Assembly: GCA_009842325.1 (NCBI GenBank)
Contig: VYFQ01000016.1
Coordinates: 16,505 to 80,504 of the forward strand
Reading direction: 5' to 3'
Origin: Acidimicrobiaceae bacterium
GTDB lineage: Bacteria; Actinomycetota; Acidimicrobiia; Acidimicrobiales; Aldehydirespiratoraceae
Length of the DNA: 64,000 bases
The position numbers and the translations under genes were made by a program. Shown here piece by piece: positions 1 through 64,000 of this stretch. The notes beneath the pieces were generated by a model. That model saw only the letters and a program-made list of their open reading frames with translations, ran no database searches and was not told where the DNA came from. Position 1 is the first letter of the stretch. The number at the start of each line of letters is the position of its first letter.

Positions 1-3000
1 AAGGTCGTCACCACCGTCGCCGACGGGTTCGGCCTCGCCGAGGTGGCCCCCGACCGGGTCGTTCCCACCCTGCCCGAGCTGGAGATCGACGGCCAGCCCT
101 GGCGCCATGAGCAGCGGCCCGGCCTGGTGACGCCGCTGAGCCTCGAGCAGGAGAAGGACATCGTCTACGGGCGCCTCGAGGCGGCAGTGGCCTACGCGGC
201 GGCCAACGGCCTCAACGAGATCAGCGGGGCCACCGGAGCGGCCCGGCTCGGCATCGCGGCCGCGGGCCGGACCTTCCAGGAGCTGCGCCAGGCCCTCAGC
301 GACCTCGGCCTCGACGACGACGCCCTGCACCGCTTCGGGATCCGCCTGCTGCGGATAGGGATGGTGTGGCCGCTGGAGCCCGAGATCGTCCGCCGGTTCG
401 CCGGAGGCCTCAACGAGATCTTGGTGCTGGACGAGAAGCGGGCCTTCATCGAGCTGTTCGTGCGAGACATCCTCTACGGCCGAGCGGGCGCACCCCGGGT
501 GGTGGGCAAGACCGACGAGGTGGGCCGCCGGCTGGTGCCCGCCGACGGCGAGCTCAGCGCCGACCGGATCGCGGCCGTTGTGGCCGACCGGCTCCGCTCG
601 GGCGTGCTGGGAGGCGAGGTGGGCGCACTGCCGATGGCAGTGGAGGCCCGCCTGGCCCTCATCGAGGCGGCCTCGAAGGCCGGAGCCGCGGAGGTGGCCC
701 GCGCGCCGTACTGGTGCAGCGGCTGCCCCCACAACCGCTCCACCGCGGTGCCCGAGGGATCGTTCGCGGCGGCCGGGGTGGGCTGCCACGCCATGGCCCT
801 GTGGATCGACGAGCGGGCCCAGGTGGTGCATCAGATGGGCGGCGAAGGAGCCACCTGGATCGGACGGGCGCCGTTCACCGACCGGCCCCACATGTTCCAG
901 AACGTCGGCGACGGCACGTTCTTCCACTCGGCCAGCCTGGCGGTGCGGGCCGCGGTGGCGGCCGGCGTCGACATCACCTACAAGATCCTCTACAACGGCG
1001 CGGTCGCCATGACCGGCGGCCAGGACGTGGCCGGCGTCATCGGCGTGCCCGAACTGACCCAGTCGATGGCCGCCGAGGGCGTGAGCCGCACCATCGTGTG
1101 CAGCGACGACCCGGACCGTCACGCCGGCGGCGGGCCGCTGGCCCCCGGCGCCGAGATCTGGGGCCGGGACCGCCTCGAGGAGGCCCAGCTCCTGCTGCGG
1201 GACACGCCCGGCGTGACCGTGCTCATCTACGACCAGCAGTGCGCGGCCGAGAAGCGCCGGGAGCGCAAGCGGGGCCTGCGCCCCACGCCGACCAAGCGCA
1301 TCTTCATCAACGAGGCGGTGTGCGAGGGATGCGGCGACTGCGGGGCCAAGAGCCATTGCCTGTCGGTGCAGCCGGTCGACACCGAGCTGGGCACCAAGAC
1401 CCGCATACACCAGTCGTCGTGCAACTTCGACTACACCTGCATCGAGGGAGACTGCCCGTCGTTCATCCGGGTCAAGACGCGGGCAGCCAAGACCCGGGCA
1501 GCCACCGCGGCAGGGTCAGGGGCGAGCGCGGCGCGGGCCGTGCGGGCCCAGCCTCCGGCCGACATCGCCGAGCCGGACCGGCCCGTCCCCGGTCCCGACG
1601 GGTACGGCGTGTTCATGGCGGGCGTGGGCGGCACCGGCGTGGTGACGGTCAGCCAGGTGCTGGCCACCGCGGCCCTGCTCGACGGCCTCGACATCCTGGG
1701 CCTCGACCAGACGGGACTCAGCCAGAAGGGCGGGCCGGTGGTGTCACACCTGCGCTTCTTCGACGGCGAGGCCTCCGGAGCCAACCTGATCGGCGCGGGC
1801 GACGCCGACTGCTACCTGGGCCTGGACCTGCTGGTGGCGGCCGACCCCAAGAACCTGGCCAAGGCCGACCCCGAACGCACGCTGGCGGTGACGTCGACCA
1901 GCAAGCTGCCCACCGGCGACATGGTGGCCCACGTGGACGAGACATACCCCGAAATCGACGGGATGCTGGCCGCCATCGACGGCGCCACCCGGGCCAGCGC
2001 CAGCGTCCGCCTCGACGCCGACCGGATGGCCGACGCCCTGCTGGGCACGGCCATGCCGGCCAACGTGCTCGCTCTGGGGGCCGCATACCAGGCCGGCGGC
2101 ATCCCGGTGTCGGCCGCCTCCATCGAGCGGGCCATCGAGCTGAACGGGGTGGCGGTGGCAGCCAACGTCGCCGCCTTCCGGTGGGGGCGGGTCTACGTGC
2201 GCGAGGGTGCCGACGGGCTGGTCAGCCTGGCCGGGGTGGCCCCGGCGGCGACGTCGCCGGAGGCACCCGCCGCAGTCCCCGGCCTGGGCCTCGACTCGGT
2301 GCCGGCCAGGGCCAAGGCGACGGCCCGGAAACTGCTGCACGAGTCGGGGCTGGCCCCGGTGCCGGGAGACGGCGCCGCCGCGCTGGCCGAGATGGTGGAG
2401 CGGCGGGCCGCCGACCTGGCGGACTACCAGTCGGCCGCGCTGGCCTCGGAGTACGTGGACTTCGTGGACGCGGCCTCGGCCCGCGAGCGCGAGGTGATGG
2501 GTGAGCGGACCGAGCTGGCCGAGGCGGTGGCCCGCTACCTGCACAAGCTGATCGCCTACAAGGACGAGTACGAGGTGGCCCGGCTGCACCTCCGTCCCGG
2601 CCTGCACGAGGCACTGCGAGACGCGGTGGGCGACTACGCCGACTACCGCATCCTGCTGCACCCGCCGGCGCTGCGGGCCCTGGGGCTGAAGCGCAAGATC
2701 TCGCTGGGACCGCTCCAGCGGCCCGCGCTGGCGGTGCTGAAGGCGATGCGCAGGCTGCGGGGCACGCCCCTCGACCTGTTCGGCTACGCCAAGGTCCGCC
2801 GGGTCGAGCGGCAACTCGTCGCCGACTACCGGGCCCTGATGGAGGCCGAACTGAACGCCCTCACGCCGGGCACCTACGAGCGGGCGGTGAGGCTGGCCCA
2901 TCTCCCCGACGTGATCAGGGGCTACGAGGACGTGAAGCTGGCCGGAGTGGAGCGCTTCCACGAGCAGGTGCGAGCCATCCGCAGCCCCGACACCCGACCG

Positions 3001-3027
3001 GTGGCGCTCACGAGCAAGCCGGGCTAG
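1..3027 (+). CDS. indolepyruvate ferredoxin oxidoreductase family protein (fused type), 5' end outside window
   Basis: Frame 1 is open from nt 1, before the listed ORF 43..3027. The translation has a TPP-enzyme region (GGEGATWIG, FQNVGDGTFFHS), ferredoxin-type Cys clusters (CEGCGDCGAKSHC, CIEGDCPS) and a gamma-like domain (VFMAGVGGTGVVTVSQVLA). Full-length members exceed 1100 aa, so the N-terminus is missing. Confidence 0.85.
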   Translation, partial: KVVTTVADGFGLAEVAPDRVVPTLPELEIDGQPWRHEQRPGLVTPLSLEQEKDIVYGRLEAAVAYAAANGLNEISGATGAARLGIAAAGRTFQELRQALSDLGLDDDALHRFGIRLLRIGMVWPLEPEIVRRFAGGLNEILVLDEKRAFIELFVRDILYGRAGAPRVVGKTDEVGRRLVPADGELSADRIAAVVADRLRSGVLGGEVGALPMAVEARLALIEAASKAGAAEVARAPYWCSGCPHNRSTAVPEGSFAAAGVGCHAMALWIDERAQVVHQMGGEGATWIGRAPFTDRPHMFQNVGDGTFFHSASLAVRAAVAAGVDITYKILYNGAVAMTGGQDVAGVIGVPELTQSMAAEGVSRTIVCSDDPDRHAGGGPLAPGAEIWGRDRLEEAQLLLRDTPGVTVLIYDQQCAAEKRRERKRGLRPTPTKRIFINEAVCEGCGDCGAKSHCLSVQPVDTELGTKTRIHQSSCNFDYTCIEGDCPSFIRVKTRAAKTRAATAAGSGASAARAVRAQPPADIAEPDRPVPGPDGYGVFMAGVGGTGVVTVSQVLATAALLDGLDILGLDQTGLSQKGGPVVSHLRFFDGEASGANLIGAGDADCYLGLDLLVAADPKNLAKADPERTLAVTSTSKLPTGDMVAHVDETYPEIDGMLAAIDGATRASASVRLDADRMADALLGTAMPANVLALGAAYQAGGIPVSAASIERAIELNGVAVAANVAAFRWGRVYVREGADGLVSLAGVAPAATSPEAPAAVPGLGLDSVPARAKATARKLLHESGLAPVPGDGAAALAEMVERRAADLADYQSAALASEYVDFVDAASAREREVMGERTELAEAVARYLHKLIAYKDEYEVARLHLRPGLHEALRDAVGDYADYRILLHPPALRALGLKRKISLGPLQRPALAVLKAMRRLRGTPLDLFGYAKVRRVERQLVADYRALMEAELNALTPGTYERAVRLAHLPDVIRGYEDVKLAGVERFHEQVRAIRSPDTRPVALTSKPG

Positions 3028-3037
3028 CGCGGCGACG

Positions 3038-4249
3038 GTGGCCGGCCCGGCGCCCGCGGCGTTGCCGCAGAATCCCGACGCGGTCCCGGTGCGGGCGGTC
3101 GCGGCCTCCATCGCCTGCCTCACCGCCAGCGTCATGGCCGGGTTCCTGGCCGGGGCGCTGGGCAGCGATATCAAGGACGAGTTCGGCATCAGCGACACCG
3201 GCCTGGGGGTGACGCTGGCGGTCACCTACGCGCTGTCGGGAGTGGCGTCGATCCACGCCGGCGAGCTGGCCGACCGGATGGGCGCCCGGCGCAGCCTGCT
3301 GCTGTCCATGTGGGTGACGGTGGCCGGCTACCTGGCGGTGGCCGTGCTGGCCCGGTCGTTCGGGACGTTCCTGGCGTCGATGGCAGTGGCCGGCGCGGGC
3401 CTGACCCTGGCCGGCCCCGCGGCCAAGGTGCTGGTGGCCCAGCACGTTTCGGCCGAGCGCCACGGCGTCGCCTTCGCGGTGCACATGTCGGCCATTCCGC
3501 TGGCCCCGCTGCTGGCCGGGCTGACGGTGCCCCTCGTGGGCGGCACGGACGGGTGGCGCTGGGCGTTCGTGGGCGGCGCGGTGCTGGCCGCGGCCGGGAT
3601 GCTGATGCTCCCCGCCGAGCCCAGGCAGGACCGGCTGCCGCCGGTGGCCAGGTCTGCGGCCGGGCGCTTCTCGCACGTCAGGCTGGCGCCGCTGTTCGTG
3701 CTGGGCGCGGCGGCCACCTTGGCGTCGGCCGCAGTGATCGGCGCAGCTTCGTTCTTCGTGGTCAACAGCGAGTCAGCCGGCATCTCCGAGAGCACGGCCG
3801 GGCTGCTGCTGTCGCTGGCCAGCGCGGGGGTGATCACCGCCCGCATCCTGCTGGGGGTGATGGCCGACCGGGGCCGCACCGGCGACATCGGCACGGTTGC
3901 GATCCTCCTGGTCGCCAGCGCGGCCGGCTACGCGCTGATGGCCGCCGACACGCCGTGGCTCTACGCGCTAGGAGGGCAGGTGGCCATCATCCTGGGCTGG
4001 TCGTGGCCGGCGCTGATGGTGGTCGCCCTGGTCCGGATGAACCCCCACGCCCCCGGCCTGGCCACCTCCTTCGCCATCGGAGGCCTGAACCTGGGGGCGG
4101 TGCTGGGGCCAGGAGCCTTCGGAGCCATCACCGACAACGTCTCCTCGTCGGCCGCGCTGGCCGCCGCCGCGGTCTGGGCCTTTGCCGCGGCCGCCCTCAG
4201 CCTCCTGGGCCGCCTGACCCAGCACCGGGCAGCAGCCCTCGGCGCCTGA
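3038..4249 (+). CDS. MFS transporter
   Basis: 403 aa, about 12 hydrophobic helices, MFS-type loop (GELADRMGARRS) after TM2. Confidence 0.8.
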   Translation: MAGPAPAALPQNPDAVPVRAVAASIACLTASVMAGFLAGALGSDIKDEFGISDTGLGVTLAVTYALSGVASIHAGELADRMGARRSLLLSMWVTVAGYLAVAVLARSFGTFLASMAVAGAGLTLAGPAAKVLVAQHVSAERHGVAFAVHMSAIPLAPLLAGLTVPLVGGTDGWRWAFVGGAVLAAAGMLMLPAEPRQDRLPPVARSAAGRFSHVRLAPLFVLGAAATLASAAVIGAASFFVVNSESAGISESTAGLLLSLASAGVITARILLGVMADRGRTGDIGTVAILLVASAAGYALMAADTPWLYALGGQVAIILGWSWPALMVVALVRMNPHAPGLATSFAIGGLNLGAVLGPGAFGAITDNVSSSAALAAAAVWAFAAAALSLLGRLTQHRAAALGA

Positions 4250-4275
4250 CTCGGAGCAGCCAAGAAAGTCCGGGT

Positions 4276-4287
4276 ACGGTATACAGC
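4276..4287. promoter_or_regulatory. GTATAC-core palindromic operator candidate (ACGGTATACAGC), upstream of dppB-like gene
   Basis: This 12-mer is identical to the one at 12904-12915. It lies about 50 nt upstream of the 4335 start. Confidence 0.55.
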
Positions 4288-4334
4288 GCGGCCCGGCACC
4301 CGGGCCAGTTTTGGCCCGGACGGGAGGGAGCGCG

Positions 4335-5255
4335 TTGCTTCGGTGGCTCGCGAGACGCATCATCGCCGCCGCCCTGGTGGTGTTCGTCGTCACTTCCCTG
4401 GTATTCGTAGTCACCCACGTCTTCACCGACCCGGCCACGGTGTCACTGCCGCTGGAGGCCACCGAGGAGCACCGGGCCGACCGCCGGGCCGCCCTCGGGA
4501 TCGACCGCCCCCTGGCAGTGCAGTACTGGGACTTCGTGTCGGGCCTGGTGGTCGGTGACCTCGGCGAGTCGTTCTGGCAGGACCAGCCCGCCTCCAAGCT
4601 CGTGCTGGAGCGGCTGCCGGCCACGCTCAAGCTGGTGGCGGGGGCCACCGCGGTCACGGTGCTGCTGGCCGCGCCCATGGGGATGCTGGCCGCCTGGTGG
4701 GAGCGGCGCTTCGCCGACCACGCCGTTCTCGGCTTCTCGATGGCGTCGATCAGCGCCCCGCCGTTCTGGATCGGCTACCTGCTCATCATCGTCTTCGCGG
4801 TGCAACTCGGTTGGGTGCCGACCTTCGGCTCGCGAGGATTCGTATCGCTGATCCTGCCGTCGTTCGCGATAGGCCTCGCCAGCGCGGGCCGCCTCGCGCA
4901 GATGACCCGCCGGGGCATCGTGGAGGAGCTGCGCAAGCCCTACGCGGTGACGGCGCTGTCGCGGGGCTTCTCCCGGTCGTACACGATCGTGCACCACACC
5001 TTCCGCAACGTGGCCTCGGGCTTCGTGACCATGACCGGCTGGGAGCTGACCCGCATGTTCACCGGCTACACGGTGGTGATCGAGGTGGTATTCGCCTGGC
5101 CCGGCGTGGGCCGCCTCGCCATCCACGCCATCGAGAACCGCGACCTCATCCTGGTGCAGGCCGCGGTGGTGGTGCTGGCCACGCTGGTGGTGGTCACCAA
5201 CCTGCTGGTGGACATCGCCCGCCGGATGATCGATCCCCGGGTGGAGCTGGCATGA
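4335..5255 (+). CDS. ABC transporter permease, peptide/opine/nickel (DppB-like) family
   Basis: ORF 4311..5255. I prefer the TTG at 4335, preceded by GGGAGGGAG (4322-4330), giving the typical N-terminus MLRWLARRII. The polytopic protein has a permease EAA-type loop (YAVTALSRGFSRSYTIVHHTFRN). Confidence 0.85.
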   Translation: MLRWLARRIIAAALVVFVVTSLVFVVTHVFTDPATVSLPLEATEEHRADRRAALGIDRPLAVQYWDFVSGLVVGDLGESFWQDQPASKLVLERLPATLKLVAGATAVTVLLAAPMGMLAAWWERRFADHAVLGFSMASISAPPFWIGYLLIIVFAVQLGWVPTFGSRGFVSLILPSFAIGLASAGRLAQMTRRGIVEELRKPYAVTALSRGFSRSYTIVHHTFRNVASGFVTMTGWELTRMFTGYTVVIEVVFAWPGVGRLAIHAIENRDLILVQAAVVVLATLVVVTNLLVDIARRMIDPRVELA

Positions 5256-6208
5256 CCGCCGTCGACGACACGACGACGTCGGGCGCCGACGCCGGCGCGG
5301 CCGATGCGACATCGCCCGAGGGCGTCACCGTCATGGCCGATCTGCGATCGCACCTGCGCAAGTCCAAGGCGGGCATCTCGGGCATCATCATCTGCTCGGT
5401 GTTCGCGCTGGTGGCCATCGTCGGGCCGTGGCTGCCGTTCCTGCCCGACCCGGCCAAGCAGAGCCTGCCCGACAAGCTCACGCCGCCGGTGGGCTGGGGC
5501 GGCACCTGGGCGCACCCACTCGGCACCGACCAGCTCGGCCGCGACATCCTGGCCCGGCTGATCGACGGCGCCCGCATCTCGCTGCTGGTGGGCCTGGCCG
5601 CGGTCGTCATCGCGGCCATCCTCGGCACGACCCTGGGTCTGATCGCGGGCTACGTCGGCGGGAGGATCGACACCCTCATCATCTCGGCCGCCGACGTGCA
5701 GATGGCCTTCCCGGGCGTTCTGGCCGGGCTGATCCTGGTGGCCGCATTCGGACCGAGCGTGTGGCTGGTCATCGTCGTCATCGCCATCTCCAGCTGGATG
5801 GTGTTCACCAGGGTCGGCCGCAGCCTCGTGCTGACCCTCAAGACGTCGCTGTTCGTGGAAGCCTCCGAGCTCAGCGGCGCGCCGTCGAGCCGGGTCATGT
5901 GGCGTCACCTGCTGCCCAACCTGGTCAGCTCGCTGATCACGCTGTGCGTGCTGGAGCTGGCCGCGGCCATCCTGTCGGAGTCGGCGTTCGCCTTCCTCGG
6001 CTTCGGTGTGCAGCCGCCCCGCTCGTCATGGGGGCTGATGATCCAGCAGGGCCGCAACTACATAACCGACGGATGGTGGATCGTCACCTTCGCCGGCCTG
6101 GCCATCTCCATCGTGGTGCTGGGCGTCAACCTCCTGTCGCTGTGGCTCCAGTCGTTCAACGACGTGGCCGAGCGGGAGCAGATCATCCTGGAGAGGCCGG
6201 GGGGATGA
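5252..6208 (+). CDS. ABC transporter permease, DppC-like
   Basis: The ATG at 5252 overlaps the dppB-like stop (ATGA). It is in frame with listed ORF 4697..6208, whose upstream part is Arg/Pro-rich artefact. The real part has hydrophobic helices and a permease core (LGTDQLGRDILARL). Confidence 0.85.
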   Translation: MTAVDDTTTSGADAGAADATSPEGVTVMADLRSHLRKSKAGISGIIICSVFALVAIVGPWLPFLPDPAKQSLPDKLTPPVGWGGTWAHPLGTDQLGRDILARLIDGARISLLVGLAAVVIAAILGTTLGLIAGYVGGRIDTLIISAADVQMAFPGVLAGLILVAAFGPSVWLVIVVIAISSWMVFTRVGRSLVLTLKTSLFVEASELSGAPSSRVMWRHLLPNLVSSLITLCVLELAAAILSESAFAFLGFGVQPPRSSWGLMIQQGRNYITDGWWIVTFAGLAISIVVLGVNLLSLWLQSFNDVAEREQIILERPGG

Positions 6209-7203
6209 GCACCACCAACGGCGACGGTCGCACCGAGCGCCTGCTGGAGGTGAAAGACCTCACGGTGGGGTTCCCCACCCGGGACGGGATCGTGCGGGGC
6301 GTGGACCACCTGACCCTCAACGTCGGCTCGCACGAGCGCCTCGGCGTGGTGGGCGAGTCGGGCTCGGGCAAGAGCGTCATGGGGCTGGCCATCCTGGGCA
6401 TGGTCCTGCCCCCGGGCCGGATCATGGGGGGCTCGGTGCGCTGGCGGGGCGAGGACGTTCTCGACCCCGCGGTGGCCAACCGGGTGCGGGGACGCGAGAT
6501 CGCCATGATCTTCCAGGATCCGATGGTGTCGCTCAACCCGCTCAAGACCGTCGGCTCGCAGCTGCGCGAGCTGCTGCAGCGCAGGGTCGGCCTGCAAGGC
6601 TCGGAGATCAGGCAACGCTCGCTGGAACTGCTCGACATGGTCGGCATAGCCAACGCGAGCGAGCGCCTGCGGGCCTACGCGTACGAGCTGTCGGGCGGGA
6701 TGCGCCAGCGGGTGATGATCGCCACCGCGCTGGCCTGCGAACCGACGCTGGTCATCGCGGACGAGCCGACCACGGGACTCGACGTGACCATCCAGGACCA
6801 GATCCTCACGCTGCTGCACGACCTGTCCACCGAGCTCGGGATGTCGGTGCTGATGATCACCCACGACCTGGGAGTGGTGGCCCAGTTCTGTGACCGGGTC
6901 CAGGTGATGTACGCCGGCCGCATCGTGGAGCGGGCCCCGATCAACGAGATGTTCACCGATCCCCAGCACCCCTACTCGCTCGGCCTGCTCCATTCGGTGC
7001 CCAGGGTCGACCGCGACGACGGCGAGCTGACGGGCATCCCGGGCGAGCCGCTGGACCGGGCCCAATTCCCGCCGGGCTGCGCGTTCGAGCCCCGATGCAA
7101 CGAGGCCCAGGACGGCTGCCGAGACGCCCCGCCGCCGCTGCTGAAGATCGCGGAGAGGCGCTGGGTGGCCTGCTACAACCGCCCCGCAGAGGGATCGCCA
7201 TGA
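6205..7203 (+). CDS. ABC transporter ATP-binding protein, DppD-like
   Basis: The ATG at 6205 overlaps the upstream stop. Walker A GESGSGKS, signature LSGGMRQR, Walker [14 protein letters not shown]-terminal oligopeptide-type HPYS motif. Confidence 0.9.
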
Positions 7204-8165
7204 ACGCGCCGGTGACACCGCTGGTGGAGAGCCGGGACGTCAGCGTCCACTTCAGCCGCTGGGTGGGCAGCCGCCGGCGGACCGTCTACGCGCTGGACGA
7301 CTTCAGTATCGCGGTAGCGCCGGGCGAGACCGTGGGCCTGGTGGGCGAGTCGGGCTGCGGCAAGTCCACCGCGGGCCGGGCGCTGCTGGGAGCGGTGAAG
7401 CCGACCAAGGGCCAGGTGTTCTTCGAGGGCAGGGACGTGACCGACCTGAACCGGCGGAACTGGCGGGCCATGCGCAAGCAGGTCCAGATGATCTTCCAGG
7501 ACCCCTACTCGGCGCTCAACCCGAAGCTCAAGGTGGGCGAGAGCATCGCCGAGCCGTTCCTGGTGCACACCCGCAAGCGGGGCAAGGAACTCGAGGCGGC
7601 GGTGGCCGAGCTGCTGGAGACGGTGGGCATGACCGCCAGCGCGGCCGACAAGTACCCGCACGCCTTCTCCGGCGGCCAGCGCCAGCGCATCGTGATCGCC
7701 CGAGCCCTCGCGCTCCATCCCTCCTTCGTGGTGGCCGACGAGGCCACCGCGGCCCTCGACGTGTCGATCCAGGCCCAGATCGTCAACCTGCTGGTCGAGC
7801 TCAAGGACACCGTGGGACTGTCGTACCTGTTCATCTCCCACAACCTGGCCGTGGTGCGCCACGTTTCGGACCGGGTGGCCATCATGTACCTGGGCCACCT
7901 GATGGAGATCGGCAGCCACCACGACATCTACGAGAACCCGACCCACCCCTACTCCCAGGCCCTGCTGTCGGCGGTTCCCGTGCCCGACCCCACGACCCGC
8001 CGCAGCCACGAACCCCTCAAGGGCGACCTGCCCAGCCCCATGGACCCACCGAAGGGCTGCCGGTTCAACACCCGCTGCCCCCTGGCAGTGGACCAGTGCT
8101 TCCACGAGCGCCCCCCGCTGACGGAGCGCTCCAGCGGCCACCTGGTGGCCTGCTGGGTGAATTGA
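7200..8165 (+). CDS. ABC transporter ATP-binding protein, DppF-like
   Basis: The ATG at 7200 overlaps the upstream stop (ATGA). Walker A GESGCGKST, signature FSGGQRQR, Walker B FVVADEATAALD, HPYSQALLSAVP motif. Confidence 0.9.
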   Translation: MNAPVTPLVESRDVSVHFSRWVGSRRRTVYALDDFSIAVAPGETVGLVGESGCGKSTAGRALLGAVKPTKGQVFFEGRDVTDLNRRNWRAMRKQVQMIFQDPYSALNPKLKVGESIAEPFLVHTRKRGKELEAAVAELLETVGMTASAADKYPHAFSGGQRQRIVIARALALHPSFVVADEATAALDVSIQAQIVNLLVELKDTVGLSYLFISHNLAVVRHVSDRVAIMYLGHLMEIGSHHDIYENPTHPYSQALLSAVPVPDPTTRRSHEPLKGDLPSPMDPPKGCRFNTRCPLAVDQCFHERPPLTERSSGHLVACWVN

Positions 8166-9364
8166 GCGAACCGGTCACCGGCGCCGTCGGAGGCACAGGC
8201 GGCGGCGAGAGCGGTCTGACCGCCCGCTGGGCGACGTTCGGCTACCTGTTCACGCTGTACTTCATCCTCGGCGGCGCCGAGACCATGATCTCGCCGCTGT
8301 TCCCGCTCGTACGAGAGGACCTGGACCTGTCGGAGAGCAACTTGGCCGCCATCCTGGCCGCGGTGGCGGGCGGCATTGCCGCGTTCAACGTGATCGGCGG
8401 GGCCGTCAGCCGCTGGCTGAGCGACCGGTCGCTGGTGCGGGCCACGGCAGTCAGCCTCGCCGCGGGGATGGCGCTGTCGGCGGTGGCCCCGTCGTTCTGG
8501 GTGCTGCTGGTGGGCCAGACCCTGCTGGGGGTCGCCTTCGGGATCTATTTCCCACCCGCGCTGGCCAGCGTGGCCCGGCTCTACCCGGACGCGCCGGGCA
8601 AGGCCATCGCGGTGTGGGGTCAGGCCTACTCGTTCGGGCTGGCCGCAGCGGCCGCCAGCGCCTTCGCCGGGGGGGCCTGGCGCTGGGTGTACGTCGGGTG
8701 CGCGGTGCCCGCCGCTCTGGCCATCGCCTACGTGCCCCGCTGGACCGAGGTGAACCGGGATCCCGCACCGGTTGCCTGGTTGGCTCAGCTGGCCCAGAAC
8801 GCCCGGAAACGGACCTACCGGCTGGCCTTCTACGCCAGCTTCGGAGGGGTCTCGATGCACTTCGTGGTGATCGGCTTCTCAACGGCGTTCTTCGTCGTGG
8901 ACCGGGGCCTGGACCTGCGGTTGGTGGCCGCGATGCTCATCGCGGGGCGGGCCCTGTCGGCGCCGGTGAAGATCGTCGGGGGCGCCCTCTACGACAAGCG
9001 GGGCGGACCGTGGACGGCCCGGCTGATGATGGTGAGCACATCGGCGCTGGGGCTGCCGATGCTGCTGCTGCCGGCCGACATCGGCGTGTGGCTGCTGGTG
9101 CCGTTCGTGGGCATGGCGGTGTCGGTGCTGCCGGTGGCCAACGCCATGCTGGTGGCCGCGCTGCCTCCCCAGTCGGGCTGGGGGATCGGCACCTTCCGGG
9201 CCGCGCTGCTGGGCTCGGCCGCCCTGCTCTCGGCGATCGCCAGCGGCCTGCTGAGCCTGGGAGTGCCCCTGTTCGCGCTGATGCTGGCCGCGCTGGGCCT
9301 GCCCGCACTGGTGGCCGCCGCCATGCACCGGGCCACGGCACCGGCCGCTCCCGAAGCGCGGTGA
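8162..9364 (+). CDS. MFS transporter
   Basis: Listed ORF 8096..9364. The part upstream of 8162 overlaps dppF. The TTG at 8162 overlaps the dppF TGA (TTGA). The protein is multi-helix and hydrophobic. Start is uncertain. Confidence 0.7.
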   Translation: MSEPVTGAVGGTGGGESGLTARWATFGYLFTLYFILGGAETMISPLFPLVREDLDLSESNLAAILAAVAGGIAAFNVIGGAVSRWLSDRSLVRATAVSLAAGMALSAVAPSFWVLLVGQTLLGVAFGIYFPPALASVARLYPDAPGKAIAVWGQAYSFGLAAAAASAFAGGAWRWVYVGCAVPAALAIAYVPRWTEVNRDPAPVAWLAQLAQNARKRTYRLAFYASFGGVSMHFVVIGFSTAFFVVDRGLDLRLVAAMLIAGRALSAPVKIVGGALYDKRGGPWTARLMMVSTSALGLPMLLLPADIGVWLLVPFVGMAVSVLPVANAMLVAALPPQSGWGIGTFRAALLGSAALLSAIASGLLSLGVPLFALMLAALGLPALVAAAMHRATAPAAPEAR

Positions 9365-9371
9365 GTGGAGG

Positions 9372-9851
9372 CTAGGCGGGAACCGGGCAGGCGGTGAGCT
9401 TGTAGGTGTTGAGGCGCTTGCGCAGGGTGTAGAGCAGCAGCGCCACCGCCAGCAGGCCCACGAAGGGCTGGACCGGCGCCCACCACGACAGCGCTCCGCC
9501 CACGCCCACCAGCGCCACCACGGCCTGGTTGCACACCGGGCAGCCCACGGCCAGGAACGACACGAACCCGCCCCAGATGGTGCGGGTGCCCTGGCGCTCG
9601 GCAGCCTCGGCCAATCCGCTGGATTCGGCCGCCTCGGGGCGGATGGCGAAGATCAGCCCGATCAACGCCGAGGTGATGGCCAGGATCACATAGTCGATCC
9701 ATCGCACCTCCACCGGCCGGCCGAAGATGGGCGTGTCGATCAGGTCGGAGGGCACCGCGATGAGCACCGCGGCGATGGCCCCGAAGAGCACCGCCCGCGG
9801 CCAAGTAGCCCGGGGCAGAGCCAGCAGGTCCTTGACTGTGTCGGCGACCAT
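9372..9851 (-). CDS. hypothetical 4-TM membrane protein with intramembrane CPVC motif
   Basis: 159 aa with four hydrophobic segments. GCPVCNQ lies inside the third. No family recognised. Confidence 0.6.
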   Translation of the reverse strand: MVADTVKDLLALPRATWPRAVLFGAIAAVLIAVPSDLIDTPIFGRPVEVRWIDYVILAITSALIGLIFAIRPEAAESSGLAEAAERQGTRTIWGGFVSFLAVGCPVCNQAVVALVGVGGALSWWAPVQPFVGLLAVALLLYTLRKRLNTYKLTACPVPA

Positions 9852-9861
9852 CGAGCGGCCT

Positions 9862-10278
9862 CTAGGTGACCTTGTCGATGACCCGGAAGGCGTAGTCGCG
9901 CTGCTCGTCGCCGAGGGTGGCCCTCACCCGGTAGCCGCCGGGCTTGGGGAACTGGACGATGCCGGTGACCACCAGCGGCGAGCGGCTGTCGGTGCCGGGA
10001 ACCTTGCCGGGCGGGCGGCCGACCTCGATGTTGGCCTTGGCCTCCATCAGCTTGTGGTGGCCGTCCTCGTCCTCGACCCGGATCACCATCTCGTGGCGCT
10101 GGTTGTGCTCCAGCCACGGGACCAGCACCGACAGCGCGATGGAGAAATGCTGCGGTCGGGGCTTCTTGCCCTCCTTGTAGGCCCGGGTGACGGTGTCCCA
10201 TCCCGCGCCCATCAGGTACAGCAGCCCGTTCTGCACCTCGGCATGGTTGGCCAGCGTCAGCAGCTCGATCCGGGCCAC
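9862..10278 (-). CDS. hypothetical protein (138 aa, soluble)
   Basis: Normal composition. It lies 10 nt upstream of the 9372..9851 gene on the same strand. No family confidently recognised. Confidence 0.6.
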   Translation of the reverse strand: MARIELLTLANHAEVQNGLLYLMGAGWDTVTRAYKEGKKPRPQHFSIALSVLVPWLEHNQRHEMVIRVEDEDGHHKLMEAKANIEVGRPPGKVPGTDSRSPLVVTGIVQFPKPGGYRVRATLGDEQRDYAFRVIDKVT

Positions 10279-10349
10279 AAGCGGCAGTCTAAGCCTGCTC
10301 CCGGAGAGCCACCGCCAGAGCCGGCGGGCAGGCCGGCCGGAGGGATCGG

Positions 10350-11900
10350 CTACTGGTCGTCGGCCGGGGCGAGGCCCAGACGCTCGGCCAGGCCGATGCG
10401 CTGGAGCTTGCCGGTGGGGCCCTTGGGCAGCTCGTCGAGCACCAGGATCCGGCGGGGAACCTTGAACGCGGCCAGCGACTGCGACAGGAACCGGCGAAGC
10501 TCCCGCTCGTCGACGGGGCTCCCGGCAGTGGTGGCCACGACCGCGGCGGCCACCTCCTCGCCCAGCTTGGGGTGGGGCACGGCGAAGGTGACCGCCTGGG
10601 CCACCGACGGGTGGCCCAGCAGGGCCTCGTCCACCTCGAGCGGGGAGACCTTCTCACCGCCGCGGTTGATCTGCTCCTTGAGGCGGCCGGTGAGGAACAG
10701 GTAGCCGTCGTCGTCGAGGTAGCCCTCGTCGCCGGTGCGGAACCAGCCATCGGTGAAGGAGGCCGCGTTGGCCTCGGGGTTGTTCTCGTAGCCGTCGATC
10801 ACGGTCGAGCCCTTGATCGACACCTCTCCACGCTCGCCGGGTGGCAGCGGCCGGTTCCGGTCGTCGAGCACGGCCAGCTCGATGCCGGTGGGAACCCCGA
10901 CCGACCGGGGCTTGGCCATCGCCGGGGGCAGGGGGTTGGCGCACATCTGGTGGGTGGCCTCGGTCATGCCGTAGGCCTCGATCACGGGCGCGCCGAACAG
11001 CTCGCCCAGTTCGTGCAGCACCGGGGCCGGAAGAGACGCCGACGAAGACCTCACGAAGCGCAGACCGGCCGCCCGGGCCGTGTCGCGGTGACGGTCCGAG
11101 CGGGAGATCACCATCTGATGCATGGTCGGGACCGCGGTGTAGTAGGTGGGCTCCAGGGCTTCGAGCTGCACGAAGAACCGGAAGGCGTCGAAGCCCTCGG
11201 TGCAGGCGACCGCGCCCCCCGCCGACAACGGCGCCAGCAGACCGGCCAGCAGCCCGTGGATATGGAACAGCGGCATCACCTGCAGTGACCGGTCACCGGG
11301 AGTCAGGGCGAGCGACTCGGCGATGCCCGCGGCCGAGCGGGCCAGGTGCCGCTGGCGCAGCGGGACGATCTTGGGCCGCGACGTGGTGCCGGAAGTGTGC
11401 AGCACCAGGGCCACGTCGTCTGCGGTGGGACGGCCCGGCGCGGGCGCGCCGCCCGCCCCGGACCCGGCGACCAGATCGAGCGCACCGGCACGGCCGTTGA
11501 CCGAGCCGGTCAGCGACACCGGCAGCACGGCGGCACCAGCCTCACCGGCCGCGGCCCGGGCGACAACTCCGGAGTCGTCGGGCAGGGTGACCAGCGCCTT
11601 GGCACCGAGGTCGTCCAGGTAGAAGCGCAGCTCGTCGGTGCGGTACTTCGGGTTGAGCGGCGCGGCGCATCCGGTGCAGGCCGCGGCCAGGAAGGCGAGA
11701 GCCATCTCGGGCCCGTTGGGAACGACGATGGCGATGCGGTCGGCCGGACCCAAGCCGAGACTTCGGAGCCGGCCCGCGAGCCGGTCCACCTCGGACCGCA
11801 TCTCGGCGTGAGTGAGCACCGAGCCATCGGGCGCAACGATCGCCGGCGCGTCGTCGGCTCCGGCCGAGAGCAGGCCCCGCAGCGTCTCGCCGGCCGTCAT
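10350..11900 (-). CDS. acyl-CoA synthetase / AMP-dependent ligase
   Basis: The ATG at 11900 overlaps the upstream stop (ATGA). AMP-binding motifs LVLHTSGTTSRPKIV, EAYGMTE and GWFRTGDEGYLDDDGYLFLTGRLKEQINRGGEKV are present. The listed 638-aa ORF carries a spurious N-terminal extension. Confidence 0.9.
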   Translation of the reverse strand: MTAGETLRGLLSAGADDAPAIVAPDGSVLTHAEMRSEVDRLAGRLRSLGLGPADRIAIVVPNGPEMALAFLAAACTGCAAPLNPKYRTDELRFYLDDLGAKALVTLPDDSGVVARAAAGEAGAAVLPVSLTGSVNGRAGALDLVAGSGAGGAPAPGRPTADDVALVLHTSGTTSRPKIVPLRQRHLARSAAGIAESLALTPGDRSLQVMPLFHIHGLLAGLLAPLSAGGAVACTEGFDAFRFFVQLEALEPTYYTAVPTMHQMVISRSDRHRDTARAAGLRFVRSSSASLPAPVLHELGELFGAPVIEAYGMTEATHQMCANPLPPAMAKPRSVGVPTGIELAVLDDRNRPLPPGERGEVSIKGSTVIDGYENNPEANAASFTDGWFRTGDEGYLDDDGYLFLTGRLKEQINRGGEKVSPLEVDEALLGHPSVAQAVTFAVPHPKLGEEVAAAVVATTAGSPVDERELRRFLSQSLAAFKVPRRILVLDELPKGPTGKLQRIGLAERLGLAPADDQ

Positions 11901-12874
11901 GCGCCTAGGCGGCGGTTGAGCAAGGAGGCCAGCCCGTAGACGGTGCTGATGGCCGGGGTGGGCACGCCGGTGATCTCGCCGAGTTCGACGAACACGCCGA
12001 CCAGCGGGTCGAGCTCCAGCGGCCGGCCGGCCTCGGCGTCCTGGAGCATCGAGGTCTTGTGCTCGCCGACGGCCTCGGCGCCATCGATGCGGCGCTCGAC
12101 GCTGATGCGAATGCTGACCCCGAGAGCCTCCGCGATCTGGCCGGCCTCGGTCATCATCTGCGCGGCCAGCTCCCGGGTGGCCGGCGTGCGGCAGATACCG
12201 GCCAGCGTCGCCCCGGTGAGCGCGCTGATCGGGTTGAAGGCCAGGTTGCCCCAGGCCTTGACCCACAGGTGCGAGCGGATGTCAGTTAGCACCCTCGACT
12301 TGAACCCGGCCGAAGTCAGGGCCTCGCCCAGCGCCTTGGCCCGCTCCGACTTGGTGCCGTCAAGCTCGCCCACCGGGAAGCGGTCGCCCTCGACATGGGT
12401 GATCACCCCGGGTGCGGTCTTCTCCGCGGCCGGGTAGGCGATGCAGGCCACGATCCGCGCCGCGTCGATGGCCGCGGCGAGCACGCCGTCGGGATCCAGC
12501 GCTTCGAGCCGGCGCCCGTCGTGGGGACCGCCGTGGCGCTGGAAGTACCACCACCCGATGCCGTTCTGCACCGGCACGATCATCGTGCCGTCATCGCACA
12601 GCCGTCCAAGATCGTCGGCCACCGCGGCGATCTGGTGAGCCTTGAGAGCAAGAATCACCGCGTCATGAGCACCCAGCGCCCCGAAGTCGTCGGATGCGTC
12701 CAGACCGGAGGCAACGGTCTCGGTGCCGTCGATCTCCACCAGCCGCAGCCCATCGCGCCTGATCGCCTCCAAGTGCTCGCCCCGAGCGATGACGCTCACA
12801 TCGAGCCCGGCCACAGCCAGTCGAGCCGCCATCATCCCACCGATCGCACCCGCACCGACCACGCAAATCCTCAC
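11897..12874 (-). CDS. 2-dehydropantoate 2-reductase (PanE/ApbA) family oxidoreductase
   Basis: GTG start. N-terminal Rossmann motif ICVVGAGAIGG. Length and C-terminal domain are typical of the ketopantoate reductase family. The true substrate is unknown. Confidence 0.8.
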   Translation of the reverse strand: MRICVVGAGAIGGMMAARLAVAGLDVSVIARGEHLEAIRRDGLRLVEIDGTETVASGLDASDDFGALGAHDAVILALKAHQIAAVADDLGRLCDDGTMIVPVQNGIGWWYFQRHGGPHDGRRLEALDPDGVLAAAIDAARIVACIAYPAAEKTAPGVITHVEGDRFPVGELDGTKSERAKALGEALTSAGFKSRVLTDIRSHLWVKAWGNLAFNPISALTGATLAGICRTPATRELAAQMMTEAGQIAEALGVSIRISVERRIDGAEAVGEHKTSMLQDAEAGRPLELDPLVGVFVELGEITGVPTPAISTVYGLASLLNRRLGA

Positions 12875-12903
12875 CGCGACAGTGTGCCAGCAGAACAGCC
12901 CAA

Positions 12904-12915
12904 ACGGTATACAGC
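12904..12915. promoter_or_regulatory. GTATAC-core operator candidate (ACGGTATACAGC), upstream of panE-like/acyl-CoA synthetase operon
   Basis: Identical 12-mer to 4276-4287. It lies about 35 nt upstream of the GTG at 12874. Confidence 0.55.
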
Positions 12916-12935
12916 CGGTTCATCTCCAGACGCGG

Positions 12936-12969
12936 CGGTGCCGAGACCCGGGGGGAGGCCTCGGCACCG
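12936..12969 (-). terminator. second hairpin in the same intergenic region (10-bp stem, 14-nt loop)
   Basis: CGGTGCCGAG ... CTCGGCACCG. It lies between the long hairpin and the GTATAC site. Confidence 0.35.
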
Positions 12970-13055
12970 TTGGGGGCTGGAGTGACCCAATGATCACACG
13001 CTCCGGTAAGAGGACCGCAAGAACCGGGGCGACCGGCCAGGCCGGGGGGTGGCGA

Positions 13056-13107
13056 CGAGTCAGATGACCGACGAATAGGGCGAAGCCCGTGTCGGTCATC
13101 TGACTCG
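13056..13107 (-). terminator. long perfect hairpin (17-bp stem, 18-nt loop with nested GGGC-GAA-GCCC) downstream of the amidohydrolase gene
   Basis: CGAGTCAGATGACCGAC ... GTCGGTCATCTGACTCG. It lies 41 nt after the stop at 13148. No U-tract. Confidence 0.4.
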
Positions 13108-13147
13108 GCGACAGGACCCGCCGGCCGGAGGGCAAGCCCCCTGCGCG

Positions 13148-14542
13148 TCAGACGACTGGCCAGCGGGGTTTGGCGTACTTGGCCAGGCCGGTGCGCTCGG
13201 CGGCGGTCGCGGCTGCCTCCCGGCCTCGGGCCATGATGGCTCGGGCATCGAGATTGACGAACTCGCCGCCCTCCACGATCACCTTGCCGTCGATCACCAC
13301 GGTGTGGACCGAGTCGCCGCTCACGCCGTGGCCGAGGTTCGACAGCGGGTTGTGCAGCGGCACCCACTCGGGCCGGTCGAGGTCGAACAGCAGGAGGTCG
13401 GCCCGCTTGCCCGGTTCCAGCGAGCCGACCTCGTCGTCCCACAGCACCGAGCGGGCACCGTCGATGGTGAGGTGCTCCAGGATGGTCTCGGCCGGCATCA
13501 GCGAGGCGTCCTCGAAGATGTCGCGGTACACCCGGAAGTACTGGGCGATGCGCAGGATGTCGGTGGTGTGCGAGCAGGCGCCGATGTCGGTGCCTACCCC
13601 CACGGTCACGCCCCGCTCCAGCAGCTTGAGGTGGGTGGCCCTCTGCAGCCCGCCCCAGCCGAACACGGCGCTGGCGGTGGGGCACATCGACACCTTGACG
13701 TCGCGCTCGGCCAGCAGGTCGCACTCCTCGTCGGTGAGGAAGTGGCAGTGGACCAGCTGCACGTTGGGGCCCAGCACGCCGTTGCGCTCGTAGCGGGCGA
13801 TGGGGCGCTCGCCGTCGAACACCCGCTGGTGGTGCTCCACCGAGTCGCGGTTGGAGATCATGTGGGACACGATGCCGGTGCCGTGCTCGGCGGCCAGCTC
13901 GGCTATCGACCGGCACAGGCGGTCGGACACCATGCGCTCGGTGCGCAGCGAGAACCAGGGCCGCACCCGGCCGGAGGCTGCGCCCTGATACGACTCGACG
14001 AAGGCCAGCCCGGAGGCGATGGCGTCGTCGGTGGTGGAGTCGAACGTGCCCGGCATGGCCCTGCCCCCGGCCATGTCGGTGAGCGAGCGGGCCAGCACCG
14101 CCCGGCAACCGATCTCGTCGGCGGCCCGGGCCGAGTTCTCCGGATTCTGCGAGCCCGGGTCGCACACCGTGGTGGTGCCGTGGCGGACCGACTCCAGCAA
14201 CGCGCACATGGCGGCCAGGTAGGCCTCCTCGTCGGTGACACCGGCCTCCATCGGGTAGCAGCGGTCGTGGAGGAACACCTTGAGGGGCACGTCGTCGCCG
14301 AGACCCCGCACGAAGAAGGGGGCCAGGTGCTGGTGGTTGTCGACGAAGCCGGGGGTGATCAGCCGGCCGCTCGCGTCGATGGTGCGGACCGCGGTGCCGT
14401 AGCCGGCGGCCTCAACGTCGGCCGTGGGGCCGACCGCCTTGATCTCGCCGCCGTCGACGGCCACCGCGCCGTCGCGCACCATGCGGCGCTCCGGGTCCAT
14501 GGTGATGAGCCAGTCGGCGTTACGAACCAGCAAATCGATCAT
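13148..14542 (-). CDS. amidohydrolase family protein (chlorohydrolase/deaminase-like)
   Basis: 464 aa with an N-terminal metal-binding HxH (VDNHQHL). Overall resemblance to the TRZ/ATZ and MTA/SAH-deaminase group. Confidence 0.8.
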   Translation of the reverse strand: MIDLLVRNADWLITMDPERRMVRDGAVAVDGGEIKAVGPTADVEAAGYGTAVRTIDASGRLITPGFVDNHQHLAPFFVRGLGDDVPLKVFLHDRCYPMEAGVTDEEAYLAAMCALLESVRHGTTTVCDPGSQNPENSARAADEIGCRAVLARSLTDMAGGRAMPGTFDSTTDDAIASGLAFVESYQGAASGRVRPWFSLRTERMVSDRLCRSIAELAAEHGTGIVSHMISNRDSVEHHQRVFDGERPIARYERNGVLGPNVQLVHCHFLTDEECDLLAERDVKVSMCPTASAVFGWGGLQRATHLKLLERGVTVGVGTDIGACSHTTDILRIAQYFRVYRDIFEDASLMPAETILEHLTIDGARSVLWDDEVGSLEPGKRADLLLFDLDRPEWVPLHNPLSNLGHGVSGDSVHTVVIDGKVIVEGGEFVNLDARAIMARGREAAATAAERTGLAKYAKPRWPVV

Positions 14543-15486
14543 CCTGCTCGGCCTCTCAACTCGTAGGCGTAGTGGCTCAAGCCGGCCTCCATGTCGAAGG
14601 TGGGCTTCCAGCCCAGTCCGGCCTCGGTGTGGGACAGGTCGAGCGGGTCGCCGGCCGACACCGCCGGAGGCGCTCCCGGGATCACCTGCACCTTGAGGTC
14701 GCCGACGATCCGCCGGGCGGCCGCCACCAGATCGTCGAAGGAGGTGATGGTGCCGGTGCCGATGTTGAAGACGTGCTTGTCCGGCAAGTCCACGGTGGCG
14801 GCCAGGTCGACGGCCCGGCCCACGTCGAGGTCGTAGACGTACTCGAAGTCCATGGTGTGCTCCTGCTTGACGAAGGCGGTCTGCCCCGCTAGGCCGGCCT
14901 CGAGCAGGGCCTGGATCTTGGACCCGAAGGATCCCCCCTCGAAGTGCCCGTAGCCGTAGGCGTTGGCCGGCCGCAGAATGGCCAGCTCGAAGCCGAACTC
15001 CTTCTGGTAGCTCTCGGCGGCCAGCTCCTTGATCACCTTCGAGTTGCCGTAGGCCCGTCCCGGCCCCCGGGGCGCGTCCTCGGTGATGGGCGCCCCCCGG
15101 GCCCGGCGCCGGTCGTACACCGCGAAGCTGCTGACGTGCACCAGCCGGCGCACCCGGGCGAGACGCACCGCCTCCAGGACGTTGACCGTGCCGGTGACGT
15201 TGACCTCGAGCCCGGTGTAGAGCGGTCGCGACACGCTGTCGCCGATCAGCCCGGCGGTGTGCACCACCGTCTCCACCTTGTGCTCCCGCATGGCCGTTAC
15301 CACCGCCGACAGGTCGCGGATGTCGGCCTTCACGGTGGGGATGTCGGCCGCGATCGGTCCGAGGCGTTCTCGCAGGTAGTCATCTCGGGACTGCAGGTCC
15401 AGGAATACGACCGGCTCTCCCCTCTGCAGGGCGCAACGGGCGAAGGACGTGCCCACCAGCCCGGTCCCGGTCACCAGTGTGGTCAT
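14539..15486 (-). CDS. NAD-dependent epimerase/dehydratase family protein
   Basis: N-terminal TLVTGTGLVG Rossmann motif and YGNSK catalytic motif. 4-nt overlaps with both neighbours. Confidence 0.85.
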   Translation of the reverse strand: MTTLVTGTGLVGTSFARCALQRGEPVVFLDLQSRDDYLRERLGPIAADIPTVKADIRDLSAVVTAMREHKVETVVHTAGLIGDSVSRPLYTGLEVNVTGTVNVLEAVRLARVRRLVHVSSFAVYDRRRARGAPITEDAPRGPGRAYGNSKVIKELAAESYQKEFGFELAILRPANAYGYGHFEGGSFGSKIQALLEAGLAGQTAFVKQEHTMDFEYVYDLDVGRAVDLAATVDLPDKHVFNIGTGTITSFDDLVAAARRIVGDLKVQVIPGAPPAVSAGDPLDLSHTEAGLGWKPTFDMEAGLSHYAYELRGRAG

Positions 15487-15965
15487 GCCTCTGACACCTC
15501 GAACTCTCCGCTGATCTCTACCGGCTGCTGGCGGGGCAGGCTGGCCATGCCCACCGCGGCTCTCGCGTGGCGGCCGCGCTCGGGGCCGAACAACTCGAAG
15601 AACAGATCCGAGGCGCCGTCCACGACCTTGGGCATCAACTCGAAGTCCGGGGTGCAGTTCACCATGCCCAGCAGCCGGACCACCCTGCTGATGCGGCCGA
15701 GGTCACCGAGCTCGGCCCGCAGGGTGGCCAGGATGGACAGCCCGCAGGCCTTGGCCACCTCGTAGCCCTGCTCCACGGACAGCTCGGCGCCGAGCTTCCC
15801 CCGGCGCACGATGTCCATGCCGGGATGGTGCGGGCCGTGGCCCGACACGAACATCACGTTGCCGACCCGCACGCATCCCTGGCGGTTCTCGCTGGGGAAC
15901 TGCCGCGGCTCGGGCAGGGTCAAACCCATGGCCGAGAGCCGAGCCTCGATCGCGCCAGCCGGCAT
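15483..15965 (-). CDS. RidA/YjgF family protein
   Basis: The ATG at 15965 overlaps the upstream TGA by 1 nt. The 160-aa protein has the typical RidA layout (VFVSGHG ... ARAAVGMASLPRQQPVEISGEFEV). Confidence 0.8.
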   Translation of the reverse strand: MPAGAIEARLSAMGLTLPEPRQFPSENRQGCVRVGNVMFVSGHGPHHPGMDIVRRGKLGAELSVEQGYEVAKACGLSILATLRAELGDLGRISRVVRLLGMVNCTPDFELMPKVVDGASDLFFELFGPERGRHARAAVGMASLPRQQPVEISGEFEVSEA

Positions 15966-17173
15966 CAGCGGATCTCCGCGGCTTCGCGGACGCTGGAGAT
16001 CAGCGAGGCCCGCAACAGGAACTCCCGGGCCAGGGTGGGATCGTCGGCGGCCCGCCGCAGCTCGTCGCGGTTGCGCCGCCGCACCTCGGGGTCGGCCTCC
16101 GCCATCAGCTTCTTGTTGCGGATCGTGATTGCCTGCACATGGGCCACGGCCACATGCCGACGCTGGCGGACGTAGCGGTCCAGGACCTCGCCGCCGGCCT
16201 CGTCCCGCAGCACCGACGACAGCTTGCCGGCCAGGTTGACCGCGTCGTGGATCCCGCTGTTCATGCCCATCGCGCCTATCGGGCTGTTGACGTGAGCCGC
16301 GTCGCCGGCCAGCAGCACCCGCCCCGCCCGGAAGGTCTCGGCCACCCGCTGGTGCACGGTGTAGAGCGACTTGGACACCACCTCGTAGGGAGTGCCGGTG
16401 GGGTGGAACCGTTGGAGCCCGGCCTCGATGACGTCGTCGTCGAGCAGCGCGTCGGGGTCGGCGTTCACGTCGGCGGGCAGCACCACCCGCCACAGGTCGG
16501 TCCACCGGAACAGGTTGGCCCACTCGACCGGGTCGAGGATGTAGTTGCGATAGCCATAGGGCAGGATCGAGTCGAAGTCGAACAGCACGCTCAGCGTCAT
16601 GGTGCGGTCCGGGAAGGCGAACCCCTCGAAGTCGATGCCGAGCTGCTTGCGCACCACGCTGTGGGCGCCCTCGCAGCCCACCAGGTGGGTGCCGCGCAGT
16701 TCCTCCCGCTCCCCGTCGGCAGTCTCTACCGTTGCAGTCACGGAGTCCGGGCCTTGGCTGAAGCCGACCAACTCGGCCCCGGTGCGGACCTCGATCAGGT
16801 CGGTGCCGGAGGCCATCTTGAGCGACTCCTCCACCAGCTTGAGGCGGTCACACTGCAATGCGTGGGGGAAGCGGGTGTCGCCGGCCAGCACGGCATGGTC
16901 GAACACCGCGATGGGCTCGGAGTCGCCGCGGTCCCAGTAGTGGACGAGGGGGGCGACGATGCCGCGGGGCTCGAGACGCTCGTAGAGGCCGATACCGTCG
17001 AGCATCTCCAGAGTGGCCGCGTGGATGGTTCCGGCCCGCCGGACCTGATCGAGCAGGTCCACCAGCTTCTCGACCACCACCACCCGGTGGCCGCGCCCGG
17101 CGAGGGACAGGGCCAGCACCAGCCCGACCGGGCCGGCGCCAGCGATGATCACCCGGTCGTCAGCCCGTGTCAC
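15965..17173 (-). CDS. FAD-dependent monooxygenase (aromatic-ring hydroxylase family)
   Basis: N-terminal VIIAGAGPVGLVLALSLAGRGHRVVVVEK, plus LAGDAAHVNSPIGAMGMNSGIHDA (FAD/ribityl motif). Confidence 0.9.
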   Translation of the reverse strand: MTRADDRVIIAGAGPVGLVLALSLAGRGHRVVVVEKLVDLLDQVRRAGTIHAATLEMLDGIGLYERLEPRGIVAPLVHYWDRGDSEPIAVFDHAVLAGDTRFPHALQCDRLKLVEESLKMASGTDLIEVRTGAELVGFSQGPDSVTATVETADGEREELRGTHLVGCEGAHSVVRKQLGIDFEGFAFPDRTMTLSVLFDFDSILPYGYRNYILDPVEWANLFRWTDLWRVVLPADVNADPDALLDDDVIEAGLQRFHPTGTPYEVVSKSLYTVHQRVAETFRAGRVLLAGDAAHVNSPIGAMGMNSGIHDAVNLAGKLSSVLRDEAGGEVLDRYVRQRRHVAVAHVQAITIRNKKLMAEADPEVRRRNRDELRRAADDPTLAREFLLRASLISSVREAAEIR

Positions 17174-17600
17174 CGGAATCTGCGGGATCGGGCTCCGCAG
17201 GGTCTCGCAGCGCGCCGATCCAGCCCGAGGTGGTGAGATCGAACACCAGGCCGTCGGGCGACCGGTACTTGACCTCGTAGTAGCGGTTGGGCTCGTCGGG
17301 GCGCCGACCTCTCAGGTGCTCGGCACCGGCCCGCTCCGCCTGTTCGGAGGCCTCCTCGAGGTCGTCGACCCACATTCCGAAGTGGTAGAGCCCGTAGAAG
17401 GGCTCCGAACCCTCGTCGGTGACCCCGACGACGGGGTCGCCGCCGAAGTGCAGCAGGGCGACGTTCATCACGCCGTCGGTCATGTACACGCCGCGACCGG
17501 CGTCGCCGGCCTTGGTCATGCCGAAGGCCTGCTCGAAAAAGGCCTGGGCCGCGGCCACGTCGGGCACGGAGATGGCTAGGTGTCGGAGCCGGGCAGCCAC
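17160..17600 (-). CDS. VOC (glyoxalase/bleomycin resistance/dioxygenase) family protein
   Basis: 146 aa with a GTG start. It begins LRHLAISVPDVAAAQAFFEQAFGM, as VOC domains do. Confidence 0.8.
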   Translation of the reverse strand: MAARLRHLAISVPDVAAAQAFFEQAFGMTKAGDAGRGVYMTDGVMNVALLHFGGDPVVGVTDEGSEPFYGLYHFGMWVDDLEEASEQAERAGAEHLRGRRPDEPNRYYEVKYRSPDGLVFDLTTSGWIGALRDPAEPDPADSGDTG

Positions 17601-17608
17601 GGCGACTG

Positions 17609-17620
17609 ACTGTATACAAC
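17609..17620. promoter_or_regulatory. GTATAC-core operator candidate (ACTGTATACAAC) between VOC operon and protease/GGT genes
   Basis: It sits in the divergent intergenic region, about 15 nt upstream of the VOC GTG at 17600. Confidence 0.5.
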
Positions 17621-17723
17621 CGCCACGGACGGCATCTCATTAGCCGGCGCGAACTGCCAAGACCAACGAAAGCGGTAACCGACGGGTTGCACCCGCACCT
17701 ATAGCAGTGTACAATGAAATATC

Positions 17724-18146
17724 ATGACAAGGGCCGGAGAGCGAGCAAGAGGGCGAATGTGGCTGCCCTTCAAGGACTGGGAGGGACCGGTGGGCACATT
17801 CGACTGGCCGATCCGACTGGACAGCATGGACGGCGAGAGGTCTTTGCATCTGGACGCCCTGGTGGACACCGGCAGCAGCTGCACGTCGGCGCCAGCCGGC
17901 CTGCTCCACGAATTGGGAGTCGTGCCCAAGGTGAAGGTCAGGATGGAACTAGCAGACGGGCGGACCGCCATCTACGACATGGGAGAGGCCCGGGCCACCG
18001 TCAGCGGACGCAGTGCCATTACGTGGGTGACCTTCGGTGACGATGACGCCCGTCCCCTGCTGGGGGCCCACACGCTCCAGGGGCTCCTGTTGACGGTGGA
18101 TCCCTGGAAGCACGAAGTGGTGCCCACGCCCTACCTCCTCAGGTAG
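17724..18146 (+). CDS. retropepsin-like (clan AA) aspartic protease
   Basis: 140 aa single domain with an ALVDTGSS active-site motif and a LLGAHTLQGL flap/dimer region. Confidence 0.7.
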   Translation: MTRAGERARGRMWLPFKDWEGPVGTFDWPIRLDSMDGERSLHLDALVDTGSSCTSAPAGLLHELGVVPKVKVRMELADGRTAIYDMGEARATVSGRSAITWVTFGDDDARPLLGAHTLQGLLLTVDPWKHEVVPTPYLLR

Positions 18147-18191
18147 GCACACCCTCAACGACCCCCACCTAGCGCCCCCGACCCAGCGTCG

Positions 18192-19769
18192 ATGCGGACG
18201 ATCGGCGCGAGAGTTGATGCCTGCGTACATTCGGGTGTGGTGACGGGACGACAGAGACAAGCGGCGGTGGCGGCAGGGCACCCGCGAGCCACTGACACGG
18301 CAGTGAGGTTGCTGAGGGCCGGTGGGTCGGCAGTGGACGCGGCGATCGGGGCCGATGCGGTCATGGGGGTGGTGGAGCCCACCGGCACTGGTGTCGGCGG
18401 GGATCTGATGGCTGTCGTGGCGACTCACGAGGGAGTCTCGGTGCTCAACGGGGCCGGGCGCTCCGGGCGGCGCACTGACCCAGAGTCGGTACCCGACAAC
18501 GGCCACGGCTTCGTGCCGTCGGTCGGAGGGTGGGCGGTGACGGTGCCGGGGGCGGTGGCCGCATGGCAGGACCTGCACGGCCGGTTCGGCCGGCTGCCGT
18601 GGCCGTCGCTGTTCGAGCCGGCCATCGAGGCCGCCACCGAGGGCGCCGAACTCGGCGCGACCGGCAGCCGGCTCTGGGAGAGTTCCCGAGACCGGCTAGA
18701 CGCCGCGGGTAGTGCCCTGTACTTCCCGGCTGGCACAGCCCCGGCACCGGGAGAGCGGTGGCGCAACCCCGCCCTCGCCGCGGTCCTGAAGCAGATCGCA
18801 GCCGACGGTTCCGATGCCCTGTACCGCGGCCCGCTGGCCCAGGCCGTGTGCGAGTCCGCCACGGCCGCGGGCGGGAACGTGCACATCGACGACCTTGCCG
18901 GCCACCGCAGCGAGTGGGTGGAGCCGCTGCAAGTCGGCCTGGGCGACCACGAGCTCATCACGGTGCCGCCTCCGTGCCAGGGCACGGTCACGGCTCTGGC
19001 CGCCGAATGGGTGCACGACCGGGGCCTGCTCGGCGCCACCGGGGACGATGCCGGAGTCGAGGCCGCGGCGTCCATGGTCGAGGCGCTCGACAGGGCCTTC
19101 GCGGTAGCCCTCGACTGTCTGGCCGACCCAGCCGCAGCCGAGGTGCCCGACTACGACGAGATGCGGCTCCGGATGGCGGGCGCGCCGCGGCGCGGGCCGA
19201 TGCCGCTGGGGCCGGGGACGGTGTTCACGGTGGTGTTCACCGCCGAGCAGGCAGTGGTGTTGACATCCAGCGTGTGCGACCGGTTCGGGTCGGGAGTGAC
19301 CGTGCCCGAGGGCGGCTTCGTGCTGCAGAGCCGGGGACGGGGCTTCTCAACCGATTTGAGCCACCCCAACGCGGTGGCGCCCAACAAGCGCCCCTACCAC
19401 ACCATCGTTCCCACGCTGGTGCTCGAGAACGGCCAACCCATGCTGGGCATGGGAGTGGTAGGCGGGATCATGCAGCCCCAGGGCAAGTTGCAGATCCTGC
19501 ACCGGGTACTCGGCGGCGCCAGCCTGACCGCCGCGGTCGAAGCCGGCCGGTTCCGCCTGATCGGCGAAGGGCAGGTCACCACAGAAGCCAGCCTGGAGCC
19601 CGATTGGCGAGCCGCCATCGGAGCGGCCGGCTACGAGCTGGTGGACACGGCAGACGTGATCGGAGGCTTCGGCGGCGCCCAGGCCGTCCTCAGCAGGGAG
19701 GGCACCCTGACCGCGGCCAGCGACCCTCGCCGCGATGGCACCTCAGCCGTTATTGGGATTACTGACTGA
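18192..19769 (+). CDS. gamma-glutamyltransferase family protein (no signal peptide)
   Basis: Motifs: AVAAGHPRATDTAVRLLRAGGSAVDAAIGADAVMGVVEP..GVGGD; GTVFTVV around the expected autoprocessing Thr; SRGRGFS; PNKRPYHTIVPT; MGVVGG. The start may be the GTG at 18237. Confidence 0.85.
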   Translation: MRTIGARVDACVHSGVVTGRQRQAAVAAGHPRATDTAVRLLRAGGSAVDAAIGADAVMGVVEPTGTGVGGDLMAVVATHEGVSVLNGAGRSGRRTDPESVPDNGHGFVPSVGGWAVTVPGAVAAWQDLHGRFGRLPWPSLFEPAIEAATEGAELGATGSRLWESSRDRLDAAGSALYFPAGTAPAPGERWRNPALAAVLKQIAADGSDALYRGPLAQAVCESATAAGGNVHIDDLAGHRSEWVEPLQVGLGDHELITVPPPCQGTVTALAAEWVHDRGLLGATGDDAGVEAAASMVEALDRAFAVALDCLADPAAAEVPDYDEMRLRMAGAPRRGPMPLGPGTVFTVVFTAEQAVVLTSSVCDRFGSGVTVPEGGFVLQSRGRGFSTDLSHPNAVAPNKRPYHTIVPTLVLENGQPMLGMGVVGGIMQPQGKLQILHRVLGGASLTAAVEAGRFRLIGEGQVTTEASLEPDWRAAIGAAGYELVDTADVIGGFGGAQAVLSREGTLTAASDPRRDGTSAVIGITD

Positions 19770-19900
19770 CCTGCCTGCCCGGCGGGTGGCCGCCGGCGGT
19801 CGCTTGCTCGCACGGGCTTCGCCCTACTCACTCGCAAGTCGACCACCGCCGTCTCCCGCCTCGCCGCACACCCCCGGGCCGGAAGGCCAAGCCTTGAGTG

Positions 19901-20596
19901 CTAATTCTGCAGGCTGTTGAGCCAGTCGATGACGTGGTCCAGGGGGGCCACGTCGGCGTACTTCATGTGCAGGTCGAGCAGGTTGACCTTGTGGGAAATC
20001 TGGCTGCGGTCGGCGACGCACTCGAAGGGGATGACCACGTCGAAGTTGTACTGGAAGGCGTCCACCGCGGTGGCCCGCACGCAGCCGCTGGTGGTCAGCC
20101 CGGTGACCACCACCGTGTCCACCCTGTCGTAGACCAGCAGGGCGGCCAGTTCGGTGCCGAAGAACCCGCTCGGCTTGTGGCTCTTGCAGATCACCAGCTC
20201 GTCCGGCTTGGGAGCCAGCTCGTCCACGATCACGTCGCCCGGGGGCAGATCCTCCGCGGGCGGGCGGCGGCCCACCGTCTTCCAGCGTCCCTTCTGGCCC
20301 GGGAAGGGAACGTGGCCCGGATCGGCGTAGAGCTTGGTGAAGTACACCGGGTAGCCGAGCCGGCGGAACTCGTCCAGCAGCCGGGCGTTGGCGTCCACTG
20401 CGGGCCATGCCGTCTCGGGGCAGCCGGTGGGCCAGCGGCCGTCCACGAAGGCCAGCGTCATGTCGACCACGACCAGCGCCGGCGAGGTGCCCGCGCTGAT
20501 GGCCCGGAACTCGTCGCCGCTGAACGTGTCGCCATATCCGGCCGCTAGGTACCGGGCCGTGTCGTCGGGGGGTATGGCGTCGTGCCAGGGGTACAT
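19901..20596 (-). CDS. isochorismatase-family cysteine hydrolase (amidase-like)
   Basis: Asp-Lys-Cys pattern: ALVVVDM, KSHKPSGFFGT, VVVTGLTTSGCVRATAVDA. Confidence 0.85.
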   Translation of the reverse strand: MYPWHDAIPPDDTARYLAAGYGDTFSGDEFRAISAGTSPALVVVDMTLAFVDGRWPTGCPETAWPAVDANARLLDEFRRLGYPVYFTKLYADPGHVPFPGQKGRWKTVGRRPPAEDLPPGDVIVDELAPKPDELVICKSHKPSGFFGTELAALLVYDRVDTVVVTGLTTSGCVRATAVDAFQYNFDVVIPFECVADRSQISHKVNLLDLHMKYADVAPLDHVIDWLNSLQN

Positions 20597-20626
20597 GCCG
20601 GCGTTGGAGAGTTAGAGAGAAGCCCA

Positions 20627-20667
20627 CGAGGGAGCACGACCGGTCCTCATCGGGTCGTGCTCCCTCG
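20627..20667 (-). terminator. intrinsic-terminator-like hairpin after the binding-protein gene
   Basis: Perfect 15-bp inverted repeat CGAGGGAGCACGACC / GGTCGTGCTCCCTCG with an 11-nt loop. It lies 31 nt downstream of the stop at 20698. On the minus strand it is followed by a CUUCUCUCU-containing tract. Confidence 0.6.
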
Positions 20668-20697
20668 CAGGTGGAGGGGACCGTTAGGCCTCGACGA

Positions 20698-22587
20698 TCA
20701 GCTCAGCGTCATGTCCTCCACGCGAGCCGTGTCGTCGTAGCGCGGGATCCAACTGAGGTTCTCGGCGCCGCCGTTCACGCTCAGGTAGGTGAGGAGCGGG
20801 AGGATGCCGACGTTGTCGCAGTTGTACTTCATGATCTCGTGGTACTGGGCCTCGCGGGTGGGTTCGTCGAGCTCGCTGGCAGCCGCCTCGAGCATGCCGA
20901 CCAGGACAGGATCGTCGTAGGACGATGTCACGTTGTCACGGCCGATGTAGGAGCCCAGCCGGGCGCCGTCCTGGAGCTCGTTGGAGGAGGACGACAAGAA
21001 AATGTCGCCGCCGACCTCGCCGATCGGCTTGAGGAACTCGTCGAAGAGCCAGACCTCCCAGGCCAGCAGCTGGAAGTCGATGTTCAGCCCGACGGCTGCC
21101 ATGTCGGCCGCGATGGCCTCGGAGAGCTCGTCGAACTTGGTCCAGCGGGTGCCGTTGGCCAGGAACGAGATCTCCTCGCCCTGATAGCCGGAGTCGGCGA
21201 TGATCTGGCGGGCCAGGTCCGGATCGTAGGGCCGGTCGTTGATGTTGGGATTGTGGCCGAACACGCCCGAGCCGAAGATGTGGCAGTGGGCCCGGCCGGC
21301 CTGGCCCTCGTAGATGAACTCGACGTAGTCGTCCACGTTGAGGGCGTGGGCGATGGCTACCCGCAACTCGGGATAGTCGCCAAGGGGTCCCTCGTAGTTC
21401 TTCAGCCGCAGGTACGGGTACTCGATGCCCTCGTCGCGTACGAACAGCTTGGGCATCTCACCAGCCGAGTCGGCTGAGAGGCCGACGGCCAGGTCAACGT
21501 CTCCGGCCTGCACGGCCGTCACCCGGGACTGCTCATCGGGCAGGAACACGAACGTCACGTCGTCGATCTGCGGCTCGGGGCCCCAGTAGTCGGTGTTGCG
21601 GGTGAGCGTCAGGGAGTCGCCGGCAATCCACTCGACGAACTTGTAGGGGCCGGTGCCGACCGCTTCGTCCTCGAGGCCGTCGGCGGCCGCTCCGGGCTCG
21701 ACCATCTGCACCATGTACAGCCGGGCCGGCAGCACCGGGTCGGGTCCGTCGGTATTGATGCGGATGGTGTAGTCGTCGACGACATCCACGCCGGTGATCT
21801 TCTCGACCTGTTCCTTGAGGTCGGAGTCAATCTCGCCGTGGATGATGCGCTCGATCGAGTACTTGGCCGCGGCGGCGTTGAAGGGGGCGCCGTTGTGGAA
21901 GTTGATGTCCCGGCGCAGCTTGAGCTCCCAGGTGGTCTCGTCGACCAGCCTCGGCAGCGACGCGGCCAGCCTCGGCACGAAGATCGACGGGTTCACGAGG
22001 TCGCGCTCGAGGAGCCGCTCGTACACGTTCTCCATGGTGCGGCGCATCTCGCCGTCCTGGTAGTGGGGATCGATCCGGCCGGGACCCTCGAGGATGGCGA
22101 TGGTGATCGACTCGGGCGCCTCGGCGGCCATCATGGCCGCGTCAGCGGCAGCCGCGGCCTCCTCGGCCTCGGCAGCAGCGGCGTCGGCCTCAGCCTCGGC
22201 GGCAGCAGCAGCCTCGTCAGCAGCCGCAGCGGCCGCGGCAGCCTCAGCCTCAGCCTCCTGGGCGGCGGCCAACTCGGCTTGCAGCGCTGCGAGTTCGTCG
22301 GCACTGGCAGCCCCTTCGGCCTCTGCAGCAGCCAGAGCAGCCGCGGCCTCCTCGGCCTCGGCGGCCGCGGCAGCGGCCTCGGCAGCGGCGGCGTCAGCCT
22401 CCGCCTGCGCCGCGGCGGCCTCCGACTCGGCAGCGGCGGCCGCAGACTCTGCCTCGGCAAGCGCGGCGGCGTCTGCCGCGCTGGTATCCGGAGCCGCCGG
22501 TTCGTCGTCGCCGCACGCGGCCGCAACGAGAGTAAAGACGAACAGCGCAGCCATGAGCCGCTGCATGAACGTGAACTTCTTCAACAT
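20698..22587 (-). CDS. ABC transporter substrate-binding lipoprotein, family 5 (peptide/opine/nickel), with long Ala/Glu-rich stalk
   Basis: Signal peptide plus lipobox (FTLVAAAC). An Ala/Glu low-complexity segment of about 125 aa follows. Then comes a family-5 SBP core (ITIAILEGPGRIDPHY ... VGTGPYKFVEW ...). Confidence 0.85.
   Translation of the reverse strand: MLKKFTFMQRLMAALFVFTLVAAACGDDEPAAPDTSAADAAALAEAESAAAAAESEAAAAQAEADAAAAEAAAAAAEAEEAAAALAAAEAEGAASADELAALQAELAAAQEAEAEAAAAAAAADEAAAAAEAEADAAAAEAEEAAAAADAAMMAAEAPESITIAILEGPGRIDPHYQDGEMRRTMENVYERLLERDLVNPSIFVPRLAASLPRLVDETTWELKLRRDINFHNGAPFNAAAAKYSIERIIHGEIDSDLKEQVEKITGVDVVDDYTIRINTDGPDPVLPARLYMVQMVEPGAAADGLEDEAVGTGPYKFVEWIAGDSLTLTRNTDYWGPEPQIDDVTFVFLPDEQSRVTAVQAGDVDLAVGLSADSAGEMPKLFVRDEGIEYPYLRLKNYEGPLGDYPELRVAIAHALNVDDYVEFIYEGQAGRAHCHIFGSGVFGHNPNINDRPYDPDLARQIIADSGYQGEEISFLANGTRWTKFDELSEAIAADMAAVGLNIDFQLLAWEVWLFDEFLKPIGEVGGDIFLSSSSNELQDGARLGSYIGRDNVTSSYDDPVLVGMLEAAASELDEPTREAQYHEIMKYNCDNVGILPLLTYLSVNGGAENLSWIPRYDDTARVEDMTLS
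22117..22497 (-). repeat. Ala/Glu-coding low-complexity tract (residues ~31-157 of the binding lipoprotein)
   Basis: The translation is almost entirely A, E, D, S, Q and L (AAEAEADAAAAEAEEAAAAA...). The DNA is GCN/GAR-rich without an exact period. Confidence 0.8.
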
Positions 22588-22659
22588 CTGGAGCTAACCC
22601 CCCAAGTGAATCCGTGGTCGAGGACAGCCGTGGCATTCAGATCCACAGCCGGACCGCTC

Positions 22660-22671
22660 ACGGTATACCGG
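22660..22671. promoter_or_regulatory. GTATAC-core operator candidate (ACGGTATACCGG) upstream of orphan binding-protein gene
   Basis: Near-perfect 12-bp palindrome. It pairs with the second site 32 bp away. Confidence 0.5.
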
Positions 22672-22691
22672 CACGGACAACCCTGCAAATC

Positions 22692-22703
22692 GTTGTATAC
22701 AGC
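22692..22703. promoter_or_regulatory. GTATAC-core operator candidate (GTTGTATACAGC) upstream of orphan binding-protein gene
   Basis: Second site in the 258-bp intergenic region. Confidence 0.5.
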
Positions 22704-22845
22704 GGTTGCGGCCCCCGCTCGGCCTCCAAGAACGTGGGCGTCGGGGCGGGGTATCTCCCGCTCTTGTTCGCTGCGCTCACGGGCCGCTCGGGCCACGGCC
22801 TCGCCCGTATGCAGCGGATTCGCTCACCTACCCGCTCGGCCTCTC

Positions 22846-24006
22846 TCATTCCCGGTTGAAACGAGGCCGGCAGAACAGGGCCGCCGGACCGACCAACGCG
22901 ACCGTGGCCGCCAGCACAGCCGGTCCCAGCCCCACCACCAGCAGGGCGGCCACACCCAGCGGCGCGCCGGACAGGGTGACACCCCGGGCGACCCCCGCGA
23001 TGGTCACCGCGTCGCCCTGAAGCTCGGGACGGACCGCCTCGCTCACCGCGGTGATGGCCAGAACCTGCAACAGGCCGATGGCCGCGCCGCCGGCCACGAG
23101 CGCGGCCGTGATCAGCGCCACGGGCAGTTCGAAGCCCACCAGTGCGGTGGCCACCAGGGTGACGGCGCCCCAGCGGGCCACGCCGGGGGCCACCCGCGAG
23201 CCTTCCGTGTCGACCGCGAGGTAGCCGCTCACCGCGGCCGCGCCGTTGGCCACCGCTACCACCACGCCGATGACGGTCTCGCTGCTGCCGGCCGCGTCGA
23301 GCCCGATGGGCACATAGGAGCCCAGCAGGCCTCGCCAGGCACCGACCGCGACGCTGGCCCAGACGCCCACTCGCACTCCCGGGTTGCGCAGCAGCTGGAG
23401 GTAGCTGTGGCCGCCCACCCGGGCGAACGGGGGCGGGCGCGACAGCGCCAGCGTGGGCGCGATGCCGGCCAGGGCCACCGCGGATGCGACCGCGAACGCG
23501 GCCCGGTACGAGCTCTGGGCAATGATCCCGCCCGCCGCCGGCCCGATCAGCATGCCGATGGTGGCCACCATGTTGAGGGTGGCGATCGCCCTGGAAGTCG
23601 ACCGGGCCGATCGCACGATCTGCACCTGGTTGCCCGTCCAGAAGCAGGCCCGGGCCACACCCTGCACCGCGGCCGAGACGACCAGCGCGACCAGCCCCGA
23701 CTCGAAGACCAGCAACCCGACCGAGAGGCCCAGCAGCACCGCCGCGGCGGTGATGACGTCGGAGTTGGACATGACCCGCATCACCGAGCCGAGCCGCGAC
23801 CGGGTCAGCACCTGCACCGCGGCCGAGAACCCCACCAGCACTCCCGCCACCGTCGGTGACCGGCCCTGATCGATCACGAACAGCGGGTAGGCCACCACCG
23901 TCACGCCCAGGCTCAGCGAGAACAGCAGCGCTCCCGCGTACTGGCCCACTACCTCCCGCCGCGCCGCCGGGTCGGCCGCGCCGCCGGAGGCGGGACCGTC
24001 AGTCAC
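22846..24006 (-). CDS. MFS transporter
   Basis: 386 aa polytopic protein. The start overlaps the upstream ALDH stop by 8 nt. Confidence 0.75.
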   Translation of the reverse strand: MTDGPASGGAADPAARREVVGQYAGALLFSLSLGVTVVAYPLFVIDQGRSPTVAGVLVGFSAAVQVLTRSRLGSVMRVMSNSDVITAAAVLLGLSVGLLVFESGLVALVVSAAVQGVARACFWTGNQVQIVRSARSTSRAIATLNMVATIGMLIGPAAGGIIAQSSYRAAFAVASAVALAGIAPTLALSRPPPFARVGGHSYLQLLRNPGVRVGVWASVAVGAWRGLLGSYVPIGLDAAGSSETVIGVVVAVANGAAAVSGYLAVDTEGSRVAPGVARWGAVTLVATALVGFELPVALITAALVAGGAAIGLLQVLAITAVSEAVRPELQGDAVTIAGVARGVTLSGAPLGVAALLVVGLGPAVLAATVALVGPAALFCRPRFNRE

Positions 24007-25513
24007 GCGCCGGCGTGATGGCGATGCTGATGGCCTTGGAACGGGTGTGGCTCAAGATGTCGTCGACGAGGCCCAGCTCCTTGCCGATGCCCGACTGCTT
24101 CCAGCCTCCGAAGGGCAGGCCCGGGTAGCGCACCTCCACGTCGTTGACCCACACGTAGCCGGCGTCGATGGCCCGGGCCGCGCCGAGCGCCCGGTTCACA
24201 TCGTTGCTCCAGATGCTGGCGGTCAGCCCGTAGGGGGTGTCGTTGGCCATGGCAACGGCGTCGGCCGCCTCGGTGAAGGAAGTCACGGCCAGGACGGGCC
24301 CGAATATCTCCTGTTGGGCGATGGTGGCGCCGTGGTCCACACCGTCGAACACGGCCGGCCGGATGAAGGCGCCCGCGGCGAGCCGCGGATCGGCCGGGGA
24401 CGTGCCACCGGTGAGCAGCCGCCCGCCGTCGACCCTGCCCGCCTCGACGAACCCCAGGATCCGGTCGCGGTGGGCGTGCGACACCATGCAGCCCATGTCA
24501 GACGACGGATCGTCGGGCATGCCGATACGGATCTGCTCGGTCGACTCCACCACCCGCTCGAGCACGGCCTCACGCAGCCCGGCGTGAATGAGGAGCCGGC
24601 TGGTGGCGCCGCAGCTCTGCCCGCCCACCCGGGCGAAGTTCGAGCCCTTCACCACCGCGGCCGCGGCGGTGTCGGGGTCGACGTCGTCGAAGATCAAGAT
24701 GGGGTTCTTGCCGCCCAGCTCCAGGGTGACGCTCTTGAGGACCCCCGACGCGCCGGCGCGGGCCTGCACCGCCAGACCGGTGCGCAGCGAGCCGGTGAAC
24801 GACACCCGGGGCACGTCGGGGTGCCCGACCAGGGCCTCGCCCGCGGCCGCTCCCCCCGGCACCACGTTGAGCACGCCCTCCGGCAGCAGATCGGCGGCCA
24901 GCGAGGCGATCACCAGCGGCGACAACGGAGTCTGCTCGGCCGGCTTGAGCACCACCGAATTGCCCGCGGCCAGCGCGGGCGCGGCCTTCATGCAGGTGAA
25001 GAGGGTGGGATGGTTGTAGGCGCACACCGCCGCGACCACGCCCCACGGAGCGGGCTCGGTGAAGTGCAGCCCGGCGGGCGTGGCCGGGATGGTCCTTCCG
25101 TGGAGTTCGGGGGCCACTCCCGCGATGGTCTGGAGGAACTTGCCGCCCTTGGCCGCGCTGGCCGCCATGGAGGAGACCGCGGTGCCGCCGTCGCGGGCAT
25201 CGAGCAGGCCCAGCCGGGGCGCGGCCTCCGCCACCCGCCGGCCCCACTCGGCCAGCCGGGCGGCCCGCTCGTGGACTCCCATGGCGGCCCACGCCGGCTG
25301 CGACCGGGCCGCGGCCGCCACAGCCCGGTCGACGTCGGCCGCGGACGCCTGATGCACCCGGGCCAGGACCGCACCTGTGGAAGGGCAGACATCGTCGCGC
25401 ATGGCGGCGTCGCCGTCGGCCGATGCCACCGCGCGGCCGCCGATCCACATCGGGACGGCGGCGCCGGCAGACGCTCCGGCCGGCAGGTCGAGCAGGTCTG
25501 TCAGCGCAGACAT
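23999..25513 (-). CDS. aldehyde dehydrogenase family protein
   Basis: Motifs: LKPAEQTP, FTGS, ELGGKNP, catalytic Cys region GGQSCGATSRLLI, EIFGPV. Confidence 0.9.
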   Translation of the reverse strand: MSALTDLLDLPAGASAGAAVPMWIGGRAVASADGDAAMRDDVCPSTGAVLARVHQASAADVDRAVAAAARSQPAWAAMGVHERAARLAEWGRRVAEAAPRLGLLDARDGGTAVSSMAASAAKGGKFLQTIAGVAPELHGRTIPATPAGLHFTEPAPWGVVAAVCAYNHPTLFTCMKAAPALAAGNSVVLKPAEQTPLSPLVIASLAADLLPEGVLNVVPGGAAAGEALVGHPDVPRVSFTGSLRTGLAVQARAGASGVLKSVTLELGGKNPILIFDDVDPDTAAAAVVKGSNFARVGGQSCGATSRLLIHAGLREAVLERVVESTEQIRIGMPDDPSSDMGCMVSHAHRDRILGFVEAGRVDGGRLLTGGTSPADPRLAAGAFIRPAVFDGVDHGATIAQQEIFGPVLAVTSFTEAADAVAMANDTPYGLTASIWSNDVNRALGAARAIDAGYVWVNDVEVRYPGLPFGGWKQSGIGKELGLVDDILSHTRSKAISIAITPARD

Positions 25514-25546
25514 GGTGATGGGCCCGCAACCGGGCCGGCTACAGGC

Positions 25547-26266
25547 TCAGGCCGCGGCCTGGGCGCCGGCCTCGGGGTACCACTGGCGGCCCTCCACGTA
25601 CTGCAGCCACAGCCCGTCCATATAGAACCAGCGCTTCATGGCGGCCAGGCGCACCTGTTCGATCACCGTCCGCTGGTCCCGCTCGTCGACCGAATGGTTG
25701 GTGATGATCTCGAAGCCGGCGTCGCCGTGCTCGACATCGGCCACGACGTGCAGGGTGAAGAACTCGATGTCGGTGTCGGAGAACCCGTAGACGTTGCGCA
25801 GCGGGTCGATCAGCGGCGCGTACAGATCGGGCACCTGCGACTCCAGCCCGATGGTGAGGGTGGCGATGCCCTCCAGCACGCTCTTCATCATCAGCGTGTT
25901 GATGATGAAGTCCTTGAGGGCGGCGGTGGTGGGCAGATCGGGGGCCGACCGCCCCTCCTCGAAGGTCATGCCCAACGCCATGCCGAAGCGGGAGAGCAGA
26001 TCGACGTGGCGCTCGTCGGGATCCTCCTCCTCGTTGAGGTTCTCCAGCAGCAGTTCCCGGGCGTCGTGCCAGTCGCACAGCCCGTACATGATCCCGGAGT
26101 AGCGCGACGCATTGCTGACGAAGTTGAAGTGCTGCTGGCAATAGGCCCTCATGGCCGCGTTGGACAGCTCGCCTGCAGCCCAGGTCTTGAAGAACGGATG
26201 GTTCTTGGAGTGCCACTCGTCGCGGGCGGCCTCCAGGGCCTTGCGGTATTCGACGGGTCCGAGCAT
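25547..26266 (-). CDS. PqqC/TenA/CADD-like (haem-oxygenase-like fold) protein
   Basis: 239 aa. It has HPFFKTWAAGELS, ENLNEEEDPDERHVDLLSRFGMALG and FFTLHVVADVEHGD, a layout typical of PqqC-like iron-containing redox enzyme families. Confidence 0.7.
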   Translation of the reverse strand: MLGPVEYRKALEAARDEWHSKNHPFFKTWAAGELSNAAMRAYCQQHFNFVSNASRYSGIMYGLCDWHDARELLLENLNEEEDPDERHVDLLSRFGMALGMTFEEGRSAPDLPTTAALKDFIINTLMMKSVLEGIATLTIGLESQVPDLYAPLIDPLRNVYGFSDTDIEFFTLHVVADVEHGDAGFEIITNHSVDERDQRTVIEQVRLAAMKRWFYMDGLWLQYVEGRQWYPEAGAQAAA

Positions 26267-26311
26267 GGGAAGCCTCTTTCTGTTGTGAGTTGAGTGATCG
26301 CGGGCGCCGGG

Positions 26312-27766
26312 CTAGGAGCGCATATAGACGGTCTTGGTGCGGGTGAAGAACTCGAGCGACGACTCCCCGCCCTCGGCCCAGCCGGCACCGGAGTGCCCGT
26401 AACCCTCGAAAGGCACATGGAAGGGGACGCCGGTGAGGGGCGAGTTGACCTTGACGGTGCCTGCGTGCGAGCCCTTCCAGAAGCGGCGGGCCACTGCGAT
26501 GTCGCCGGTGACGATGCCGGAGGTGAGGCCGTAGGCGGTGGCGTTGGCCATGGCGACGGCCTCGTCGATGTCGCCAACCGGCTCGTAGGTCACGACCGGA
26601 CCGAAGATCTCCTCGGTAGTCAGCGGACCCGTGGACGGATCCACCAGCAGGGCGGGCGCCACCCGGCCGTCGCGCCAGCCGCCGGGCTCGGGGCGGACCA
26701 CGTCGCGGGCCTGGTGCTCGGCCAGGGACACGTAGTCCTCGACCCGGCCGGCCTCGCCGTCGCTGACCATGATCCCGAGTTCATCGTCGCCGGACGTGTC
26801 GGTCATGGCCTCCAGCCGGGCCGTCAGCACCGCCAGCAGGTCGTCGTAGACGTCGGTGTGCACCAGCAGCCGCCCGGCCGCGGTGCAGATCTGGCCGTTG
26901 TTGCGGAAGCTCGAGGCAACGATGATGTCGGCCGCCTTGTCGAGGTCGGCGTCGGCCCACACCACGATGGTGTTCTTGCCGCCCAGCTCGGCCTGGAACG
27001 GCACCTCCATCCGCAGCCGGCTGCGGATGTCCACCGCGGCCTCGTAGGAGCCGGTGAGGCTCACGCCGTCGAGCTCGGGGGCGGACAGCAGGGCGTCGGT
27101 GATCACCGAGCTCCGGCCGATGGTGGCGTGCAGCAAGCCGGCGGGCACGCCGGCGTCGAGCAGGGTGGCGGCGATCATCAGGCCGGTTATGCCGGCGTTG
27201 GTGGACGGCTTGAAGATCACGGCGTTGCCGGCGGCCAGGGCGGCCGACAGCTTGCGGATGGGGATCGTGAACGGGAAGTTCCAGGGGGTGATGAGGGCCA
27301 CGGTGCCGAGCGGCTCGATAAGGGTGAAGATGTCCTCGTCGAAGTCGGTGGAGTAGGTGGTCCCCAGGCGCCGGTAACCGAGCTCGGCGTAGTAGTCGAG
27401 CACGGCCGCCCCCTTGGCCACCTCGACCCGGGCCTCCGAGGCCGGCTTGCCCATGTCGGCGGAGATGATGGGGGCCAGCTCGTCGGCCCGCTCAAGGAAC
27501 AGCCCGGCGGCACGGTGCAGCACCGCGGCCCGGGCTGCGGGACCCAGCGCGGCCCAGTCCGGCGCCGCTTGGGCGGCCGCCTCGTATGCGGTGCGGACGT
27601 CTTCGGGGCCGGCGCTGCGCATCACGGCCAGCACCCGGCCGTCGCTCCGGCTGACCAGCTTCTGCTCGGGGCCCGAGCCGGGCCGGATGGCGCCGTCGAT
27701 CAGGATGCCGACCTCGTCGGCGTCACCTGTGCCGTCCACGGTGATCCGAGCAGGTACCTGCGTCAT
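26312..27766 (-). CDS. aldehyde dehydrogenase family protein
   Basis: Motifs: FKPSTNAG, LTGS, ELGGKNT, NNGQICTAAGRLLV, EIFGPV. Confidence 0.9.
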   Translation of the reverse strand: MTQVPARITVDGTGDADEVGILIDGAIRPGSGPEQKLVSRSDGRVLAVMRSAGPEDVRTAYEAAAQAAPDWAALGPAARAAVLHRAAGLFLERADELAPIISADMGKPASEARVEVAKGAAVLDYYAELGYRRLGTTYSTDFDEDIFTLIEPLGTVALITPWNFPFTIPIRKLSAALAAGNAVIFKPSTNAGITGLMIAATLLDAGVPAGLLHATIGRSSVITDALLSAPELDGVSLTGSYEAAVDIRSRLRMEVPFQAELGGKNTIVVWADADLDKAADIIVASSFRNNGQICTAAGRLLVHTDVYDDLLAVLTARLEAMTDTSGDDELGIMVSDGEAGRVEDYVSLAEHQARDVVRPEPGGWRDGRVAPALLVDPSTGPLTTEEIFGPVVTYEPVGDIDEAVAMANATAYGLTSGIVTGDIAVARRFWKGSHAGTVKVNSPLTGVPFHVPFEGYGHSGAGWAEGGESSLEFFTRTKTVYMRS

Positions 27767-27826
27767 GGTGTGCCTCCACCAGCGTGCGCATCGCCCGCGA
27801 GGCGGGCGCGCCGCGCACGACCGCGC

Positions 27827-27838
27827 TTTGTATACAGG
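27827..27838. promoter_or_regulatory. GTATAC-core operator candidate (TTTGTATACAGG) in divergent ALDH / MFS promoter region
   Basis: It lies between the ALDH start (27766, minus) and the MFS start (27895, plus). Confidence 0.5.
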
Positions 27839-27840
27839 AC

Positions 27841-27852
27841 GCCGTATACCCT
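27841..27852. promoter_or_regulatory. GTATAC-core operator candidate (GCCGTATACCCT), second site of the pair
   Basis: Its centre is 14 bp from the first site. Confidence 0.4.
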
Positions 27853-27894
27853 AGGCCGACCGGTTCGAGACTTGCCAACGAGAGGACGCTCCAG

Positions 27895-29145
27895 GTGCAC
27901 GATCGCTCCGGACCGGGTCGAGGCAGCCTCGTGAGGAGTTCGGGAAACCCTGCCGGGTTCACCGCCCTGGTGACGGCCTCCCTGCTGGTGACCGCGGCGG
28001 CCAACCTCAGCCCGACGCTGGTGAGCGCCCTGGCGGTCCAGATCCAGGACGACCTCGGTATAGGCGAGGCCGAGATCGGGATGACCGTGAGTGCCTTCTT
28101 CTTCGTAGGCGCCCTGACCTCGGCATTGTCCGGACGGATGGTGGAACGCATCGGGCCGACCACCGGGCTGCGCCTCTCCACCGCGGCGGCCGGTGCCGTC
28201 CTGGTCGTCACGGGCGTTCTGGGCCGGTCCTGGCTGGCGCTGATGATCCTCGTAGGTCTGGCCGGCCTGGCCAACTCATGGGGACAGCCGGCCGCCAACC
28301 TGTACGTGGCCAGGGGGGTCTCCAGCCGGCGCCAGGGACTCGCACTGGGCATCCAGAAAGCGGGAGTTCCGGCCGCCGCGCTGCTGGGCGGGCTGGCCAT
28401 CCCGACGGTCGGGCTGACGATCGGCTGGAGCTGGGCCTTCGTGCTGGGCGGGCTGCTCGCCTTCGCGGTGTCGCTGGGCGTGCCGGCCGTCGGCAGAAAG
28501 CCGCCCGCCACCAGTCTCCAGCGTGCCGTCACCGACCGTCCGCTGGTCCGGCCCCGCCCCGACGTCGCCATGCGGTTGCTGATCGCGGTGACCTGCTCCA
28601 CCTGCCTGGCCGCCATGGGCTCCATGGCCCTCAGCTCGTTCTTCGTGCTGTCGAGCGTGGAGATCGGCATCAACGAGGCTGCGGCCGGGATCCTGCTGAT
28701 GGCGGGAAGCGTGGTCGGGATCGCTTCGCGGCTCGCCATGGGAGCCAGCGCGGACCGGGCGTCGCTCAGCCCGTTCCACATGCTCACCGCGATGTTCGCG
28801 GTGGCTGCACTGGCCTTCGTGGGGCTGTCGACAGGATCCAAGGCGATGCTGTACGCGGCCATGCCGTTCGCCTTCGCGACCTCGTACGCCTGGCCGGGCC
28901 TGTTCCACCTGGCCACCGTTCGCTACAACCCGTCGGCACCGGGCGCGGCCACCGGCATCACCATGACGGGCAACTTCACCGGAGCGGTGTGCGGCCCGGT
29001 GCTGTTCGGTCTGCTGGTGGAGGCGACCAGCTACGGCTGGGCCTGGAGCTTCGCGGCCATCACCTCGGGCGCGGCCGCCGCCGTGATGGCAGTGACCGGC
29101 CGCCTGATCGACCGCCGTCCTGCTCAGGCAGCCAGAGCTCCGTAG
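27895..29145 (+). CDS. MFS transporter
   Basis: Listed ORF 27784..29145. I prefer the GTG at 27895 (GAGAGGA about 8 nt upstream) or the GTG at 27931, because 27827-27852 holds operator-like sites. The protein is polytopic. Confidence 0.7.
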   Translation: MHDRSGPGRGSLVRSSGNPAGFTALVTASLLVTAAANLSPTLVSALAVQIQDDLGIGEAEIGMTVSAFFFVGALTSALSGRMVERIGPTTGLRLSTAAAGAVLVVTGVLGRSWLALMILVGLAGLANSWGQPAANLYVARGVSSRRQGLALGIQKAGVPAAALLGGLAIPTVGLTIGWSWAFVLGGLLAFAVSLGVPAVGRKPPATSLQRAVTDRPLVRPRPDVAMRLLIAVTCSTCLAAMGSMALSSFFVLSSVEIGINEAAAGILLMAGSVVGIASRLAMGASADRASLSPFHMLTAMFAVAALAFVGLSTGSKAMLYAAMPFAFATSYAWPGLFHLATVRYNPSAPGAATGITMTGNFTGAVCGPVLFGLLVEATSYGWAWSFAAITSGAAAAVMAVTGRLIDRRPAQAARAP

Positions 29146-30224
29146 AGGCGTTCGGCGTTGCCGGCGAGGATGGCCTGCTTGTCGGAGTGAGCCAGGTCGG
29201 GGTTCTCCAGCAGCTCGCCGATCTCCTGGCGGCAGGTGTCCGCCGTGACCTCGTGGGGGAAGTCCGACGAGAACACCAGGGGCGCGCTGCCCACCAGCTC
29301 CACGAAGCGGGCCAGACCCAGCTCGTCGCCCTCGCAGCCCACGAACACCCGGCCCGCGTCGGCGTGGGCCAGCACGTAGTCGCTCACGCGTTCGCCCGGC
29401 TCCACCGCACAGAACCGCCCGGCCGGGTCGTGCTGGCTGAACGCGGCCCAGGAGTTGTCGAAGCGCTCCAGGCAGGTGACGAACCAATTGACGCCGCCCT
29501 CCAGGAAGGCGATGCGCAGCCCGGGATGGCGGTCGAGGATGCCGTTGGAGACGATCCCGGCCAGCGCGATCATCTGGCCCCACGGATGGCCCAGGGCATG
29601 CACGAACGGCCACACATCGAGATGGTCGATGCCGAAATTGGCGTGGCAGCCGCCGTGGACCGAGATGGCGCAGCCGAGCCGCTCGGCCTCGGCGTACACC
29701 GGCCAGTACTCCCGGGAGCCGAGATGTCCCTTCAGCCCGTTCGAGGGCAGCATGGCACCCACCAGACCGAGCTCGGTGACCGCCCGCTGAAGCTCCTCCA
29801 CGGCCGCGGCGGGGGTCTGGAGAGGCAGCAGGGCCATGCCGCTGAGCCGGTCGTCGGCTGAGGTGTGGGTGTCGCTGAGCCAGTCGTTGTAGGCCCGGGC
29901 CAGCGCCACCGCCACCTCGGGATAGTTGACCCTGCCGATCGACAGGCCTGCGGTGGGGTACAGCACCGCCGCGGAGATGCCGACCGTGTCGAGAAACTCG
30001 CGCCACTGCGGGGCCCGGACCCTCCCGGCCCGGTTGAAGCTGGCCGCGGAGTGCCGGAAGCTGGTGTGCACGTGGTCGAGCGGCGGGAACAGGCCCACCA
30101 CCGGAGGCACGAGTCCCACGCTGCGGGGCGTCTCCAGAGCCATCTCCCGATAGGTCGCGGGCAGGTACTCGAGGATCTCCGACGAGTCCTCCTGCACGTG
30201 GCCGTCGGCGTCGATCACCCTCAC
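29124..30224 (-). CDS. amidohydrolase-2 (ACMSD-like decarboxylase/hydratase) family protein
   Basis: The GTG at 30224 overlaps the upstream stop (GTGA). It begins VRVIDADGHV. It also has FSSDFPHE near the C-terminus and HGG..ANF in the middle. The listed 530-aa ORF has a spurious extension. Confidence 0.8.
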   Translation of the reverse strand: MRVIDADGHVQEDSSEILEYLPATYREMALETPRSVGLVPPVVGLFPPLDHVHTSFRHSAASFNRAGRVRAPQWREFLDTVGISAAVLYPTAGLSIGRVNYPEVAVALARAYNDWLSDTHTSADDRLSGMALLPLQTPAAAVEELQRAVTELGLVGAMLPSNGLKGHLGSREYWPVYAEAERLGCAISVHGGCHANFGIDHLDVWPFVHALGHPWGQMIALAGIVSNGILDRHPGLRIAFLEGGVNWFVTCLERFDNSWAAFSQHDPAGRFCAVEPGERVSDYVLAHADAGRVFVGCEGDELGLARFVELVGSAPLVFSSDFPHEVTADTCRQEIGELLENPDLAHSDKQAILAGNAERLYGALAA

Positions 30225-31195
30225 CGGGCCAGCCAGTCCAGGTAGTCGGCCACGGCCCGGCCCATCGGGTACTCCACCTTGTAGGAGAGGTCGCAGCGCG
30301 ACGCGGCCAGGTCCATGGGGCTGGTCGGGTTGCCGTACTTGGTCATCGAGTCCTCTTGGGTGACCTCGAGGTCGATCGGGCGACCCGCGGCCTGCTCGAT
30401 CTCGGAGATGATGGCCGCGATGGTGTGGAGCTCGCCCATGGTGGCGTTGTAGACCCGGTTGGGGACCTCGGGCGCGAAGGCCGCCCTCACCAGAGCCTGG
30501 GCGCCGTCGACGGAATACGTGTAGTCCATGCCCTGGCGGTGCAGATCGGGCTCGGCGATGCGATAGGTGCGCCCGAAGTGCGCGCATTCGATGAGCTGCT
30601 TCAGGAGCTTGCTGGGTCCGCCGCCGGGCACGCCGTGCCAGGGTCCGAACACGCCGCCGAAGCGCACCACCGCGGTGTCGAGCCCGTAGGAGTCGGTGTA
30701 GTTGTGGCACAGCCACTCCGAGGCCAGCTTCATCGACGCGTACAGCGACGGCGGATACTCGCTCACCACGCTGAGGGTGAAGTCCTCCACCGTGTCGTCG
30801 TCAGGGGCAACCCGGCGCCGGCCCATCGTCACCACCGTCGAGCTGCAGAACACCACCCGCTCCAGGCCCGCCATTCGAGCGGCCTCCAGCACGTTCATGG
30901 TGCCCATGACGTTGACCCTCACGCCAGACACCGGGCGGGGGATCAGGTCCCGGGTGAGCAGCGACGCCGTGTGGATGATGCGCTCGGTGCCGTGTTCCTC
31001 GATGGCTCGCAGCAGGTCGCCGATGTCGCCGATGTCGCCCTTGACGAGCTCCACCGAACCGCTGTCCAGCCGCTCGCTGAGGTTCCGCTCGCTGAAAGCG
31101 ATGTCGTAGAGGACGGGCCGCTCGCTCCGCTCCGAGACGATGCGGGCCGCGGCCAGCGAGCCGATCATGCCGGCGCCGGTGATCAGGGTGGTCAT
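30221..31195 (-). CDS. NAD-dependent epimerase/dehydratase family protein
   Basis: TLITGAGMIGS Rossmann motif and YASMK catalytic motif. Confidence 0.85.
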   Translation of the reverse strand: MTTLITGAGMIGSLAAARIVSERSERPVLYDIAFSERNLSERLDSGSVELVKGDIGDIGDLLRAIEEHGTERIIHTASLLTRDLIPRPVSGVRVNVMGTMNVLEAARMAGLERVVFCSSTVVTMGRRRVAPDDDTVEDFTLSVVSEYPPSLYASMKLASEWLCHNYTDSYGLDTAVVRFGGVFGPWHGVPGGGPSKLLKQLIECAHFGRTYRIAEPDLHRQGMDYTYSVDGAQALVRAAFAPEVPNRVYNATMGELHTIAAIISEIEQAAGRPIDLEVTQEDSMTKYGNPTSPMDLAASRCDLSYKVEYPMGRAVADYLDWLAR

Positions 31196-31315
31196 CGCTC
31201 GTCCTTCCTGCGCCTCTTCGGGCGGTGGGCGCGCCCGACTGTCTACCCGGCTGGGTTGCTCAGCTTCCTATCGGGATCGGCGAGCCTGTAACATCGGCCA
31301 CCCGCCCACGGAGGA

Positions 31316-31984
31316 TTGATCTTGAACGACAAGGACGGTGAGCAGCCTCTACGAGAAGTTGTCGCAGGCCAGCTTCGCCTGATGATCCTTGACGGGGAGC
31401 TGAAACCGGGCCAGCGGCTGGTCGAGGGTCAGCTCGCAGAGCGGCTGGGGGTGAGCCGCAACCCGGTGCGCGAAGCCATGCGATCGCTGGAGGCCACCGG
31501 CCTGATCGAGGTCGTGCCCCGGCGGGGCGCCCACGTGTGCGCCATCGACAAGTGCGAGGTCCACCACATCCAGCAGATCAGGATCCTGGTGGAGGGATAC
31601 GCCGTCGAGCAGGCCGCCATGCTCCAGGATCCCGACGCCATCGAGCGGATCCGGCAGTGCATGGAGGAGGGCCGGCAGGCGACCGAGCGGGGGGATGCGG
31701 TCACAGCCGCCCTGTGCCACCGCGAGTTCCACATCGCGGTGGAGAAGGCGGCCGGGATCCCCTTCCTGCAGCAGGTGCTCGACCCGCTCCGCCAGCAGAC
31801 CGAGCTGGTGTTCTCGGTGGTGACCGACAGCCGCGGCGACATCACCTGGGAAGAGCACGAAGACATCTACAACGCCATCGCATCGGGCGATCCCTCGCAG
31901 GCCAGGGAGATGAGCCGCAAGCACATCATGAACGCGCTGGAGTCGTTCCAGATGGCCATCGAGTCGACACCGGCGATCCTGTAG
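31316..31984 (+). CDS. GntR family transcriptional regulator, FadR subfamily (FCD domain)
   Basis: Winged-helix N-terminus (GQRLVEGQLAERLGVSRNPVREAMRSLEATGLIEVVPRRGAHV) and a helical FCD-like C-terminus (HREFHIAV ... HEDIYNAIASGD). TTG start with GGAGGA upstream. Confidence 0.85.
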   Translation: MILNDKDGEQPLREVVAGQLRLMILDGELKPGQRLVEGQLAERLGVSRNPVREAMRSLEATGLIEVVPRRGAHVCAIDKCEVHHIQQIRILVEGYAVEQAAMLQDPDAIERIRQCMEEGRQATERGDAVTAALCHREFHIAVEKAAGIPFLQQVLDPLRQQTELVFSVVTDSRGDITWEEHEDIYNAIASGDPSQAREMSRKHIMNALESFQMAIESTPAIL

Positions 31985-34594
31985 TTGACACGACAGCCGC
32001 CTGTAGCCGGGAGTGACCCGGCAGGCATCCACCAAGAGGCCAAGCGGTGGCTGGCCGCCGACCCCGATCCCGGGACGCGGGCCGAACTGCAAGACCTGCT
32101 GGCCGGCGACCCATCTGAGCTCGAACGCCGCTTCTCCGGGCGGCTCGCCTTCGGCACGGCCGGCATCCGGGGTCCGATGGGGGCCGGTCCGGCCTGCATG
32201 AACCGCTTACTGGTGAGGACTGTGACCTGGGCCCTGGCCGAGCGGCTGCTTCAGGACGGGCCGCCCGATGGAGCTGTGATCGTCGGACACGACGCTCGCC
32301 ATGGGAGCAAGGACTTCGCCACCGACACCGCCCGGGTTCTGGCAGGGCGGGGTATCGGCGTGAGGATGCTGCCGGGTGAGTTGCCCACGCCGGTGCTGGC
32401 CTTCGCGGTCAAGAATCTCGACGCGCCGGCCGGGGTGATGGTCACCGCCAGCCACAACCCGCGTTCCGACAACGGCTACAAGGTCTACTGGCGAGGCGGC
32501 CGCCTGCTGGCCGCACCGATCGACGAGGAGATCGGCCGGATCATCGACCGCACCGCCCCGCCGACGGAGTCCGACCTGGCCCCCGGCGACGATGCCCTCA
32601 TCACCGCGGCCGGCGACGAGGAGGTGGAGGCCTACCTGGAGGCGGTGATGGGCCTGCTGGCACCCGGAGGGCCCCGCTCGGTGCGAATGGCCTACACACC
32701 GCTTCACGGCGTGGGAGCCGACACGTTCCTTCGGGCCGTGTCCAAGGCGGGGTTCGACCCGCCGGCGCTGGTGGCCGATCAGGCCGAACCCGATCCCGAT
32801 TTCACCACCACGCCGTTCCCCAACCCCGAGGAGACCGGCGTCCTCGACCGGCTGCTGCGGCTGGCCTCCGACACGGGCGCGGACGTGGCCCTGGCCCACG
32901 ATCCCGACGCCGACCGGCTGGCGGTGGCTGTGCCGGACGGGGGGCGGTGGCGGCTGCTGACCGGCGACGAGACGGGCTGCCTTCTGGCCGAGCACCTGCT
33001 TCGCCGGTCCGCGCCCGGCAACGGCGGGGAGCATCGACGTCCGAGACTGGTCATCAACACGGTCGTGTCGTCGCGCCTTCTGCCCCGCATCGCAGCCGGT
33101 CACGGCGCGGACTGGGCCGAGACGCCCACCGGATTCAAATGGATCATGCAAGCCCGCTCGCAACGGCCGGACCACGAGTTGGTTCTGGGCTACGAGGACG
33201 CTCTCGGCTATGCGGTGGGCGATGCGGTCCGGGACAAGGACGGCATCGGCGCGGCACTGGCTATGGCCGAACTCGTGGCCCACCTCAAGACCGAGGGACG
33301 GACCCTTCCCGATCTGCTCGACGAGCTCCACCACCGCCACGGAGTTCACGCCACCGGGCAGCGCTCGGTCCGCTTCGAGGCGGCTCCCGGCGACGAGCCG
33401 CCGATGGCCCGCGCCATGGCTGCGCTGCGGGCGAGCACGCCGACGGAGCTGGCCCGAGCCGCGGTGACCACGGTGCACGACCTGGCCCGCGGGTCGGAGC
33501 ACCTGCCCCCCGTGGACGTAGTCGTTCTCGAGCTCTACGGCGCCGAGGCCAGGGTGATCGTCCGGCCGAGCGGCACCGAGCCGAAGATGAAGGTCTACGC
33601 CGAGGCCGTGGTCAACGTTGACGACGCCGGCGGGCTGCGTTCCGCCCGGGTCGAGGCCCGGACACGGATCACGGAACTGCTGGACGCGGCTGTGCGGTAT
33701 GTGGCCGATCCCGAGAGGCACGGGCGCGATGGCATCACCGCGGCGGACGAGGCTCCGTCGACAGGTAAGACTGCGACCGTGACGCGGACCGCGGAGCCCC
33801 CGGACGGATCCCGAGCAGACGGCATGCGACGAGCGGACGACCTGCGGCTGGTGGTGGCCTGCACCGACCTCACCACCCTGGAGGGCGACGACACACCCGG
33901 GCGCATCCGGGCGCTGTGCTCCCAGGCCCTGCGCCCCGATCCGGCCGATCCCACCGTGGGGCCGGTAGCCGCGGTGTGCGTGTACCCCGCGCTGGCTTCG
34001 CTGGCCGCCGAGCTGCTGGCGGGCACACCGGTGGCGGTGGCCAGCGTGGCCGGGGCCTTCCCCAGCGGTCTGTCGCCCCTGGAGGTTCGGGTGGCCGAGG
34101 TGCGGGCCGCGGTGGCCGCCGGCTCGCAGGAGATCGACACCGTGCTGAACCGCTCCGCCTTCCTGTCGGGCCGCAGCGACACCGCGGCGGCCGAGCTGCG
34201 GGCGCTGAAGGAGGCGGCCGGTGAGGCCCACTTCAAGGTGATCCTGGAGGTCTGCGAGCTCGGCTCGGCCGGCGCGATCGCCGAGGCGACCCGGCTGGCC
34301 ATCGACGCCGGCGCCGACATGGTCAAGACCTCCACCGGCAAGGGCGCCTCGGGCGCGTCGCCCGAAGCCGTGCTGACAATGGCCCGGACTGTTGCCGAGC
34401 ACCGCGCCGCCGGGGGCCGCCCAGTGGGCATCAAGGTGGCCGGCGGCGTTCGGACCGCGGCCGACGCTCTCACCTACGTCGACATCGTGCGCTCGGTCCT
34501 GGGAGAGGACTGGCTCACACCGGACCGCCTCCGCTTCGGTGCCTCCAGCCTGCTGGGCAGCGTGGTCGCCGCACTGGTCTCAGCCGCCGGCTAG
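31985..34594 (+). CDS. bifunctional phosphosugar mutase / deoxyribose-phosphate aldolase (DeoC) fusion
   Basis: The N-terminal ~560 aa is an alpha-D-phosphohexomutase fold (FGTAGIRG, TASHNPRSDNGYKVY, GDETG, RPSGTEPKMKVY). A ~50-aa linker follows. The C-terminal ~300 aa is DeoC-like (TDLTTLEGDDT, MVKTSTGKG, IKVAGGVRT). One continuous frame with no stop. Confidence 0.85.
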   Translation: MTRQPPVAGSDPAGIHQEAKRWLAADPDPGTRAELQDLLAGDPSELERRFSGRLAFGTAGIRGPMGAGPACMNRLLVRTVTWALAERLLQDGPPDGAVIVGHDARHGSKDFATDTARVLAGRGIGVRMLPGELPTPVLAFAVKNLDAPAGVMVTASHNPRSDNGYKVYWRGGRLLAAPIDEEIGRIIDRTAPPTESDLAPGDDALITAAGDEEVEAYLEAVMGLLAPGGPRSVRMAYTPLHGVGADTFLRAVSKAGFDPPALVADQAEPDPDFTTTPFPNPEETGVLDRLLRLASDTGADVALAHDPDADRLAVAVPDGGRWRLLTGDETGCLLAEHLLRRSAPGNGGEHRRPRLVINTVVSSRLLPRIAAGHGADWAETPTGFKWIMQARSQRPDHELVLGYEDALGYAVGDAVRDKDGIGAALAMAELVAHLKTEGRTLPDLLDELHHRHGVHATGQRSVRFEAAPGDEPPMARAMAALRASTPTELARAAVTTVHDLARGSEHLPPVDVVVLELYGAEARVIVRPSGTEPKMKVYAEAVVNVDDAGGLRSARVEARTRITELLDAAVRYVADPERHGRDGITAADEAPSTGKTATVTRTAEPPDGSRADGMRRADDLRLVVACTDLTTLEGDDTPGRIRALCSQALRPDPADPTVGPVAAVCVYPALASLAAELLAGTPVAVASVAGAFPSGLSPLEVRVAEVRAAVAAGSQEIDTVLNRSAFLSGRSDTAAAELRALKEAAGEAHFKVILEVCELGSAGAIAEATRLAIDAGADMVKTSTGKGASGASPEAVLTMARTVAEHRAAGGRPVGIKVAGGVRTAADALTYVDIVRSVLGEDWLTPDRLRFGASSLLGSVVAALVSAAG

Positions 34595-34608
34595 CTGACT
34601 CGTACCGC

Positions 34609-36141
34609 TCAGGTCCAGCGCTCGCGACCCCAGCGCTCCAGGGCGCTGGCCAGCTGGTAGGTGATCACCGCGAAGATCACCGCGATCACGATGGCCCCCC
34701 ACGCCTCCGAGTTCTCGAATGAGGCGCGGCTGGTGCTGAACAGGAAGCCCAGGCCCTTGGTTCCCATCAGCCACTCAGCCGTCAGCGCGGCGAGGAAGAC
34801 CGTCGACGCGGTGATGCGAACACCGGTGAGCACGTTGGGAACTGCCGAGGGGATCTCTAGCAGCAACACCCGGCGCCACCTCGAAGAGCCCAGCACCGAG
34901 TACACGCCGTCTGCGCCGGGCGGTCGGGCCCGCAGCCCGGACAGCGTGAAGACGTAGACGGGGAAGAACGCGATGACCGCGGCTATCACCAGCACGGTCA
35001 ACTGAGAGAACCCGAACAAGCGGGCGACCAGCGGGATCAGCACCACGATGGGAACCGTCGGCATGATCACCACGATCGGCGACAGGGTGTTGCGCAGTGG
35101 CAGCGACAGCGAGCTAAGCAGGGCGAGGGTCGTTCCCAGGGCCAGCCCCATCGACAGCCCACCAACGGCGGAGAGCAGCGTGGCCAGAGTGTGCTCGGCG
35201 TACAGTCCGGGGTTGTCGACCACCGCGCTCAGCGTCCTCGGCGGCGACGGGGCAACCAACTCTGGGACGCTCTCGATCGCGATCCAGAGCCACCATCCGA
35301 CTATCAGCAGGACCACCACCCATAGCTGGGACGCCAGGGAGCGAATCCGGCCAAGGCCCCGGCCGACACGATTGACTCCCCCAACCACCACCACCCGGCC
35401 GAAGATCTCCTCGACGAGCTTCTCGACGACGCCCATCAGCAGGTACGCGCCGCCTGCCAGCACCACCAGCACGACGGCCACAGCCCACAGTTGCTCCACC
35501 TGGAAGTTCCTCATGGCATTGAGCAGCAGCACGCCCAGGCCGCGCTCGGAGCCGAACCATTCGCCCAGCACCGCGCCCGACACCGCGGCCGGCGCGGCGA
35601 CGCGCAGGCCGTCTATGACATTGGGGATCGCGTTGGGCACCTGCAGCAGACCGAAGCGCTTGATCTTCGACGAGCCCAGAACGGAGAACACGTCGTGGGT
35701 CGACCTCGATCCGCTGGTGAACCCCGAGCCCGTGGCCACCAGGATGGTGAAGAACACGAACATGAGGGCGAACAGGACCGGAGTCTGCTGAGTGAAGCCC
35801 AAGGCGTTTATGACCGGCCCGAGCGCAATGGCGGGCACGGCGTGCACTACCACCGAGCCGGTGTAGGTGGCGTTCTCGAGGCGGGGAACCAGCAGCGCCA
35901 ACACGGCCAGGCCCATCGCGAGCAACGCGCCGAGAAGGTAGCCCCATGCGGCCCGTTCGAAGGTCGCGACCGCAGCCCGGCGGATCACATCGTCCTGCTC
36001 TCCGATCTTCGCGATGGCGTCCGACAGGGGCGGGAAGGTGCGGCCGAGCCATCCGTTGCGGCCGGCGGCCTCCCACAGGGCGAGGAAGCAGGCTGCGCCC
36101 CCGGTGCCGAGGACGATCCGGCTGCGGCCGAGGCCCCTCAC
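34609..36141 (-). CDS. ABC transporter permease, NitT/TauT family, tandem-duplicated (two permease domains fused)
   Basis: The GTG at 36141 overlaps the ATPase stop (GTGA). The 510-aa protein has two homologous halves. Each half contains VLGSS(K/R)..R..LL..P.A.PN...G(L/V)R. Confidence 0.8.
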   Translation of the reverse strand: MRGLGRSRIVLGTGGAACFLALWEAAGRNGWLGRTFPPLSDAIAKIGEQDDVIRRAAVATFERAAWGYLLGALLAMGLAVLALLVPRLENATYTGSVVVHAVPAIALGPVINALGFTQQTPVLFALMFVFFTILVATGSGFTSGSRSTHDVFSVLGSSKIKRFGLLQVPNAIPNVIDGLRVAAPAAVSGAVLGEWFGSERGLGVLLLNAMRNFQVEQLWAVAVVLVVLAGGAYLLMGVVEKLVEEIFGRVVVVGGVNRVGRGLGRIRSLASQLWVVVLLIVGWWLWIAIESVPELVAPSPPRTLSAVVDNPGLYAEHTLATLLSAVGGLSMGLALGTTLALLSSLSLPLRNTLSPIVVIMPTVPIVVLIPLVARLFGFSQLTVLVIAAVIAFFPVYVFTLSGLRARPPGADGVYSVLGSSRWRRVLLLEIPSAVPNVLTGVRITASTVFLAALTAEWLMGTKGLGFLFSTSRASFENSEAWGAIVIAVIFAVITYQLASALERWGRERWT

Positions 36142-36953
36142 AGCTCCGCTGGCGCGGTCGGCTCGTCGAGCGCAGCCACCAGCTGGTCGTGCAGCCGCTT
36201 GAACTCGTCGGTGTGCGACACCGCCTTGTGTCTGGGGCGCTCGAAGGGAGCCGCGACCTCCAGAATCACGCGTCCGGGCCGACGCGACATGACTGCCACG
36301 CGGTCGCCCAGCAGCAGCGCCTCCTCCACAGAGTGGGTAACGAGGACAGTCGTGATCTGCTGGCGGGACCACAGGTGCTGCAGTTCGAGGTTGAGCGCAC
36401 GGCGGGTCACTGCATCTAGGGCTCCGAAGGGCTCGTCGAGCAGCAGCACGCGAGGACCGAGCACCAGCGATCGGGCGATGGAAACACGCTGGCGCATGCC
36501 TCCTGACAAGTGCTTCGGCCGGGCCCGCTCAAAGCCGGTGAGGCCCACCAGCGCAATGAGCTCCGCCACCTTCGCCTGGTCCCTCGGCTCGCCCCGGATG
36601 CGGAAGGGCAGGCCGATGTTGGACTCCACCGAGAGCCACGGCATCAAGGCGTGATCCTGGAACGCCATGCCGATCCCGCCCTCCCGAACCGTCCGCCCGG
36701 GCGGTGCACCGAACACCGCCACCGAGCCGGACTCCGCAGTCTCGAGACCGGCCGCCAGACGCAACGCGGTGGACTTGCCGCAGCCGGAGGGACCGATCAA
36801 GGCCACAAACTCACCGTCGCCGACACCCAGATCGAAGCCCTCCAGAGCCGTCACCGACTCTCCGCGGCGGACCTCATAACGCTTGGTCACATCTCGCAGC
36901 CCTATGGCGCGGTCGCCGAGGCCCGGTGTTCCGTTTGTGCTGCTGTCGACCAT
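36138..36953 (-). CDS. ABC transporter ATP-binding protein, NitT/TauT family
   Basis: ATG at 36953. Walker A GPSGCGKST, signature [14 protein letters not shown], Walker B LLLDEPFGALD. Confidence 0.9.
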   Translation of the reverse strand: MVDSSTNGTPGLGDRAIGLRDVTKRYEVRRGESVTALEGFDLGVGDGEFVALIGPSGCGKSTALRLAAGLETAESGSVAVFGAPPGRTVREGGIGMAFQDHALMPWLSVESNIGLPFRIRGEPRDQAKVAELIALVGLTGFERARPKHLSGGMRQRVSIARSLVLGPRVLLLDEPFGALDAVTRRALNLELQHLWSRQQITTVLVTHSVEEALLLGDRVAVMSRRPGRVILEVAAPFERPRHKAVSHTDEFKRLHDQLVAALDEPTAPAEL

Positions 36954-37005
36954 TCGACCCCCCGTCGATTTGGACTGATCCGGCCCCGCCGGACCCTTGA
37001 ACCGG

Positions 37006-38946
37006 TCAGCTCCCTCCCAGCAGGCTGTAGCGGACCGCACCGTCCGCGTGCCGGGGCCCCGGGACACCGAGCAGCCGGGCCAGGGTCGGAGCCACATCTC
37101 GCAGATGGATCGGTGCCGGGGGCCTGCCATGCGCTCCGAGTCCGGCGCCAAACCACAGCGACATCGCGCTGTTGTGGAACATTCCCCGCCGGGCGGCGGG
37201 CAGGTGCGGAGTGTGATGGCCGGCAACCACATGCGTCGCAGTGATCGGTCGGCGCGACATCCGCTTCGGCGAAAGCTCCCCTATCGAATTCGCGTCTCGG
37301 GACCCGTCCCATGTCGTGTAGGTGGGTTTGAGGAAGTACACGATGTCTCCCACACGATCCTCCGCGACGCCGCTCAGGTTCAACGACTCGCGGCGAGCCA
37401 CCAGTTCGAAGGGCTTCTCGCCGGTGTCGGGGTCCACCACCGAGTTCAGCGTGTCGATCACGCGCTGGCGCACCGCCTCGAAATCCGCAGGACGCACCGC
37501 ACCGTGGGGTTCCCGGCCCGCCAGATTGACCCACACGTGCTGCGGTTGGAGCGCGGGGCCGACCAGCGACCGCGCCGGATCCAACACGTAGCTCTCGGTC
37601 TCACTGTCCCAGTCGTAGGCGACAAGCCCCTCGGCGCGCAGTATGTCGAGGACCGATATGTAGCGCCAGCAGGGCAGGCAGGCGTGGTCCGACACCACGA
37701 CCACGCTGGTGTCCGGATCCCCGCAGCCGCTCACGAGTCCTGCGATCAACTCGTCGACCAGCCGGTAGGCGTCCTGGTAGATCCCCTCCGTTAACCGCCG
37801 GTAACTCTCAGACGTGTAGGGATAGCCGGAGTCGAGGTAGCCGAGCATCGTGTGGTTCAGATAGTCGATGAGATGGAAATGCGACATCAACAGGTCGAAG
37901 GGCTGTTCGGCGTCCTGCTCGCAGATCACATCGGTAATCCAACGCACCTGTTGGTGGGCGAGCTCCAGCATCACCTCGCCACAGATATTGGCCGGTCCGA
38001 ACGGTCGCTCCTCGCCGGCCGGCACGTAAGGGCATTCGAGTCCCTCGACATACGGCCCGTGCCTGGAACTGATGCCGGCGGCCAGGTCGGCCGGGTGCGA
38101 ATAGCCCTCGACCGGCTCCACCCGCGTGCGGTACAACTCCAGACCGCCGCAGGTGTCAGCCGTGATGAGGCGGAACCGCGTGGACGACTCCCGGCCGTCA
38201 AGGTCCATCGGTATCCATTGCGACCACTGGCCCGGCGCCAGATCAGCCACCTGGTCCTGGCCGGCCTCGTCCCGGCTGATCGCCAGGCGTCCCTCGCCGT
38301 TGACGAAACGGCGCTGGGCCCAGAGCCCAGCAGGCTCGTGCCCGCTTACGGGCAGGAAGGCCGACTCAGAGTCGGATCCGGTGAGCGAGGGCCACGCCTT
38401 GGCGGGTTCGAACGACAGCGGCGTGGGATCGATGGTCACCCCATACAGCTTCAGCAGCGAATCCTGCACCGGCCCCTGCGCGTACAGCTCTTCCCGGGTC
38501 TTGTGCCAGATCAGGCCACCGGGGGTGTCGCCGCCGATGACCCGCACGCCCTCGCCCTTCGGCGGCCATCCGACCGGATAATTGAGAACCAGGCTCGAGC
38601 CCCCGTGCTGCCCGACCGTCTCCCACAGCAGCTCCGCCCTTGATGTCGTGGACTGCATACTGCGGGCCCTCTCGGTGTCCTGCACCGTCAGCTCCTCGCC
38701 GGCCCATTTGGCAATGAAGCTGTTGATGCCGTGATTGACCGGCTCCGCTCCGGTGGCGATGGTCGTCCAGTTGGTGGGCGTGTCCACCGGGACCGAGGGG
38801 AGGGCCTCCACGGCCGTGCCGTTGTCCAGCAGGCCGGCCAGAGCCGGCATCGAGCCGGCCTCCAGGTATCGCTCGACCATCGAGAGCATGGCGCCGTCGA
38901 CGCCTATGAGCATGACTCGCCTCGACTTGGCGTCGTCGACCCTCAT
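37006..38946 (-). CDS. alkaline phosphatase / nucleotide pyrophosphatase-phosphodiesterase family protein
   Basis: ATG at 38946 with GGAGAGG upstream. The N-terminus (VMLIGVDGAMLSM ... VDTPTNWTTIATGAEPVNHGI) is typical of the type I phosphodiesterase family. 646 aa. Confidence 0.75.
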   Translation of the reverse strand: MRVDDAKSRRVMLIGVDGAMLSMVERYLEAGSMPALAGLLDNGTAVEALPSVPVDTPTNWTTIATGAEPVNHGINSFIAKWAGEELTVQDTERARSMQSTTSRAELLWETVGQHGGSSLVLNYPVGWPPKGEGVRVIGGDTPGGLIWHKTREELYAQGPVQDSLLKLYGVTIDPTPLSFEPAKAWPSLTGSDSESAFLPVSGHEPAGLWAQRRFVNGEGRLAISRDEAGQDQVADLAPGQWSQWIPMDLDGRESSTRFRLITADTCGGLELYRTRVEPVEGYSHPADLAAGISSRHGPYVEGLECPYVPAGEERPFGPANICGEVMLELAHQQVRWITDVICEQDAEQPFDLLMSHFHLIDYLNHTMLGYLDSGYPYTSESYRRLTEGIYQDAYRLVDELIAGLVSGCGDPDTSVVVVSDHACLPCWRYISVLDILRAEGLVAYDWDSETESYVLDPARSLVGPALQPQHVWVNLAGREPHGAVRPADFEAVRQRVIDTLNSVVDPDTGEKPFELVARRESLNLSGVAEDRVGDIVYFLKPTYTTWDGSRDANSIGELSPKRMSRRPITATHVVAGHHTPHLPAARRGMFHNSAMSLWFGAGLGAHGRPPAPIHLRDVAPTLARLLGVPGPRHADGAVRYSLLGGS

Positions 38947-38959
38947 GCCAGACCTCTCC

Positions 38960-39982
38960 TCACCGGTCGGGCGGGCGGCACGGACCCGACCCGGCCCCGG
39001 AGTCCCCCAAGGCTGCCTCGATGTCGGAGAGGTCCTCGGCAATCAGCTCGAGGTGGGCCGCGTCGGCCCATCCGGCAACCTGCTCGGGGCTCCGTGCCCC
39101 GACGATCGCGGCCGTGACGCCCGGCCACGCCAGCGTCCAAGCGACAGCTACCGCCGACACGGTGGTTCCGCGGCGGGCCGCGATTGCCCGGAGCGACTCC
39201 CGCAGCGCCAGGCTCCGTCCGAGCAGCGGCTGTTGAAACTGCGGATCCCGGCTTCTCCAGTCGTCGTCGGGCAGAGTCTCGACGCGCTCGGGTGTGAACG
39301 AGTCGGTGAGCAGCCCGGACGCCATCGGGCTGTAGACGAGCACGCCCACACCGTGCTGCTCCGCCCACGTCACGATGGTGCCGCCCGTATCTCTGTTGAT
39401 CAGCGACATTGGCGACTGGACGGAGGCCAGCCGCCCACCGTTGCGGCAGCCCTCCAGCAGGTCGCCGCCGAAATTCGACACTCCCGCAGCCCGGACCTTG
39501 CCCGCGTCCACGAGACCCAGCAGCGCTGCCCAGGAGTCCTCCACCGGCGTCCCTACCTCGTCGGGCTGATGGAACTGCAGCAGGTCGATGCAGTCCACGC
39601 CCAGGCGGCGCAGCGAGTTCTCGCACTCAATCCGGATCGAGTCCGGATGCAGGGTGCGGGTGGACTTGGTGGGGTCGTCGGGATCCCACACGATCCCGCA
39701 CTTGGTGAAGACCATCGGCCGCTCGCCGGAGCCAGCCCCGCGCAGGAACCGTCCAATGACCTCCTCGGAATGACCACGCCCGTACACGGGGGCGGTGTCG
39801 ATCCAGTTCACGCCCGCCTCCACGGCAGCGTGCATGGCCCGCACCGAGTCGCCGTCGTCCTGGGATCCCCAGCCGAAGCGGTAGCCACCACCGCCGATGG
39901 CCCACGCACCGAGCCCGACCCGCGACAGCTCCAGGGGGCTCTCACCGAGCCGGACGCGCCCAGCCGACCGATCTTCGCTCAT
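38960..39982 (-). CDS. aldo/keto reductase
   Basis: Motifs: LGAWAIGG, NWIDTAPVYGRGHSEEVIG, LHPDSIRIECENSLRRLGVDCIDLLQFH. Confidence 0.9.
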   Translation of the reverse strand: MSEDRSAGRVRLGESPLELSRVGLGAWAIGGGGYRFGWGSQDDGDSVRAMHAAVEAGVNWIDTAPVYGRGHSEEVIGRFLRGAGSGERPMVFTKCGIVWDPDDPTKSTRTLHPDSIRIECENSLRRLGVDCIDLLQFHQPDEVGTPVEDSWAALLGLVDAGKVRAAGVSNFGGDLLEGCRNGGRLASVQSPMSLINRDTGGTIVTWAEQHGVGVLVYSPMASGLLTDSFTPERVETLPDDDWRSRDPQFQQPLLGRSLALRESLRAIAARRGTTVSAVAVAWTLAWPGVTAAIVGARSPEQVAGWADAAHLELIAEDLSDIEAALGDSGAGSGPCRPPDR

Positions 39983-40019
39983 CTACTCCTGCCCTTCGGT
40001 TGCGTGGCGAGACCGGCGG

Positions 40020-41060
40020 TCACGGGGACAACTCCCGTACGAGTTCCACCAGCCATCTCCGGTATTCGATCGACATCTTGTCCGCGGCCTTGGTGTGCAG
40101 CTCGACGGTCAGGTCCGCTGGCAGTTGCTCTGGGCGCTGCGACTCGACGATGGCCCGATCACGCTCGGCGATTTCTATCTGGAACTGGCAGAACGGCTCG
40201 TCGGGCTCGTCGTGCGCAAAGTTCCGGAAGTTCAGCATGAACGTCCTGGTGACGGCGGCAGAGACCGGCGAGGCAGCCACCAGCAGCCCGAAGAACCGTC
40301 CGTCGGGGAGGCTCTGCTGCCACCAAACGGTAAGGGGCATGAATACCCGCCAATTGTGGTTGGACGTGAGCGAGGGATCGGCTGCATCAAGTTCGGAGGT
40401 ACGGGTCTTGATGCTCGGAATCTCGGCGAAGGACCCCCACATGTGAATGTTGTCGCCGTCGCGCTCCAGGGCATGGCCCGGAATGTCGGCCCGGTCGCGG
40501 CTGCCGAGCTGACCATCATGCACCCAGGGGATGTGCGCGAGGTCGACGAAATTCTCTACGCGCCGGGCAGCCCCCGCGTTCCAGTCGACGGCCGGGATCG
40601 TCACGACGCGGTACTCGGGGTCGGTGTACTCGGTAAACCTGGGCAGGTCGAGGTGAGGGCTGTCCTCCAAGCACACCCACACGAGGCCCCCGGCCTCAGC
40701 GCAGTGGTAGCCCGTCAGGCGTGCTCGGGAGGGAATGCGATGGTCGTCACTGCCAGGGATCTGTGTACAGACGCCGGAGCAGTCATAGAGCCAGCCGTGG
40801 TACGCGCAGCGCAGCGCATCGTCTTCGACCCAACCGAGCGACAGGCGGGCACCGCGGTGCGGGCACAGGTCGGCAAAGGCGCGGACCTCGCCGTCCAGGC
40901 GGGCGAGCACCAAGTCGTTGCCGCACAGTCGAACCCCGACGGGCGCGCGGTCCACATCGTTCGAGTAGGCGACCGGCAGCCAATAGTGCCGATACGTGTG
41001 GTACAGCGCGAACTCGCCGTCCGCGTCGAGCAGCGTGTCGCTCACGGGTCTCCGATCCAC
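40020..41060 (-). CDS. Rieske [2Fe-2S] aromatic-ring-hydroxylating oxygenase, VanA-like single-component alpha subunit
   Basis: Rieske motif CPHRGARLSLG...CAYHGW. The ~346-aa length is typical of the VanA/phthalate family. No reductase gene is nearby. Confidence 0.8.
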   Translation of the reverse strand: MDRRPVSDTLLDADGEFALYHTYRHYWLPVAYSNDVDRAPVGVRLCGNDLVLARLDGEVRAFADLCPHRGARLSLGWVEDDALRCAYHGWLYDCSGVCTQIPGSDDHRIPSRARLTGYHCAEAGGLVWVCLEDSPHLDLPRFTEYTDPEYRVVTIPAVDWNAGAARRVENFVDLAHIPWVHDGQLGSRDRADIPGHALERDGDNIHMWGSFAEIPSIKTRTSELDAADPSLTSNHNWRVFMPLTVWWQQSLPDGRFFGLLVAASPVSAAVTRTFMLNFRNFAHDEPDEPFCQFQIEIAERDRAIVESQRPEQLPADLTVELHTKAADKMSIEYRRWLVELVRELSP

Positions 41061-41100
41061 TCCGCCGCGGCCTCCTGCCGCCTAGAAACTCAGGCTACGG

Positions 41101-42210
41101 CTAGTACAGCGACGTGGCCCCGGCGTAGACCTCTTCGAGAACGCTCTGATCCCAGAGGTCGCCGATGGCGGGCAGGTTCTCCTTGCCGGAGACCCGGAGA
41201 CCCTCGTACTCGCCCTCGATAGTTGCCTCGTCCAGCCAGAACAGCCCCTTCGCCGCGGTTACGTCGCTCTGCATGAACGCGCTCTGCGCGACGAGTTGAG
41301 CCGCCTCGTTGGCAGGATCGAGGCCCAGATCGACGCCGTGAGTGTTGACGGTTAGGTCGACAGCCAACTCATTATCGGCGAAGGCATGTTCCCAGCCCTT
41401 GATGCCGGCCCTCATGTAACCGACCACCGCGTCGCGGTTCTCGGCGAGGTAGGTACGCGTCGTTATCCACAGCCGGCCATAGCGTGTCCAGCCCAGATCG
41501 CCGAGGCTCACGACCCCATGATCGATGCCTCGGGACTGCAGCGCCAGAGGCTGGTTGGTCAAGAACGCGTAGTACGCGTCCACCTCTCCCTCGACCACGG
41601 GGCTGGGATCGAAGCCCACCGGCACGTTCTCGTAGTCGGGCTCGATGCCGTTCACTCCGAAGAGAGTGTTCACGTCGGCGATGCCCGACTCGCCCTGAAG
41701 CCCGATCCGCTTGCCGACGAGATCCTCGATCGTGTTGATCGGGTTGTCAGGCAGGTAGATGAACCCAATGGGCGACTGCTGCAGCGCCGCGCCCAGCACC
41801 ACGAGATCGGCACCGGCCGCGGTGGCATCGATGGTGCGGGACAGGAACGAGCTAGCGCCCATCTCGATGCCGGGCCCGTTGACGGTGACCTCGGTGGCGA
41901 TTCCGCCGCCGCCCTGGGCGAAGTGCGCCTTGACGCCCTCAGCCGCGAAGTAGCCCTGGTCCTCGGCCACGTAGTGCCCGGCGAACTGGACGTTCTTGAT
42001 CCAGTCGAACTGGAAGCGCACATTCGCGGCTGCAGGCGGCGCCTCTGTAGTGGTGGGACTCGCCGTAGTCGTGGGAGCCGCCGTGGTAGTCGCCGGGCTG
42101 GGCGAGTCCTCGCCGCAGGCTGCGATCAGCACCGGGGAACTGACTACCCCGCCCATGACCGCCGACCTCCACAAGAAGTCCCGTCTCGAAATCTGATTTG
42201 GCTTCCTCAT
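41101..42210 (-). CDS. ABC transporter substrate-binding protein, NMT1/THI5-like (NitT/TauT family), Tat/lipoprotein signal
   Basis: ATG at 42210 with GGGAGGA upstream. Signal sequence SRRDFLWRSAVMGGVVSSPVLIAAC. NMT1-like core (FQFDWIKNVQFAGHYVA). Confidence 0.8.
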   Translation of the reverse strand: MRKPNQISRRDFLWRSAVMGGVVSSPVLIAACGEDSPSPATTTAAPTTTASPTTTEAPPAAANVRFQFDWIKNVQFAGHYVAEDQGYFAAEGVKAHFAQGGGGIATEVTVNGPGIEMGASSFLSRTIDATAAGADLVVLGAALQQSPIGFIYLPDNPINTIEDLVGKRIGLQGESGIADVNTLFGVNGIEPDYENVPVGFDPSPVVEGEVDAYYAFLTNQPLALQSRGIDHGVVSLGDLGWTRYGRLWITTRTYLAENRDAVVGYMRAGIKGWEHAFADNELAVDLTVNTHGVDLGLDPANEAAQLVAQSAFMQSDVTAAKGLFWLDEATIEGEYEGLRVSGKENLPAIGDLWDQSVLEEVYAGATSLY

Positions 42211-42344
42211 CACAGTCCTCCCTCTGTGTGCTGATGGACCCCAGCGGTGGCCGACCCACCCGAGCCCTGCCACCGAGCCGGTGACGGAACCGAACGTAAG
42301 TCCGGTCCGTCTCCGCTGTCCAAGACCAGTTTGCGAGCGCGTGA

Positions 42345-42350
42345 TAACAT
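42345..42350 (+). promoter_or_regulatory. possible -10 hexamer (TAACAT) for a leaderless lysR transcript
   Basis: TAACAT is followed by 6 nt and then the ATG at 42357. No SD is present. It is embedded in ATAAC-N5-CTTAT, which contains a T-N11-A LysR-box-like dyad. Confidence 0.3.
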
Positions 42351-42356
42351 TGCCTT

Positions 42357-43220
42357 ATGGATCTTTCTCTGCGGGCCGTCCGCTATTTCGTCACCGTCGC
42401 GGAAGTCCGCCACTACGGCAGGGCCGCAGAGCAGTTGTTCATCTCGCAACCCGCTCTAAGCCAGCAGATCAAGCGCTTCGAGAGACAGGTCGGCTGCCAG
42501 CTCCTGGAACGGTCACGCACAGGAGTCACCCTCACCGCGTCTGGCCGCGTGTTCCTCGAGGAGGCTCGCGTTCTACTCGAGCGCGCCGACGCCGCCGTTG
42601 CCCGGACCCGCCGGGCCGCGGAGCCGACCACGCTGAACATCGCCTGCGTGGCGGGCACACCCCACGGGATCAAGTCCCGACTGGTCGAGTCAGCCCTGTC
42701 GGCCGAGCCCTGCCTGGAGATCAACCTGATGCGCATCGACTGGTCCGAGCCGTTCACCCACCTCCGCAACGCCTCCGTCGACGCGGCCATCATCCACCTG
42801 CCGCACGCGGAGCTCGGGGTGACATCGCGCCTTCTGCATTCCGAGCCTCGGGTTGCGGTGCTGCCTATCGGCCATCGACTCTCCAGCCGCCCTCAGATCG
42901 GCATCGACGACATCGCGGGAGATCCCGTCCTCGACTCGAACTTCAACCGGGACTTTTGGCTCATCAACCCCCGGCCCGACGGCTCCGCGCCGGTGACGGT
43001 CCAGCCCGCGCCGGACTCCGCCGAGCAACTCATGGACCTAGTCGCTCTCGGCCGCGGCATCGCCATCACGGCAAAGACTGTGAGCGAGCAGTATCAGCGG
43101 CCCGGCGTCGTCTCAATCCCCATCGTCGACATCGACGACGTCGAGCTGGCCCTCATCTGGTCCAGCGACCACGGCCACCCGGCCGTGGCCGAACTGGCCG
43201 AAGCCGTCGCCACCGAGTAA
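42357..43220 (+). CDS. LysR family transcriptional regulator
   Basis: N-terminal HTH: MDLSLRAVRYFVTVAEVRHYGRAAEQLFISQPALSQQIKRFE. Divergent from the ABC/Rieske operon. Confidence 0.9.
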   Translation: MDLSLRAVRYFVTVAEVRHYGRAAEQLFISQPALSQQIKRFERQVGCQLLERSRTGVTLTASGRVFLEEARVLLERADAAVARTRRAAEPTTLNIACVAGTPHGIKSRLVESALSAEPCLEINLMRIDWSEPFTHLRNASVDAAIIHLPHAELGVTSRLLHSEPRVAVLPIGHRLSSRPQIGIDDIAGDPVLDSNFNRDFWLINPRPDGSAPVTVQPAPDSAEQLMDLVALGRGIAITAKTVSEQYQRPGVVSIPIVDIDDVELALIWSSDHGHPAVAELAEAVATE

Positions 43221-43276
43221 TCCGGTCGGGCGCGCCCCGCGGGACGCGGCAATACTTCTGCACGCAGGAGGTGGAC

Positions 43277-44344
43277 ATGACCGAGGCGGTAGCGGCCGTA
43301 GAGATCGAGGGCGTCACCAAGCGCTTCGGCGAGGTCGTAGCGGTCGACAACGTCGACCTGGCCATCGGTGACGGGGAGTTCTTCGCCCTGCTCGGCCCGT
43401 CGGGATGCGGCAAGACCACCACGCTGCGCATGATCGCCGGACTAGATCTGCCCACCGAGGGGAGCCTGCGCATCTTCGGCGAGGAGGTCGGCATGGCGCC
43501 GCCGGACCGCAGGCCGGTCAACACCGTGTTCCAGGCCTACGCCCTCTTCCCCCACATGACGGTCCGCCAGAACATCGAGTTCGGCCTACGGATGCGACGG
43601 GTCAAGAATCCCGAGCTCAGCCAGCGGGTGGCCGAAGCCACCGGGATGGTGCGGCTGGCCGGGATGGAGGAACGCAGGCCCGACCAGCTCTCCGGCGGCC
43701 AGCAGCAGCGGGTGGCGCTGGCCCGGGCCCTGGTCAACCAGCCCAAGGTCCTGCTGCTCGATGAGCCGCTGGGAGCGCTGGACCTCAAGCTCCGCCAGGA
43801 GATGCAGCAGGAGCTGAAGGCCCTCCAGCGCGAGGTGGGCATCACCTTCGTGTTCGTCACCCACGACCAGGAGGAAGCCCTCGCCATGAGCGAGCGGATC
43901 GGGGTCATGTCCGAGGGCCGCCTGCTCCAGGTCGGCACTCCCCGGGAAATTTACGACCGTCCGGCCAGCCGCTTCGTGGCCGACTTCATCGGCCGGACAA
44001 ACATTCTCGAAGCCTCGGTGGAGTCGGCCAGCACCGTGCGCCTGGACAACGGCGCCCTCATCGAAGCCGAGACGTCGACGCCCGCGGGCTCGCGGGTGGC
44101 GGTCAGCCTGCGCCCCGAGAGGGTCCGCCTACAGCCGCATGGCACGACAGCGGCCGAGGGCTCGAGCCTCGACGGCGAAGTGCGCGACATCACCTATCTC
44201 GGCCACGCCGTGGTGTACGAGGTGGCCGCGGGCCCGGTCTCCATCGAAGTCCGGGTGGAGGGCGAGGTCGGGGAGCCGTTCGCCGCCGGCGACGAGGTGA
44301 CCGTCGCCTGGGACCGCGGCGCGGCCGCAGTGGTCGCGGACTGA
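43277..44344 (+). CDS. potA: spermidine/putrescine-type ABC transporter ATP-binding protein
   Basis: ATG at 43277 (AGGAGG upstream). Walker A GPSGCGKTT, signature LSGGQQQRVALARA, Walker B LLLDEPLGALD, C-terminal TOBE-like domain. Confidence 0.85.
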   Translation: MTEAVAAVEIEGVTKRFGEVVAVDNVDLAIGDGEFFALLGPSGCGKTTTLRMIAGLDLPTEGSLRIFGEEVGMAPPDRRPVNTVFQAYALFPHMTVRQNIEFGLRMRRVKNPELSQRVAEATGMVRLAGMEERRPDQLSGGQQQRVALARALVNQPKVLLLDEPLGALDLKLRQEMQQELKALQREVGITFVFVTHDQEEALAMSERIGVMSEGRLLQVGTPREIYDRPASRFVADFIGRTNILEASVESASTVRLDNGALIEAETSTPAGSRVAVSLRPERVRLQPHGTTAAEGSSLDGEVRDITYLGHAVVYEVAAGPVSIEVRVEGEVGEPFAAGDEVTVAWDRGAAAVVAD

Positions 44345-44349
44345 CGCCG

Positions 44350-45315
44350 ATGGGCCCCGCCCGCCGATCCTCACCGACCACCGGAGCCGCCGGGGAGGAG
44401 GCGGCAGCCCTCGCACGTCGTCGCCAGGGGATGCTGCTGGCCTCGCCAGGAGCCCTCTACCTGCTGATCTTCTTCGTCGTCCCGCTCGGCCTGATCACGG
44501 TCTATTCCTTCGCCACCCGCACCTCCACCGGCCGGACATCGCTGAGCGGCTGGAACGTCGAGTCCTACCGGGCCATCGGCGACGACATCATCGTGGGGAT
44601 CATCGGCCGGTCGGCGTGGCTGGCCACGCTCACCACTGTCCTGTGCGTGGTAGTGGGGTATCCCTTCGCGTACTACATAGCTACCCGGCCGCGCCATGTG
44701 CGGGCCGTGCTGCTGGTGATGGTGATGATCCCGTTCTGGACCAACGCGCTGGTGAGGGTGTTCGCCATCCGCTTCCTGCTGGGGTCGAACGGGCCCGCCT
44801 CCGCGCTCAGCGAGAGCCTGGGCTTCGGGACCTTCCGGATCCTGTTCACCCCCACCGCAGTGACGATCGGGATGGTCTACAGCTTCCTCACGTTCATGGT
44901 ACTGCCCCTCTACGTGGCGCTGGAGCGCATGGACTGGAGCCTCACCGAGGCGGCCCGCGACCTCTACGCAAGCGGCGCCAAGGCGTTCTGGAAGGTCACG
45001 CTGCCCCTCACCAGGTCGGGGATCGTGGCCGGCTGCGTGCTGGTGTTCGTCCCCAGCTTCGGCTCCTACGTGGTGCCCGACATCCTGGGCGGGGCCAAGA
45101 CCCTGCTGATCGGCTCGTACATCGCCCGCCAGTTCCGCGACGCCCGAAACTGGCCCCTCGGAGCGTCCCTCAGCGTGCTGCTGATCGTGGCCATGCTGGT
45201 GGCCGTCGCGCTGAACCAGCGATCCGGCAGCGGCGCGGAGGACAGAGATCGGCCTCGCCCTCGAAAGTGGGGGCGCGCCCCGGATGAGGCTGAGGCCGCG
45301 GCGGTGGCGTCGTGA
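44350..45315 (+). CDS. potB: polyamine-type ABC transporter permease
   Basis: Polytopic protein with an EAA loop (EAARDLYASGAKAFWKVTLPL). Confidence 0.8.
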   Translation: MGPARRSSPTTGAAGEEAAALARRRQGMLLASPGALYLLIFFVVPLGLITVYSFATRTSTGRTSLSGWNVESYRAIGDDIIVGIIGRSAWLATLTTVLCVVVGYPFAYYIATRPRHVRAVLLVMVMIPFWTNALVRVFAIRFLLGSNGPASALSESLGFGTFRILFTPTAVTIGMVYSFLTFMVLPLYVALERMDWSLTEAARDLYASGAKAFWKVTLPLTRSGIVAGCVLVFVPSFGSYVVPDILGGAKTLLIGSYIARQFRDARNWPLGASLSVLLIVAMLVAVALNQRSGSGAEDRDRPRPRKWGRAPDEAEAAAVAS

Positions 45316-46166
45316 GCGGCGTCGTCGAAGTCGGTCTCGGGCGGCGCACCCGGCGAGGGCTGGCCGTCTGGGCCTGGGCGGTGTTCGCCTTCCTGTACGT
45401 ACCCATCGTCGTGCTGGTGGTCTTCTCGTTCAACGCCTCCTCCCGGGTGAACATCTGGGGCGGCTTCTCCTTCCAGTGGTACGGCGAGGCTCTCCGCAAC
45501 GACGTGATCACCTCGGCCATACGGGTGTCCCTCATCGTGGCGCTGGTCTCCACGGTCGTGTCGATGGTGCTGGGCACCGCGGCGGCCCTCGCCCTCGACC
45601 GTTACCGGTTCCGGGGCCGTCGTGCCCTCGACGGCACCGTGTACCTGCCCATCGTGATCCCCGACATCACCATGGCGGTGATGCTGCTGGTGTTCTTCGC
45701 GGAGGCGTTCAAGTTCATCGACTCCTTCGGACCGAGGTTCACACTCGGCATCTCGACGGTGGCCCTGTCACACATCGCGTTCAACATCTCGTTCGTGTGC
45801 GTGGTGGTGCGGGCCAGGCTCGACCAGTTCGACCGCACGCTGGAGGAGGCTGCCCGCGACCTGTACGCGACGGGATGGCAGACGTTCAGGAGGGTCACGC
45901 TGCCGCTGATCATGCCCGGTGTCGCCGCCGGAGGACTGCTGGCGCTGACCCTGTCACTCGACGATGTCGTGATCTCCGCATTCGTGTCCGGTCCGGGTTC
46001 GACCACGTTGCCGGTGTATGTGTTCAGCAGCATCCGCCGGGGCGTTACGCCCGAGTTGAACGCCATCTCCACGCTTATGCTCACTGCGTCGATCGCGCTG
46101 GTGCTGGGCTCGCTCGCTCTGCAGCGACGCCGTGCCAGTGCATCGCAACAGACCCAAATTCTCTAG
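45312..46166 (+). CDS. potC: polyamine-type ABC transporter permease
   Basis: 4-nt overlap with potB. EAA loop (EAARDLYATGWQTFRRVTLPL). Confidence 0.8.
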   Translation: MSGVVEVGLGRRTRRGLAVWAWAVFAFLYVPIVVLVVFSFNASSRVNIWGGFSFQWYGEALRNDVITSAIRVSLIVALVSTVVSMVLGTAAALALDRYRFRGRRALDGTVYLPIVIPDITMAVMLLVFFAEAFKFIDSFGPRFTLGISTVALSHIAFNISFVCVVVRARLDQFDRTLEEAARDLYATGWQTFRRVTLPLIMPGVAAGGLLALTLSLDDVVISAFVSGPGSTTLPVYVFSSIRRGVTPELNAISTLMLTASIALVLGSLALQRRRASASQQTQIL

Positions 46167-46216
46167 TACCTATCGGATGCTAGGCTCTATAACGGAGTTC
46201 TCGAGGGGAGGAACCC

Positions 46217-47374
46217 ATGACTAAAGCAAGAAGCGCCACCCCAAGGTGGCAGCCACGCAGAAGCCGCCTCATCCTGGTCGCGGCGATCATCGCCGCCGCC
46301 GGCCTACTGGCCGCGGCCTGCAGCGGGGGCGACGACGAAGCCGCCTCGGCCGCAGACTGCGAAGCCGGCCAGACCGACGGCGACCTGGCCTTCTACAACT
46401 GGGCTGAATACATCGACGACGAGCTGCTGGCCGCGTTCGAGGCTGAGACCGGCATCAACGTCGAGTACACGACGTACGAGTCCAACGAGGAGATGCTCAG
46501 CAAGGTCGAGTCCGAGGCGGCCATCTACGACCTAGTGGTGCCGTCGGACTACATGGTCGACACCATGCGCCGCGAGGGGCTGCTGCTGGAGTTGAACTTC
46601 GACGCCATACCCAACTCGGCCAACATCGGCTCCGAGTTCGCCAACCCGCCGTTCGACCCCGAGCACAAGTACAGCGTCGCCTACCAGTGGGGCACCACCG
46701 GCATCGGCATGTCCTACGAGGTGCTCGAACTGCTGGGCGGCGAGTCCACGTGGGCGGTGATCTTCGATCCGGCCACCGCGGCACTGGTCCCGGGCAGCAT
46801 CTCGATGCTCGACGACGCCCCCGAGACGGTGTCGGCCGCGCTCAAGTACCTCGGCTACAGCATCGAGGACGTCATCAACAACCAGAACGAGGACGCCGTG
46901 CGCGCAGCCGGCGACCTGCTGAAGGCCACCAACGACCGGCTGCTCAAGTACGACTCGGTCACGTTCGGCGACGACCTGGTCAACGGCGAAGTCGACGTGG
47001 CCCACGGCTGGAGCGGCGGGTTCTTCCTGTCGTTCTTCGAGGCCGACGCCTACGACGACTACGTCTACACCATCCCGGCCGAGGGCGGGGTCCGCTGGGT
47101 CGACAACATGGCCATCCCCCACAACGCCGACAACATCTGCTCGGCGCACGCCATGATCAACTTCCTGACCGACGCCGAGAACGGCGCCACGCTCACCAAC
47201 TGGACCTACTACGGCAGCCCGAACGCGGCCTCGACACCGTACATCCTCGACGAGATCCTGGAGGATCCGGGCATCTACCCGCCGCCAGAGGTCGACGCCC
47301 GGCTCGAGCTGATCCCGCATGCGGGCGACATGGCCCTGCTGATCCAGGACATGCACAGCCAAGCCAAGAGCTAG
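46217..47374 (+). CDS. potD: polyamine-type substrate-binding lipoprotein (PotD/PotF family)
   Basis: Lipobox LLAAAC. PotD-like core (LAFYNWAEYIDDELLAAFEAETGINV ... YQWGTTGI). Confidence 0.8.
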   Translation: MTKARSATPRWQPRRSRLILVAAIIAAAGLLAAACSGGDDEAASAADCEAGQTDGDLAFYNWAEYIDDELLAAFEAETGINVEYTTYESNEEMLSKVESEAAIYDLVVPSDYMVDTMRREGLLLELNFDAIPNSANIGSEFANPPFDPEHKYSVAYQWGTTGIGMSYEVLELLGGESTWAVIFDPATAALVPGSISMLDDAPETVSAALKYLGYSIEDVINNQNEDAVRAAGDLLKATNDRLLKYDSVTFGDDLVNGEVDVAHGWSGGFFLSFFEADAYDDYVYTIPAEGGVRWVDNMAIPHNADNICSAHAMINFLTDAENGATLTNWTYYGSPNAASTPYILDEILEDPGIYPPPEVDARLELIPHAGDMALLIQDMHSQAKS

Positions 47375-47391
47375 CTCGCAGGTACTCGTTC

Positions 47392-47419
47392 GCCTGGGGC
47401 GGCGGTGGCCGCCCCAGGC
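47392..47419. terminator. bidirectional hairpin between convergent potD and GNAT genes
   Basis: Perfect 12-bp stem GCCTGGGGCGGC / GCCGCCCCAGGC with a GGTG loop. No U-tract (I-shaped type). Confidence 0.55.
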
Positions 47420-47430
47420 CGGGCAGCCGA

Positions 47431-47961
47431 TCAAGCGATCAGAGCAATGTCCTTCCAGCCGTAGGACACCTCGGTAAGGTCCGCGCCACCGATAGTGGTG
47501 GTCCGTTGCCCAACCTGCTCGCCCCCCATCGACTCGTAGAACCGGCGGGCCCGACGGTTGTCCTCGAGCACCCAAAGCATCATCGAAGCGAACCCGTCGC
47601 GTTAGAGTTGTTGAACGACAGCATCGAAGACGCGTCGCCCCACACCCAGCCGCTGGTGCTCTTGGAGTACGTAGACGGCGTAGATCTCACCCTCGTACGC
47701 TGGATCACCCAGGCGTTCAGGGCCACCGCTGGCGAATCCGATGATCTCGCCCATGTCGGTCTCGGCAACGAAGGTGCTCGTCGCGGGCTGATTGGCGGTA
47801 AAGATGTCATTCCATCGCGACTCCCTCGCCTCGTACGACAAGTCCGCCAGGTAGTCGGCCGGAACGATGCCGGCGTATGCGGTCCTCCACGTATCGACGT
47901 GGACTCGTGCCAACGGATCAGCGTCGGAGTTGACGGCCCGCCTTATTCGAGTCGGCACCAT
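47431..47961 (-). pseudogene. GNAT family N-acetyltransferase interrupted by an in-frame TAA (47602-47604)
   Basis: Listed ORF 47602..48021 ends ...QRLGVGRRVFDAVVQQL-TAA. The same frame continues RDGFASMMLWVLEDNRRARRFYESMGGEQVG...LIA-TGA (stop at 47431-47433). That stretch is the missing C-terminal GNAT beta-strand and FYE..GF motif. The probable start is the ATG at 47961 (MVPTRIRRAV). Confidence 0.75.
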
Positions 47962-47968
47962 GCTCCAT

Positions 47969-48364
47969 TCAGGGTCGGACTTCCACGAAGCCAGCCGCGC
48001 TGAAGTCTCCGTCGAACGCAAAGGCTTCAGTGATCCGCTCGCGTCGCATGATCTCGAAGCTGGTGGCGTCTACGTAGGAGTAGGAACGCTCGTCGTGGCG
48101 AGCGAGCCACTCCCATGCCCTCTCGTCGATGGCCGTATCGACCACGGCTACGGACACACGCGGCGACTGGCGAAGCATGGTGATGAAGCTGAGGGCGTCG
48201 GCATGACCGGCGCGGCGCTTCAGCCATGTCCAAGTCTCTCCCGCGACCAGATTGGAGGTCCGAAGCGGCCTACGGTCGCCGTGCCAGAGCAGCAACGCTT
48301 CGGGGTGGCGCCGATCTGCAGGAACCAACAGTCCGATCCAGAAGGACGTGTCGACGAATCTCAC
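47969..48364 (-). CDS. vapC: type II toxin VapC (PIN domain), copy 1
   Basis: 131 aa. PIN acidic residues (FVDTS, ETW, YVDATSF, FDGDF). 4-nt overlap with the upstream antitoxin. Confidence 0.85.
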   Translation of the reverse strand: MRFVDTSFWIGLLVPADRRHPEALLLWHGDRRPLRTSNLVAGETWTWLKRRAGHADALSFITMLRQSPRVSVAVVDTAIDERAWEWLARHDERSYSYVDATSFEIMRRERITEAFAFDGDFSAAGFVEVRP

Positions 48365-48585
48365 GAATCGGTGCCGTAGATGACTGCATCGAGATCATCG
48401 CTGGGTTCGACATCCACGCTGCCGACCAGCGCATCGAGCGGGTCCGAGATTGTCTCTGGGCCGTCAGCAAGACATGACCGCACCGCGTCCCGCACGTACG
48501 CCGAGCGCGACACGCCCCGTCGGGCAGCCGCGGCCGATAGCGCTTCGTCAATGTCGTCGTCGATATATAGCTGTATACGCCGCAT
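48361..48585 (-). CDS. vapB: type II antitoxin VapB (ribbon-helix-helix/CopG type), copy 1
   Basis: 74 aa from the ATG at 48585 (MRRIQLYIDDDIDEALSAAAARRGVSRSAYVRDAV). It is the C-terminal part of listed ORF 48361..48849. Confidence 0.8.
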   Translation of the reverse strand: MRRIQLYIDDDIDEALSAAAARRGVSRSAYVRDAVRSCLADGPETISDPLDALVGSVDVEPSDDLDAVIYGTDS

Positions 48586-48598
48586 AAGAGGAGTATAC
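48573..48598 (-). promoter_or_regulatory. vapB1 promoter/operator: two GTATAC palindromes 20 bp apart flanking the ATG; TATACT hexamer 6 nt upstream of ATG
   Basis: The minus strand reads GGTGTATACTcctcttATGcggcGTATACag. The TANNNT-type hexamer (48592-48597) is positioned as for a leaderless mRNA. Confidence 0.5.
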
Positions 48599-48602
48599 AC
48601 CA

Positions 48603-49376
48603 CTAGCGGGCTTGCCAGTTCGGGGGGCGGCCTTCCTGCCAGGCGGCTATCCCCTCGGCCGCGTCGGCGGTGTTGGACGCCACCCGGCGCATGGTCTCGC
48701 CCATGCGGACCGCCTCCGTCCACGGCAGTGTGCGGCCCCGGTGGGCCATCTCGTTGGTGGCCCGCACGGCCAGGGGCGCGCCCGCGCACAGCCGGTCGGC
48801 CAAGTTGCGGGCCTCGGCCATGAGATCGTCGTGGGGTAGGACCTTCCACGCTAGGCCCGTCTCCCTGGCTCTGGCCGCGTCGATGGTCTCACCGGTCAGC
48901 AGCAACTCCAGAGCGTCGGGCCAAGCGACACGGTCGGGCAGACGGAGGGCACCAACGATGGTGGGCACGCCGATGCGGACCTCGGGGTAGGCGAAGGTCG
49001 CCCGGTCGCTGGCCAGAACGAAGTCGCAGGCCAGCACAGCGGTCAGGCCGTAGCCGATGCAGGGACCGTTGACGGCCGCGATCGTCGGCTTCCAGATCTC
49101 CATGCCCGACTCGAATGTGGTGATTGTGGGCCACTCCCAGAACGACCCCGGCCACTCCCCCGTCGAGCCCTCGGAGTCCTTGAGGTCGGCGCCCGCGCAG
49201 AAGGCCCGGCCCGCGCCGGTGACGATGGCCACCCAGGCCTCGGTGTCCGCACGGAAGGCCACCCACGACTCGTCCAGGGCCCGTCGCATGGCCCCGTTGA
49301 CCGCGTTGAGGGCCTCGGGACGGTTGTAGGTGATGGTGGCGACGTGCCCGTCGCGCTCGTAGGTGGCCGCCGGCAT
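48603..49376 (-). CDS. enoyl-CoA hydratase/isomerase (crotonase) family protein
   Basis: Motifs: ITYNRPEALNAV, VTGAGRAFCAGADL, INGPCIGYG. Confidence 0.9.
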   Translation of the reverse strand: MPAATYERDGHVATITYNRPEALNAVNGAMRRALDESWVAFRADTEAWVAIVTGAGRAFCAGADLKDSEGSTGEWPGSFWEWPTITTFESGMEIWKPTIAAVNGPCIGYGLTAVLACDFVLASDRATFAYPEVRIGVPTIVGALRLPDRVAWPDALELLLTGETIDAARARETGLAWKVLPHDDLMAEARNLADRLCAGAPLAVRATNEMAHRGRTLPWTEAVRMGETMRRVASNTADAAEGIAAWQEGRPPNWQAR

Positions 49377-49407
49377 GCGTCTCAGTATGGCCCCTTAGCC
49401 TTGCGCC

Positions 49408-49851
49408 ATGACCACCATCACTGCGGATGTCAAGATCGAGCCCGGCGCCGAGTTCTCGGTTGAACTGAGATCCGGTTCGCACCTGTGGCACGCCGACGAG
49501 CCCGCCGACGTGGGCGGGGCCGACACCGGCCCCAATCCCTACGAGCTGCTGCTGTCGTCGGTGGCCGCCTGCACCTGCATCACGGTGTCGATGTACTGCC
49601 GGCGCAAGGGCTGGAACCTGCACTCGGTCTCGGCCAGCTACACCCACGACCGAGTGCATGCCAACGACTGTGACGATTGCGAGTCGGAAGCATCGGGGTA
49701 TATCGACCGGGTCCGCAGCCAGATCTTCATCGAGGGCGACTTCGAGGAGGAGCAGCGGGCCCGCCTGGCCGACATCGCCCGCCGATGCCCGGTGCACAAG
49801 ACCCTCGAACGAGGCATCACCTTCACCACCGAAGCCGTCTTCGCCGGCTGA
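49408..49851 (+). CDS. OsmC family peroxiredoxin-like protein
   Basis: 147 aa with two conserved Cys regions (LLLSSVAACTCITV and RCPVHKTL). Confidence 0.8.
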   Translation: MTTITADVKIEPGAEFSVELRSGSHLWHADEPADVGGADTGPNPYELLLSSVAACTCITVSMYCRRKGWNLHSVSASYTHDRVHANDCDDCESEASGYIDRVRSQIFIEGDFEEEQRARLADIARRCPVHKTLERGITFTTEAVFAG

Positions 49852-49897
49852 GGGGCACGGCTAGTCTCGCAGCGACCATCGGACAGGAGCAGGAGCA

Positions 49898-51034
49898 ATG
49901 AACGAACCGGCGTGGACCATGGGCGTCGAGGAGGAGTACCTGCTCGTGGAGCGCGAGACAGGGGCCCTCATCACCAAGCAGCCTCCCGGCCTGATGGAGA
50001 CAGTGTCCAACGTGCGCCACGGCCTGGTGGCCAGGGAGCTGTTCGACTCCCAGATCGAGATCGGCACGGACGTCTGCTCCAACCTGAAGGAGCTCCGCGC
50101 CGATGTCTGGGTGCTCCGCCAAGCGGTGGCCGAGGCTGCCGCCGAATACGGGATGGCGCCCATCGCCGCCTCGTCCCACCCGTTCGCAAGGTGGCTCTCG
50201 CAGCAGTACACCGACAAGGAGCGCTACCGGGTCCTCACCGCCGACCTGCAGGCCGTGTCCCGGCGGCTGCTCATCTCCGGGTTGCACGTCCATGTCGGCA
50301 TCGAGGATCCCGATCTGCGGATCGATCTGATGGACCAGGCCGCGTACTTCCTGCCTCATCTGCTGGCCCTGTCAACCTCGTCGCCGTTCTGGGAGGGACG
50401 CGACACCGGCCTCAAGTGCTACCGCCTGACAGTGGGCGAGGCTCTGCCCCGCACCGGATTCCCGGAGAAGTTCGGCTCGTGGTCCGAATTCAGGCGCCAC
50501 ATCGACGTGCTGGTGCGAGCCGGGATCATTGAGGACTCCACCATGGTGTGGTGGCACATCCGCCCGTCGGAGCGCTACCCCACCGTGGAGATGCGGGTCA
50601 CCGACCTGCCCACCAGGATGGAGGACACCATCGCGTTGGCCGCCATGTACGTCTGCTTGATGAGGATGCTTTGGCGGCTCAGGCAGGAGAACCGCCGCTG
50701 GCGGAGCTACGCCAACTTCCTGCTCTCAGAGAACCTGTGGCGAGCGGAGCGTTACGGGATCAACGGCGAGCTCATGGACTTCGGCAAGAGCGCGCTGGTG
50801 CCCTTCGGTGACCTGCTGGAGGAGCTGATCGAGCTGCTCAGACCCGACGCCGAGGCTCTGAACTGCGTGGCGGAAATCGAGCACACCCGAACGATCTACC
50901 AGCGAGGCACGTCCGCGGATCGCCAACTCGCCGTGTACCGCGGTGCGCTCGAGGAGGGCGCCACCGAGGACGAGGCTCTCAAGGCCGTCGTCGACGCGCT
51001 GATCGTCGACACCATCGCTCCGCCCGAGATCTAG
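49898..51034 (+). CDS. carboxylate-amine ligase (YbdK / glutamate-cysteine ligase family 2)
   Basis: The MGVEEEYLLV start is typical of GCS2. Also SGLHVHVGI and FLPHLLALSTSSPFWEGRDTGLKCYR. Confidence 0.85.
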   Translation: MNEPAWTMGVEEEYLLVERETGALITKQPPGLMETVSNVRHGLVARELFDSQIEIGTDVCSNLKELRADVWVLRQAVAEAAAEYGMAPIAASSHPFARWLSQQYTDKERYRVLTADLQAVSRRLLISGLHVHVGIEDPDLRIDLMDQAAYFLPHLLALSTSSPFWEGRDTGLKCYRLTVGEALPRTGFPEKFGSWSEFRRHIDVLVRAGIIEDSTMVWWHIRPSERYPTVEMRVTDLPTRMEDTIALAAMYVCLMRMLWRLRQENRRWRSYANFLLSENLWRAERYGINGELMDFGKSALVPFGDLLEELIELLRPDAEALNCVAEIEHTRTIYQRGTSADRQLAVYRGALEEGATEDEALKAVVDALIVDTIAPPEI

Positions 51035-51048
51035 CGACAGCCAGGCCT

Positions 51049-52482
51049 CTAGCCGGTGTCGATGATGGCGGTGCGCAGGTCGGTCATGTCGAGGATCGTG
51101 TACTTGCCGCCGATGCGGCCCCAACCGGTGCCGGTGCGAGACGCCCCGCCGAACGGCGGATGCTGCTCCCAGAAGGCGGTGCCCTCGTTGACTAGCACGG
51201 TGCCGGTTCGAAGCTCGTCGACGGCCCGATAGGCCCTGCGCAGCGACGCAGTGAACACCGACGCCTGCAGGCCCAGGTCGGAGTCGTTGGCCAGCGCGAA
51301 GGCCTCGTCATCCGAGCCGAAACGGGTGACGGGTATGACCGGCCCGAAGCTCTCGTGGCGGAACACGTCCATGGCCGGGGTCACGTCGTCGATGACGGTC
51401 ATCTCGTAGTAGAGCCCGGTCGGACGGTCCGGCTCGCGGCGCCCGCCGAGCAGCACCCGGGCACCCTGGGCCGTCGCGCCGGCCACGTGGGCGTCCATGC
51501 GGGCCGCCACGACCTCGTTGTTGAGCGGACCCATCAGGCTGGCGTCGTCGAGCGGGTCGCCGAGGGCGACGGAGGCGGCCCGGTCCACCAGCAGGTCGAT
51601 CAACTCGTTGTGCACCGAATCGTGCACCAGCAGGCGCTCGGTGGCCACGCAGCACTGGCCCGACACGAAGTGGGCGCCGAACACCGCTGCGTCGGCGGCG
51701 GCTTCCAGGTCGGCGTCGTCGAACACGATCTGGGGGCCGTTTCCGGACGCCTCGATGATGGTGCGCTTCATGCCCGCCGCGGCCACGATGGCCGCCGCGG
51801 TGGCCTGCGAGCCGACGAACCCGACGCCGTGGACGCCGGAGTGCGAGACCAGAGCCTGGCCGACCTCGCCCCGGCCCATCACCACCGAGACCGCTCCGGT
51901 CGGGAATCCGGCGCCGGCCACGGCCTCGGCCAGAGCCAGAGCCGACAGCGGGGCGTTCTCCGAGGGCTTGATCACGGCCGGATTGCCGGCCGCCAGCGCA
52001 GCGGCCAGGAGCTCGGCGGGGATGTTCATGGGGAAGTTCCACGGCGTGACCAGCGCGTACACGCCGTTGGGCTTGCGATGGGTGAACACCCGCTTGCGGG
52101 GATCGACGCTGGGCAGCACATGGGTCTCGAGCCGTTTGATCTCCTCGGCCGCCAGCCGGAAGATGTCGGCCGACTCGGCCAGCTCATCGACGGCCTCCGC
52201 GGCCAGTGCCTTGCCCGACTCCCGGGCCAGTTGCTCAGCGAGAGGCGAGGCATCCGCTTCGAGGCGGTCGGCGGTGGCCCACAGCAGATCGGCCCGCTCG
52301 AAGAAGCTCAGCCGCTCCAACTCCGGCGCAGCCGAGTTGGCGGCGGCCACCGCGTCGTCCACGTCGGCGGGCGAGGCCGTGTCGATCTCGGCCAGCACCT
52401 CACCGGTAGCCGGCTCGATCACGGCCAGCTGCTCTACGCCCCGCCCCGGACGGCGCTGTCCCCCGATGAGTTGATGCATCAC
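51049..52482 (-). CDS. aldehyde dehydrogenase family protein
   Basis: Motifs: IKPSENAP, FVGS, EASGNGP, SGQCCVATERLLV, ESFGPV. Confidence 0.9.
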   Translation of the reverse strand: MMHQLIGGQRRPGRGVEQLAVIEPATGEVLAEIDTASPADVDDAVAAANSAAPELERLSFFERADLLWATADRLEADASPLAEQLARESGKALAAEAVDELAESADIFRLAAEEIKRLETHVLPSVDPRKRVFTHRKPNGVYALVTPWNFPMNIPAELLAAALAAGNPAVIKPSENAPLSALALAEAVAGAGFPTGAVSVVMGRGEVGQALVSHSGVHGVGFVGSQATAAAIVAAAGMKRTIIEASGNGPQIVFDDADLEAAADAAVFGAHFVSGQCCVATERLLVHDSVHNELIDLLVDRAASVALGDPLDDASLMGPLNNEVVAARMDAHVAGATAQGARVLLGGRREPDRPTGLYYEMTVIDDVTPAMDVFRHESFGPVIPVTRFGSDDEAFALANDSDLGLQASVFTASLRRAYRAVDELRTGTVLVNEGTAFWEQHPPFGGASRTGTGWGRIGGKYTILDMTDLRTAIIDTG

Positions 52483-52538
52483 CGCACCCTAGACAGCCTC
52501 GGCATTGTCGGCATCGCGTCCCGCCTACGCTCCCAGCC

Positions 52539-53963
52539 GTGAGCCCGCTGATCTGGACCGAGTTCAGACCCGACCTCGGCAAGTTCGACGAGTTCCAGCA
52601 TTTCGAATCGGCCGGGGGCGGCCGGGTGCTGCAGAGCCTCTACCGGGGCCCTGAGGTGCCGATCCGCCTAATCATGACCGCGAACGGCGTCGAGTGGTCC
52701 GAGCTGCCACTCCCGGACGGCTTTCACGTGGCCGACCTCGGCTCCGATGCCGGCGCGAGTATCGATCTGGCCGGTGACCGCTGGGTGGCCTTCGGCTGGG
52801 ATGTGACTCGTGATCCCCATGAGAACGTCGGGCGCGAGGTCTGGTTCTCCGACGATCAGGGCTCAAGCTGGACCGAGGTGAACGTCGAGACACCGCAGAG
52901 GTCCGAGCCGCTACCACCGTATGCCATTGAGGAATCGGCCGTTCTTGAAGCGCTGGCCTGGGGCAGCTGTCTCGTCGTCGTCGTGCGGACTTCCACGAGA
53001 CTGGATCTGGAAGCTCTGCTCGCCGATCGCGGCTTGATGCCCACTGGGAAGTTGCTGAACTTCTGGGAGCCGTCACGCCACGGCTTCACGTTGACGTTTA
53101 TCGAGGAGTTCCCGTCGGAGGGCGAGTCCGTTCGGCCCAGTCGCGGTCGCTGGCGCCAGCACAAGCAGGATGTGTCGCACGAGGACCTGGGGCTCTCGAT
53201 CAGGCAGCAGGAGTTGCTGCAGAAGCGACGTGACACGGTCGTCAGGATCTATGCGGGAGACGGTCCCTCCCTGCCGATGACCGCCGAGTACGAACGATGG
53301 GTCTACAAGATCACCGGCACAGCCTCAGCCGAGGGCATCGTGCTGGCCACCCAGGGAGAATGGCAGGCCCTGCTCACGTCGGCCGACGGACTCGCATGGG
53401 ACGAGGACCCGTTGGACTCAGTGGAACTGTGGGGCGACGGTGGCGGCGACGGAGCGCTGTGGGCCGCGGCCCGCACTCGCAAGGGAATGCGATTCGATCG
53501 CATCCGCTACCAGGACGGCCAAGTACCAGTCGCACTCAAGGAGGGCGTCAAGAACCTCAGCAGCTTCGCGGCCGGACAAGCGGGGGTGGTAGCAGCTGGC
53601 CTGACGGGCCGGAGCGCCAGGAGGGAGCCAGGGCTCATGCAGACAAGGGTGCGAACGGCAGGACGCACCTACACCCACAGCGGCCACGGCGACTACCGGG
53701 CGGACGAGCTCTGGCTGGGCTGGTCCAGAGACGGTGACGCCTGGACCTGGCAGCCCGCGTCTGAGGCCTTCGGCGTCGATCCCCGCAGGAGGATCTCGGT
53801 AAGGCTGGCCGTCGGCAAGGACTTCCTTCTCGCCGAAGTGTCCGACTTCGGCATGATGTGGAAGATCACTCGGGACACCTACATCCCCTTCGACCCCAGC
53901 CCGACCGCCGATGGGCACGCGGTCGCAGCACGGCGGCGGTGGTTCATGGCCCGGGTGGGCTGA
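52539..53963 (+). CDS. hypothetical protein with Asp-box/BNR-like repeats (probable beta-propeller), no signal peptide
   Basis: 474 aa with a GTG start. Asp-box-like motifs SDDQGSSW, SADGLAW and SRDGDAW. GC looks lower than the surroundings. Confidence 0.6.
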   Translation: MSPLIWTEFRPDLGKFDEFQHFESAGGGRVLQSLYRGPEVPIRLIMTANGVEWSELPLPDGFHVADLGSDAGASIDLAGDRWVAFGWDVTRDPHENVGREVWFSDDQGSSWTEVNVETPQRSEPLPPYAIEESAVLEALAWGSCLVVVVRTSTRLDLEALLADRGLMPTGKLLNFWEPSRHGFTLTFIEEFPSEGESVRPSRGRWRQHKQDVSHEDLGLSIRQQELLQKRRDTVVRIYAGDGPSLPMTAEYERWVYKITGTASAEGIVLATQGEWQALLTSADGLAWDEDPLDSVELWGDGGGDGALWAAARTRKGMRFDRIRYQDGQVPVALKEGVKNLSSFAAGQAGVVAAGLTGRSARREPGLMQTRVRTAGRTYTHSGHGDYRADELWLGWSRDGDAWTWQPASEAFGVDPRRRISVRLAVGKDFLLAEVSDFGMMWKITRDTYIPFDPSPTADGHAVAARRRWFMARVG

Positions 53964-53985
53964 ACAACTGCCGGTGTCTGATGGT

Positions 53986-54011
53986 GTATACTCCATTTAT
54001 GCGGCGTATAC
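53986..54011 (+). promoter_or_regulatory. vapB2 promoter/operator: same architecture as copy 1
   Basis: It reads GGTGTATACTccatttATGcggcGTATACag. Hexamer, spacing and both palindromes are conserved although the coding DNA has diverged. Confidence 0.5.
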
Positions 54012-54223
54012 AGCTATACCTGGATGAAGACATCGACGACGCTCTGTCGGCTGCGGCTGCTCGGCTGGGGGTCTCGCGATCAGCGCTGGTGAGAAACGCC
54101 GTCAGGTCGGCTCTCGACGATGGGCCTGAGGCACTCACGGATCCTTTTGACGCTCTCGTGGGCAGCGTGGATGTTGAGCCGGACGACGATCTCGACGCGG
54201 TGATCTACGGGACCGAACTGTGA
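53999..54223 (+). CDS. vapB: type II antitoxin VapB (RHH type), copy 2
   Basis: 74 aa from the ATG at 53999 (MRRIQLYLDEDIDDALSAAAARLGVSRSALVRNAV). 59/74 residues are identical to copy 1 by manual alignment. Confidence 0.8.
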   Translation: MRRIQLYLDEDIDDALSAAAARLGVSRSALVRNAVRSALDDGPEALTDPFDALVGSVDVEPDDDLDAVIYGTEL

Positions 54224-54615
54224 GGTTCGTCGACACGTCCTTCTGGATCGGTCTGCTCGTTCCCGCAGATCGCCGTCACCCCGATGCCGTGCGATTGTGG
54301 CGCGACGGGCGCGGACCCCTCCGGACCTCCAATCTGGTGGCAGGAGAGACTTGGACATGGTTGAAGCGTCGCGCCGGCCATACCCACTCCCTCAGCTTCA
54401 TCACCATGCTTCGCCAGTCGCCGCGTGTGTCGGTAGCAGTCGTCGACTCGGCCATAGACGAGCGGGCATGGGAGTGGCTTGCTCGCCATGACGAGCGGCA
54501 CTACTCCTACGTCGACGCCACCAGCTTCGAGATCATGCGGCGCGAGCGGATCACCGAAGCGCTCGCGTTCGACGGCGACTTCAGCGCGGCCGGCTTCATA
54601 GAAGTTCGGCCCTGA
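54220..54615 (+). CDS. vapC: type II toxin VapC (PIN domain), copy 2
   Basis: 131 aa. 117/131 residues are identical to copy 1 by manual alignment. 4-nt overlap with vapB. Confidence 0.85.
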   Translation: MRFVDTSFWIGLLVPADRRHPDAVRLWRDGRGPLRTSNLVAGETWTWLKRRAGHTHSLSFITMLRQSPRVSVAVVDSAIDERAWEWLARHDERHYSYVDATSFEIMRRERITEALAFDGDFSAAGFIEVRP

Positions 54616-54636
54616 CCCGATCGCTATGCTGGCGAC

Positions 54637-54891
54637 ATGGCCGGAGCGGTGGTGATGGTGATCGTGCTGGTGGTGGTGTTCCCGGTGGTGGTGCTGATCG
54701 GCAGCGGGATCCTGGCGGCGGCACTGGGCAGCTTCCTGAAGGTTGACTCCGACCTGGCCAACCGAGGCGACGACGGCCCCAACGAGTATCTGGAACTGGC
54801 CCGCAAGGAGGCCGAGACCGGCTACCCGCACCGGCCCGAGCCGCCGTCGCTGCGTTCTAAGCTCGAGTCGAAGATCCGGTCGGCCAGATAG
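54637..54891 (+). CDS. hypothetical small membrane protein (84 aa)
   Basis: One long N-terminal hydrophobic segment and a charged tail. It overlaps the convergent 54857..56467 gene by 35 nt. Coding status is uncertain. Confidence 0.4.
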   Translation: MAGAVVMVIVLVVVFPVVVLIGSGILAAALGSFLKVDSDLANRGDDGPNEYLELARKEAETGYPHRPEPPSLRSKLESKIRSAR

Positions 54892-56467
54892 GCGGGCAGC
54901 CGCGGTCGATCCACACCGCGGCGGCCACCGCGACGAACACGGCGTCGCTGCCGTTGACAGGCTCCGAACCGTCGTCCAGCACGTCGATCCTCACGGCCGG
55001 CATGTTGGCCGCGCTCACGATGCCGAAGGATCGGACGGTCAGGTCGTGGACGTGTCCGTCGGGATCCACCCCGAGTGACTCGCTGGTCACCCACGAATAG
55101 GCCATGTGGGCCGCACCCGTGCAGTAGGACCGCAACACGGTTTCGTCGAGAGTCCGGCCGGCCCGAACTTGCACCGCGATCGTCCCATCCGGCCCGACCG
55201 CAGCCGTAGCTGATCCGCCATCGGGCCCCGCGATCCAACCCGGCTCGCCCCGGGCCGCGGCCAGCAGCACCGCAGCCTCGGCCCAGCCCGCCCCCCGTAC
55301 CAGCGACGAGGTGGGCGGCCCCGGCACGTCGATCTCGGTGACGACTAGGCCGGGCGCCCATTCCTGGATCACGGCCGCAATGCCCGGTGTTCGCGCCACG
55401 ACGATCTCACCGGTTCCGTCAGGCCGTACTCCCGCCGCGATCGGTGGCCGCTTGGGGCCGAACTCGACGGTGTCGGGGCGGGACCACAGCACCCTCACGT
55501 GCCGACCGTGACGGCTGGCGAGCACACGGGCGGCCTCAGCCACCGGAGAGTGGAGCTTCCCGCCGAAGGCTCCGCCGTTGCCGAGCGGCGAGGCCGGCTC
55601 ACCGTCGGGCTGGCACCAGGCGGCGTCGGTCTCCAGGTAGCCGGGCTCGGTCCAGCTGGTGCGCAGGGTGACGGCCCAGTCGCCCGGAGGGACCTCCAGC
55701 GGCGGCTCCCAGCTGGCGGTGGTGCGCCGGCCCGGAACCTGCCCGGCGAGTCTTCGCGCCTCGGCGGCGGTTTCCGCCACGACCCAGCCGTGCTCGTCAG
55801 CAGCGTCGCAGTCCGGGCCGGCCCGCACAGCCACGAGGGCTCCAGCCGGGACGGTGTCGTCGGCGAATCCACCCAACCCGAGGGACACATGGGGCCCGGT
55901 CGACTGCGGTGTCCGCCCCTCGATCGTCGCCCGGAGGTCGGCCGCGGCTCTCTGATCAGAATCCAGGTCGGTAGCGGCGTCGGCGACTCCGGAAACGAGC
56001 CCGGGGTAGGCCTGCCAAGCGTCGAGAATGGGCTGCCAACCGGTACACCGGCACAGATGGGCGGCCAGAGCCCGGGCCGCGACGCGGCGATCACTGTGAT
56101 CGGCGCCCCTGTCGTGCAGCCCGGCGAAACGACAGATGATCCCGGGCGTGCAGAACCCGCACTGGCTGGCTCCGGTGGCCGCGAAGGCCCGAGCCCAGAC
56201 GTCGCGCACATCTGCGTCGAGCCCTTCGAGGGTGGTGATGGCCCGGCCCTGCACTCGACGGGCCGGGGTAACGCATGCCACCCTGGGCTGCCCGTCCACC
56301 AGCACGGTGCAGCAGCCGCACTGGCCCTGGGGGCTGCACCCGTCCTTCACCGAGCGCACCCCGAGCTGCTCTCGCAGCACGTCCAGCAGCGTGAGGCCCT
56401 CATCGGCCACCGTCACCACCGCGCCGTCGACGGTCAGTTCGAAGGGATCAGCGGCAGCGGCAACCAT
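54857..56467 (-). CDS. [2Fe-2S]-binding protein fused to a short xanthine-dehydrogenase/aldehyde-oxidase-like domain
   Basis: ATG at 56467. The N-terminus carries both small-subunit clusters (CSPQGQCGCCTV ... QCGFCTPG ... CRCTGW). The ~380-aa C-terminus resembles the distal part of MoCo-binding large subunits (GGAFGGK ... VRGAGWAEA ... ). The listed 703-aa ORF has a spurious extension across erpA. Confidence 0.65.
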   Translation of the reverse strand: MVAAAADPFELTVDGAVVTVADEGLTLLDVLREQLGVRSVKDGCSPQGQCGCCTVLVDGQPRVACVTPARRVQGRAITTLEGLDADVRDVWARAFAATGASQCGFCTPGIICRFAGLHDRGADHSDRRVAARALAAHLCRCTGWQPILDAWQAYPGLVSGVADAATDLDSDQRAAADLRATIEGRTPQSTGPHVSLGLGGFADDTVPAGALVAVRAGPDCDAADEHGWVVAETAAEARRLAGQVPGRRTTASWEPPLEVPPGDWAVTLRTSWTEPGYLETDAAWCQPDGEPASPLGNGGAFGGKLHSPVAEAARVLASRHGRHVRVLWSRPDTVEFGPKRPPIAAGVRPDGTGEIVVARTPGIAAVIQEWAPGLVVTEIDVPGPPTSSLVRGAGWAEAAVLLAAARGEPGWIAGPDGGSATAAVGPDGTIAVQVRAGRTLDETVLRSYCTGAAHMAYSWVTSESLGVDPDGHVHDLTVRSFGIVSAANMPAVRIDVLDDGSEPVNGSDAVFVAVAAAVWIDRGCPPIWPTGSSTRA

Positions 56468-56541
56468 TGAACCGCAGGTTAGATCGAGGCGCGCCAAGCA
56501 CCGGCCGCTGGAACCCCCGGCCGGCCCGGGGAATGAGAGCG

Positions 56542-56862
56542 CTAGCTGAAGCTCTGGCCGCAGCCGCAGCTGCGCTGGGCGTTGGGGTTGTCGATCGAGA
56601 AGCCGGCCTGCTGCAACCCATCGGAGTAGTCGAGCGTGGCCCCGTCGAGCAGCATGGCCGACGACGGGTCCACCACCACCTGAACGTCGCCGAAGGTCTC
56701 CTTGGTATCGCCCTCGACTATGTCCGTGTCGAAGTACATCTCGTAGGAGAAACCCGAGCAGCCACCGGGGCGCACGGCCACCCGCAGGGCGAGGCCGTCC
56801 TCTCCCTCCGCCTTGATGAGCTCCGATACCTTGGTAGACGCCTTCTCGGTGAGTGTGATCAT
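56542..56862 (-). CDS. erpA: iron-sulfur cluster insertion protein (HesB/IscA/ErpA family)
   Basis: 106 aa with GGCSGFSY and a C-terminal CGCGQSF motif. GGGGAG SD upstream. Confidence 0.9.
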   Translation of the reverse strand: MITLTEKASTKVSELIKAEGEDGLALRVAVRPGGCSGFSYEMYFDTDIVEGDTKETFGDVQVVVDPSSAMLLDGATLDYSDGLQQAGFSIDNPNAQRSCGCGQSFS

Positions 56863-56982
56863 GATGGCTCCCCGTGCGCTGGTGGGTGCGGCACTCGGTC
56901 TGGTGCCAACCTAGCGAGCGGTGGCCGGCGCGGCTACCGGCGGGCCGGATCGGCCTGACAGGCACCACGGTAGCATCGGGTC

Positions 56983-58155
56983 GTGACCACGACCGCGCCG
57001 ACGGCCGAGGCCGTGATGGATCTCATGCGCGGTGTGGTCGATCCTGAGTTGGGCAGCAACCTGGTGGAGCTGGGCATGGCCCGGGGAGCGCAGGTCTCCG
57101 ACGACGGGCAGGTGCGGATCGAGATCGCGTTGACGACTGCCGGCTGCCCGCTGCGGGCCCAGATCCAGCGCGACGTCAAGGCCCGGCTGGAGTCCCTTCC
57201 CGGCGTGACCAAGGTGCGCATCGTGTGGGCCGAGCTCACCGCCGACGAGAAGGCCGCGGCCATGGCAAAGGCCCGCTTCAACGTGTCGCAGCGCGCGCCG
57301 GACACCGCCATCCCGCCCACCACCAAGGTGCTGATGGTGGCCAGCGGCAAGGGCGGCGTGGGCAAGTCCACGGTCACCACCAATCTGGCCGCGGCACTGG
57401 CCGCGCAAGGGTTCAACGTCGGCGTGATGGACGCCGACATCTGGGGCTACTCGGTGCCCCGGATGCTGGGCGTGGACGGCGAGCTGCGCTCCCTCGACGG
57501 CAAGATCGTCCCGCTCACCCGGACCGTCGGCGAGGGTCGCCTCGACGTGGTGTCGATGGGCTTCCTGGTGGATCGGGAGGACTCGGCGCTGATGTGGCGA
57601 GGGCTGATGCTCAACCGGGCCGTGCAGCACTTCTGTGAGGACGTGCGCTGGAGCGACGACCTCGACTACCTGCTGATCGATATGCCCCCCGGCACCGGCG
57701 ACGTGCAGATGGGCCTGGCCAAGATGCTGCCGCGAGCGGAGATGATCATCGTGACCACCCCGGCGACGGCCGCCCAGAAGGTGGCGGCCAGGGTGGTGGA
57801 CATGGGCCGCAAGAACTACCTGCGCATCGTGGGCGTGATCGAGAACATGAGCTACCTGGCCACCCCCGACGGCGGTCATCACGCCGTGTTCGGCTCGGGA
57901 GGGGGCGAGGCCCTCGCCGCGGAGGTCGGTGCGCCGCTGCTGGGCCGCATCCCCCTCGAGGCTGCCGTGGCCGACGGCTTCGACACGGGCGAGCCTGCCG
58001 TGCTGGGCGACGGCCCGGCAGCCGAGGCCTTCAAGGCGGCGGCCCAAGCGCTGTCAGAGGAGCACGTGCCGCCAGTGGAGATGGCCGGCTGCAGCGCCCG
58101 CATGCTGGAGGCCGCCGTGGCCGCGCTCGACGCGGTGGACACGGCCGAAGCCTGA
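56983..58155 (+). CDS. apbC: Mrp/ApbC-type Fe-S cluster carrier ATPase with N-terminal DUF59-like domain
   Basis: Motifs: VVDPELGSNLVELGM (DUF59-like), deviant Walker A SGKGGVGKST, IDMPPGTGD. Confidence 0.9.
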   Translation: MTTTAPTAEAVMDLMRGVVDPELGSNLVELGMARGAQVSDDGQVRIEIALTTAGCPLRAQIQRDVKARLESLPGVTKVRIVWAELTADEKAAAMAKARFNVSQRAPDTAIPPTTKVLMVASGKGGVGKSTVTTNLAAALAAQGFNVGVMDADIWGYSVPRMLGVDGELRSLDGKIVPLTRTVGEGRLDVVSMGFLVDREDSALMWRGLMLNRAVQHFCEDVRWSDDLDYLLIDMPPGTGDVQMGLAKMLPRAEMIIVTTPATAAQKVAARVVDMGRKNYLRIVGVIENMSYLATPDGGHHAVFGSGGGEALAAEVGAPLLGRIPLEAAVADGFDTGEPAVLGDGPAAEAFKAAAQALSEEHVPPVEMAGCSARMLEAAVAALDAVDTAEA

Positions 58156-58201
58156 CGGGCTGCCCCTAGGAACTTCTGTCGATTGTCCACCTCACGGGTG
58201 G

Positions 58202-59002
58202 CTAATTCGCCGAAGTTCGGGGGTCCTCCAACTCGACCGTCAATCCGGGGCCGAGTTCTTGGTCGACACGGTGCTGGAACATCGGGACCAGCATCGACGA
58301 CGGCATCACGCATTCGGCGCAGGCCTCGTCGGGAATGTGGAGCCGGAAGGTGATGCGGTTCCCGGACTGCTCGGCGGTCAGGTCGGCGCGGTCAGCCCGG
58401 AGGGCCACAGCCAACGACTCCACCACCGCGTCGAGGCTCCCCGGTTCGGCACCAGCGGCGGCGGCGGGGCCGGCCTCGCCGTGCAGCAGCAGGCTCTCGA
58501 CCGCGGGTGTGACCGCGTCGGCCAGAGCCGTCACCTGCTCCTCCGAGAGGCTGCCGATCGGATGCGGGACGGTGGCGAACGGGTAGTCGGCGAAGCCCTG
58601 CAGCTCGGCCATGACCTTGCCGGTGGTCGTGAAGGGCTCGGTCACGATGGCGGCCGCGGGCAGGCCGAGCCCCTCGAACCGGACGGCGTCGAGCACACTG
58701 CCCGACGAGCAACTGCCTCAATCGCCGATGGCGGCGATGATGGCGGTGGCGTCGGCGGCCAGCATCTCGACGTCCTCCGGTGCGGCCGGGAAGCTCGAGT
58801 CGGGCTTGGTCACCAGGATCGTGTCCTGGATCGGATGCCTGGCCTTGAGGTTCTCCGCCACCCGCTGGAGGATCTCGCGGCCGCGGGCCTTGCCGTTGTT
58901 GACCAGACCGAGCACAGCCCCGTCGAGGTTGGCAGGACGGGCTGCCAGCTCCCGGCCTGCGCCGGCCGGAGCCAGAGTCGGATCGATGAGAGTGACCGTC
59001 AT
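58202..59002 (-). CDS. candidate UGSC-motif selenoprotein (TGA at 58718-58720 read as Sec), 266 aa
   Basis: ORFs 58718..59305 (real start ATG 59002, MTVTLIDP...) and 58202..58696 share one frame. Only one TGA separates them. The junction reads AAIGD-U-GSCSSGSVLDAV. A SECIS-like hairpin starts 11 nt after the TGA. The downstream piece has no SD or ATG. The ATGA overlap with the upstream gene supports the 59002 start. Confidence 0.6.
58687..58707 (-). promoter_or_regulatory. SECIS-like mRNA hairpin downstream of the in-frame UGA
   Basis: The mRNA reads UGA-GGCAGUUGCU-[CGUCGGGC]-AGUGU-[GCUCGACG]. The stem is 8 bp (one G.U) with a 5-nt loop containing G and U. The stem starts 11 nt after the UGA. 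Confidence 0.45.
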
Positions 59003-60081
59003 GGGATGATTATCTCCTGGGTTACAAGCGGGACGCTGCGGTCCCGGCTCCACGTCGGGAAGAACGCCGAGTGCCCGCCGGCGTCGCCGCCGCCGACCAT
59101 CAGCGCGATGTCGTCCGGGCCGGTCCCACGCCGCACCAGGATGTCCTCGTCGCCGGGATGCACGGTCGGGTCCGACCGCATCCACCACACCGGGTCGAAC
59201 CCTTCCACGAAGCCGCCCGGCTCCACCTTGCCACCCCGCTTGACGTCGGCGAAGGAGCGGGCCGAGTGCTCGAACAGGTACCCCTGAACCTGGGACCGGC
59301 TCCACCCGGAGGCCGAGATCTTGCGGGCGTGCTCGGGCGCGAACACGATCAGCGAGCGGCCCGAGCTGAGCGAACCGAAGGCCGCCATCGCATCGGCGAA
59401 CGTCCCGAGCAGCTCGGACACCTCCGAGGAGGCGTGGTTGACGATGTTGTGGCCCGACTCGGCGGCCATGATCGTGACCGTGCTCTGCGACGGCTCATAT
59501 CCCCGGGAGACGTGGAAAGGCTCCCAGGGACACGTCGCCTCGTCCTCGGCGAAGCAGACGGCGTACTTGCCGGGCCAGCCCTGGGTGCTCTTGTCCAGCG
59601 CTCCGGGTATGGCCGCGAGGCAGTTGCGCAGCACCAGCCGGACGGTGCGGCCGATGGTGGCGTTGGGTCTGAACCCAGGCCCGAAGAGGTTCTCCTTGTA
59701 GTGGATCCCGATCCCTTCGCGGATCGGCCCGTTGACCGCGACAAGCACGGCCGCCCCGCCGGTGCTGGCCGCCACAGCGTGCAACGCGAACTCCGGGGCG
59801 CTCATGGCCTGCAGCGCGGCGCCCACCACCGGGAAGTACTCGGGCAAGCAGCCGGCCATGACGGCGTTGACGGCAGCCTTGCGGGCAGTGACGGCCATCC
59901 CTCGCCACGGGTCGTCGAGCAGCACCTCGTCGGCAGCCCAGACCCCGCCGGCCAGCATGGCGGCCACCAGCGGCTCGGTGGGCGGGACCACGGGCAGGCC
60001 GTCGGTCCAGCCGGCGGTGTAGCAGGCCTCGATGGCCTCCCACGGATCGTCGACCTGCTGGTCGCCATGAACAGGGATCAT
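58999..60081 (-). CDS. conserved-looking hypothetical protein (360 aa), partner of the UGSC-motif gene
   Basis: ATG at 60081 with GGAGGGG upstream. Normal soluble-protein composition. The stop overlaps the downstream ATG (ATGA). No family recognised. Confidence 0.7.
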   Translation of the reverse strand: MIPVHGDQQVDDPWEAIEACYTAGWTDGLPVVPPTEPLVAAMLAGGVWAADEVLLDDPWRGMAVTARKAAVNAVMAGCLPEYFPVVGAALQAMSAPEFALHAVAASTGGAAVLVAVNGPIREGIGIHYKENLFGPGFRPNATIGRTVRLVLRNCLAAIPGALDKSTQGWPGKYAVCFAEDEATCPWEPFHVSRGYEPSQSTVTIMAAESGHNIVNHASSEVSELLGTFADAMAAFGSLSSGRSLIVFAPEHARKISASGWSRSQVQGYLFEHSARSFADVKRGGKVEPGGFVEGFDPVWWMRSDPTVHPGDEDILVRRGTGPDDIALMVGGGDAGGHSAFFPTWSRDRSVPLVTQEIIIP

Positions 60082-60153
60082 CCAACCCCTCCGTCGTAGA
60101 CCGCGCCGCTCACGATGACCGCAAACTATAGGTGGGGGCTGCGATTCAGCGGG

Positions 60154-61458
60154 CTAGTTGCAGAGGCCTTCTTCGCTTACGCCCCGGTGGCTGTCGCAGA
60201 TCGTCGTGCTCTCGACGGACTTGAGGGTGAACGAACCGGAATCGGAATCCTGCTGGGCGAAGACCTGCAGCCGGAAGCCGCGGACAGCGTCGTCGGGCAG
60301 ACCCAACACGTCGACGGTGATCTCGGCGAGATCGCCGCTGACGGGGGCGCCCGACACGACGACGCGAGACGGCGGATCGTCGGAGGCCACCGCCCCGGCG
60401 ACGATCCGGGCCAGCTCGGCCAGCGTCGATGCGGCGGGCGTCTCGCCCAGGACGGCGACAGTCTCGGCAGTGGCGTCAGAGGTAGCTCCCAACGGCGACA
60501 GGAAGGCGCTGCTGGCCCATCCGACCGCTTCGGCCATGCGGATCTCGTGCCAGATGGTGGTGGGGAGCTTGCGGGTGTTGCCGGTGGCGATCACGCCGCG
60601 ATTGAGATCGAGGGTGGCAATGAGTGCGTCGGAGTCGGCCTCGCGTACGTAGACGACCGGCTCGCTGCCCACGTTCATCACGTTGTCCAGCCGGGCGACG
60701 ATCTCTCCGGCGGGCACGTCACGCACGTTCAGCACGCTGTCGTGGGAGACACCCACCACCGCGAGCGCCGCGCCAGCCGGCGGGCCGAACTCGTAAGGCT
60801 CGCCGGGAAGGGACACAGCCGGCTCGGGCGCGCCGTCGGCTCCGTCCGTCGACGCTTCCCCGGACTCGTCGCCGCCGGTTTCGGAGGCGTCGGCGTCCTC
60901 GGTGTCCGTGGCCGCGTCCGTGTCGTCGGCACCTGTCTCGGCGGCAGGCTCCGCCGTCTCGTCGGCCTCCTCGGTGGCGCCGGCTGCGTCGGTCTCTGTG
61001 GCGCCCGTCGTCTCAGCCTCGGTCTCCTCGTCCGATGTGTCCGCCGGCTGCGTACCACCATCGGCCGCAGCGGCAGCCTGGGCCGCGGCGAGGGCCTCCA
61101 CCGCCGCGGCGGCCTGAGCCGCGGCCGCCTCGGCCGCAGCCGCAGCCTGCTGGGCCATCACGACCGCCTCCTGGGCCACGACAGCCGCCTCGTCGGCCTT
61201 GGCCGCCGACGCGGCGGACATGATGGCCGCGTCCTCGGCACTGGCCTGAGCCGCGGCAGCAGCGGTTCGCGCCTCCGCAAGGTCGGCGGTGTCGACGTCG
61301 TCGGCCGCGTCGTCGCTGCCGGAGTCGGCCACGAACGCGGCCACAAGCGCCACCACGGCGACCAGCAGCGCCACCAAGGCCAGCAACAGGGCGCGCCTGG
61401 CTACCGCCAAACTGAGCGACATCCCCATCACGGGCCTCGAGCCGTGGTCAGCTTCCAT
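60154..61458 (-). CDS. membrane-anchored protein with Ala-rich and acidic Thr/Asp/Glu-rich low-complexity stalk and C-terminal globular domain
   Basis: N-terminal TM helix (ALLLALVALLVAVVALVAAFVA). About 165 aa of low complexity follow. Then a ~220-aa domain ends with two Cys (TICDSHRGVSEEGLCN). Confidence 0.65.
   Translation of the reverse strand: MEADHGSRPVMGMSLSLAVARRALLLALVALLVAVVALVAAFVADSGSDDAADDVDTADLAEARTAAAAAQASAEDAAIMSAASAAKADEAAVVAQEAVVMAQQAAAAAEAAAAQAAAAVEALAAAQAAAAADGGTQPADTSDEETEAETTGATETDAAGATEEADETAEPAAETGADDTDAATDTEDADASETGGDESGEASTDGADGAPEPAVSLPGEPYEFGPPAGAALAVVGVSHDSVLNVRDVPAGEIVARLDNVMNVGSEPVVYVREADSDALIATLDLNRGVIATGNTRKLPTTIWHEIRMAEAVGWASSAFLSPLGATSDATAETVAVLGETPAASTLAELARIVAGAVASDDPPSRVVVSGAPVSGDLAEITVDVLGLPDDAVRGFRLQVFAQQDSDSGSFTLKSVESTTICDSHRGVSEEGLCN
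60823..61323 (-). repeat. Ala-rich then Thr/Asp/Glu-rich low-complexity coding tract (residues ~46-212)
   Basis: AAAAAQASAEDAA...AAAEAAAAQAAAAVEALAAAQAAAAA is followed by TSDEETEAETTGATETDAAGATEEADETAE... Confidence 0.8.
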
Positions 61459-61532
61459 CTCGCACCGGACCCAGTATGTCAGCGCATCGATCCACGGCCG
61501 GACACCCCCCTCCCCCCGGGGATGCTCGACCT

Positions 61533-62570
61533 CTACGGAACTAGGTCCAACGCTCGCCCGAGGGTGTCAAGGCGTTCATCGGTGGTGTCGCCGGCCGGGT
61601 ACAGGCGCACGGTGTCGACCCCGGCGGCAGCCCACCCGGCCAAACGGTCCCGCACCATCTCGACGGTGCCGATGAGGGTGGTGGCCAGCACCATCTCGTC
61701 GGGGATCGCCGCGGCCGCGCCCGGCCTGTCGCCGGCCAGCCACAGACGCTGCGACTCGGCCGCAACATCGGCGAAGCCCTGGCGGGCGTAGGCAGAGTTG
61801 TAGAAGTTGGAGCGGCCCGAGCCCATGCCGCCGAGACTGAAGGCCAGCCCGGCCCGGCGGGTGTCGATCATTGCGGCCAGCTCGGCCTCGTCACGGGCGA
61901 AGGCGACCTCGGCCCCCTGGCAGATGTCGATGTCGTCGAGGGTCCGGCCGGCCCGGGCCGCGCCCGCTCGCAGATGGCGAAAATAGGCGTCCTCGGCGCC
62001 CTCTGGCACGAAGCTGGTGCCGAGCCAGCCGTCGGCCCGCTCGCCGGTCAACTCCAGCATCCTCGGCAGCATCGAGGCCAGGTAGACGGCCGGGGCCGTG
62101 GAGGACCGGATCGACAGGCGCAGCGACTTGCCCTCCCCGCCGGCCAGGGGAAGCCGTAGATGACGGCCCGAATAGGCGATGCGCTCACCGGCGAAGGCCT
62201 GGGCGATCACGTCGAGCGTCTCGGCCATGCGGCCCACCGGATCGGCGAAGCCCACTCCGTGCAGACCTTCCATCACCTGCGGTCCCGACACTCCCAGCCC
62301 CAGCACGAACCGCCCCTGCGACAGCTCGTTGAGGGTCAGCGCGGTCTGGGCCGTCATCACCGCCGAGCGGACCCCGACCTGGAACACGGACGCGCCCAGC
62401 GTGACCCGTTCGGTCCGGGCCGCGAGGTAGCCCAGCGGGGAGGCCGCGTCGGACCCCCACGCCTCGGCGACCCACACCGCATCCACGCCCAGGGCCTCGG
62501 CCCCGGTCACGAAGTCGACCGACTCGGGCCACGGCGCCGAATCCGCAGTGAGCTGGACCGAGGTCCTCAC
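61533..62570 (-). CDS. LLM-class (luciferase-like) flavin/F420-dependent oxidoreductase
   Basis: 345 aa with a typical LLM layout (GVDAVWVAEAWGSDA ... GRFVLGLGVSGPQVMEG ...). Confidence 0.8.
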   Translation of the reverse strand: MRTSVQLTADSAPWPESVDFVTGAEALGVDAVWVAEAWGSDAASPLGYLAARTERVTLGASVFQVGVRSAVMTAQTALTLNELSQGRFVLGLGVSGPQVMEGLHGVGFADPVGRMAETLDVIAQAFAGERIAYSGRHLRLPLAGGEGKSLRLSIRSSTAPAVYLASMLPRMLELTGERADGWLGTSFVPEGAEDAYFRHLRAGAARAGRTLDDIDICQGAEVAFARDEAELAAMIDTRRAGLAFSLGGMGSGRSNFYNSAYARQGFADVAAESQRLWLAGDRPGAAAAIPDEMVLATTLIGTVEMVRDRLAGWAAAGVDTVRLYPAGDTTDERLDTLGRALDLVP

Positions 62571-62583
62571 GGGCCGCTCACGC

Positions 62584-63750
62584 TTAAGGGCCGGCGGCCT
62601 GCTCGATGTGGGCCTTGATCCCCTCCACCACCCGCTGCATGTTGGCTCGGTGCTCGGCCATGCGACGGTCGATGATGCGAGGCTCCAGGTCGGGGCGGGC
62701 TGAGATGATCTCGTCGAGCCCGGAGGGGCCGGGACCGAGGATGCCCCGGAAGCGCAGCCGGGTTCCGCCCACTACGGGCTCGAGTTCGAAGCGCCAGCGG
62801 GCGCCGGGATTGCCGATGTCGCTGGTGCACCAGCCGAACGCGACCTGCTCGGTGAACACGTCCACGAAGCACTGGGCCTCCCAGTCCCCCCGGGCCGGGT
62901 GATGATTGCGGCCCACGAAGCAGGCGCCCAGCGCCGGGCCGTCACCGCCGCCGGTCCACTCGGCCCCCTGGAACTCCTCGGAGAAGCGCGCCGGCAGGTT
63001 GATGTCGGTCACCTCGGCCCAGACGGCGGCCGGCTCGGCCCGGATGTCCACTTCCACGACGGTGCCGGGACCGTCGGCGATGCGCACCGGATCGCTGGGG
63101 CCCCGCTCGTAAGTGCGGGCGTAGCCGTCGAAGTAGGCGATCTCGCGGGCCGGATGCCGCCGGGCCGGCTTGAAGTCGGTGCCGACGGTCCAGGCCACCG
63201 GGAACATGGCGATCTCGGTCACATCGTCGGGGATGCCGAGCAATTCCTTGATTTCGGGCGCCTTGGCCAGACCGGCAGTGGTCCAAGCCGTGCCCAGGCC
63301 TCTGGCCCGCAGGGCCAAGCAGAAGCTCCAGCCGCTCTGGATCACCGAATCGAACAGGCCGGGACGCCCGCTGCCGTCGTGGCGGCCGAGGATCACCGGG
63401 ATGACGATGACCGGCACCTCGCCGAGGTGCTCGGCCAGATGCCCCGCGGAGAGCATGGCCCGCTCCCGCGGGTCCCCGGTGCCGGCCAGACGGTCGCGGG
63501 CCTCGATCATGCGGTTGCCGATCACGTCGCGATAGAGGTCGGCCAACCTCTGCTTGAGTTCCGGATCACGCACGATTAGCCAGCGCCGGCTGCCCTGGTT
63601 GCCACCGGTGGGAGCCTGCTCGGCGACGTCGATGCAGTCCAGGATGATCTCGTCGTCCACGTCTCGCTCAAGGTCGAGGCGCCGTCGCACGGCACGGGTG
63701 GTGGTGAGCACCTCGTCCACGGTTGCGGTTGTGCCGGGGTCAATCTCCAT
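62584..63750 (-). CDS. nitroreductase family / SRPBCC (START-like) fusion protein
   Basis: ATG at 63750 with GAGGA upstream. The N-terminal ~230 aa is nitroreductase-like (TTRAVRRRLDLERDVDDEII ... APTGGNQGSRRWLIV). The C-terminal ~150 aa is SRPBCC-like (VEVDIRAEPAAVWAEVTDINLPARFSEE...). Confidence 0.7.
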   Translation of the reverse strand: MEIDPGTTATVDEVLTTTRAVRRRLDLERDVDDEIILDCIDVAEQAPTGGNQGSRRWLIVRDPELKQRLADLYRDVIGNRMIEARDRLAGTGDPRERAMLSAGHLAEHLGEVPVIVIPVILGRHDGSGRPGLFDSVIQSGWSFCLALRARGLGTAWTTAGLAKAPEIKELLGIPDDVTEIAMFPVAWTVGTDFKPARRHPAREIAYFDGYARTYERGPSDPVRIADGPGTVVEVDIRAEPAAVWAEVTDINLPARFSEEFQGAEWTGGGDGPALGACFVGRNHHPARGDWEAQCFVDVFTEQVAFGWCTSDIGNPGARWRFELEPVVGGTRLRFRGILGPGPSGLDEIISARPDLEPRIIDRRMAEHRANMQRVVEGIKAHIEQAAGP

Positions 63751-64000
63751 CTGAGTCCTCACTGCTCTGCCGACTGTCGCGGATCTCACGCACCTCGTTC
63801 ACGTCCCGGACATCCGGACCGCCCGCACCGAACCCGCCGGGACCGCCGGAGCTGTAGCCGAAGCCGAAACCGCCTCGCCCGCCGGGTCCCGCCGACCATC
63901 CCCCGACGGTGATCTTCTTCGAGAAGTGGCGCATCAGCAGCGACCTGACCAGCACACGGGTGGGAAAGAACAGAAGCAGCAGCCCGACCGCGTCGGTGAT
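63740..64000 (-). CDS. fxsA: FxsA family membrane protein, 5' end outside window
   Basis: The frame is open to the window edge. It reads ITDAVGLLLLFFPTRVLVRSLL, matching the FxsA TD..G..LL.P.TR motif. A Gly-rich acidic tail follows. Confidence 0.6.
   Translation of the reverse strand: MTDAVGLLLLFFPTRVLVRSLLMRHFSKKITVGGWSAGPGGRGGFGFGYSSGGPGGFGAGGPDVRDVNEVREIRDSRQSSEDSDGD

Follow-up and report, generated by a model that had tools for sequence, protein, structure and literature searches.

Why does one palindromic hexamer, GTATAC, recur upstream of so many genes in a 64-kb stretch of DNA from Acidimicrobiia (the whole of this stretch is called the window below), and which protein might recognize it? 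A sequence-only reading had proposed a dispersed regulon built on the palindrome, with a linked FadR-type GntR protein as its regulator. Enrichment, phylogenetic footprints, the tracking of genes by sites, sites upstream of regulator homologues, and the literature on DipR all now support that proposal. The hosts are uncultured, sponge-associated Acidimicrobiales (Candidatus Aldehydirespirator and relatives).

GTATAC is concentrated in the promoter regions of one gene island

The island between 4.3 and 29 kb contains the following predicted target operons, assigned by Pfam.

4335..9364, + strand: dppB-dppC-dppD-dppF-MFS, genes overlapping by 4 bp
9372..12874, − strand: PanE-like reductase, AMP-binding acyl-CoA synthetase, DUF6941, hypothetical protein (Pfam and gene map)
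13148..17600, − strand: VOC/glyoxalase, FAD monooxygenase, RidA/YjgF, NAD epimerase, amidohydrolase (no NCBIfam equivalog)
17724..19769, + strand: hypothetical protein (weak aspartyl-protease-like match), gamma-glutamyltransferase (GGT)
19901..22587, − strand: SBP_bac_5 solute-binding lipoprotein, isochorismatase-family hydrolase
22846..27766, − strand: ALDH, CADD/haem-oxygenase-like protein, ALDH, MFS (TIGR04305 below cutoff)
27895..29145, + strand: MFS transporter (MFS_d), divergent from the ALDH operon

The MFS_d start at 27895 was placed by a conserved GAGAGGA ribosome-binding site followed by GTG. When the enzymes were searched against NCBIfam, none proved to be an equivalog of a known pathway step, and the sole model above cutoff was that of the indolepyruvate-ferredoxin-oxidoreductase family. 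With no enzyme at an equivalog cutoff, the suggestion that the island handles a nitrogen-containing substrate remains a guess. A megablast search of 25 kb against the PLSDB plasmids returned weak ABC-ATPase matches only and no annotated relative.

The window holds 11 copies of GTATAC, against a mean of 1.24 (maximum, 6) in dinucleotide-preserving shuffles, and 0 of 100 shuffles reached 11. By our gene map, intergenic DNA makes up 3,261 nt (5.1%) of the window and has a GC content of 68%; it carries 9 of the 11 copies. GTATAC (Poisson, 4e-12) and the overlapping TATACA (4e-14) are by far the most overrepresented intergenic hexamers, the third-ranked reaching only 6e-5. The seven copies listed by the sequence-only reading, at 4279, 12907, 17612, 22663, 22695, 27830, and 27844, all lie where it placed them, and its 12-mers were read correctly, but it overlooked four further copies, at 48573, 48593, 53986, and 54006. 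The seven exact sites are spread over five promoter regions.

4277..4286: site 1, operator-like, CGGTATACAG, center 53.5 bp upstream of the dppB start (TTG 4335)
12905..12914: site 2, operator-like, CGGTATACAG, center 35.5 bp upstream of the PanE start (GTG 12874, − strand)
17610..17619: site 3, operator-like, CTGTATACAA, center 14.5 bp upstream of the VOC start (GTG 17600, − strand)
22661..22670: site 4 (proximal), operator-like, CGGTATACCG, 78.5 bp upstream of the SBP_bac_5 start (22587, − strand)
22693..22702: site 5 (distal), operator-like, TTGTATACAG, 110.5 bp upstream of the SBP_bac_5 start
27828..27837: site 6, operator-like, TTGTATACAG, in the divergent ALDH_b/MFS_d region, with the ALDH_b ATG (27766) at a distance of 66.5 bp and the probable MFS_d GTG (27895) at 62.5 bp
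27842..27851: site 7, operator-like, CCGTATACCC, at a 14-bp spacing from site 6
17705..17714: weaker candidate site, CAGTGTACAA, with the core GTGTAC, center 14.5 bp upstream of the start of the hypothetical gene at 17724 (+ strand)

The candidate at 17705..17714 mirrors the geometry of site 3 and has a weight-matrix score of 8.6; site 7, at 12.3, scores lowest among the seven. Between 4.2 and 28 kb, every intergenic region of at least 85 bp that precedes an operon carries a site.

The element is symmetric and independent of orientation

An alignment of 113 nonredundant sites gave a 10-bp palindrome, C-K-GTATAC-M-G, with symmetric flanks and information falling to about zero beyond ±2 bp, which recovers the consensus C(G/T)GTATAC(A/C)G proposed earlier. 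The same 12-mer at 4279 and 12907 faces its downstream gene in opposite orientations, and the element is therefore orientation independent. Site centers lie 14 to 110 bp from start codons, with neither distance nor orientation to the downstream gene fixed.

In actinobacterial promoters the −10 element follows the rule TANNNT, and by manual reading several sites overlap such hexamers: TACAGT at site 3, TACCGT at site 4, and TACCCT, facing MFS_d, at site 7. The overlap at site 3 suggests a VOC promoter of the leaderless type. Site 5 is followed immediately downstream by a conserved −35-like block (TTTGCA/TTGCG). In the five promoter regions, scans for sigma-70 and terminator consensus sequences found nothing, and because no promoters emerged from the sigma-70 scan, the overlap of operator and promoter rests on the manual TANNNT reading. 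No Rfam match was found in the whole window; therefore, no known RNA element accounts for the conserved blocks.

These overlaps could be taken to mean that GTATAC itself acts in promoters as a directional element, for example as a −10-like box read by a housekeeping or alternative sigma factor, and one copy upstream of a vapB gene (see below) does read G-TATACT, resembling a −10 box. We consider this very improbable for the regulon sites. Their flanks are symmetric, with C-K on one side and M-G on the other; identical 12-mers occur in both orientations; and two copies can share a promoter, at spacings of 14 and 32 bp. A T follows the core in only 3 of 226 half-sites, so that TATACT is not formed, and the 15 intergenic regions between 32 and 64 kb, the right half of the window, are all without a site. 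We therefore rejected the −10 box reading on the grounds of symmetry and mixed orientation. The placement of the sites close to starts, with several lying on TANNNT hexamers, would instead fit the geometry of a repressor.

The sites are phylogenetic footprints

Conservation in orthologous promoters, which the sequence-only reading had named as a check, was borne out: 22 to 25 species-level genomes keep the sites unchanged, whereas the spacers and flanks differ. In dozens of related Acidimicrobiales genomes, the sites stand out as invariant islands in otherwise drifting intergenic DNA, and they stay with PanE, SBP5, ALDH_b/MFS_d, VOC/GGT, and dppB through rearrangements. Sites 4 and 5 are invariant in 22 orthologous loci, with a variable 26-bp spacer between them, and sites 6 and 7 are invariant in 25, again with variable spacers, only one exact hexamer being left in the ALDH_b/MFS_d region of some more distant loci. 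Site 1 is kept at −55 in L080 to L086 irrespective of the upstream neighbor, and an equivalent precedes dppB even in the distant loci L040 and L044; the dppB-upstream site is absent from the more distant genomes L037, L038, and L089. Site 2 is kept upstream of PanE in L006, L014, L028, L034, L080, L081, L091, L092, and L094.

Site 3 is kept in L091 to L094 and L036, is replaced at the same position by the one-mismatch form GTATAT in L095 and L096, and is still present between PanE and GGT in L013 and L085. At the position equivalent to 17705..17714, L093 has GTATAC exactly, and L091 and L092 have a variant with one mismatch. In relatives, GTATAC was also found upstream of YjgF/HbpS-like, Rieske oxygenase, and luciferase-like genes. 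As a negative control, homologues of the VOC-FAD monooxygenase pair from soil taxa (about 60% identity) showed neither a linked GntR homologue nor a consistent GTATAC.

Could the recurrence still be an artifact of composition or repeats, arising from AT-rich intergenic words, a dispersed REP or MITE, or restriction-site bias? The hexamer is a palindrome resembling a type II restriction site, and the GC content of intergenic DNA is slightly below that of coding DNA (68% versus 70%). Nevertheless, no other AT-rich palindromic hexamer occurs in more than two intergenic copies, no other hexamer of the same composition is enriched, and conservation at orthologous positions in dozens of genomes is incompatible with chance. 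A REP or MITE was rejected since similarity between sites stops 2 bp outside the core and the copies do not resemble one another over tens of bases. We give an artifact of this kind next to no credence.

A FadR-subfamily GntR protein is the candidate regulator

Within the island lies a single GntR-family gene, the only one in the window.

31322..31984, + strand: candidate regulator, FadR-subfamily (FCD) GntR, 220 aa (Pfam)

Its product has an N-terminal GntR winged helix-turn-helix (PF00392, E = 1e-19, residues 13 to 74) and a C-terminal all-helical FCD effector domain (PF07729, E = 1.3e-23), and its nearest solved structures are FCD-type GntR regulators. The identity assigned by the sequence-only reading was thus right, but the start it gave, 31316, is most likely replaced by TTG 31322, which yields 220 aa and matches the length of the orthologues. 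An exact look-up of the 222-aa version found no record; a true start lying 6 nt further downstream probably explains this. H133, H137, H179, and H201 are invariant in 24 orthologues; R46 and R50, together with H179 and H201, are likewise invariant among the orthologues.

On these grounds, and from the sequence data above, we consider that the GTATAC-core sites are probably operators of a dimeric winged-helix repressor, most likely this GntR protein (probability, roughly 0.7). Orthologues with 61 to 100% identity sit among regulon genes in L001 to L039, the gene being inside the island in 39 of 39 orthologous loci despite rearrangements. More distant homologues (40 loci, 44 to 55% identity) have GTATAC at 1.40/kb in the 250 bp upstream of themselves versus 0.068/kb elsewhere, an enrichment of about 20-fold (P = 2.7e-13). 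They almost always adjoin an SBP5-dppBCDF operon, which often has the hexamer too. A second GntR paralogue stands beside the transporter in many distant loci, and the family-level association with GTATAC could belong in part to that paralogue.

The presence of two GntR paralogues around the Dpp operon lends something to an alternative in which the sites are genuine operators of another transcription factor encoded outside the window, for example a GntR-family paralogue, and the control exerted by the linked GntR is confined to its own PGM-DeoC operon or to the Epim_b operon. The linked gene is conserved beside the PGM-DeoC fusion gene, which itself has no exact site; its own promoter has no clear GTATAC; and the search for regulators covered the 64-kb window. 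Against this, the window holds no other suitable regulator, just one LysR protein and two RHH antitoxins, the linked GntR is a constant member of the island, and its distant homologues have the hexamer directly upstream of themselves. We regard an outside regulator as unlikely, if the most serious competitor to the linked GntR.

The region upstream of the regulator has a single variant.

31239..31248: possible low-affinity variant, CTGTCTACCC, core GTCTAC, 48.5 bp from Epim_b and 78.5 bp from GntR

The degenerate copy described earlier, GACTGTCTACCCGG, does exist, at 31237-31250 rather than 31238-31251, but its weight-matrix score of 7.3 is at background level, like many random matches in coding DNA. 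TGTCTAC is kept in most orthologues, with the last base varying in three (GTCTAA, GTCTAT, and GTCTAG). This self-site is weak and its status uncertain; with only this imperfectly conserved sequence upstream, classical autoregulation of the kind seen in DipR and in the distant homologues is not evident for the island's GntR.

Further copies accompany two vapBC modules

The four extra copies of GTATAC are found where two RHH/PIN (vapBC) modules, paralogues of each other, have their 5′ ends; each module is an RHH antitoxin gene followed by an overlapping PIN toxin gene (RHH_1, 7e-9 and 2e-9; PIN, 1e-12 and 1e-13). The two modules lie inverted on either side of a 5.4-kb segment and are 82% identical over 634 nt. 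The hexamer occurs twice per promoter/start region, one copy being held in coding sequence by a rare ATA codon. The upstream copy, G-TATACT, ends 6 nt before a start codon that lacks a ribosome-binding site, and we prefer to read it as a TATACT −10 box than as an operator. We set the vapB-associated hexamers aside as regulon members: they are paralogous copies, and their flanks fit CK...MG poorly. That the island's GntR also binds them seems quite improbable; if it did, toxin-antitoxin expression would be wired to substrate availability, a case of cross-talk between a catabolic regulon and a toxin-antitoxin system.

The predicted switch resembles DipR and other FadR-subfamily systems

The closest parallel is DipR (ASR91163.1) of Alcaligenes faecalis JQ135, a GntR/FadR repressor that binds 5′-GTATAC-3′ in six promoters, all belonging to one catabolic cluster, and that the substrate releases from DNA (PMC11472048). 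Its operator tolerates the one-mismatch variant GWATAC, and the dip cluster has six transcription units, with pairs of sites in divergent intergenic regions and sites overlapping the −10, the −35, and the start (PMC11472048). The window sites share the same 6-bp palindrome in the promoter regions of a single cluster. R63, R67, H196, and H218 of DipR map at a single offset onto R46, R50, H179, and H201 of the window protein, although these residues are generic in FCD regulators. DipR is betaproteobacterial, whereas the window comes from Acidimicrobiia, and the comparison is one of published description and R/R/H/H spacing. The island is larger than the dip (dipicolinate) cluster, at about 27 kb and at least seven units, and encodes a Dpp ABC transporter, GGT, a VOC/FAD monooxygenase, two ALDHs, and a CADD-like protein. 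In contrast to DipR, no exact site that would make autoregulation clear is evident here, only the GTCTAC variant.

Like classical FadR-subfamily operators, the sites are short, A/T-centered palindromes with conserved GT and AC, and they occur singly or doubly in the promoters of catabolic and transport operons adjoining the regulator gene. The operator core of Bacillus subtilis GntR is TTGTATACAA, and that of Escherichia coli UxuR/ExuR is TGGTATACCA. Classical regulators of this subfamily are effector-released repressors with an all-helical FCD domain; the window GntR likewise has FCD, and repression is predicted. The flanks are G/C-rich (C-K...M-G) rather than the usual T-K...M-A, matching a genome of 70% GC. 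GTATAC fits the FadR-subfamily consensus, NyGTM-N0-1-KACNy, with N0 (GTA|TAC = GTM-N0-KAC) (PMC4494728). The (GGTATA)3 operator of E. coli NanR, also a FadR-subfamily GntR, is made of similar GGTATA-type words, as seen in site 4 (CGGTATACCG), but there three direct repeats are bound cooperatively by three dimers, whereas the sites here are isolated inverted repeats (PMC8012715).

We therefore picture the following switch, in which we infer the identity of the binding protein, repression rather than activation, and the effector. Without ligand, the regulator would bind the 10-bp palindrome, one or two copies of which per promoter would overlap or flank the −10/transcription start region. Binding would repress about 23 genes, which lie between 4.3 and 29 kb in at least seven transcription units. 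These genes encode three MFS transporters, a Dpp-type ABC transporter with its orphan binding protein, and enzymes of the oxygenase, amidohydrolase, aldehyde dehydrogenase, and GGT types. A putative small-molecule effector, which is probably either the substrate that is transported or a catabolite formed early, would then bind the metal-containing FCD domain, and the effector-bound protein would leave the DNA, allowing the island to be expressed.

The regulatory principle itself is textbook; the GTATAC regulon is genuine, a well-known type of switch found in a new organism. The motif unites about 23 to 27 otherwise unconnected genes, spanning two kinds of transporter together with oxygenases, amidohydrolases, aldehyde dehydrogenases, and GGT, into one predicted coregulated unit. 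It can also be used to predict more regulon members in relatives, as the Rieske oxygenase, YjgF/HbpS-like, and luciferase-like genes already found in this way illustrate. Finally, it names a single protein, GntR, whose ligand would reveal what the island degrades and so offers a way into an uncharacterized pathway.

Recurrence and placement of GTATAC

The sequence-only reading had proposed that GTATAC recurs in promoter regions of this GC-rich DNA, and the seven sites that it listed match the sequence both in position and in quoted flanks. The window (64 kb) has 11 copies of the hexamer; dinucleotide-preserving shuffles averaged 1.24 and never exceeded 6. According to a gene map of the window built from GC3 frame bias and checked with Pfam, intergenic DNA accounts for 3,261 nt (5.1%) at 68% GC, hardly more AT-rich than coding DNA, and it holds 9 of the 11 copies. 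An unbiased ranking of every intergenic hexamer left GTATAC (Poisson, 4e-12) and the overlapping TATACA (4e-14) standing alone, with the runner-up at 6e-5, which excludes compositional bias as the source of the excess; none of the other AT-rich palindromes has more than two copies in the intergenic DNA of the window. Both the shuffles and the ranking thus place the recurrence far above chance. A dispersed repeat is also excluded, since likeness between the sites stops 2 bp beyond the core. Rfam families gave zero matches across the whole window.

All seven sites lie 5' of the first gene of an operon:

GTATAC sites and the genes that they precede
4279: dppBCDF-MFS operon, site 53.5 bp from the start codon
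12907: PanE/acyl-CoA synthetase/DUF6941 operon, site 35.5 bp from the start codon
17612: VOC/FAD monooxygenase/RidA/epimerase/amidohydrolase operon, site 14.5 bp from the start codon
22663 and 22695: SBP_bac_5/isochorismatase operon, two sites, 78.5 and 110.5 bp from the start codon
27830 and 27844: ALDH/CADD-like/ALDH/MFS operon, two sites, 66.5 and 80.5 bp from the start
27830 and 27844: divergent MFS gene opposite the ALDH operon, same two sites, 62.5 and 48.5 bp from the start

Between 4.2 and 28 kb, every operon-preceding intergenic region of at least 85 bp has a site; the remaining intergenic regions, which lack one, are short gaps inside operons or a convergent gap. From 32 to 64 kb, the 15 intergenic regions all lack a site. 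A weight matrix trained on the 14 half-sites gave high scores only to the seven sites. It also picked up a GTGTAC variant at 17707, which is the same 14.5 bp from the start of hyp17724 as the exact site is from the VOC start, in mirror image.

Actinobacterial promoters follow a TANNNT rule, and several of the sites overlap TANNNT hexamers on the gene strand (TACCGT, TACAGT, and TACCCT). In the promoter of SBP5, the SBP_bac_5 solute-binding lipoprotein gene, a conserved TTTGCA block lies 18 nt 5' of the TANNNT hexamer, with a second operator-like site just beyond the block. Judged from sequence, the layout of sites and promoters is a repressor-type geometry. A sigma-70 consensus scan of five promoter regions found zero promoters. 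Two hairpins accompany these regions. A long perfect one (GTCAGATGACCGAC...GTCGGTCATCTGAC, 13050-13110) separates the amidohydrolase stop from the PanE operator and is probably a terminator; the other, GGCCCGG/CCGGGCC followed by a short T run (4285-4320), sits between the first site and the dppB ribosome-binding site, and a similar G+C-rich hairpin occupies the equivalent dppB position in loci L080 to L084 of relatives.

Across 113 nonredundant sites, the motif is a 10-bp palindrome, C-K-GTATAC-M-G, with information at background beyond ±2; this analysis is informative for the flanks only, because only exact-core sites were collected. Were GTATAC a directional promoter box, its flanks should not be symmetric, as they are; this explanation is further contradicted by the identical 12-mers at 4279 and 12907, which point opposite ways relative to their genes, and by the near absence of T after the core.

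Conservation of the sites across relatives

We annotated 39 loci orthologous to that of the linked GntR, the FadR-subfamily GntR gene beside the island, by tblastn with the window proteins. The orthologous regulators (61 to 100% identity) come from metagenome-assembled genomes named Acidimicrobiaceae, Acidimicrobiales, and Candidatus Aldehydirespirator, many of them from sponges. The 32-bp hexamer pair 5' of SBP5 was found in 22 of the 39 loci and the 14-bp pair between the divergent ALDH and MFS genes in 25. Conservation in orthologous promoters, on which the sequence-only reading had staked its proposal, was borne out, in that both hexamers of each pair are invariant while spacers and flanks drift. 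Nearly all of the approximately 127 hexamers in these loci occupy equivalent promoter positions, with about 10 elsewhere.

The sites travel with their genes across rearrangements. The PanE site is retained where PanE adjoins GGT or isochorismatase; where PanE lies directly 3' of SBP5, PanE itself has none, and the site upstream of SBP5 stays. The VOC/GGT-type site is retained in L013, L085, L036, and L091 to L094, and L095 and L096 have a one-mismatch GTATAT at its position. The dppB site is fixed at −55 in L080 to L086, with an MFS, AAA ATPase, or Rieske oxygenase gene upstream. Three likely further members of the regulon come from relatives: a YjgF/HbpS-like operon running into POR-MFS (the window equivalent lies left of position 1), with a site ~40 bp upstream; a Rieske oxygenase gene, with a site ~115 bp upstream; and a luciferase-like gene, with a site 14 bp upstream. 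As a negative control, VOC-FAD monooxygenase homologues of ~60% identity from soil metagenomes lacked both a linked GntR homologue and a consistent hexamer. We put the probability that the sites are functional operators at about 0.93.

The candidate regulator

31322-31984: linked GntR, FadR subfamily (FCD), 220 aa
31985-34594 (+): fusion protein of up to 869 aa, directly 3' of the linked GntR

The regulators encoded in the window are one GntR/FCD protein, one LysR, and two RHH antitoxins, and tblastn found no second GntR there. In 39/39 orthologous loci, the linked GntR sits among regulon genes despite extensive shuffling. We also looked at 40 loci of distant homologues (44 to 55% identity; Ilumatobacteraceae, Iamia, and others). 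In 14 of them, an exact GTATAC lies within 250 bp 5' of the GntR gene, and hexamer density is 1.40/kb in that upstream interval versus 0.068/kb elsewhere (binomial P = 2.7e-13). The homologues concerned span roughly 7 to 8 independent lineages. Distant homologues nearly always adjoin an SBP5-dppBCDF operon, frequently with a hexamer upstream, and the dppB-upstream site is reproduced in L040 and L044; the regulon may have had this transporter as its ancestral core. Within these loci (L040 to L079), the GntR clade and its adjacency to SBP5-dppBCDF span several Acidimicrobiia families.

The core also fits the FadR-subfamily operator consensus, NyGTM-N0-1-KACNy (PMC4494728). A near-exact experimental precedent for the predicted regulon is DipR, the GntR/FadR repressor of the dipicolinate cluster of Alcaligenes faecalis JQ135, which EMSA, footprinting, and mutagenesis have shown to bind 5'-GTATAC-3' at six dipicolinate-cluster promoters and which the substrate releases from DNA (PMC11472048). 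The key DipR residues R63, R67, H196, and H218 correspond, with a single offset (−17), to R46, R50, H179, and H201 of the linked GntR, all four invariant among its orthologues; since FCD regulators in general depend on these positions, the match indicates consistency, not orthology.

Embedding in the 39 loci, the upstream hexamer of distant homologues, the SBP5-dppBCDF adjacency, the FadR consensus, and the DipR precedent together connect the linked GntR with the motif, and the GntR/FadR-type operator regulon suggested earlier is supported. A regulator encoded outside the window is a possible binder instead, in favor of which a second GntR paralogue (32 to 37% identity) occurs in many distant loci, often on the far side of the transporter operon. 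We nevertheless regard the linked GntR as the probable binder of the sites and as a probable repressor. It would bind the GTATAC operators and repress at least seven transcription units, and an effector would release it from them.

A degenerate copy of the motif had been noted upstream of the regulator. The variant, GTCTAC (31241), is present and is the only one there, but its weight-matrix score is at background and its last base differs in three orthologues. Alignment of window positions 31252-31321 with L001 to L039 revealed a strongly conserved TTCCTA (−35-like), 18 nt, and TAACAT, the last varying in orthologues solely at the N positions of TANNNT; these blocks are better read as the putative promoter of the linked GntR. 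A duplicated CCCGAT...TATCGGG inverted-repeat block is present in this promoter region in L005, L008, L009, L012, and L039. The downstream fusion gene joins a DeoC/LacD-type aldolase domain to the complete set of four phosphoglucomutase/phosphomannomutase domains; in most orthologous loci it stays next to the linked GntR, and it lacks an exact GTATAC site of its own.

GTATAC copies in vapBC modules and neighboring genes

47969-48602: vapBC module; vapB promoter region 48568-48603 (−)
53982-54615: vapBC module; vapB promoter region 53981-54016 (+)
47431-48021 (−): GNAT acetyltransferase
54857-56968 (−): ORF with a [2Fe-2S]-binding domain
58202-58915 (−): UGSC-family (PF24696) gene

Four GTATAC copies missed earlier (48573/48593 and 53986/54006) are located at the 5' ends of two short genes whose products start MRRIQLY. 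Both encode RHH_1 antitoxins, and each is overlapped at its 3' end by a PIN-domain toxin gene. As an inverted repeat of 634 nt with 82% identity, the two modules flank 5,379 nt, and the four hexamers thus derive from one paralogous promoter. The upstream hexamer (G-TATACT) ends 6 nt 5' of the ATG, the vapB genes have no ribosome-binding site, and the most fitting reading of this copy is a −10 box in a predicted leaderless promoter. The downstream hexamer, 20 bp away, forms codons 3 to 5 (CGT-ATA-CAG). Retention of the rare ATA codon at a genome GC3 of ~0.9 suggests that the DNA itself is constrained, and this copy may be a VapB autoregulatory operator. Two related genomes keep both hexamers in their vapB copies (L001:18693-18718 and L013:18396-18421). 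Being paralogous, with flanks that agree poorly with the consensus of the other sites and an upstream copy that reads as a −10 box, they were set apart from the regulon.

The segment between the modules encodes an enoyl-CoA hydratase, OsmC, a GCS2-family ligase, an ALDH, and a 474-aa protein without a family match; the arrangement resembles a composite element or inversion substrate. The acetyltransferase directly 3' of the first module is in two pieces (ORFs 47602-48021 and 47431-47583), and the probable cause is a frameshift or decay into a pseudogene. The coding score of the ORF at 54857-56968, which also has a weak molybdopterin-binding fragment, is unusually low, and the ORF may be the decayed form of a xanthine-dehydrogenase-family gene. 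The UGSC-family gene, called as two ORFs, is one frame with a single in-frame TGA (58718-58720) preceding G-S-C ("IGD-U-GSC"), which makes it a candidate selenoprotein gene with TGA as its selenocysteine codon.

Implications for the island

No island enzyme reached an NCBIfam equivalog cutoff. The amidohydrolases, GGT, RidA, and isochorismatase-family hydrolase make a nitrogen-containing substrate a reasonable suggestion. The regulatory type is already known; what is new is its occurrence here. The motif delimits an uncharacterized catabolic island of uncultured, sponge-associated Acidimicrobiales, and the ligand of the linked GntR would reveal the substrate of the island.

What the first reader, a model, noticed from the sequence alone, without database searches (positions are those of the whole stretch)
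58202..59002. In-frame TGA joins two apparent ORFs into a U-G-S-C motif selenoprotein candidate with a SECIS-like hairpin
The ORF track splits this locus in two. ORF 58718..59305 ends ...IIAAIGD-TGA. ORF 58202..58696 is drawn from an internal GTG. I re-derived the minus strand across the junction: TGA GGC AGT TGC TCG TCG GGC AGT GTG CTC GAC, which reads stop/U-G-S-C-S-S-G-S-V-L-D.
- Both pieces are in the same frame (58720-58696 = 24 nt).
- Only this one TGA separates them.
- The downstream piece has no SD and no ATG.
- The upstream piece has a well-supported start: the ATG at 59002 overlaps the preceding gene's stop as ATGA.
Reading TGA as selenocysteine gives the tetrapeptide UGSC. From memory, RefSeq naming includes a 'UGSC family (seleno)protein'. 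In that family most members carry Cys (CGSC) and a minority carry Sec. The joined length of 266 aa fits my recollection of it.
Eleven nt after the UGA the mRNA can form an 8-bp hairpin, CGUCGGGC-AGUGU-GCUCGACG. Its G/U-containing apical loop lies about 18 nt from the UGA. That is the geometry expected for a bacterial SECIS.
Automated annotation would report two fragments or a pseudogene. The C-terminal ~45 aa (ITFRLHIPDEACAECVMPSSML) also resembles a NifU-C-like CxxC module.
Basis: partly seen in the sequence, partly recalled or inferred. Interest (0 to 1): 0.85.

Follow-up and report, generated by a model that had tools for sequence, protein, structure and literature searches.

The report
UGSC-family selenoprotein gene, split by annotation
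The two apparent gene fragments are one gene for a selenocysteine-containing protein of the known "UGSC" family, so this is a correct catch of a gene that annotation splits, but not a new kind of thing.

Summary
On the minus strand, one reading frame runs from the ATG at 59002 to the TAG at 58202-58204. It contains a single in-frame TGA at 58720-58718, followed by GGC AGT TGC (U-G-S-C).

With U replaced by C, the 266-aa product passes the curated cut-offs of NCBIfam NF041046 "UGSC family (seleno)protein" and Pfam PF24696. Both matches run across the TGA.

- **TGA conservation:** the TGA sits at the same codon in all 36 related loci that carry the motif. These include 30 Acidimicrobiia MAGs down to 58% protein identity and four more distant cassettes, one from a Chloroflexota MAG. 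More distant full-length homologues have Cys at that position (GD-C-GSC).
- **SECIS evidence:** the seven codons (98-104) after the motif show no synonymous variation in 31 sequences.
- **Sec machinery:** contigs 99.99% identical to the window carry selA and selB starting about 315 nt beyond its right end. selD and tRNA-Sec could not be located.

- Sec forms are not a minority in this family.
- The family core is about 180 aa. The extra ~90 aa here is a fused Nfu-like CxxC domain.

The gene is translationally coupled to a conserved, uncharacterised 360-aa partner gene. The family has been known since 2008, and its function remains unknown.

The parts
58202..59002 (-). Complete UGSC-family selenoprotein coding sequence: 266 codons including Sec95, plus a TAG stop
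   Evidence: Translation has a single internal TGA. NF041046 scores 127.1 bits (cut-off 125) and PF24696 scores 171.8 bits, both across the TGA. It aligns end to end with the Cys homologue P0263.
58718..58720 (-). In-frame TGA, read as selenocysteine (residue 95)
   Evidence: TGA is at this codon in 31 of 31 aligned Acidimicrobiia coding sequences and in L039, L040, L042 and L043. Cys occupies this column in 34 full-length homologues.
58709..58720 (-). U-G-S-C redox motif (residues 95-98)
   Evidence: D, C/U, G and C are invariant columns in the Cys-form alignment A3. In the AF2 model of homologue P0263 the motif lies between strand 87-93 and helix 96-111.
58687..58707 (-). SECIS-like hairpin: 5' arm 58707-58700, loop AGUGU 58699-58695, 3' arm 58694-58687. 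It starts 11 nt after the UGA.
   Evidence: Folding energy is -12.6 kcal/mol. All pairs are kept in 13 distinct sequences, with two one-sided compatible changes. RNAalifold selects the same helix. Codons 98-104 have zero synonymous variation. The same stem occurs in the more distant loci L039, L040 and L042 (L039 is a Chloroflexota MAG), with a changed loop base in L042.
58445..58486 (-). Ala/Pro/Gly-rich linker (residues 173-186). Its length varies between orthologues.
   Evidence: Length and sequence vary in the orthologue translations. The equivalent segment has low confidence in the homologue model, with pLDDT below 50 at residues 183-188.
58205..58444 (-). C-terminal Nfu-like domain (residues 187-266)
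   Evidence: The homologue model has alpha-beta-beta-alpha-alpha-beta topology. Foldseek hits human NFU1 C-terminal domain 2m5o (E 6.5e-3, prob 1.0) and Arabidopsis CnfU 2z51 (E 8.8e-3). P0263 carries a precomputed faint PF01106 NifU hit. There is no Pfam hit on the window's own domain.
58310..58321 (-). C-A-E-C motif (residues 228-231) of the C-terminal domain
   Evidence: The CxxC followed by [VILM][MLVI]P is conserved in all 36 distinct long-form sequences aligned.
58999..60081 (-). Upstream partner gene: a 360-aa conserved protein of unknown function, translationally coupled to the selenoprotein gene
   Evidence: ORF. No Pfam or NCBIfam hit. At least 7995 homologues, none with an informative name. 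The gene pair is adjacent in every context sampled for partner homologues.
58999..59002 (-). ATGA overlap between the partner's stop codon and the selenoprotein's start codon
   Evidence: Sequence. The same ATGA or GTGA junction occurs in many orthologous loci.
59014..59018 (-). AGGAG Shine-Dalgarno-like sequence, 11 nt upstream of the ATG
   Evidence: Sequence. CAGGAGAT is conserved upstream of the start codon in orthologous loci.

Best explanation
This is one intact gene for a selenocysteine-containing member of the UGSC family (NCBIfam NF041046, Pfam PF24696).

**Decoding (inferred from the standard bacterial pathway).** The UGA at codon 95 is decoded as selenocysteine. SelB carrying Sec-tRNA(Sec) binds the hairpin that begins 11 nt downstream of the UGA and delivers Sec to the ribosome. 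selA and selB lie about 5 kb away in the same genome.

**Domain layout.**
- An N-terminal alpha/beta domain of about 170 aa carries the U95-G-S-C98 pair where a strand meets a helix.
- A flexible linker follows.
- In this Acidimicrobiia lineage, a fused Nfu-like domain carries C228-A-E-C231.

**Proposed function (not shown).** The U-x-x-C pair cycles between selenol/thiol and selenenylsulfide. In this way it would act as the redox subunit for the co-translated 360-aa partner protein, whose substrate is unknown. Thioredoxin-type systems would re-reduce it.

**Shown here:** gene continuity, family membership, conservation of the TGA, Cys in homologues, RNA-level constraint on the hairpin, presence of selA and selB, and linkage to the partner gene.

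**Inferred:** actual selenium insertion, the redox cycle, complex formation with the partner, and any Fe-S or electron-relay role for the Nfu-like domain.
For: - **Single frame with one TGA**.
- **Family HMMs above curated cut-offs across the TGA**.
- **Conserved TGA.** It is at the same codon in all 36 loci that carry the motif, with orthologues down to 58% protein identity and including a Chloroflexota MAG (L039).
- **Cys in homologues.** In 34 full-length homologues Cys occupies that column. The long-form homologue P0263 aligns over residues 1-265.
- **Synonymous constraint.** Mean synonymous diversity is 0.053 for codons 97-106. The gene mean is 0.33, and other equally conserved protein segments show 0.23-0.46. 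Codons 98-104 are invariant. AGT makes up only 3% of Ser codons locally, yet it is fixed at codon 102 in the hairpin loop.
- **Hairpin retention.** It is kept in all orthologues, with G.U to A-U and G-C to G.U changes, and RNAalifold picks it.
- **TGA is an ordinary stop here.** It ends 2 of 7 neighbouring genes, including the partner.
- **Sec machinery.** Contigs with 2 mismatches in 15 kb to the window encode SelA (PF03841) and SelB (GTP_EFTU plus the SelB winged-helix domain PF09107) at window-equivalent positions 64315-67417. selA and selB are also near the gene in 17 related MAGs.
- **Partner linkage.** There is a 4-nt overlap with the partner gene here. The pair is adjacent in L039, L040, L042, L043 and a JGI contig.
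- **Link to redox systems.** The Cys long-form homologue sits in an operon encoding a TrxB-like protein, a thioredoxin, a partner homologue and the UGSC protein.
- **Literature.** UGSC-containing proteins are a major known selenoprotein family with a UxxC motif (PMC2398784; PMC13188914).
Against: - There is no direct evidence of selenium incorporation.
- selD and tRNA-Sec were not found in the sequence that could be read.
- The hairpin has no base pair with compensatory changes on both sides, so the shuffle controls carry no information.
- A smaller overlapping hairpin (columns 9-14 with 18-23) is equally compatible with the variation.
- The local fold is not significantly more stable than shuffled sequence.
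- No Rfam SECIS model matches.
- The redox-subunit model rests only on motif position, gene linkage and analogy.
- One short Cys-form gene (L046) has no partner gene upstream.
- The structural models are of homologues, not of the window protein itself.
Confidence: 0.92

Rival explanations
1. The TGA is a real stop. The locus would be a split or decaying gene giving a 94-aa product, plus perhaps a 164-aa product started at the GTG at 58696.
For: Gene callers annotate it this way in every public contig, as 94 aa plus 164 aa. TGA is a normal stop codon in this genome.
Against: - The same TGA, frame and flanking protein sequence are kept across orthologues of 58-96% identity and in more distant cassettes, including a Chloroflexota MAG. 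A pseudogene would accumulate further stops and frameshifts.
- There is no Shine-Dalgarno sequence before the GTG.
- Cys-form homologues are single polypeptides.
- Both halves form one domain in the family HMMs and in the model.
- selA and selB are adjacent.
Confidence: 0.03
2. The TGA is a sequencing or assembly error for TGC or TGT, so the real gene encodes CGSC.
For: One base change would give Cys, and Cys forms exist in the family.
Against: TGA is present in independent assemblies. The exact partner protein occurs on 20 contigs, and of the four whose DNA was read, the three that reach this codon (L035-L037) carry TGA. The 30 Acidimicrobiia MAG loci, from short-read and long-read projects, carry it too.
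Confidence: 0.01
3. The UGA is read through, but not as selenocysteine. This could be near-cognate Trp or Cys insertion, or a reassigned genetic code.
For: Sec insertion was not measured, and selD and tRNA-Sec were not located.
Against: - TGA ends ordinary genes here, including the overlapping partner gene, so the code is not reassigned.
- The position corresponds to the catalytic Cys of a C-x-x-C pair, which is the classic Sec/Cys exchange.
- A conserved hairpin sits at SECIS spacing.
- A SelB with its SECIS-binding winged-helix domain is encoded about 5 kb away.
Confidence: 0.03

Closest known systems
UGSC family (seleno)protein: NCBIfam NF041046, Pfam PF24696, the 'UGSC-containing protein' of Zhang and Gladyshev
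   Same: It passes both curated HMM cut-offs. It has the U/C-G-S-C motif in the invariant D-C-G-x-C column. Sec and Cys forms both occur. The function is uncharacterised, as in the literature (PMC13188914).
   Different: It is a long form of 266 aa. Typical members are about 180 aa. The extra length is a C-terminal Nfu-like CxxC domain. A 'UGSC/Unknown_1' fusion was reported in 2008, but that figure is held only as an image, so identity with this domain could not be checked. The AF2 model and Foldseek point to a flavodoxin/Rossmann-like alpha/beta domain rather than the thioredoxin-like fold suggested in 2008.
Selenoprotein B subunits of glycine reductase and D-proline reductase (GrdB, PrdB)
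   Same: PrdB has a UxxC selenocysteine motif (Table 2). The following points rest on established knowledge of those systems, not on tests here: they work with a separately encoded catalytic partner subunit, and the grd operons are linked to thioredoxin and thioredoxin reductase genes. A UGSC homologue here sits in an operon encoding a TrxB-like protein, a thioredoxin, a partner homologue and the UGSC protein.
   Different: No sequence or fold match to the GrdB/PrdB families was found. The 360-aa partner has no Pfam, NCBIfam or PDB relative. This is an analogy of mechanism only, not membership.
Nfu / NifU C-terminal domain (PF01106), for example human NFU1 and Arabidopsis CnfU
   Same: The fold of the homologue's C-terminal domain matches 2m5o and 2z51. 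The CxxC follows the second strand. P0263 carries a faint precomputed PF01106 hit.
   Different: The window's own domain gives no Pfam hit even at E up to 10. hhalign against the E. coli NfuA C-terminus is not significant, with probability 0.6%. Fe-S binding is untested.
Bacterial SECIS, with E. coli fdhF as the type example
   Same: A stem-loop lies directly 3' of the UGA inside the coding sequence. The spacer is 10 nt, the apical loop is about 18 nt from the UGA, and the loop contains G and U. The geometry criteria come from established knowledge.
   Different: The sequence is unrelated, and no bulged U is evident. SelB binding was not tested. Rfam has no model that matches.

Membership tests
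UGSC family (NF041046 / PF24696) | Score above the curated HMM cut-off in one continuous match | tested here: met
   NF041046 scores 127.1 bits against a cut-off of 125, over residues 28-172. PF24696 scores 171.8 bits against 25, over residues 5-172. The NCBIfam margin is small.
UGSC family (NF041046 / PF24696) | U/C-G-S-C motif in the family's invariant column | tested here: met
   D94, C95, G96 and C98 are invariant in 34 Cys homologues. The window's U95 aligns to C95 of P0263.
Bacterial selenoprotein gene | In-frame UGA conserved among orthologues, with Cys in homologues | tested here: met
   TGA in 31 of 31 aligned coding sequences plus 4 more distant loci. Cys forms are documented.
Bacterial selenoprotein gene | SECIS stem-loop immediately downstream of the UGA | tested here: inconclusive
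   The hairpin is present, at the right spacing, kept in all sequences and under strong synonymous constraint. However, there is no compensatory covariation, and an overlapping alternative helix fits equally well. No dedicated bacterial SECIS predictor was available.
Bacterial selenoprotein gene | selA and selB in the same genome | tested here: met
   SelA (433 aa, PF03841) and SelB (572 aa, including PF09107) are on contigs 99.987% identical to the window, starting about 315 nt past its end.
Bacterial selenoprotein gene | selD and tRNA-Sec in the same genome | not testable with these tools
   Neither was found in the window or any held locus. Only about 85 kb of this genome could be read.
Bacterial selenoprotein gene | Selenium present in the protein | not testable with these tools
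   This needs 75Se labelling or mass spectrometry.
Nfu / NifU C-terminal domain (PF01106) | Match to the family sequence profile | tested here: not met
   No Pfam hit for residues 175-266 at E up to 10. hhalign against the NfuA C-terminus gives probability 0.6%. The only sequence signal is a faint precomputed hit on homologue P0263.
Nfu / NifU C-terminal domain (PF01106) | Nfu fold with the CxxC after the second strand | tested here: met
   This was tested on the model of homologue P0263 (34% identical to the window protein). Foldseek hits 2m5o (prob 1.0, target-normalised TM 0.56) and 2z51 (rmsd 3.3 A over 75 columns).
Thioredoxin-fold oxidoreductases (suggested for UGSC in 2008) | Thioredoxin-like fold | tested here: not met
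   The model has a repeating strand-helix topology. The top 50 Foldseek hits are flavodoxin- or Rossmann-like folds (TIR domain, ARL6, lumazine synthase, LarB), with no thioredoxin among them. This rests on a predicted model of a homologue.

The most novel reading that the evidence does not exclude
The 360-aa partner and the UGSC protein may form a previously unrecognised, widespread two-subunit seleno-enzyme. In this reading the partner is the catalytic subunit and the UGSC protein is its selenol/thiol redox subunit, recharged by thioredoxin-type donors. This would be a functional analogue of the glycine and proline reductases acting on an unknown substrate. The partner family is large (at least 7995 homologues), has many invariant residues and no solved structural relative. 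In this sponge-associated Acidimicrobiia lineage, the added Nfu-like domain may provide an Fe-S or second dithiol relay.
Probability: 0.35. Interest if true: 0.6.

Novelty: new member of a known kind. Interest (0 to 1): 0.3.

Why it matters
- **Annotation.** In every public contig examined here this gene is annotated as two hypothetical fragments. Joining them corrects the annotation and adds a selenoprotein to sponge-associated Acidimicrobiia.
- **Function of the family.** UGSC proteins are among the most abundant aquatic selenoproteins, yet they have no known function. Two observations made here give concrete handles for experiments. The gene is consistently coupled to an uncharacterised, highly conserved 360-aa partner. 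In one Cys-form operon it is also linked to thioredoxin reductase and thioredoxin genes.
- **Limits.** None of this changes what is known about selenocysteine decoding.

Tried and rejected
- **Rfam.** Searches at the gathering threshold on the window and seven loci, and at E up to 10 on the hairpin region, gave no SECIS or tRNA-Sec match. This says little for bacterial SECIS elements, as also noted in bioRxiv 10.64898/2026.04.03.716425.
- **tRNA-Sec.** ARAGORN found none in the window or in 37 loci.
- **selD.** tblastn with E. coli SelD found nothing in any held sequence.
- **Covariation shuffles.** They were uninformative because the stem barely varies.
- **Longer fold.** The longer minimum-energy fold was rejected. 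Its outer helices are broken in the Poriferisodalis clade, where GTCCGG becomes GTGCAC.
- **Representative search.** The 171 aa after the TGA were used instead.
- **C-terminal domain.** Pfam gave no hit and hhalign against NfuA was not significant.
- **PDB sequence searches.** They gave nothing meaningful for either protein.
- **Partner fold.** Foldseek on the partner model gave no hit at E up to 1e-3, and the best TM-scores were 0.2-0.3.
- **2008 fusion figure.** Fig. S1A (UGSC/Unknown_1) is held only as an image, so the fused domains could not be compared.
- **Other candidates.** A scan for other in-frame TGA candidates in the window found only an ordinary gene boundary at 54613.
Full report
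**1. The observation**

- On the minus strand a single frame runs from the ATG at 59002 to the TAG at 58204-58202. It has one internal stop, the TGA at 58720-58718, in the context ...AIIAAIGD-TGA-GGC AGT TGC....
- The mechanical ORF list splits this frame into 58718..59305 and 58202..58696, the latter starting at GTG.
- The ATG overlaps the TGA stop of the upstream 360-aa ORF (58999..60081) as ATGA. An AGGAG lies 11 nt upstream of the ATG.
- The hairpin CGUCGGGC/AGUGU/GCUCGACG occupies 58707-58687 and starts 11 nt after the UGA. It folds at -12.6 kcal/mol.
- Taken alone the hairpin is not remarkable.
  - Comparable hairpins follow 1.2% of all TGA triplets in this GC-rich window.
  - The local folding energy is at the 15th percentile.
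  - The 66-nt region has z = -0.78 against shuffled sequence.
- The locus is nevertheless distinctive. Only two in-frame TGAs in the window have coding-like composition on both sides, and the other is an ordinary boundary between two genes.

**2. What the protein is**

- With U replaced by C, the 266-aa product matches NCBIfam NF041046 "UGSC family (seleno)protein". The score is 127.1 bits against a cut-off of 125, over residues 28-172.
- It also matches Pfam PF24696 "UGSC" at 171.8 bits over residues 5-172. Each is a single match across the TGA.
- The literature describes "UGSC-containing protein" as a major aquatic selenoprotein family with a UxxC motif.
  - The GOS survey counted 255 Sec forms and 21 Cys forms (PMC2398784).
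  - The family is still listed as functionally uncharacterised in 2022 and 2026 reviews (PMC9312934; PMC13188914).

**3. Is the TGA real and conserved?**

- A scan of one genome per species returned 32 loci, all from Acidimicrobiia MAGs. Many are sponge-associated (Ca. Poriferisodalis, Ca. Aldehydirespirator).
- Thirty of these loci hold the whole gene, and all 30 carry the TGA at the same codon, at 58-95% protein identity. One of them (L023) has a frameshift upstream of it.
- The TGA is also present in four more distant cassettes, one of them from a Limnocylindrales (Chloroflexota) MAG.
- Protein databases contain the gene only as fragments. All 120 best hits to the joined query are pieces of 156-199 aa covering the C-terminal ~60% of the query. 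The nine retrieved all begin MLDAV.... Gene calls on contigs show a piece of 94-99 aa followed by a second piece, both hitting PF24696.
- The exact partner protein of the window occurs on 20 independent contigs. Three loci read from them (L035-L037) are 99.987% identical to the window over about 15 kb and carry the same TGA. This excludes a sequencing error.

**4. Cys homologues**

- A full-library search with the 171 residues after the TGA found 423 relatives.
- Among the best 150 representatives, 42 are full-length proteins with GD-C-G[SA]-C. Most are 178-205 aa, eight are 267-285 aa, and a few are longer fusions.
- At least 52 are fragments that begin just after the motif.
- In an alignment of 34 Cys forms, D94, C95, G96, C98 and P148 are invariant.
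- The long Cys form P0263 aligns with the window protein over residues 1-265 at 34% identity (E 3e-49). Its C95 is opposite the window's U95, and the C-terminal CxxC motifs are also aligned.
- So homologues span both halves, and neither half exists as a family of its own.

**5. SECIS**

- Across 31 aligned Acidimicrobiia coding sequences, synonymous diversity averages 0.33.
- The minimum for the whole gene is the ten-codon stretch 97-106, at 0.053. Codons 98-104 (TGC TCG TCG GGC AGT GTG CTC) show no synonymous change at all.
- Other segments with equally conserved protein sequence show 0.23-0.46.
- AGT makes up only 3% of Ser codons in seven local genes, yet it is fixed at codon 102, which forms part of the loop.
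- Stem variation:
  - The 8-bp stem is paired in all 13 distinct sequences.
  - Its only changes are G.U to A-U and G-C to G.U.
  - RNAalifold predicts the same helix.
- In L039, L040 and L042 the stem is identical. Meanwhile the spacer Ser codon changes from AGU to UCC or UCU, and in L042 a loop base changes. L043 differs in the two lowest pairs and may fold differently.
- Caveats:
  - No pair shows compensatory changes on both sides, so the shuffle controls are uninformative.
  - A smaller overlapping helix (columns 9-14 with 18-23) is equally compatible with the data. Its loop would lie too close to the UGA for the usual SECIS geometry, judged from established knowledge.
  - Rfam has no matching model. 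Another study of Acidimicrobiia makes the same point about bacterial SECIS elements.

**6. Sec machinery**

- The window contains no tRNA and no homologue of SelA, SelB or SelD.
- The near-identical contigs L035-L037 continue past the window's right end. The mapping is: window position = 64000 + (6082 - locus position).
- On those contigs SelA (433 aa, PF03841) lies at window-equivalent 64315-65616.
- SelB (572 aa) lies at 65699-67417. It has GTP_EFTU, the SelB beta-barrel and the SelB winged-helix domain PF09107.
- selA and selB homologues also lie 5-8 kb from the gene in 17 related MAG loci.
- selD and tRNA-Sec were not found in any held sequence. Only about 85 kb of this genome could be read, so this is untested rather than negative.
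- TGA ends ordinary genes here, including the partner, so the genetic code is standard.

**7. Architecture**

- The AF2 model of homologue P0263 has mean pLDDT 89.1.
- Its N-terminal domain is built from repeated strand-helix units. The CGSC motif lies between strand 87-93 and helix 96-111.
- A disordered linker follows, and then a C-terminal alpha-beta-beta-alpha-alpha-beta domain.
- Foldseek against the PDB matches the N-domain only to generic flavodoxin- or Rossmann-like folds (E about 5e-4 to 1e-2). No thioredoxin fold appears in the top 50.
- The C-domain matches the human NFU1 C-terminal domain 2m5o and Arabidopsis CnfU 2z51. P0263 also carries a faint precomputed PF01106 hit.
- Sequence tests on the window's own C-terminus were negative.
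- This domain accounts for the 266-aa length. The family core is about 180 aa.

**8. Surroundings**

- Synteny between the window and distant loci covers only the pair of the 360-aa gene and the UGSC gene.
- The 360-aa partner:
  - It has no Pfam, NCBIfam or PDB sequence match.
  - It has at least 7995 homologues, still about 60% identical at rank 120, and none has an informative name.
  - It has many invariant residues, for example DGLPVxPP, STGG, C176, H211, H216, EH251 and GGGxAGGHSxFFPxWSR.
  - Its AF2 model is confident (pLDDT 88.7, pTM 0.89). It has no Foldseek match in the PDB at E up to 1e-3.
- In all five other partner contexts sampled, a split (Sec-type) UGSC gene follows directly, mostly with a 1- or 4-nt overlap.
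- The Cys long form P0263 lies in an operon encoding a TrxB-like protein, a thioredoxin, a partner homologue (49% identical to the window's partner) and the UGSC protein.
- Other cassettes have a ferredoxin-thioredoxin reductase beta subunit gene upstream or a flavin reductase gene downstream.
- One short Cys form has no partner gene upstream.
- In the window itself the gene is flanked by an ApbC/Mrp-type Fe-S carrier gene and an IscA-like gene. That neighbourhood is not conserved in distant loci.

**9. Mechanism**

- **Decoding.** This is the standard bacterial SelB/SECIS route. It is inferred from the elements present.
- **Protein function.** The most likely role is a selenenylsulfide/selenol-thiol redox subunit serving the co-translated partner and re-reduced by thioredoxin-type donors. 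The Nfu-like CxxC domain would be an additional relay or Fe-S site in this lineage. This is inference from motif position, gene linkage and analogy to glycine and proline reductase, not a demonstrated activity.

**10. Verdict**

- The gene belongs to a family catalogued since 2008 that has curated HMMs. It is therefore a new, mis-annotated member of a known kind.
- The conserved partner with no structural relative, and the link to thioredoxin genes, are the only parts with some discovery value.

Noticed in passing
window 47969-48602 and 53982-54615: Two copies, about 82% identical, of a PIN-domain plus RHH_1 (VapBC-like) toxin-antitoxin pair lie about 6 kb apart. The segment between them varies between related MAGs.
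   Followed up: partly
window 58999-60081 (minus strand): The 360-aa partner protein belongs to a very large, highly conserved family with no informative annotation. It has at least 7995 homologues, no Pfam or NCBIfam model and no PDB relative by sequence or predicted fold. It is followed by a UGSC gene in every partner context sampled.
   Followed up: partly
just beyond the window's right end (window-equivalent 64315-67417, read from L035-L037): selA and selB lie immediately past the end of the window on near-identical contigs, so the window narrowly misses the Sec machinery.
   Followed up: yes
protein P0241 (representative library): A 4303-aa predicted protein has 22 separate stretches that match the C-terminal half of the UGSC domain. 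Its origin and meaning are unknown.
   Followed up: no
L023 10001-10839 (OZ252146.1, Ca. Aldehydirespirator): This orthologue keeps the TGA and the GSC motif, but its N-terminal half is frameshifted. It could be a long-read assembly indel or a pseudogene.
   Followed up: no
window 60154-61458 (minus strand): A 434-aa Ala/Asp/Glu/Thr-rich protein with a hydrophobic N-terminal segment and no Pfam hit. At the nucleotide level it is much less conserved between MAGs (68-70%) than its neighbours.
   Followed up: no
L044 1626-4831: The Cys long-form UGSC homologue P0263 sits in an apparent operon encoding a thioredoxin-reductase-like protein, a thioredoxin, a partner homologue and the UGSC protein. 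Other cassettes carry a ferredoxin-thioredoxin reductase beta subunit gene or a flavin reductase gene next to the pair, and DUF3604 genes appear nearby twice.
   Followed up: partly
window 54857-56470 (minus strand): An ORF combines [2Fe-2S] Fer2/Fer2_2 domains with only weak, sub-threshold matches to molybdopterin-binding domains. It looks like a divergent xanthine-dehydrogenase/CO-dehydrogenase-type fusion.
   Followed up: no

What the first reader, a model, noticed from the sequence alone, without database searches (positions are those of the whole stretch)
58202..60081. Translationally coupled two-gene module of unknown function (360-aa protein + UGSC-motif protein) beside Fe-S cluster genes
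The 360-aa gene (58999..60081) has a strong SD (GGAGGGG). Its stop overlaps the ATG of the UGSC-motif gene (ATGA). A TATAGT hexamer (minus strand, 60125-60130) lies about 44 nt upstream, so the pair may have its own promoter.
I recognise no family for the 360-aa protein. It has conserved-looking segments such as GWTDGLPVVPPTEP, AASTGGAAVLVAVNGP, NATIGRTVRLVLRN and TIMAAESGHNIVNH.
The pair sits immediately next to apbC/mrp, erpA and a [2Fe-2S]/XDH-like fusion. The UGSC protein itself carries a redox-type U/CxxC motif and a NifU-C-like CxxC tail. A thiol/selenol redox or metal-cluster handling role for the pair is a reasonable hypothesis. It is unproven.
Basis: inference. Interest (0 to 1): 0.7.

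Follow-up and report, generated by a model that had tools for sequence, protein, structure and literature searches.

The report
Selenoprotein UGSC and its obligate partner
The orphan selenoprotein UGSC, abundant in oceans and soils, is almost always encoded next to, or fused with, an unannotated 360-residue protein family, which suggests the two form a selenium-dependent redox enzyme whose substrate is still unknown.

Summary
A 360-aa gene (58999..60081, minus) overlaps by ATGA a UGSC-family gene (58202..59002) that carries an in-frame TGA (58718..58720). A conserved SECIS-like hairpin follows the TGA.

The pairing is not chance. In 77 of 79 genome loci from about ten phyla, the 360-aa family is followed directly by UGSC. 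The two exceptions are contig ends. Starting from UGSC instead, 68 of 80 metagenome loci carry the partner, and the other 12 are truncated. At least a quarter of representative family members are UGSC fusions. Other members are fused to TlpA/AhpC-like, thioredoxin-reductase-like or ferredoxin-thioredoxin-reductase modules.

The 360-aa family is large (more than 6000 clusters at 50% identity). It has no Pfam or NCBIfam model and no significant PDB fold match.

Best reading: a two-component selenol/thiol-dependent oxidoreductase. UGSC is the dedicated redox partner, with a flavodoxin-like fold and U-x-x-C at a helix N-cap. The 360-aa protein is the catalytic subunit.

The Fe-S neighbours (apbC, erpA) flank the pair in only 8 of 79 loci, so they are lineage synteny. 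The TATAGT promoter is not conserved. The CxxC tail is weakly NifU-like and is a mobile third module. The substrate is unknown.

The parts
58999..60081 (-). Gene for the 360-aa partner protein, from an unannotated family. Superfamily-conserved residues: D27, C78, N140, R145, C176, E179, W186, H251.
   Evidence: ORF and translation. No Pfam or NCBIfam family. At least 7995 homologous clusters, all unnamed or 'hypothetical'. 6151 clusters at 50% identity. AF2 model pLDDT 85, pTM 0.85. No PDB fold match with E<1e-3. Conservation over 148 representative domains.
60086..60092 (-). Shine-Dalgarno-like GGAGGGG, 4 nt before the ATG of the 360-aa gene.
   Evidence: Read directly from the sequence.
58999..59002 (-). 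ATGA overlap: stop codon of the 360-aa gene and start codon of the UGSC gene (translational coupling).
   Evidence: Sequence. In the 77 related genome loci, nearly all UGSC matches begin from -1 to about 100 nt after the end of the partner match; a few start several hundred nt later.
58202..59002 (-). UGSC-family selenoprotein gene, 266 residues including Sec95. It has a UGSC domain (residues 5-172) and a C-terminal CxxC tail.
   Evidence: PF24696 E=1.9e-50 across the TGA. NF041046 scores 127.1 bits against a cutoff of 125.
58718..58720 (-). In-frame TGA read as selenocysteine (U95 of the D-U-G-S-C motif).
   Evidence: TGA at the homologous codon in 76 of 77 genome loci and 77 of 80 metagenome loci; the other 3 metagenome loci have TGC. 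Protein conservation continues on both sides of the codon. selA and selB are present in the source contig.
58687..58707 (-). SECIS-like hairpin CGUCGGGCA-GUG-UGCUCGACG. It starts 13 nt after the U of UGA and has an invariant G-U in the apical loop.
   Evidence: 90.9% of cells are paired, against at most 48% when the partner columns are slid. Covariation at pair 19:29 (UA/GU/AU).
58217..58456 (-). C-terminal tail of about 80 residues with C228-x-x-C231. It is a mobile third module with weak NifU-like similarity.
   Evidence: The tail is on UGSC only in Acidimicrobiia and in L020, L025 and L037. The same module is fused to the N- or C-terminus of partner-family proteins (P0135, P0160, P0188, P0207, P0219, P0261). 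NifU similarity is weak.
60125..60130 (-). TATAGT hexamer in the 72-nt spacer upstream. Probably not a dedicated conserved promoter.
   Evidence: The sigma-70 scan found no promoter-like site in the region. The hexamer is absent in L001, whose partner protein is 96% identical, and the spacer is not alignable in other relatives.

Best explanation
The two genes encode the two subunits of one selenol/thiol-dependent oxidoreductase.

UGSC is the dedicated redox partner. It has a flavodoxin-like alpha/beta domain, and its Sec95-x-x-Cys98 sits at the N-cap of a helix. It cycles between selenol/thiol and selenenylsulfide, and the general disulfide-reducing machinery probably re-reduces it.

The 360-aa protein is the constant 'business end' that binds and converts the unknown substrate. 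It has a pocket of superfamily-invariant polar residues (D27, N140, R145, E179, H251) and one or two conserved cysteines (C78, C176). UGSC would reduce these cysteines or form a mixed Se-S bond with them.

The Sec codon is decoded through a SECIS hairpin 13 nt downstream. The ATGA overlap keeps the two subunits in step. In this lineage a small CxxC tail on UGSC adds a third relay module.

Shown: the module is obligate, Sec is used, the hairpin is conserved, the fusions exist, and the UGSC fold is flavodoxin-like. Inferred: the direction of electron flow, the roles of C78 and C176, and the enzyme activity.
For: Obligate pairing from both sides:
- 77 of 79 genome loci have UGSC directly downstream of the partner. 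They come from Acidimicrobiia, Methylomirabilota, Acidobacteriota, Alpha- and Gammaproteobacteria, Chloroflexota, Entotheonella and others. The 2 exceptions are contig ends.
- 68 of 80 metagenome loci anchored on UGSC carry the partner on the same strand. All 12 misses lack flanking DNA on one side.

Gene fusions in both orders:
- Of the 150 best representatives, 27 are UGSC-partner fusions whose called ORF starts just after the U codon, 11 are full-length Cys or degenerate fusions, and at least 1 is partner-UGSC cut at the U.
- The partner domain is also fused to an AhpC/TSA-type CxxC domain (P0163), a Pyr_redox_2 thioredoxin-reductase-like module (P0178) and an FeThRed_B module (P0194). The reductant modules change while the 360-aa domain stays.

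Sec usage and decoding:
- TGA in 76/77 and 77/80 loci.
- Conserved hairpin with covariation.
- selA and selB in the source contig.

Structure:
- The model of the natural fusion P0185 has pLDDT 82 and pTM 0.81. The motif Cys sits at a helix N-cap, and the UGSC half matches flavodoxin-like folds.
- C78 is conserved at 95% and C176 at 88%. No representative lacks both.

No third conserved neighbour exists.
Against: - No substrate or activity can be named. Neighbouring genes give no consistent pathway.
- C78 and C176 are each dispensable in some members (17 and 7 of 148), so they cannot form an obligatory disulfide.
- I could not read coordinates of the models. Proximity of Sec95 to C78 or C176 is therefore untested.
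- The weak, consistent Foldseek hits of the partner are to non-redox Fe-S hydro-lyases (class I fumarate hydratase; E 8e-3, TM 0.24).
- The direction of electron flow is inferred from domain architecture only.
Confidence: 0.55

Rival explanations
1. Roles reversed. UGSC is the catalytic selenoenzyme, for example a peroxidase or reductase acting on a small oxidant through Sec95. The 360-aa protein is its dedicated recycling reductase or scaffold.
For: Sec is usually the catalytic residue of selenoenzymes, and 96-99% of UGSC genes keep TGA. The partner keeps one or two cysteines that could re-reduce a selenenylsulfide.
Against: The partner has no nucleotide, flavin or Fe-S binding signature. It is itself fused to bona fide reductase modules (Pyr_redox_2, FeThRed_B), which would be redundant if it were the reductase. 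UGSC can be replaced by a TlpA/AhpC-like CxxC domain, or degenerate to a Cys-less form (P0143, P0218), while the 360-aa domain stays intact.
Confidence: 0.2
2. A glycine/proline-reductase-like mechanism. The 360-aa protein activates a small organic substrate. Sec95 attacks it to give a covalent Se-adduct, and C98 (with a third Cys in the U-G-S-C-S-T-C clade) resolves the adduct. The result is reductive bond cleavage.
For: The proteobacterial clade carries U-x-x-C-x-x-C. From my own knowledge, not checked here, this is the motif type reported for GrdB. Sec strongly outnumbers Cys, as in the GOS counts of 255 Sec to 21 Cys (PMC2398784). The system has two components, a substrate-specific subunit plus a selenoprotein. 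Flanking genes are often for small-molecule or acyl-CoA catabolism, but inconsistently.
Against: UGSC has no sequence similarity to the GRDB family PF07355, and the partner has none to any glycine- or proline-reductase subunit family, in Pfam at E<=1. No pyruvoyl-type cleavage motif was identified. The hosts are mostly aerobes.
Confidence: 0.12
3. One reading: the pair handles metal or Fe-S clusters, and is linked to the adjacent apbC/erpA genes.
For: apbC/mrp, erpA and a [2Fe-2S]/XDH-like gene lie next to the pair in the window. The tail has a weak NifU-like CxxC. One family member is fused to the Fe-S-containing FTR catalytic chain. Weak fold hits go to Fe-S hydro-lyases.
Against: The Fe-S genes flank the pair in only 8 of 79 loci, all close relatives. 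They do not recur in 82 dereplicated contexts. Most UGSC proteins lack the tail. The partner has only two conserved Cys, too few for a cubane site of its own.
Confidence: 0.08

Closest known systems
UGSC-containing selenoprotein family (Pfam PF24696, NCBIfam NF041046; Zhang & Gladyshev GOS selenoproteome, PMC2398784)
   Same: The downstream gene is a member: HMM hits are above the cutoffs, the U-G-S-C motif is present, TGA encodes Sec, and a SECIS-like hairpin follows.
   Different: The literature treats it as a stand-alone selenoprotein of unknown function with a 'likely Trx-like fold'. Here it is one half of an obligate two-gene or fused module. The model of a fused homologue gives a flavodoxin-like fold, not a thioredoxin fold. 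This copy also carries an extra CxxC tail.
Thioredoxin-type redox partners fused or linked to their client enzymes (AhpF-AhpC, NTRC, Trx-Msr fusions)
   Same: A small U/CxxC module at a helix N-cap is encoded next to, or fused with, a client enzyme. The client can swap it for other CxxC or reductase modules.
   Different: The redox module has a flavodoxin-like fold and uses Sec in about 96-99% of cases. The client domain belongs to no known Trx-dependent enzyme family.
Glycine reductase / D-proline reductase selenoprotein systems (GrdA, GrdB, PrdB)
   Same: Multi-subunit reductases in which a Sec-x-x-Cys(-x-x-Cys) selenoprotein works with a substrate-specific partner. Sec is strongly preferred over Cys. 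PrdB and UGSC are among the most abundant families in the same marine selenoproteome surveys.
   Different: No detectable sequence relationship. No GrdA, GrdC or GrdD-type genes nearby. The hosts are mainly aerobic heterotrophs.
Class I (Fe-S) fumarate hydratase / cyclic amide hydrolase 'Toblerone' folds
   Same: These are the only recurrent Foldseek hits for the 360-aa model, and they cover most of its length.
   Different: E >= 8e-3, TM 0.16-0.27, rmsd 12-17 A. There is no three-Cys cluster site. This is not evidence of homology.
NifU C-terminal / Nfu domain (PF01106)
   Same: The tail shares the pattern hydrophobic strand - CxxC - helix and an 'ADG(A/G)D' motif. It aligns in register with 2jnv. 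2 of 14 tail homologues hit PF01106.
   Different: The window's own tail gives no Pfam hit even at E<=10, and the profile E-value against PDB is 1.3. Within this system the tail behaves as a shuffled accessory module.

Membership tests
UGSC family (seleno)protein (PF24696 / NF041046) | HMM match above the curated cutoff | tested here: met
   PF24696 171.8 bits (cutoff 25), residues 5-172. NF041046 127.1 bits (cutoff 125).
UGSC family (seleno)protein (PF24696 / NF041046) | U(C)-G-S-C motif with Sec encoded by in-frame TGA | tested here: met
   D-U-G-S-C at residues 94-98, with TGA at 58718..58720. TGA at the same codon in 76/77 and 77/80 related loci.
Bacterial selenoprotein gene | SECIS stem-loop shortly downstream of UGA with G/U in the apical loop | tested here: met
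   9-bp hairpin at +14..+34 with loop G-U-N. 90.9% of cells paired against at most 48% for slid controls. Covariation at 19:29. No Rfam family reached its threshold.
Bacterial selenoprotein gene | Sec machinery present in the genome (selA, selB, selC, selD) | tested here: inconclusive
   selA (372 bits, cutoff 268) and selB (302 bits, cutoff 242) lie 4-7 kb upstream in the source contig. No tRNA-Sec was found in the window or in L081. selD was not seen in the DNA held.
Thioredoxin-fold oxidoreductase (proposed for UGSC in PMC2398784) | Thioredoxin fold | tested here: not met
   The best structural neighbours of the UGSC half of the fusion model are flavodoxin-like: lumazine synthase, flavodoxin, PurE (TM by target 0.43-0.57). 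No Trx-fold protein is among the top 50. This was tested on a homologue (P0185), not on the window protein.
Thioredoxin-fold oxidoreductase (proposed for UGSC in PMC2398784) | Redox CxxC/UxxC at the N-terminus of a helix | tested here: met
   Cys98 of P0185 (equivalent to U95) lies directly before helix 99-114 of the model.
Any curated protein family for the 360-aa protein (Pfam-A, NCBIfam) | HMM match | tested here: not met
   No NCBIfam hit at E<=1, and only a 12.6-bit SsdA_C chance hit in Pfam. Precomputed Pfam is '-' for all 120 listed homologues.
Class I fumarate hydratase / Fe-S hydro-lyase | Significant fold match and three Cys ligands for a [4Fe-4S] cluster | tested here: not met
   Best Foldseek E 8e-3, TM 0.24. 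Only two Cys are conserved across the superfamily.
Glycine/proline reductase component B (GRDB PF07355) | Sequence similarity to GrdB/PrdB, or to GrdE/PrdA for the partner | tested here: not met
   No such Pfam hit at E<=1 for either protein. Profile-profile and structural comparison with Grd/Prd proteins could not be run.
NifU C-terminal domain (PF01106) for the tail | HMM match with CxxC in register | tested here: inconclusive
   The window tail has no hit at E<=10. 2 of 14 tail homologues hit PF01106 (best E 0.0021). The profile against 2jnv gives E = 1.3, in register.
Fe-S cluster biogenesis operon (apbC/erpA-linked) | Conserved linkage to Fe-S assembly genes | tested here: not met
   8 of 79 loci only, all close relatives. 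The genes do not recur in the neighbour census.

The most novel reading that the evidence does not exclude
The pair is a previously unrecognised, globally abundant selenium-dependent reductase of aerobic marine and soil bacteria. The partner would be a new enzyme fold that activates a small organic or inorganic substrate. Sec95 of UGSC would then attack that substrate covalently, as in glycine or proline reductase. On this reading, the reason many of these genomes keep the selenocysteine machinery at all is this one enzyme.
Probability: 0.2. Interest if true: 0.85.

Novelty: new variant of a known kind. Interest (0 to 1): 0.66.

Why it matters
UGSC has been listed since 2005-2008 as one of the most abundant prokaryotic selenoprotein families in ocean and freshwater metagenomes. 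The 2026 review I read still calls its function uncharacterised.

Three results turn this orphan into a testable system:
- UGSC essentially never occurs without one particular partner domain.
- That domain is a very large family with no Pfam or NCBIfam model and no solved relative.
- The domain is wired by fusion to thioredoxin-type, thioredoxin-reductase-type and FTR-type modules.

The two proteins can now be co-expressed, trapped as mixed Se-S intermediates and screened for substrates.

There is also an annotation problem. Gene callers split UGSC into two ORFs, and they truncate dozens of UGSC-partner fusion selenoproteins at the UGA.

Tried and rejected
- **Family and structure searches for the 360-aa protein.** Pfam, NCBIfam, a PDB sequence profile and a PDB fold search gave nothing significant.
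- **PDB sequence search for UGSC.** Only chance-level hits.
- **Rfam over the whole window.** No family, so no curated SECIS or riboswitch. No tRNA in the window or in the source locus.
- **A third conserved gene.** Naive ORF clustering was noisy because of antisense ORFs in high-GC DNA. A Pfam census of 100 upstream and 117 downstream ORFs from 82 dereplicated loci found no family in more than 4 loci.
- **Contexts of distant paralogues** (tandem P0124, AhpC-fusion P0163). Uninformative.
- **Fe-S linkage.** Rejected as lineage synteny.
- **selA/selB proximity.** Also lineage-specific, with one distant exception, L043.
- **Dedicated promoter.** Rejected.
- **'Unknown_1' in the 2008 GOS paper.** I tried to find out whether this UGSC fusion partner is the same domain. 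The figure is held only as an image and the sequence file is truncated, so I cannot tell.
- **C78-C176 as an obligatory disulfide.** Rejected, because each Cys is missing in some members.
- **Inter-residue distances.** The models could not be read, so the Sec-to-Cys geometry stays untested.
Full report
**1. Observation**

The minus strand of 58202..60081 holds two tightly coupled reading frames.

- The first frame (58999..60081, 360 aa) starts at the first ATG of its open frame. GGAGGGG lies 4 nt upstream (60086..60092).
- Its TGA stop overlaps the ATG of the second frame as ATGA (58999..59002).
- The second frame (58202..59002) is continuous only if the TGA at 58718..58720 is read as an amino acid. 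It then gives ...IAAIGD-U-GSCSS....
- With Cys in place of U, it matches Pfam PF24696 'UGSC' over residues 5-172 (E 1.9e-50). It also passes the NCBIfam equivalog NF041046, 'UGSC family (seleno)protein'.

**2. Is the UGA really Sec?**

- In 76 of 77 related genome loci the homologous codon is TGA, with protein conservation on both sides.
- In an independent set of 80 metagenome loci, found with a pattern that did not include this codon, 77 have TGA and 3 have TGC. This agrees with the published count of 255 Sec to 21 Cys forms in GOS (PMC2398784).
- Thirteen nucleotides after the U of UGA lies a hairpin, CGUCGGGCA-GUG-UGCUCGACG (58687..58707). Its apical G-U is invariant.
- Across 28 diverse loci, 90.9% of cells in this hairpin are paired, against at most 48% when the partner columns are slid. 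Pair 19:29 switches between U-A, G-U and A-U. These switches go together with amino-acid changes (Gly/Cys and Leu/His), so the protein sequence bends to keep the hairpin.
- The source contig carries selA and selB 4-7 kb upstream, just outside the window. Both score above their NCBIfam cutoffs.
- No tRNA-Sec was found in the DNA held.

**3. Is the pairing conserved?**

*From the partner side.* A scan of one genome per GTDB species returned 79 loci. They come from Acidimicrobiia, Methylomirabilota/Rokubacteria, Thermoanaerobaculia, Binatia, Thermoleophilia, Thermodesulfobacteriota, Alpha- and Gammaproteobacteria, Chloroflexota, Entotheonella and others.
- 77 loci have a UGSC gene immediately downstream on the same strand.
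- The other two loci end within about 120 nt of the partner gene.

*From the UGSC side.* Of 80 metagenome loci anchored on the post-U half of UGSC, 68 carry the partner on the same strand.
- 66 have it upstream. Most gaps equal the N-terminal half of UGSC (about 240-480 nt). Four loci have a gap of about 1.1 kb.
- 2 have it downstream.
- All 12 misses lack flanking DNA on one side.

**4. Fusions**

A profile search of 1.84 billion cluster representatives found 6151 relatives at E<=1e-3. Among the best 150:
- 27 begin with the post-U half of UGSC. These are Sec-containing UGSC-partner fusions that gene callers truncated at the UGA.
- 11 are full-length fusions with CGSC or a degenerate motif.
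- At least one is partner-UGSC, ending exactly at ...AIGD before the U codon.
- 7 are tandem duplications of the partner domain.
- 5 carry some other N-terminal domain.
- 6 carry the CxxC tail module.

The Pfam scan identified three other fusion partners:
- P0163: an AhpC/TSA-type CxxC domain.
- P0178: a Pyr_redox_2 (thioredoxin-reductase-like) module.
- P0194: UGSC, the partner domain and a ferredoxin-thioredoxin-reductase catalytic chain.

So the 360-aa domain is the constant element, and thiol/selenol reductant modules are swapped around it.

**5. What the proteins look like**

*The partner.*
- It has no Pfam or NCBIfam family and no PDB sequence relative.
- Its AF2 model is confident (pLDDT 85, pTM 0.85), yet no PDB fold match reaches E<1e-3.
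- The only recurrent hits are class I fumarate hydratases and cyclic amide hydrolases at TM 0.16-0.27.
- Over 148 representative domains, the best conserved residues are D27, C78, G118, N140, R145, C176, E179, W186 and H251.
- Both cysteines are present in 124 of 148 domains. One is missing in 24, and no domain lacks both.
- A conserved loop (residues 161-172, LDKSTQGWPGK) is modelled with low confidence. It may be a lid or an interface.

*UGSC.* The natural fusion P0185 models with pLDDT 82 and pTM 0.81, and its linker is disordered.
- The UGSC half resembles flavodoxin-like alpha/beta/alpha proteins such as lumazine synthase, flavodoxin and PurE. It does not resemble thioredoxin.
- The motif Cys (equivalent to U95) sits at the N-cap of a helix, the usual position of a redox CxxC.

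**6. Context**

- apbC/mrp, erpA and the Fer2/XDH-like gene flank the pair in only 8 of 79 loci, all close relatives.
- selA/selB proximity is likewise lineage-specific.
- A Pfam census of the two nearest ORFs on each side, in 82 dereplicated loci, finds no family in more than 4 loci.
- The module is therefore self-contained, and the Fe-S neighbourhood does not inform its function.
- The sigma-70 scan found no promoter-like site around TATAGT. The hexamer is already lost in L001, whose partner protein is 96% identical.

**7. The tail**

- Residues about 183-262 of this UGSC (C228-x-x-C231) are present only in Acidimicrobiia and three other loci.
- The same module is fused to the N- or C-terminus of partner-family proteins elsewhere.
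- It is weakly NifU-like. 2 of 14 tail sequences hit PF01106, and the tail profile aligns in register with 2jnv at E 1.3. The window's own tail gives no Pfam hit.
- It is best described as an optional third CxxC relay module. Whether it binds an Fe-S cluster is open.

**8. Interpretation**

The best-supported model is a two-component selenol/thiol-dependent oxidoreductase. UGSC is the dedicated redox partner and the 360-aa protein is the catalytic, substrate-binding subunit. The substrate is unknown.

Three rivals remain:
- Reversed roles: UGSC is catalytic and the partner recycles it.
- A glycine-reductase-like covalent Se mechanism. The proteobacterial clade has U-x-x-C-x-x-C.

The literature I could search describes UGSC only as an abundant selenoprotein of unknown function. 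It mentions a 'UGSC/Unknown_1' fusion, but I could not identify that fusion partner.

**9. Verdict**

The module is real, ancient and widespread. Its selenoprotein half is a known family. Its partner half is a large, unannotated and structurally unplaced family. The obligate coupling of the two gives a concrete experimental handle on a long-standing orphan. The redox interpretation is supported. The Fe-S and promoter arguments are not.

Noticed in passing
outside the window; L080/L081 2665-5767 (about 4-7 kb beyond window position 64000): selA and selB, both above their NCBIfam cutoffs, lie close to the UGSC pair in the source contig and in close relatives. One distant proteobacterial locus (L043) also has selA within 5 kb.
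   Followed up: partly
window 58202-59002 and public gene calls (L080 11080-11364 and 11386-11880): Public annotation splits the UGSC selenoprotein into two ORFs of 94 and 164 aa at the UGA. Dozens of 410-460-aa 'N-terminally extended' partner-family proteins are really UGSC-partner fusion selenoproteins truncated at the UGA.
   Followed up: yes
window 58687-58711 and alignment A2: Amino-acid changes just after the motif track compensatory changes in the SECIS stem (S-S-G-S-V-L in Acidimicrobiia, S-T-C-S-L-H in Proteobacteria). The proteobacterial clade thereby gains a U-x-x-C-x-x-C motif.
   Followed up: partly
window 60154-61458 (-): A 434-aa protein lies directly upstream. It has a hydrophobic N-terminus and a long Ala/Asp/Glu/Thr-rich low-complexity region. 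Its C-terminal domain is conserved only in close relatives. It has no Pfam family.
   Followed up: partly
window 53858-54615 (+): Two small overlapping ORFs look like a VapBC-type toxin-antitoxin pair. The source-contig annotation gives RHH_1 and PIN domains.
   Followed up: no
window 54857-56470 (-): A 536-aa protein has an N-terminal [2Fe-2S] Fer2/Fer2_2 module and only weak, partial molybdopterin-binding-domain hits. It is much shorter than a normal XDH or aldehyde oxidase large subunit.
   Followed up: partly
window 62584-63789 (-) and 61533-62570 (-): A nitroreductase fused to a SRPBCC/polyketide-cyclase-like domain lies next to an F420-dependent LLM oxidoreductase. LLM genes recur near the pair in 19 of 79 loci by ORF clustering, but this is a very large paralogous family.
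   Followed up: partly
L021 6001-7445: In one Candidatus Poriferisodalis genome the partner match stops at residue 284 and the UGSC match starts at residue 17, overlapping it. This looks like a deletion, pseudogenisation or assembly error.
   Followed up: no
P0163, P0220, P0259, P0269 (AhpC/TSA-like fusions): The linker between the Trx-fold domain and the partner domain carries a conserved P-G-C-[GAS]-[SA] motif that resembles the D-U-G-S-C motif of UGSC.
   Followed up: no
L126, L152, L158, L161: In four metagenome loci the partner gene lies about 1.1 kb upstream of the UGSC anchor, not about 0.3 kb. Either an extra gene or an extra domain sits between them.
   Followed up: no
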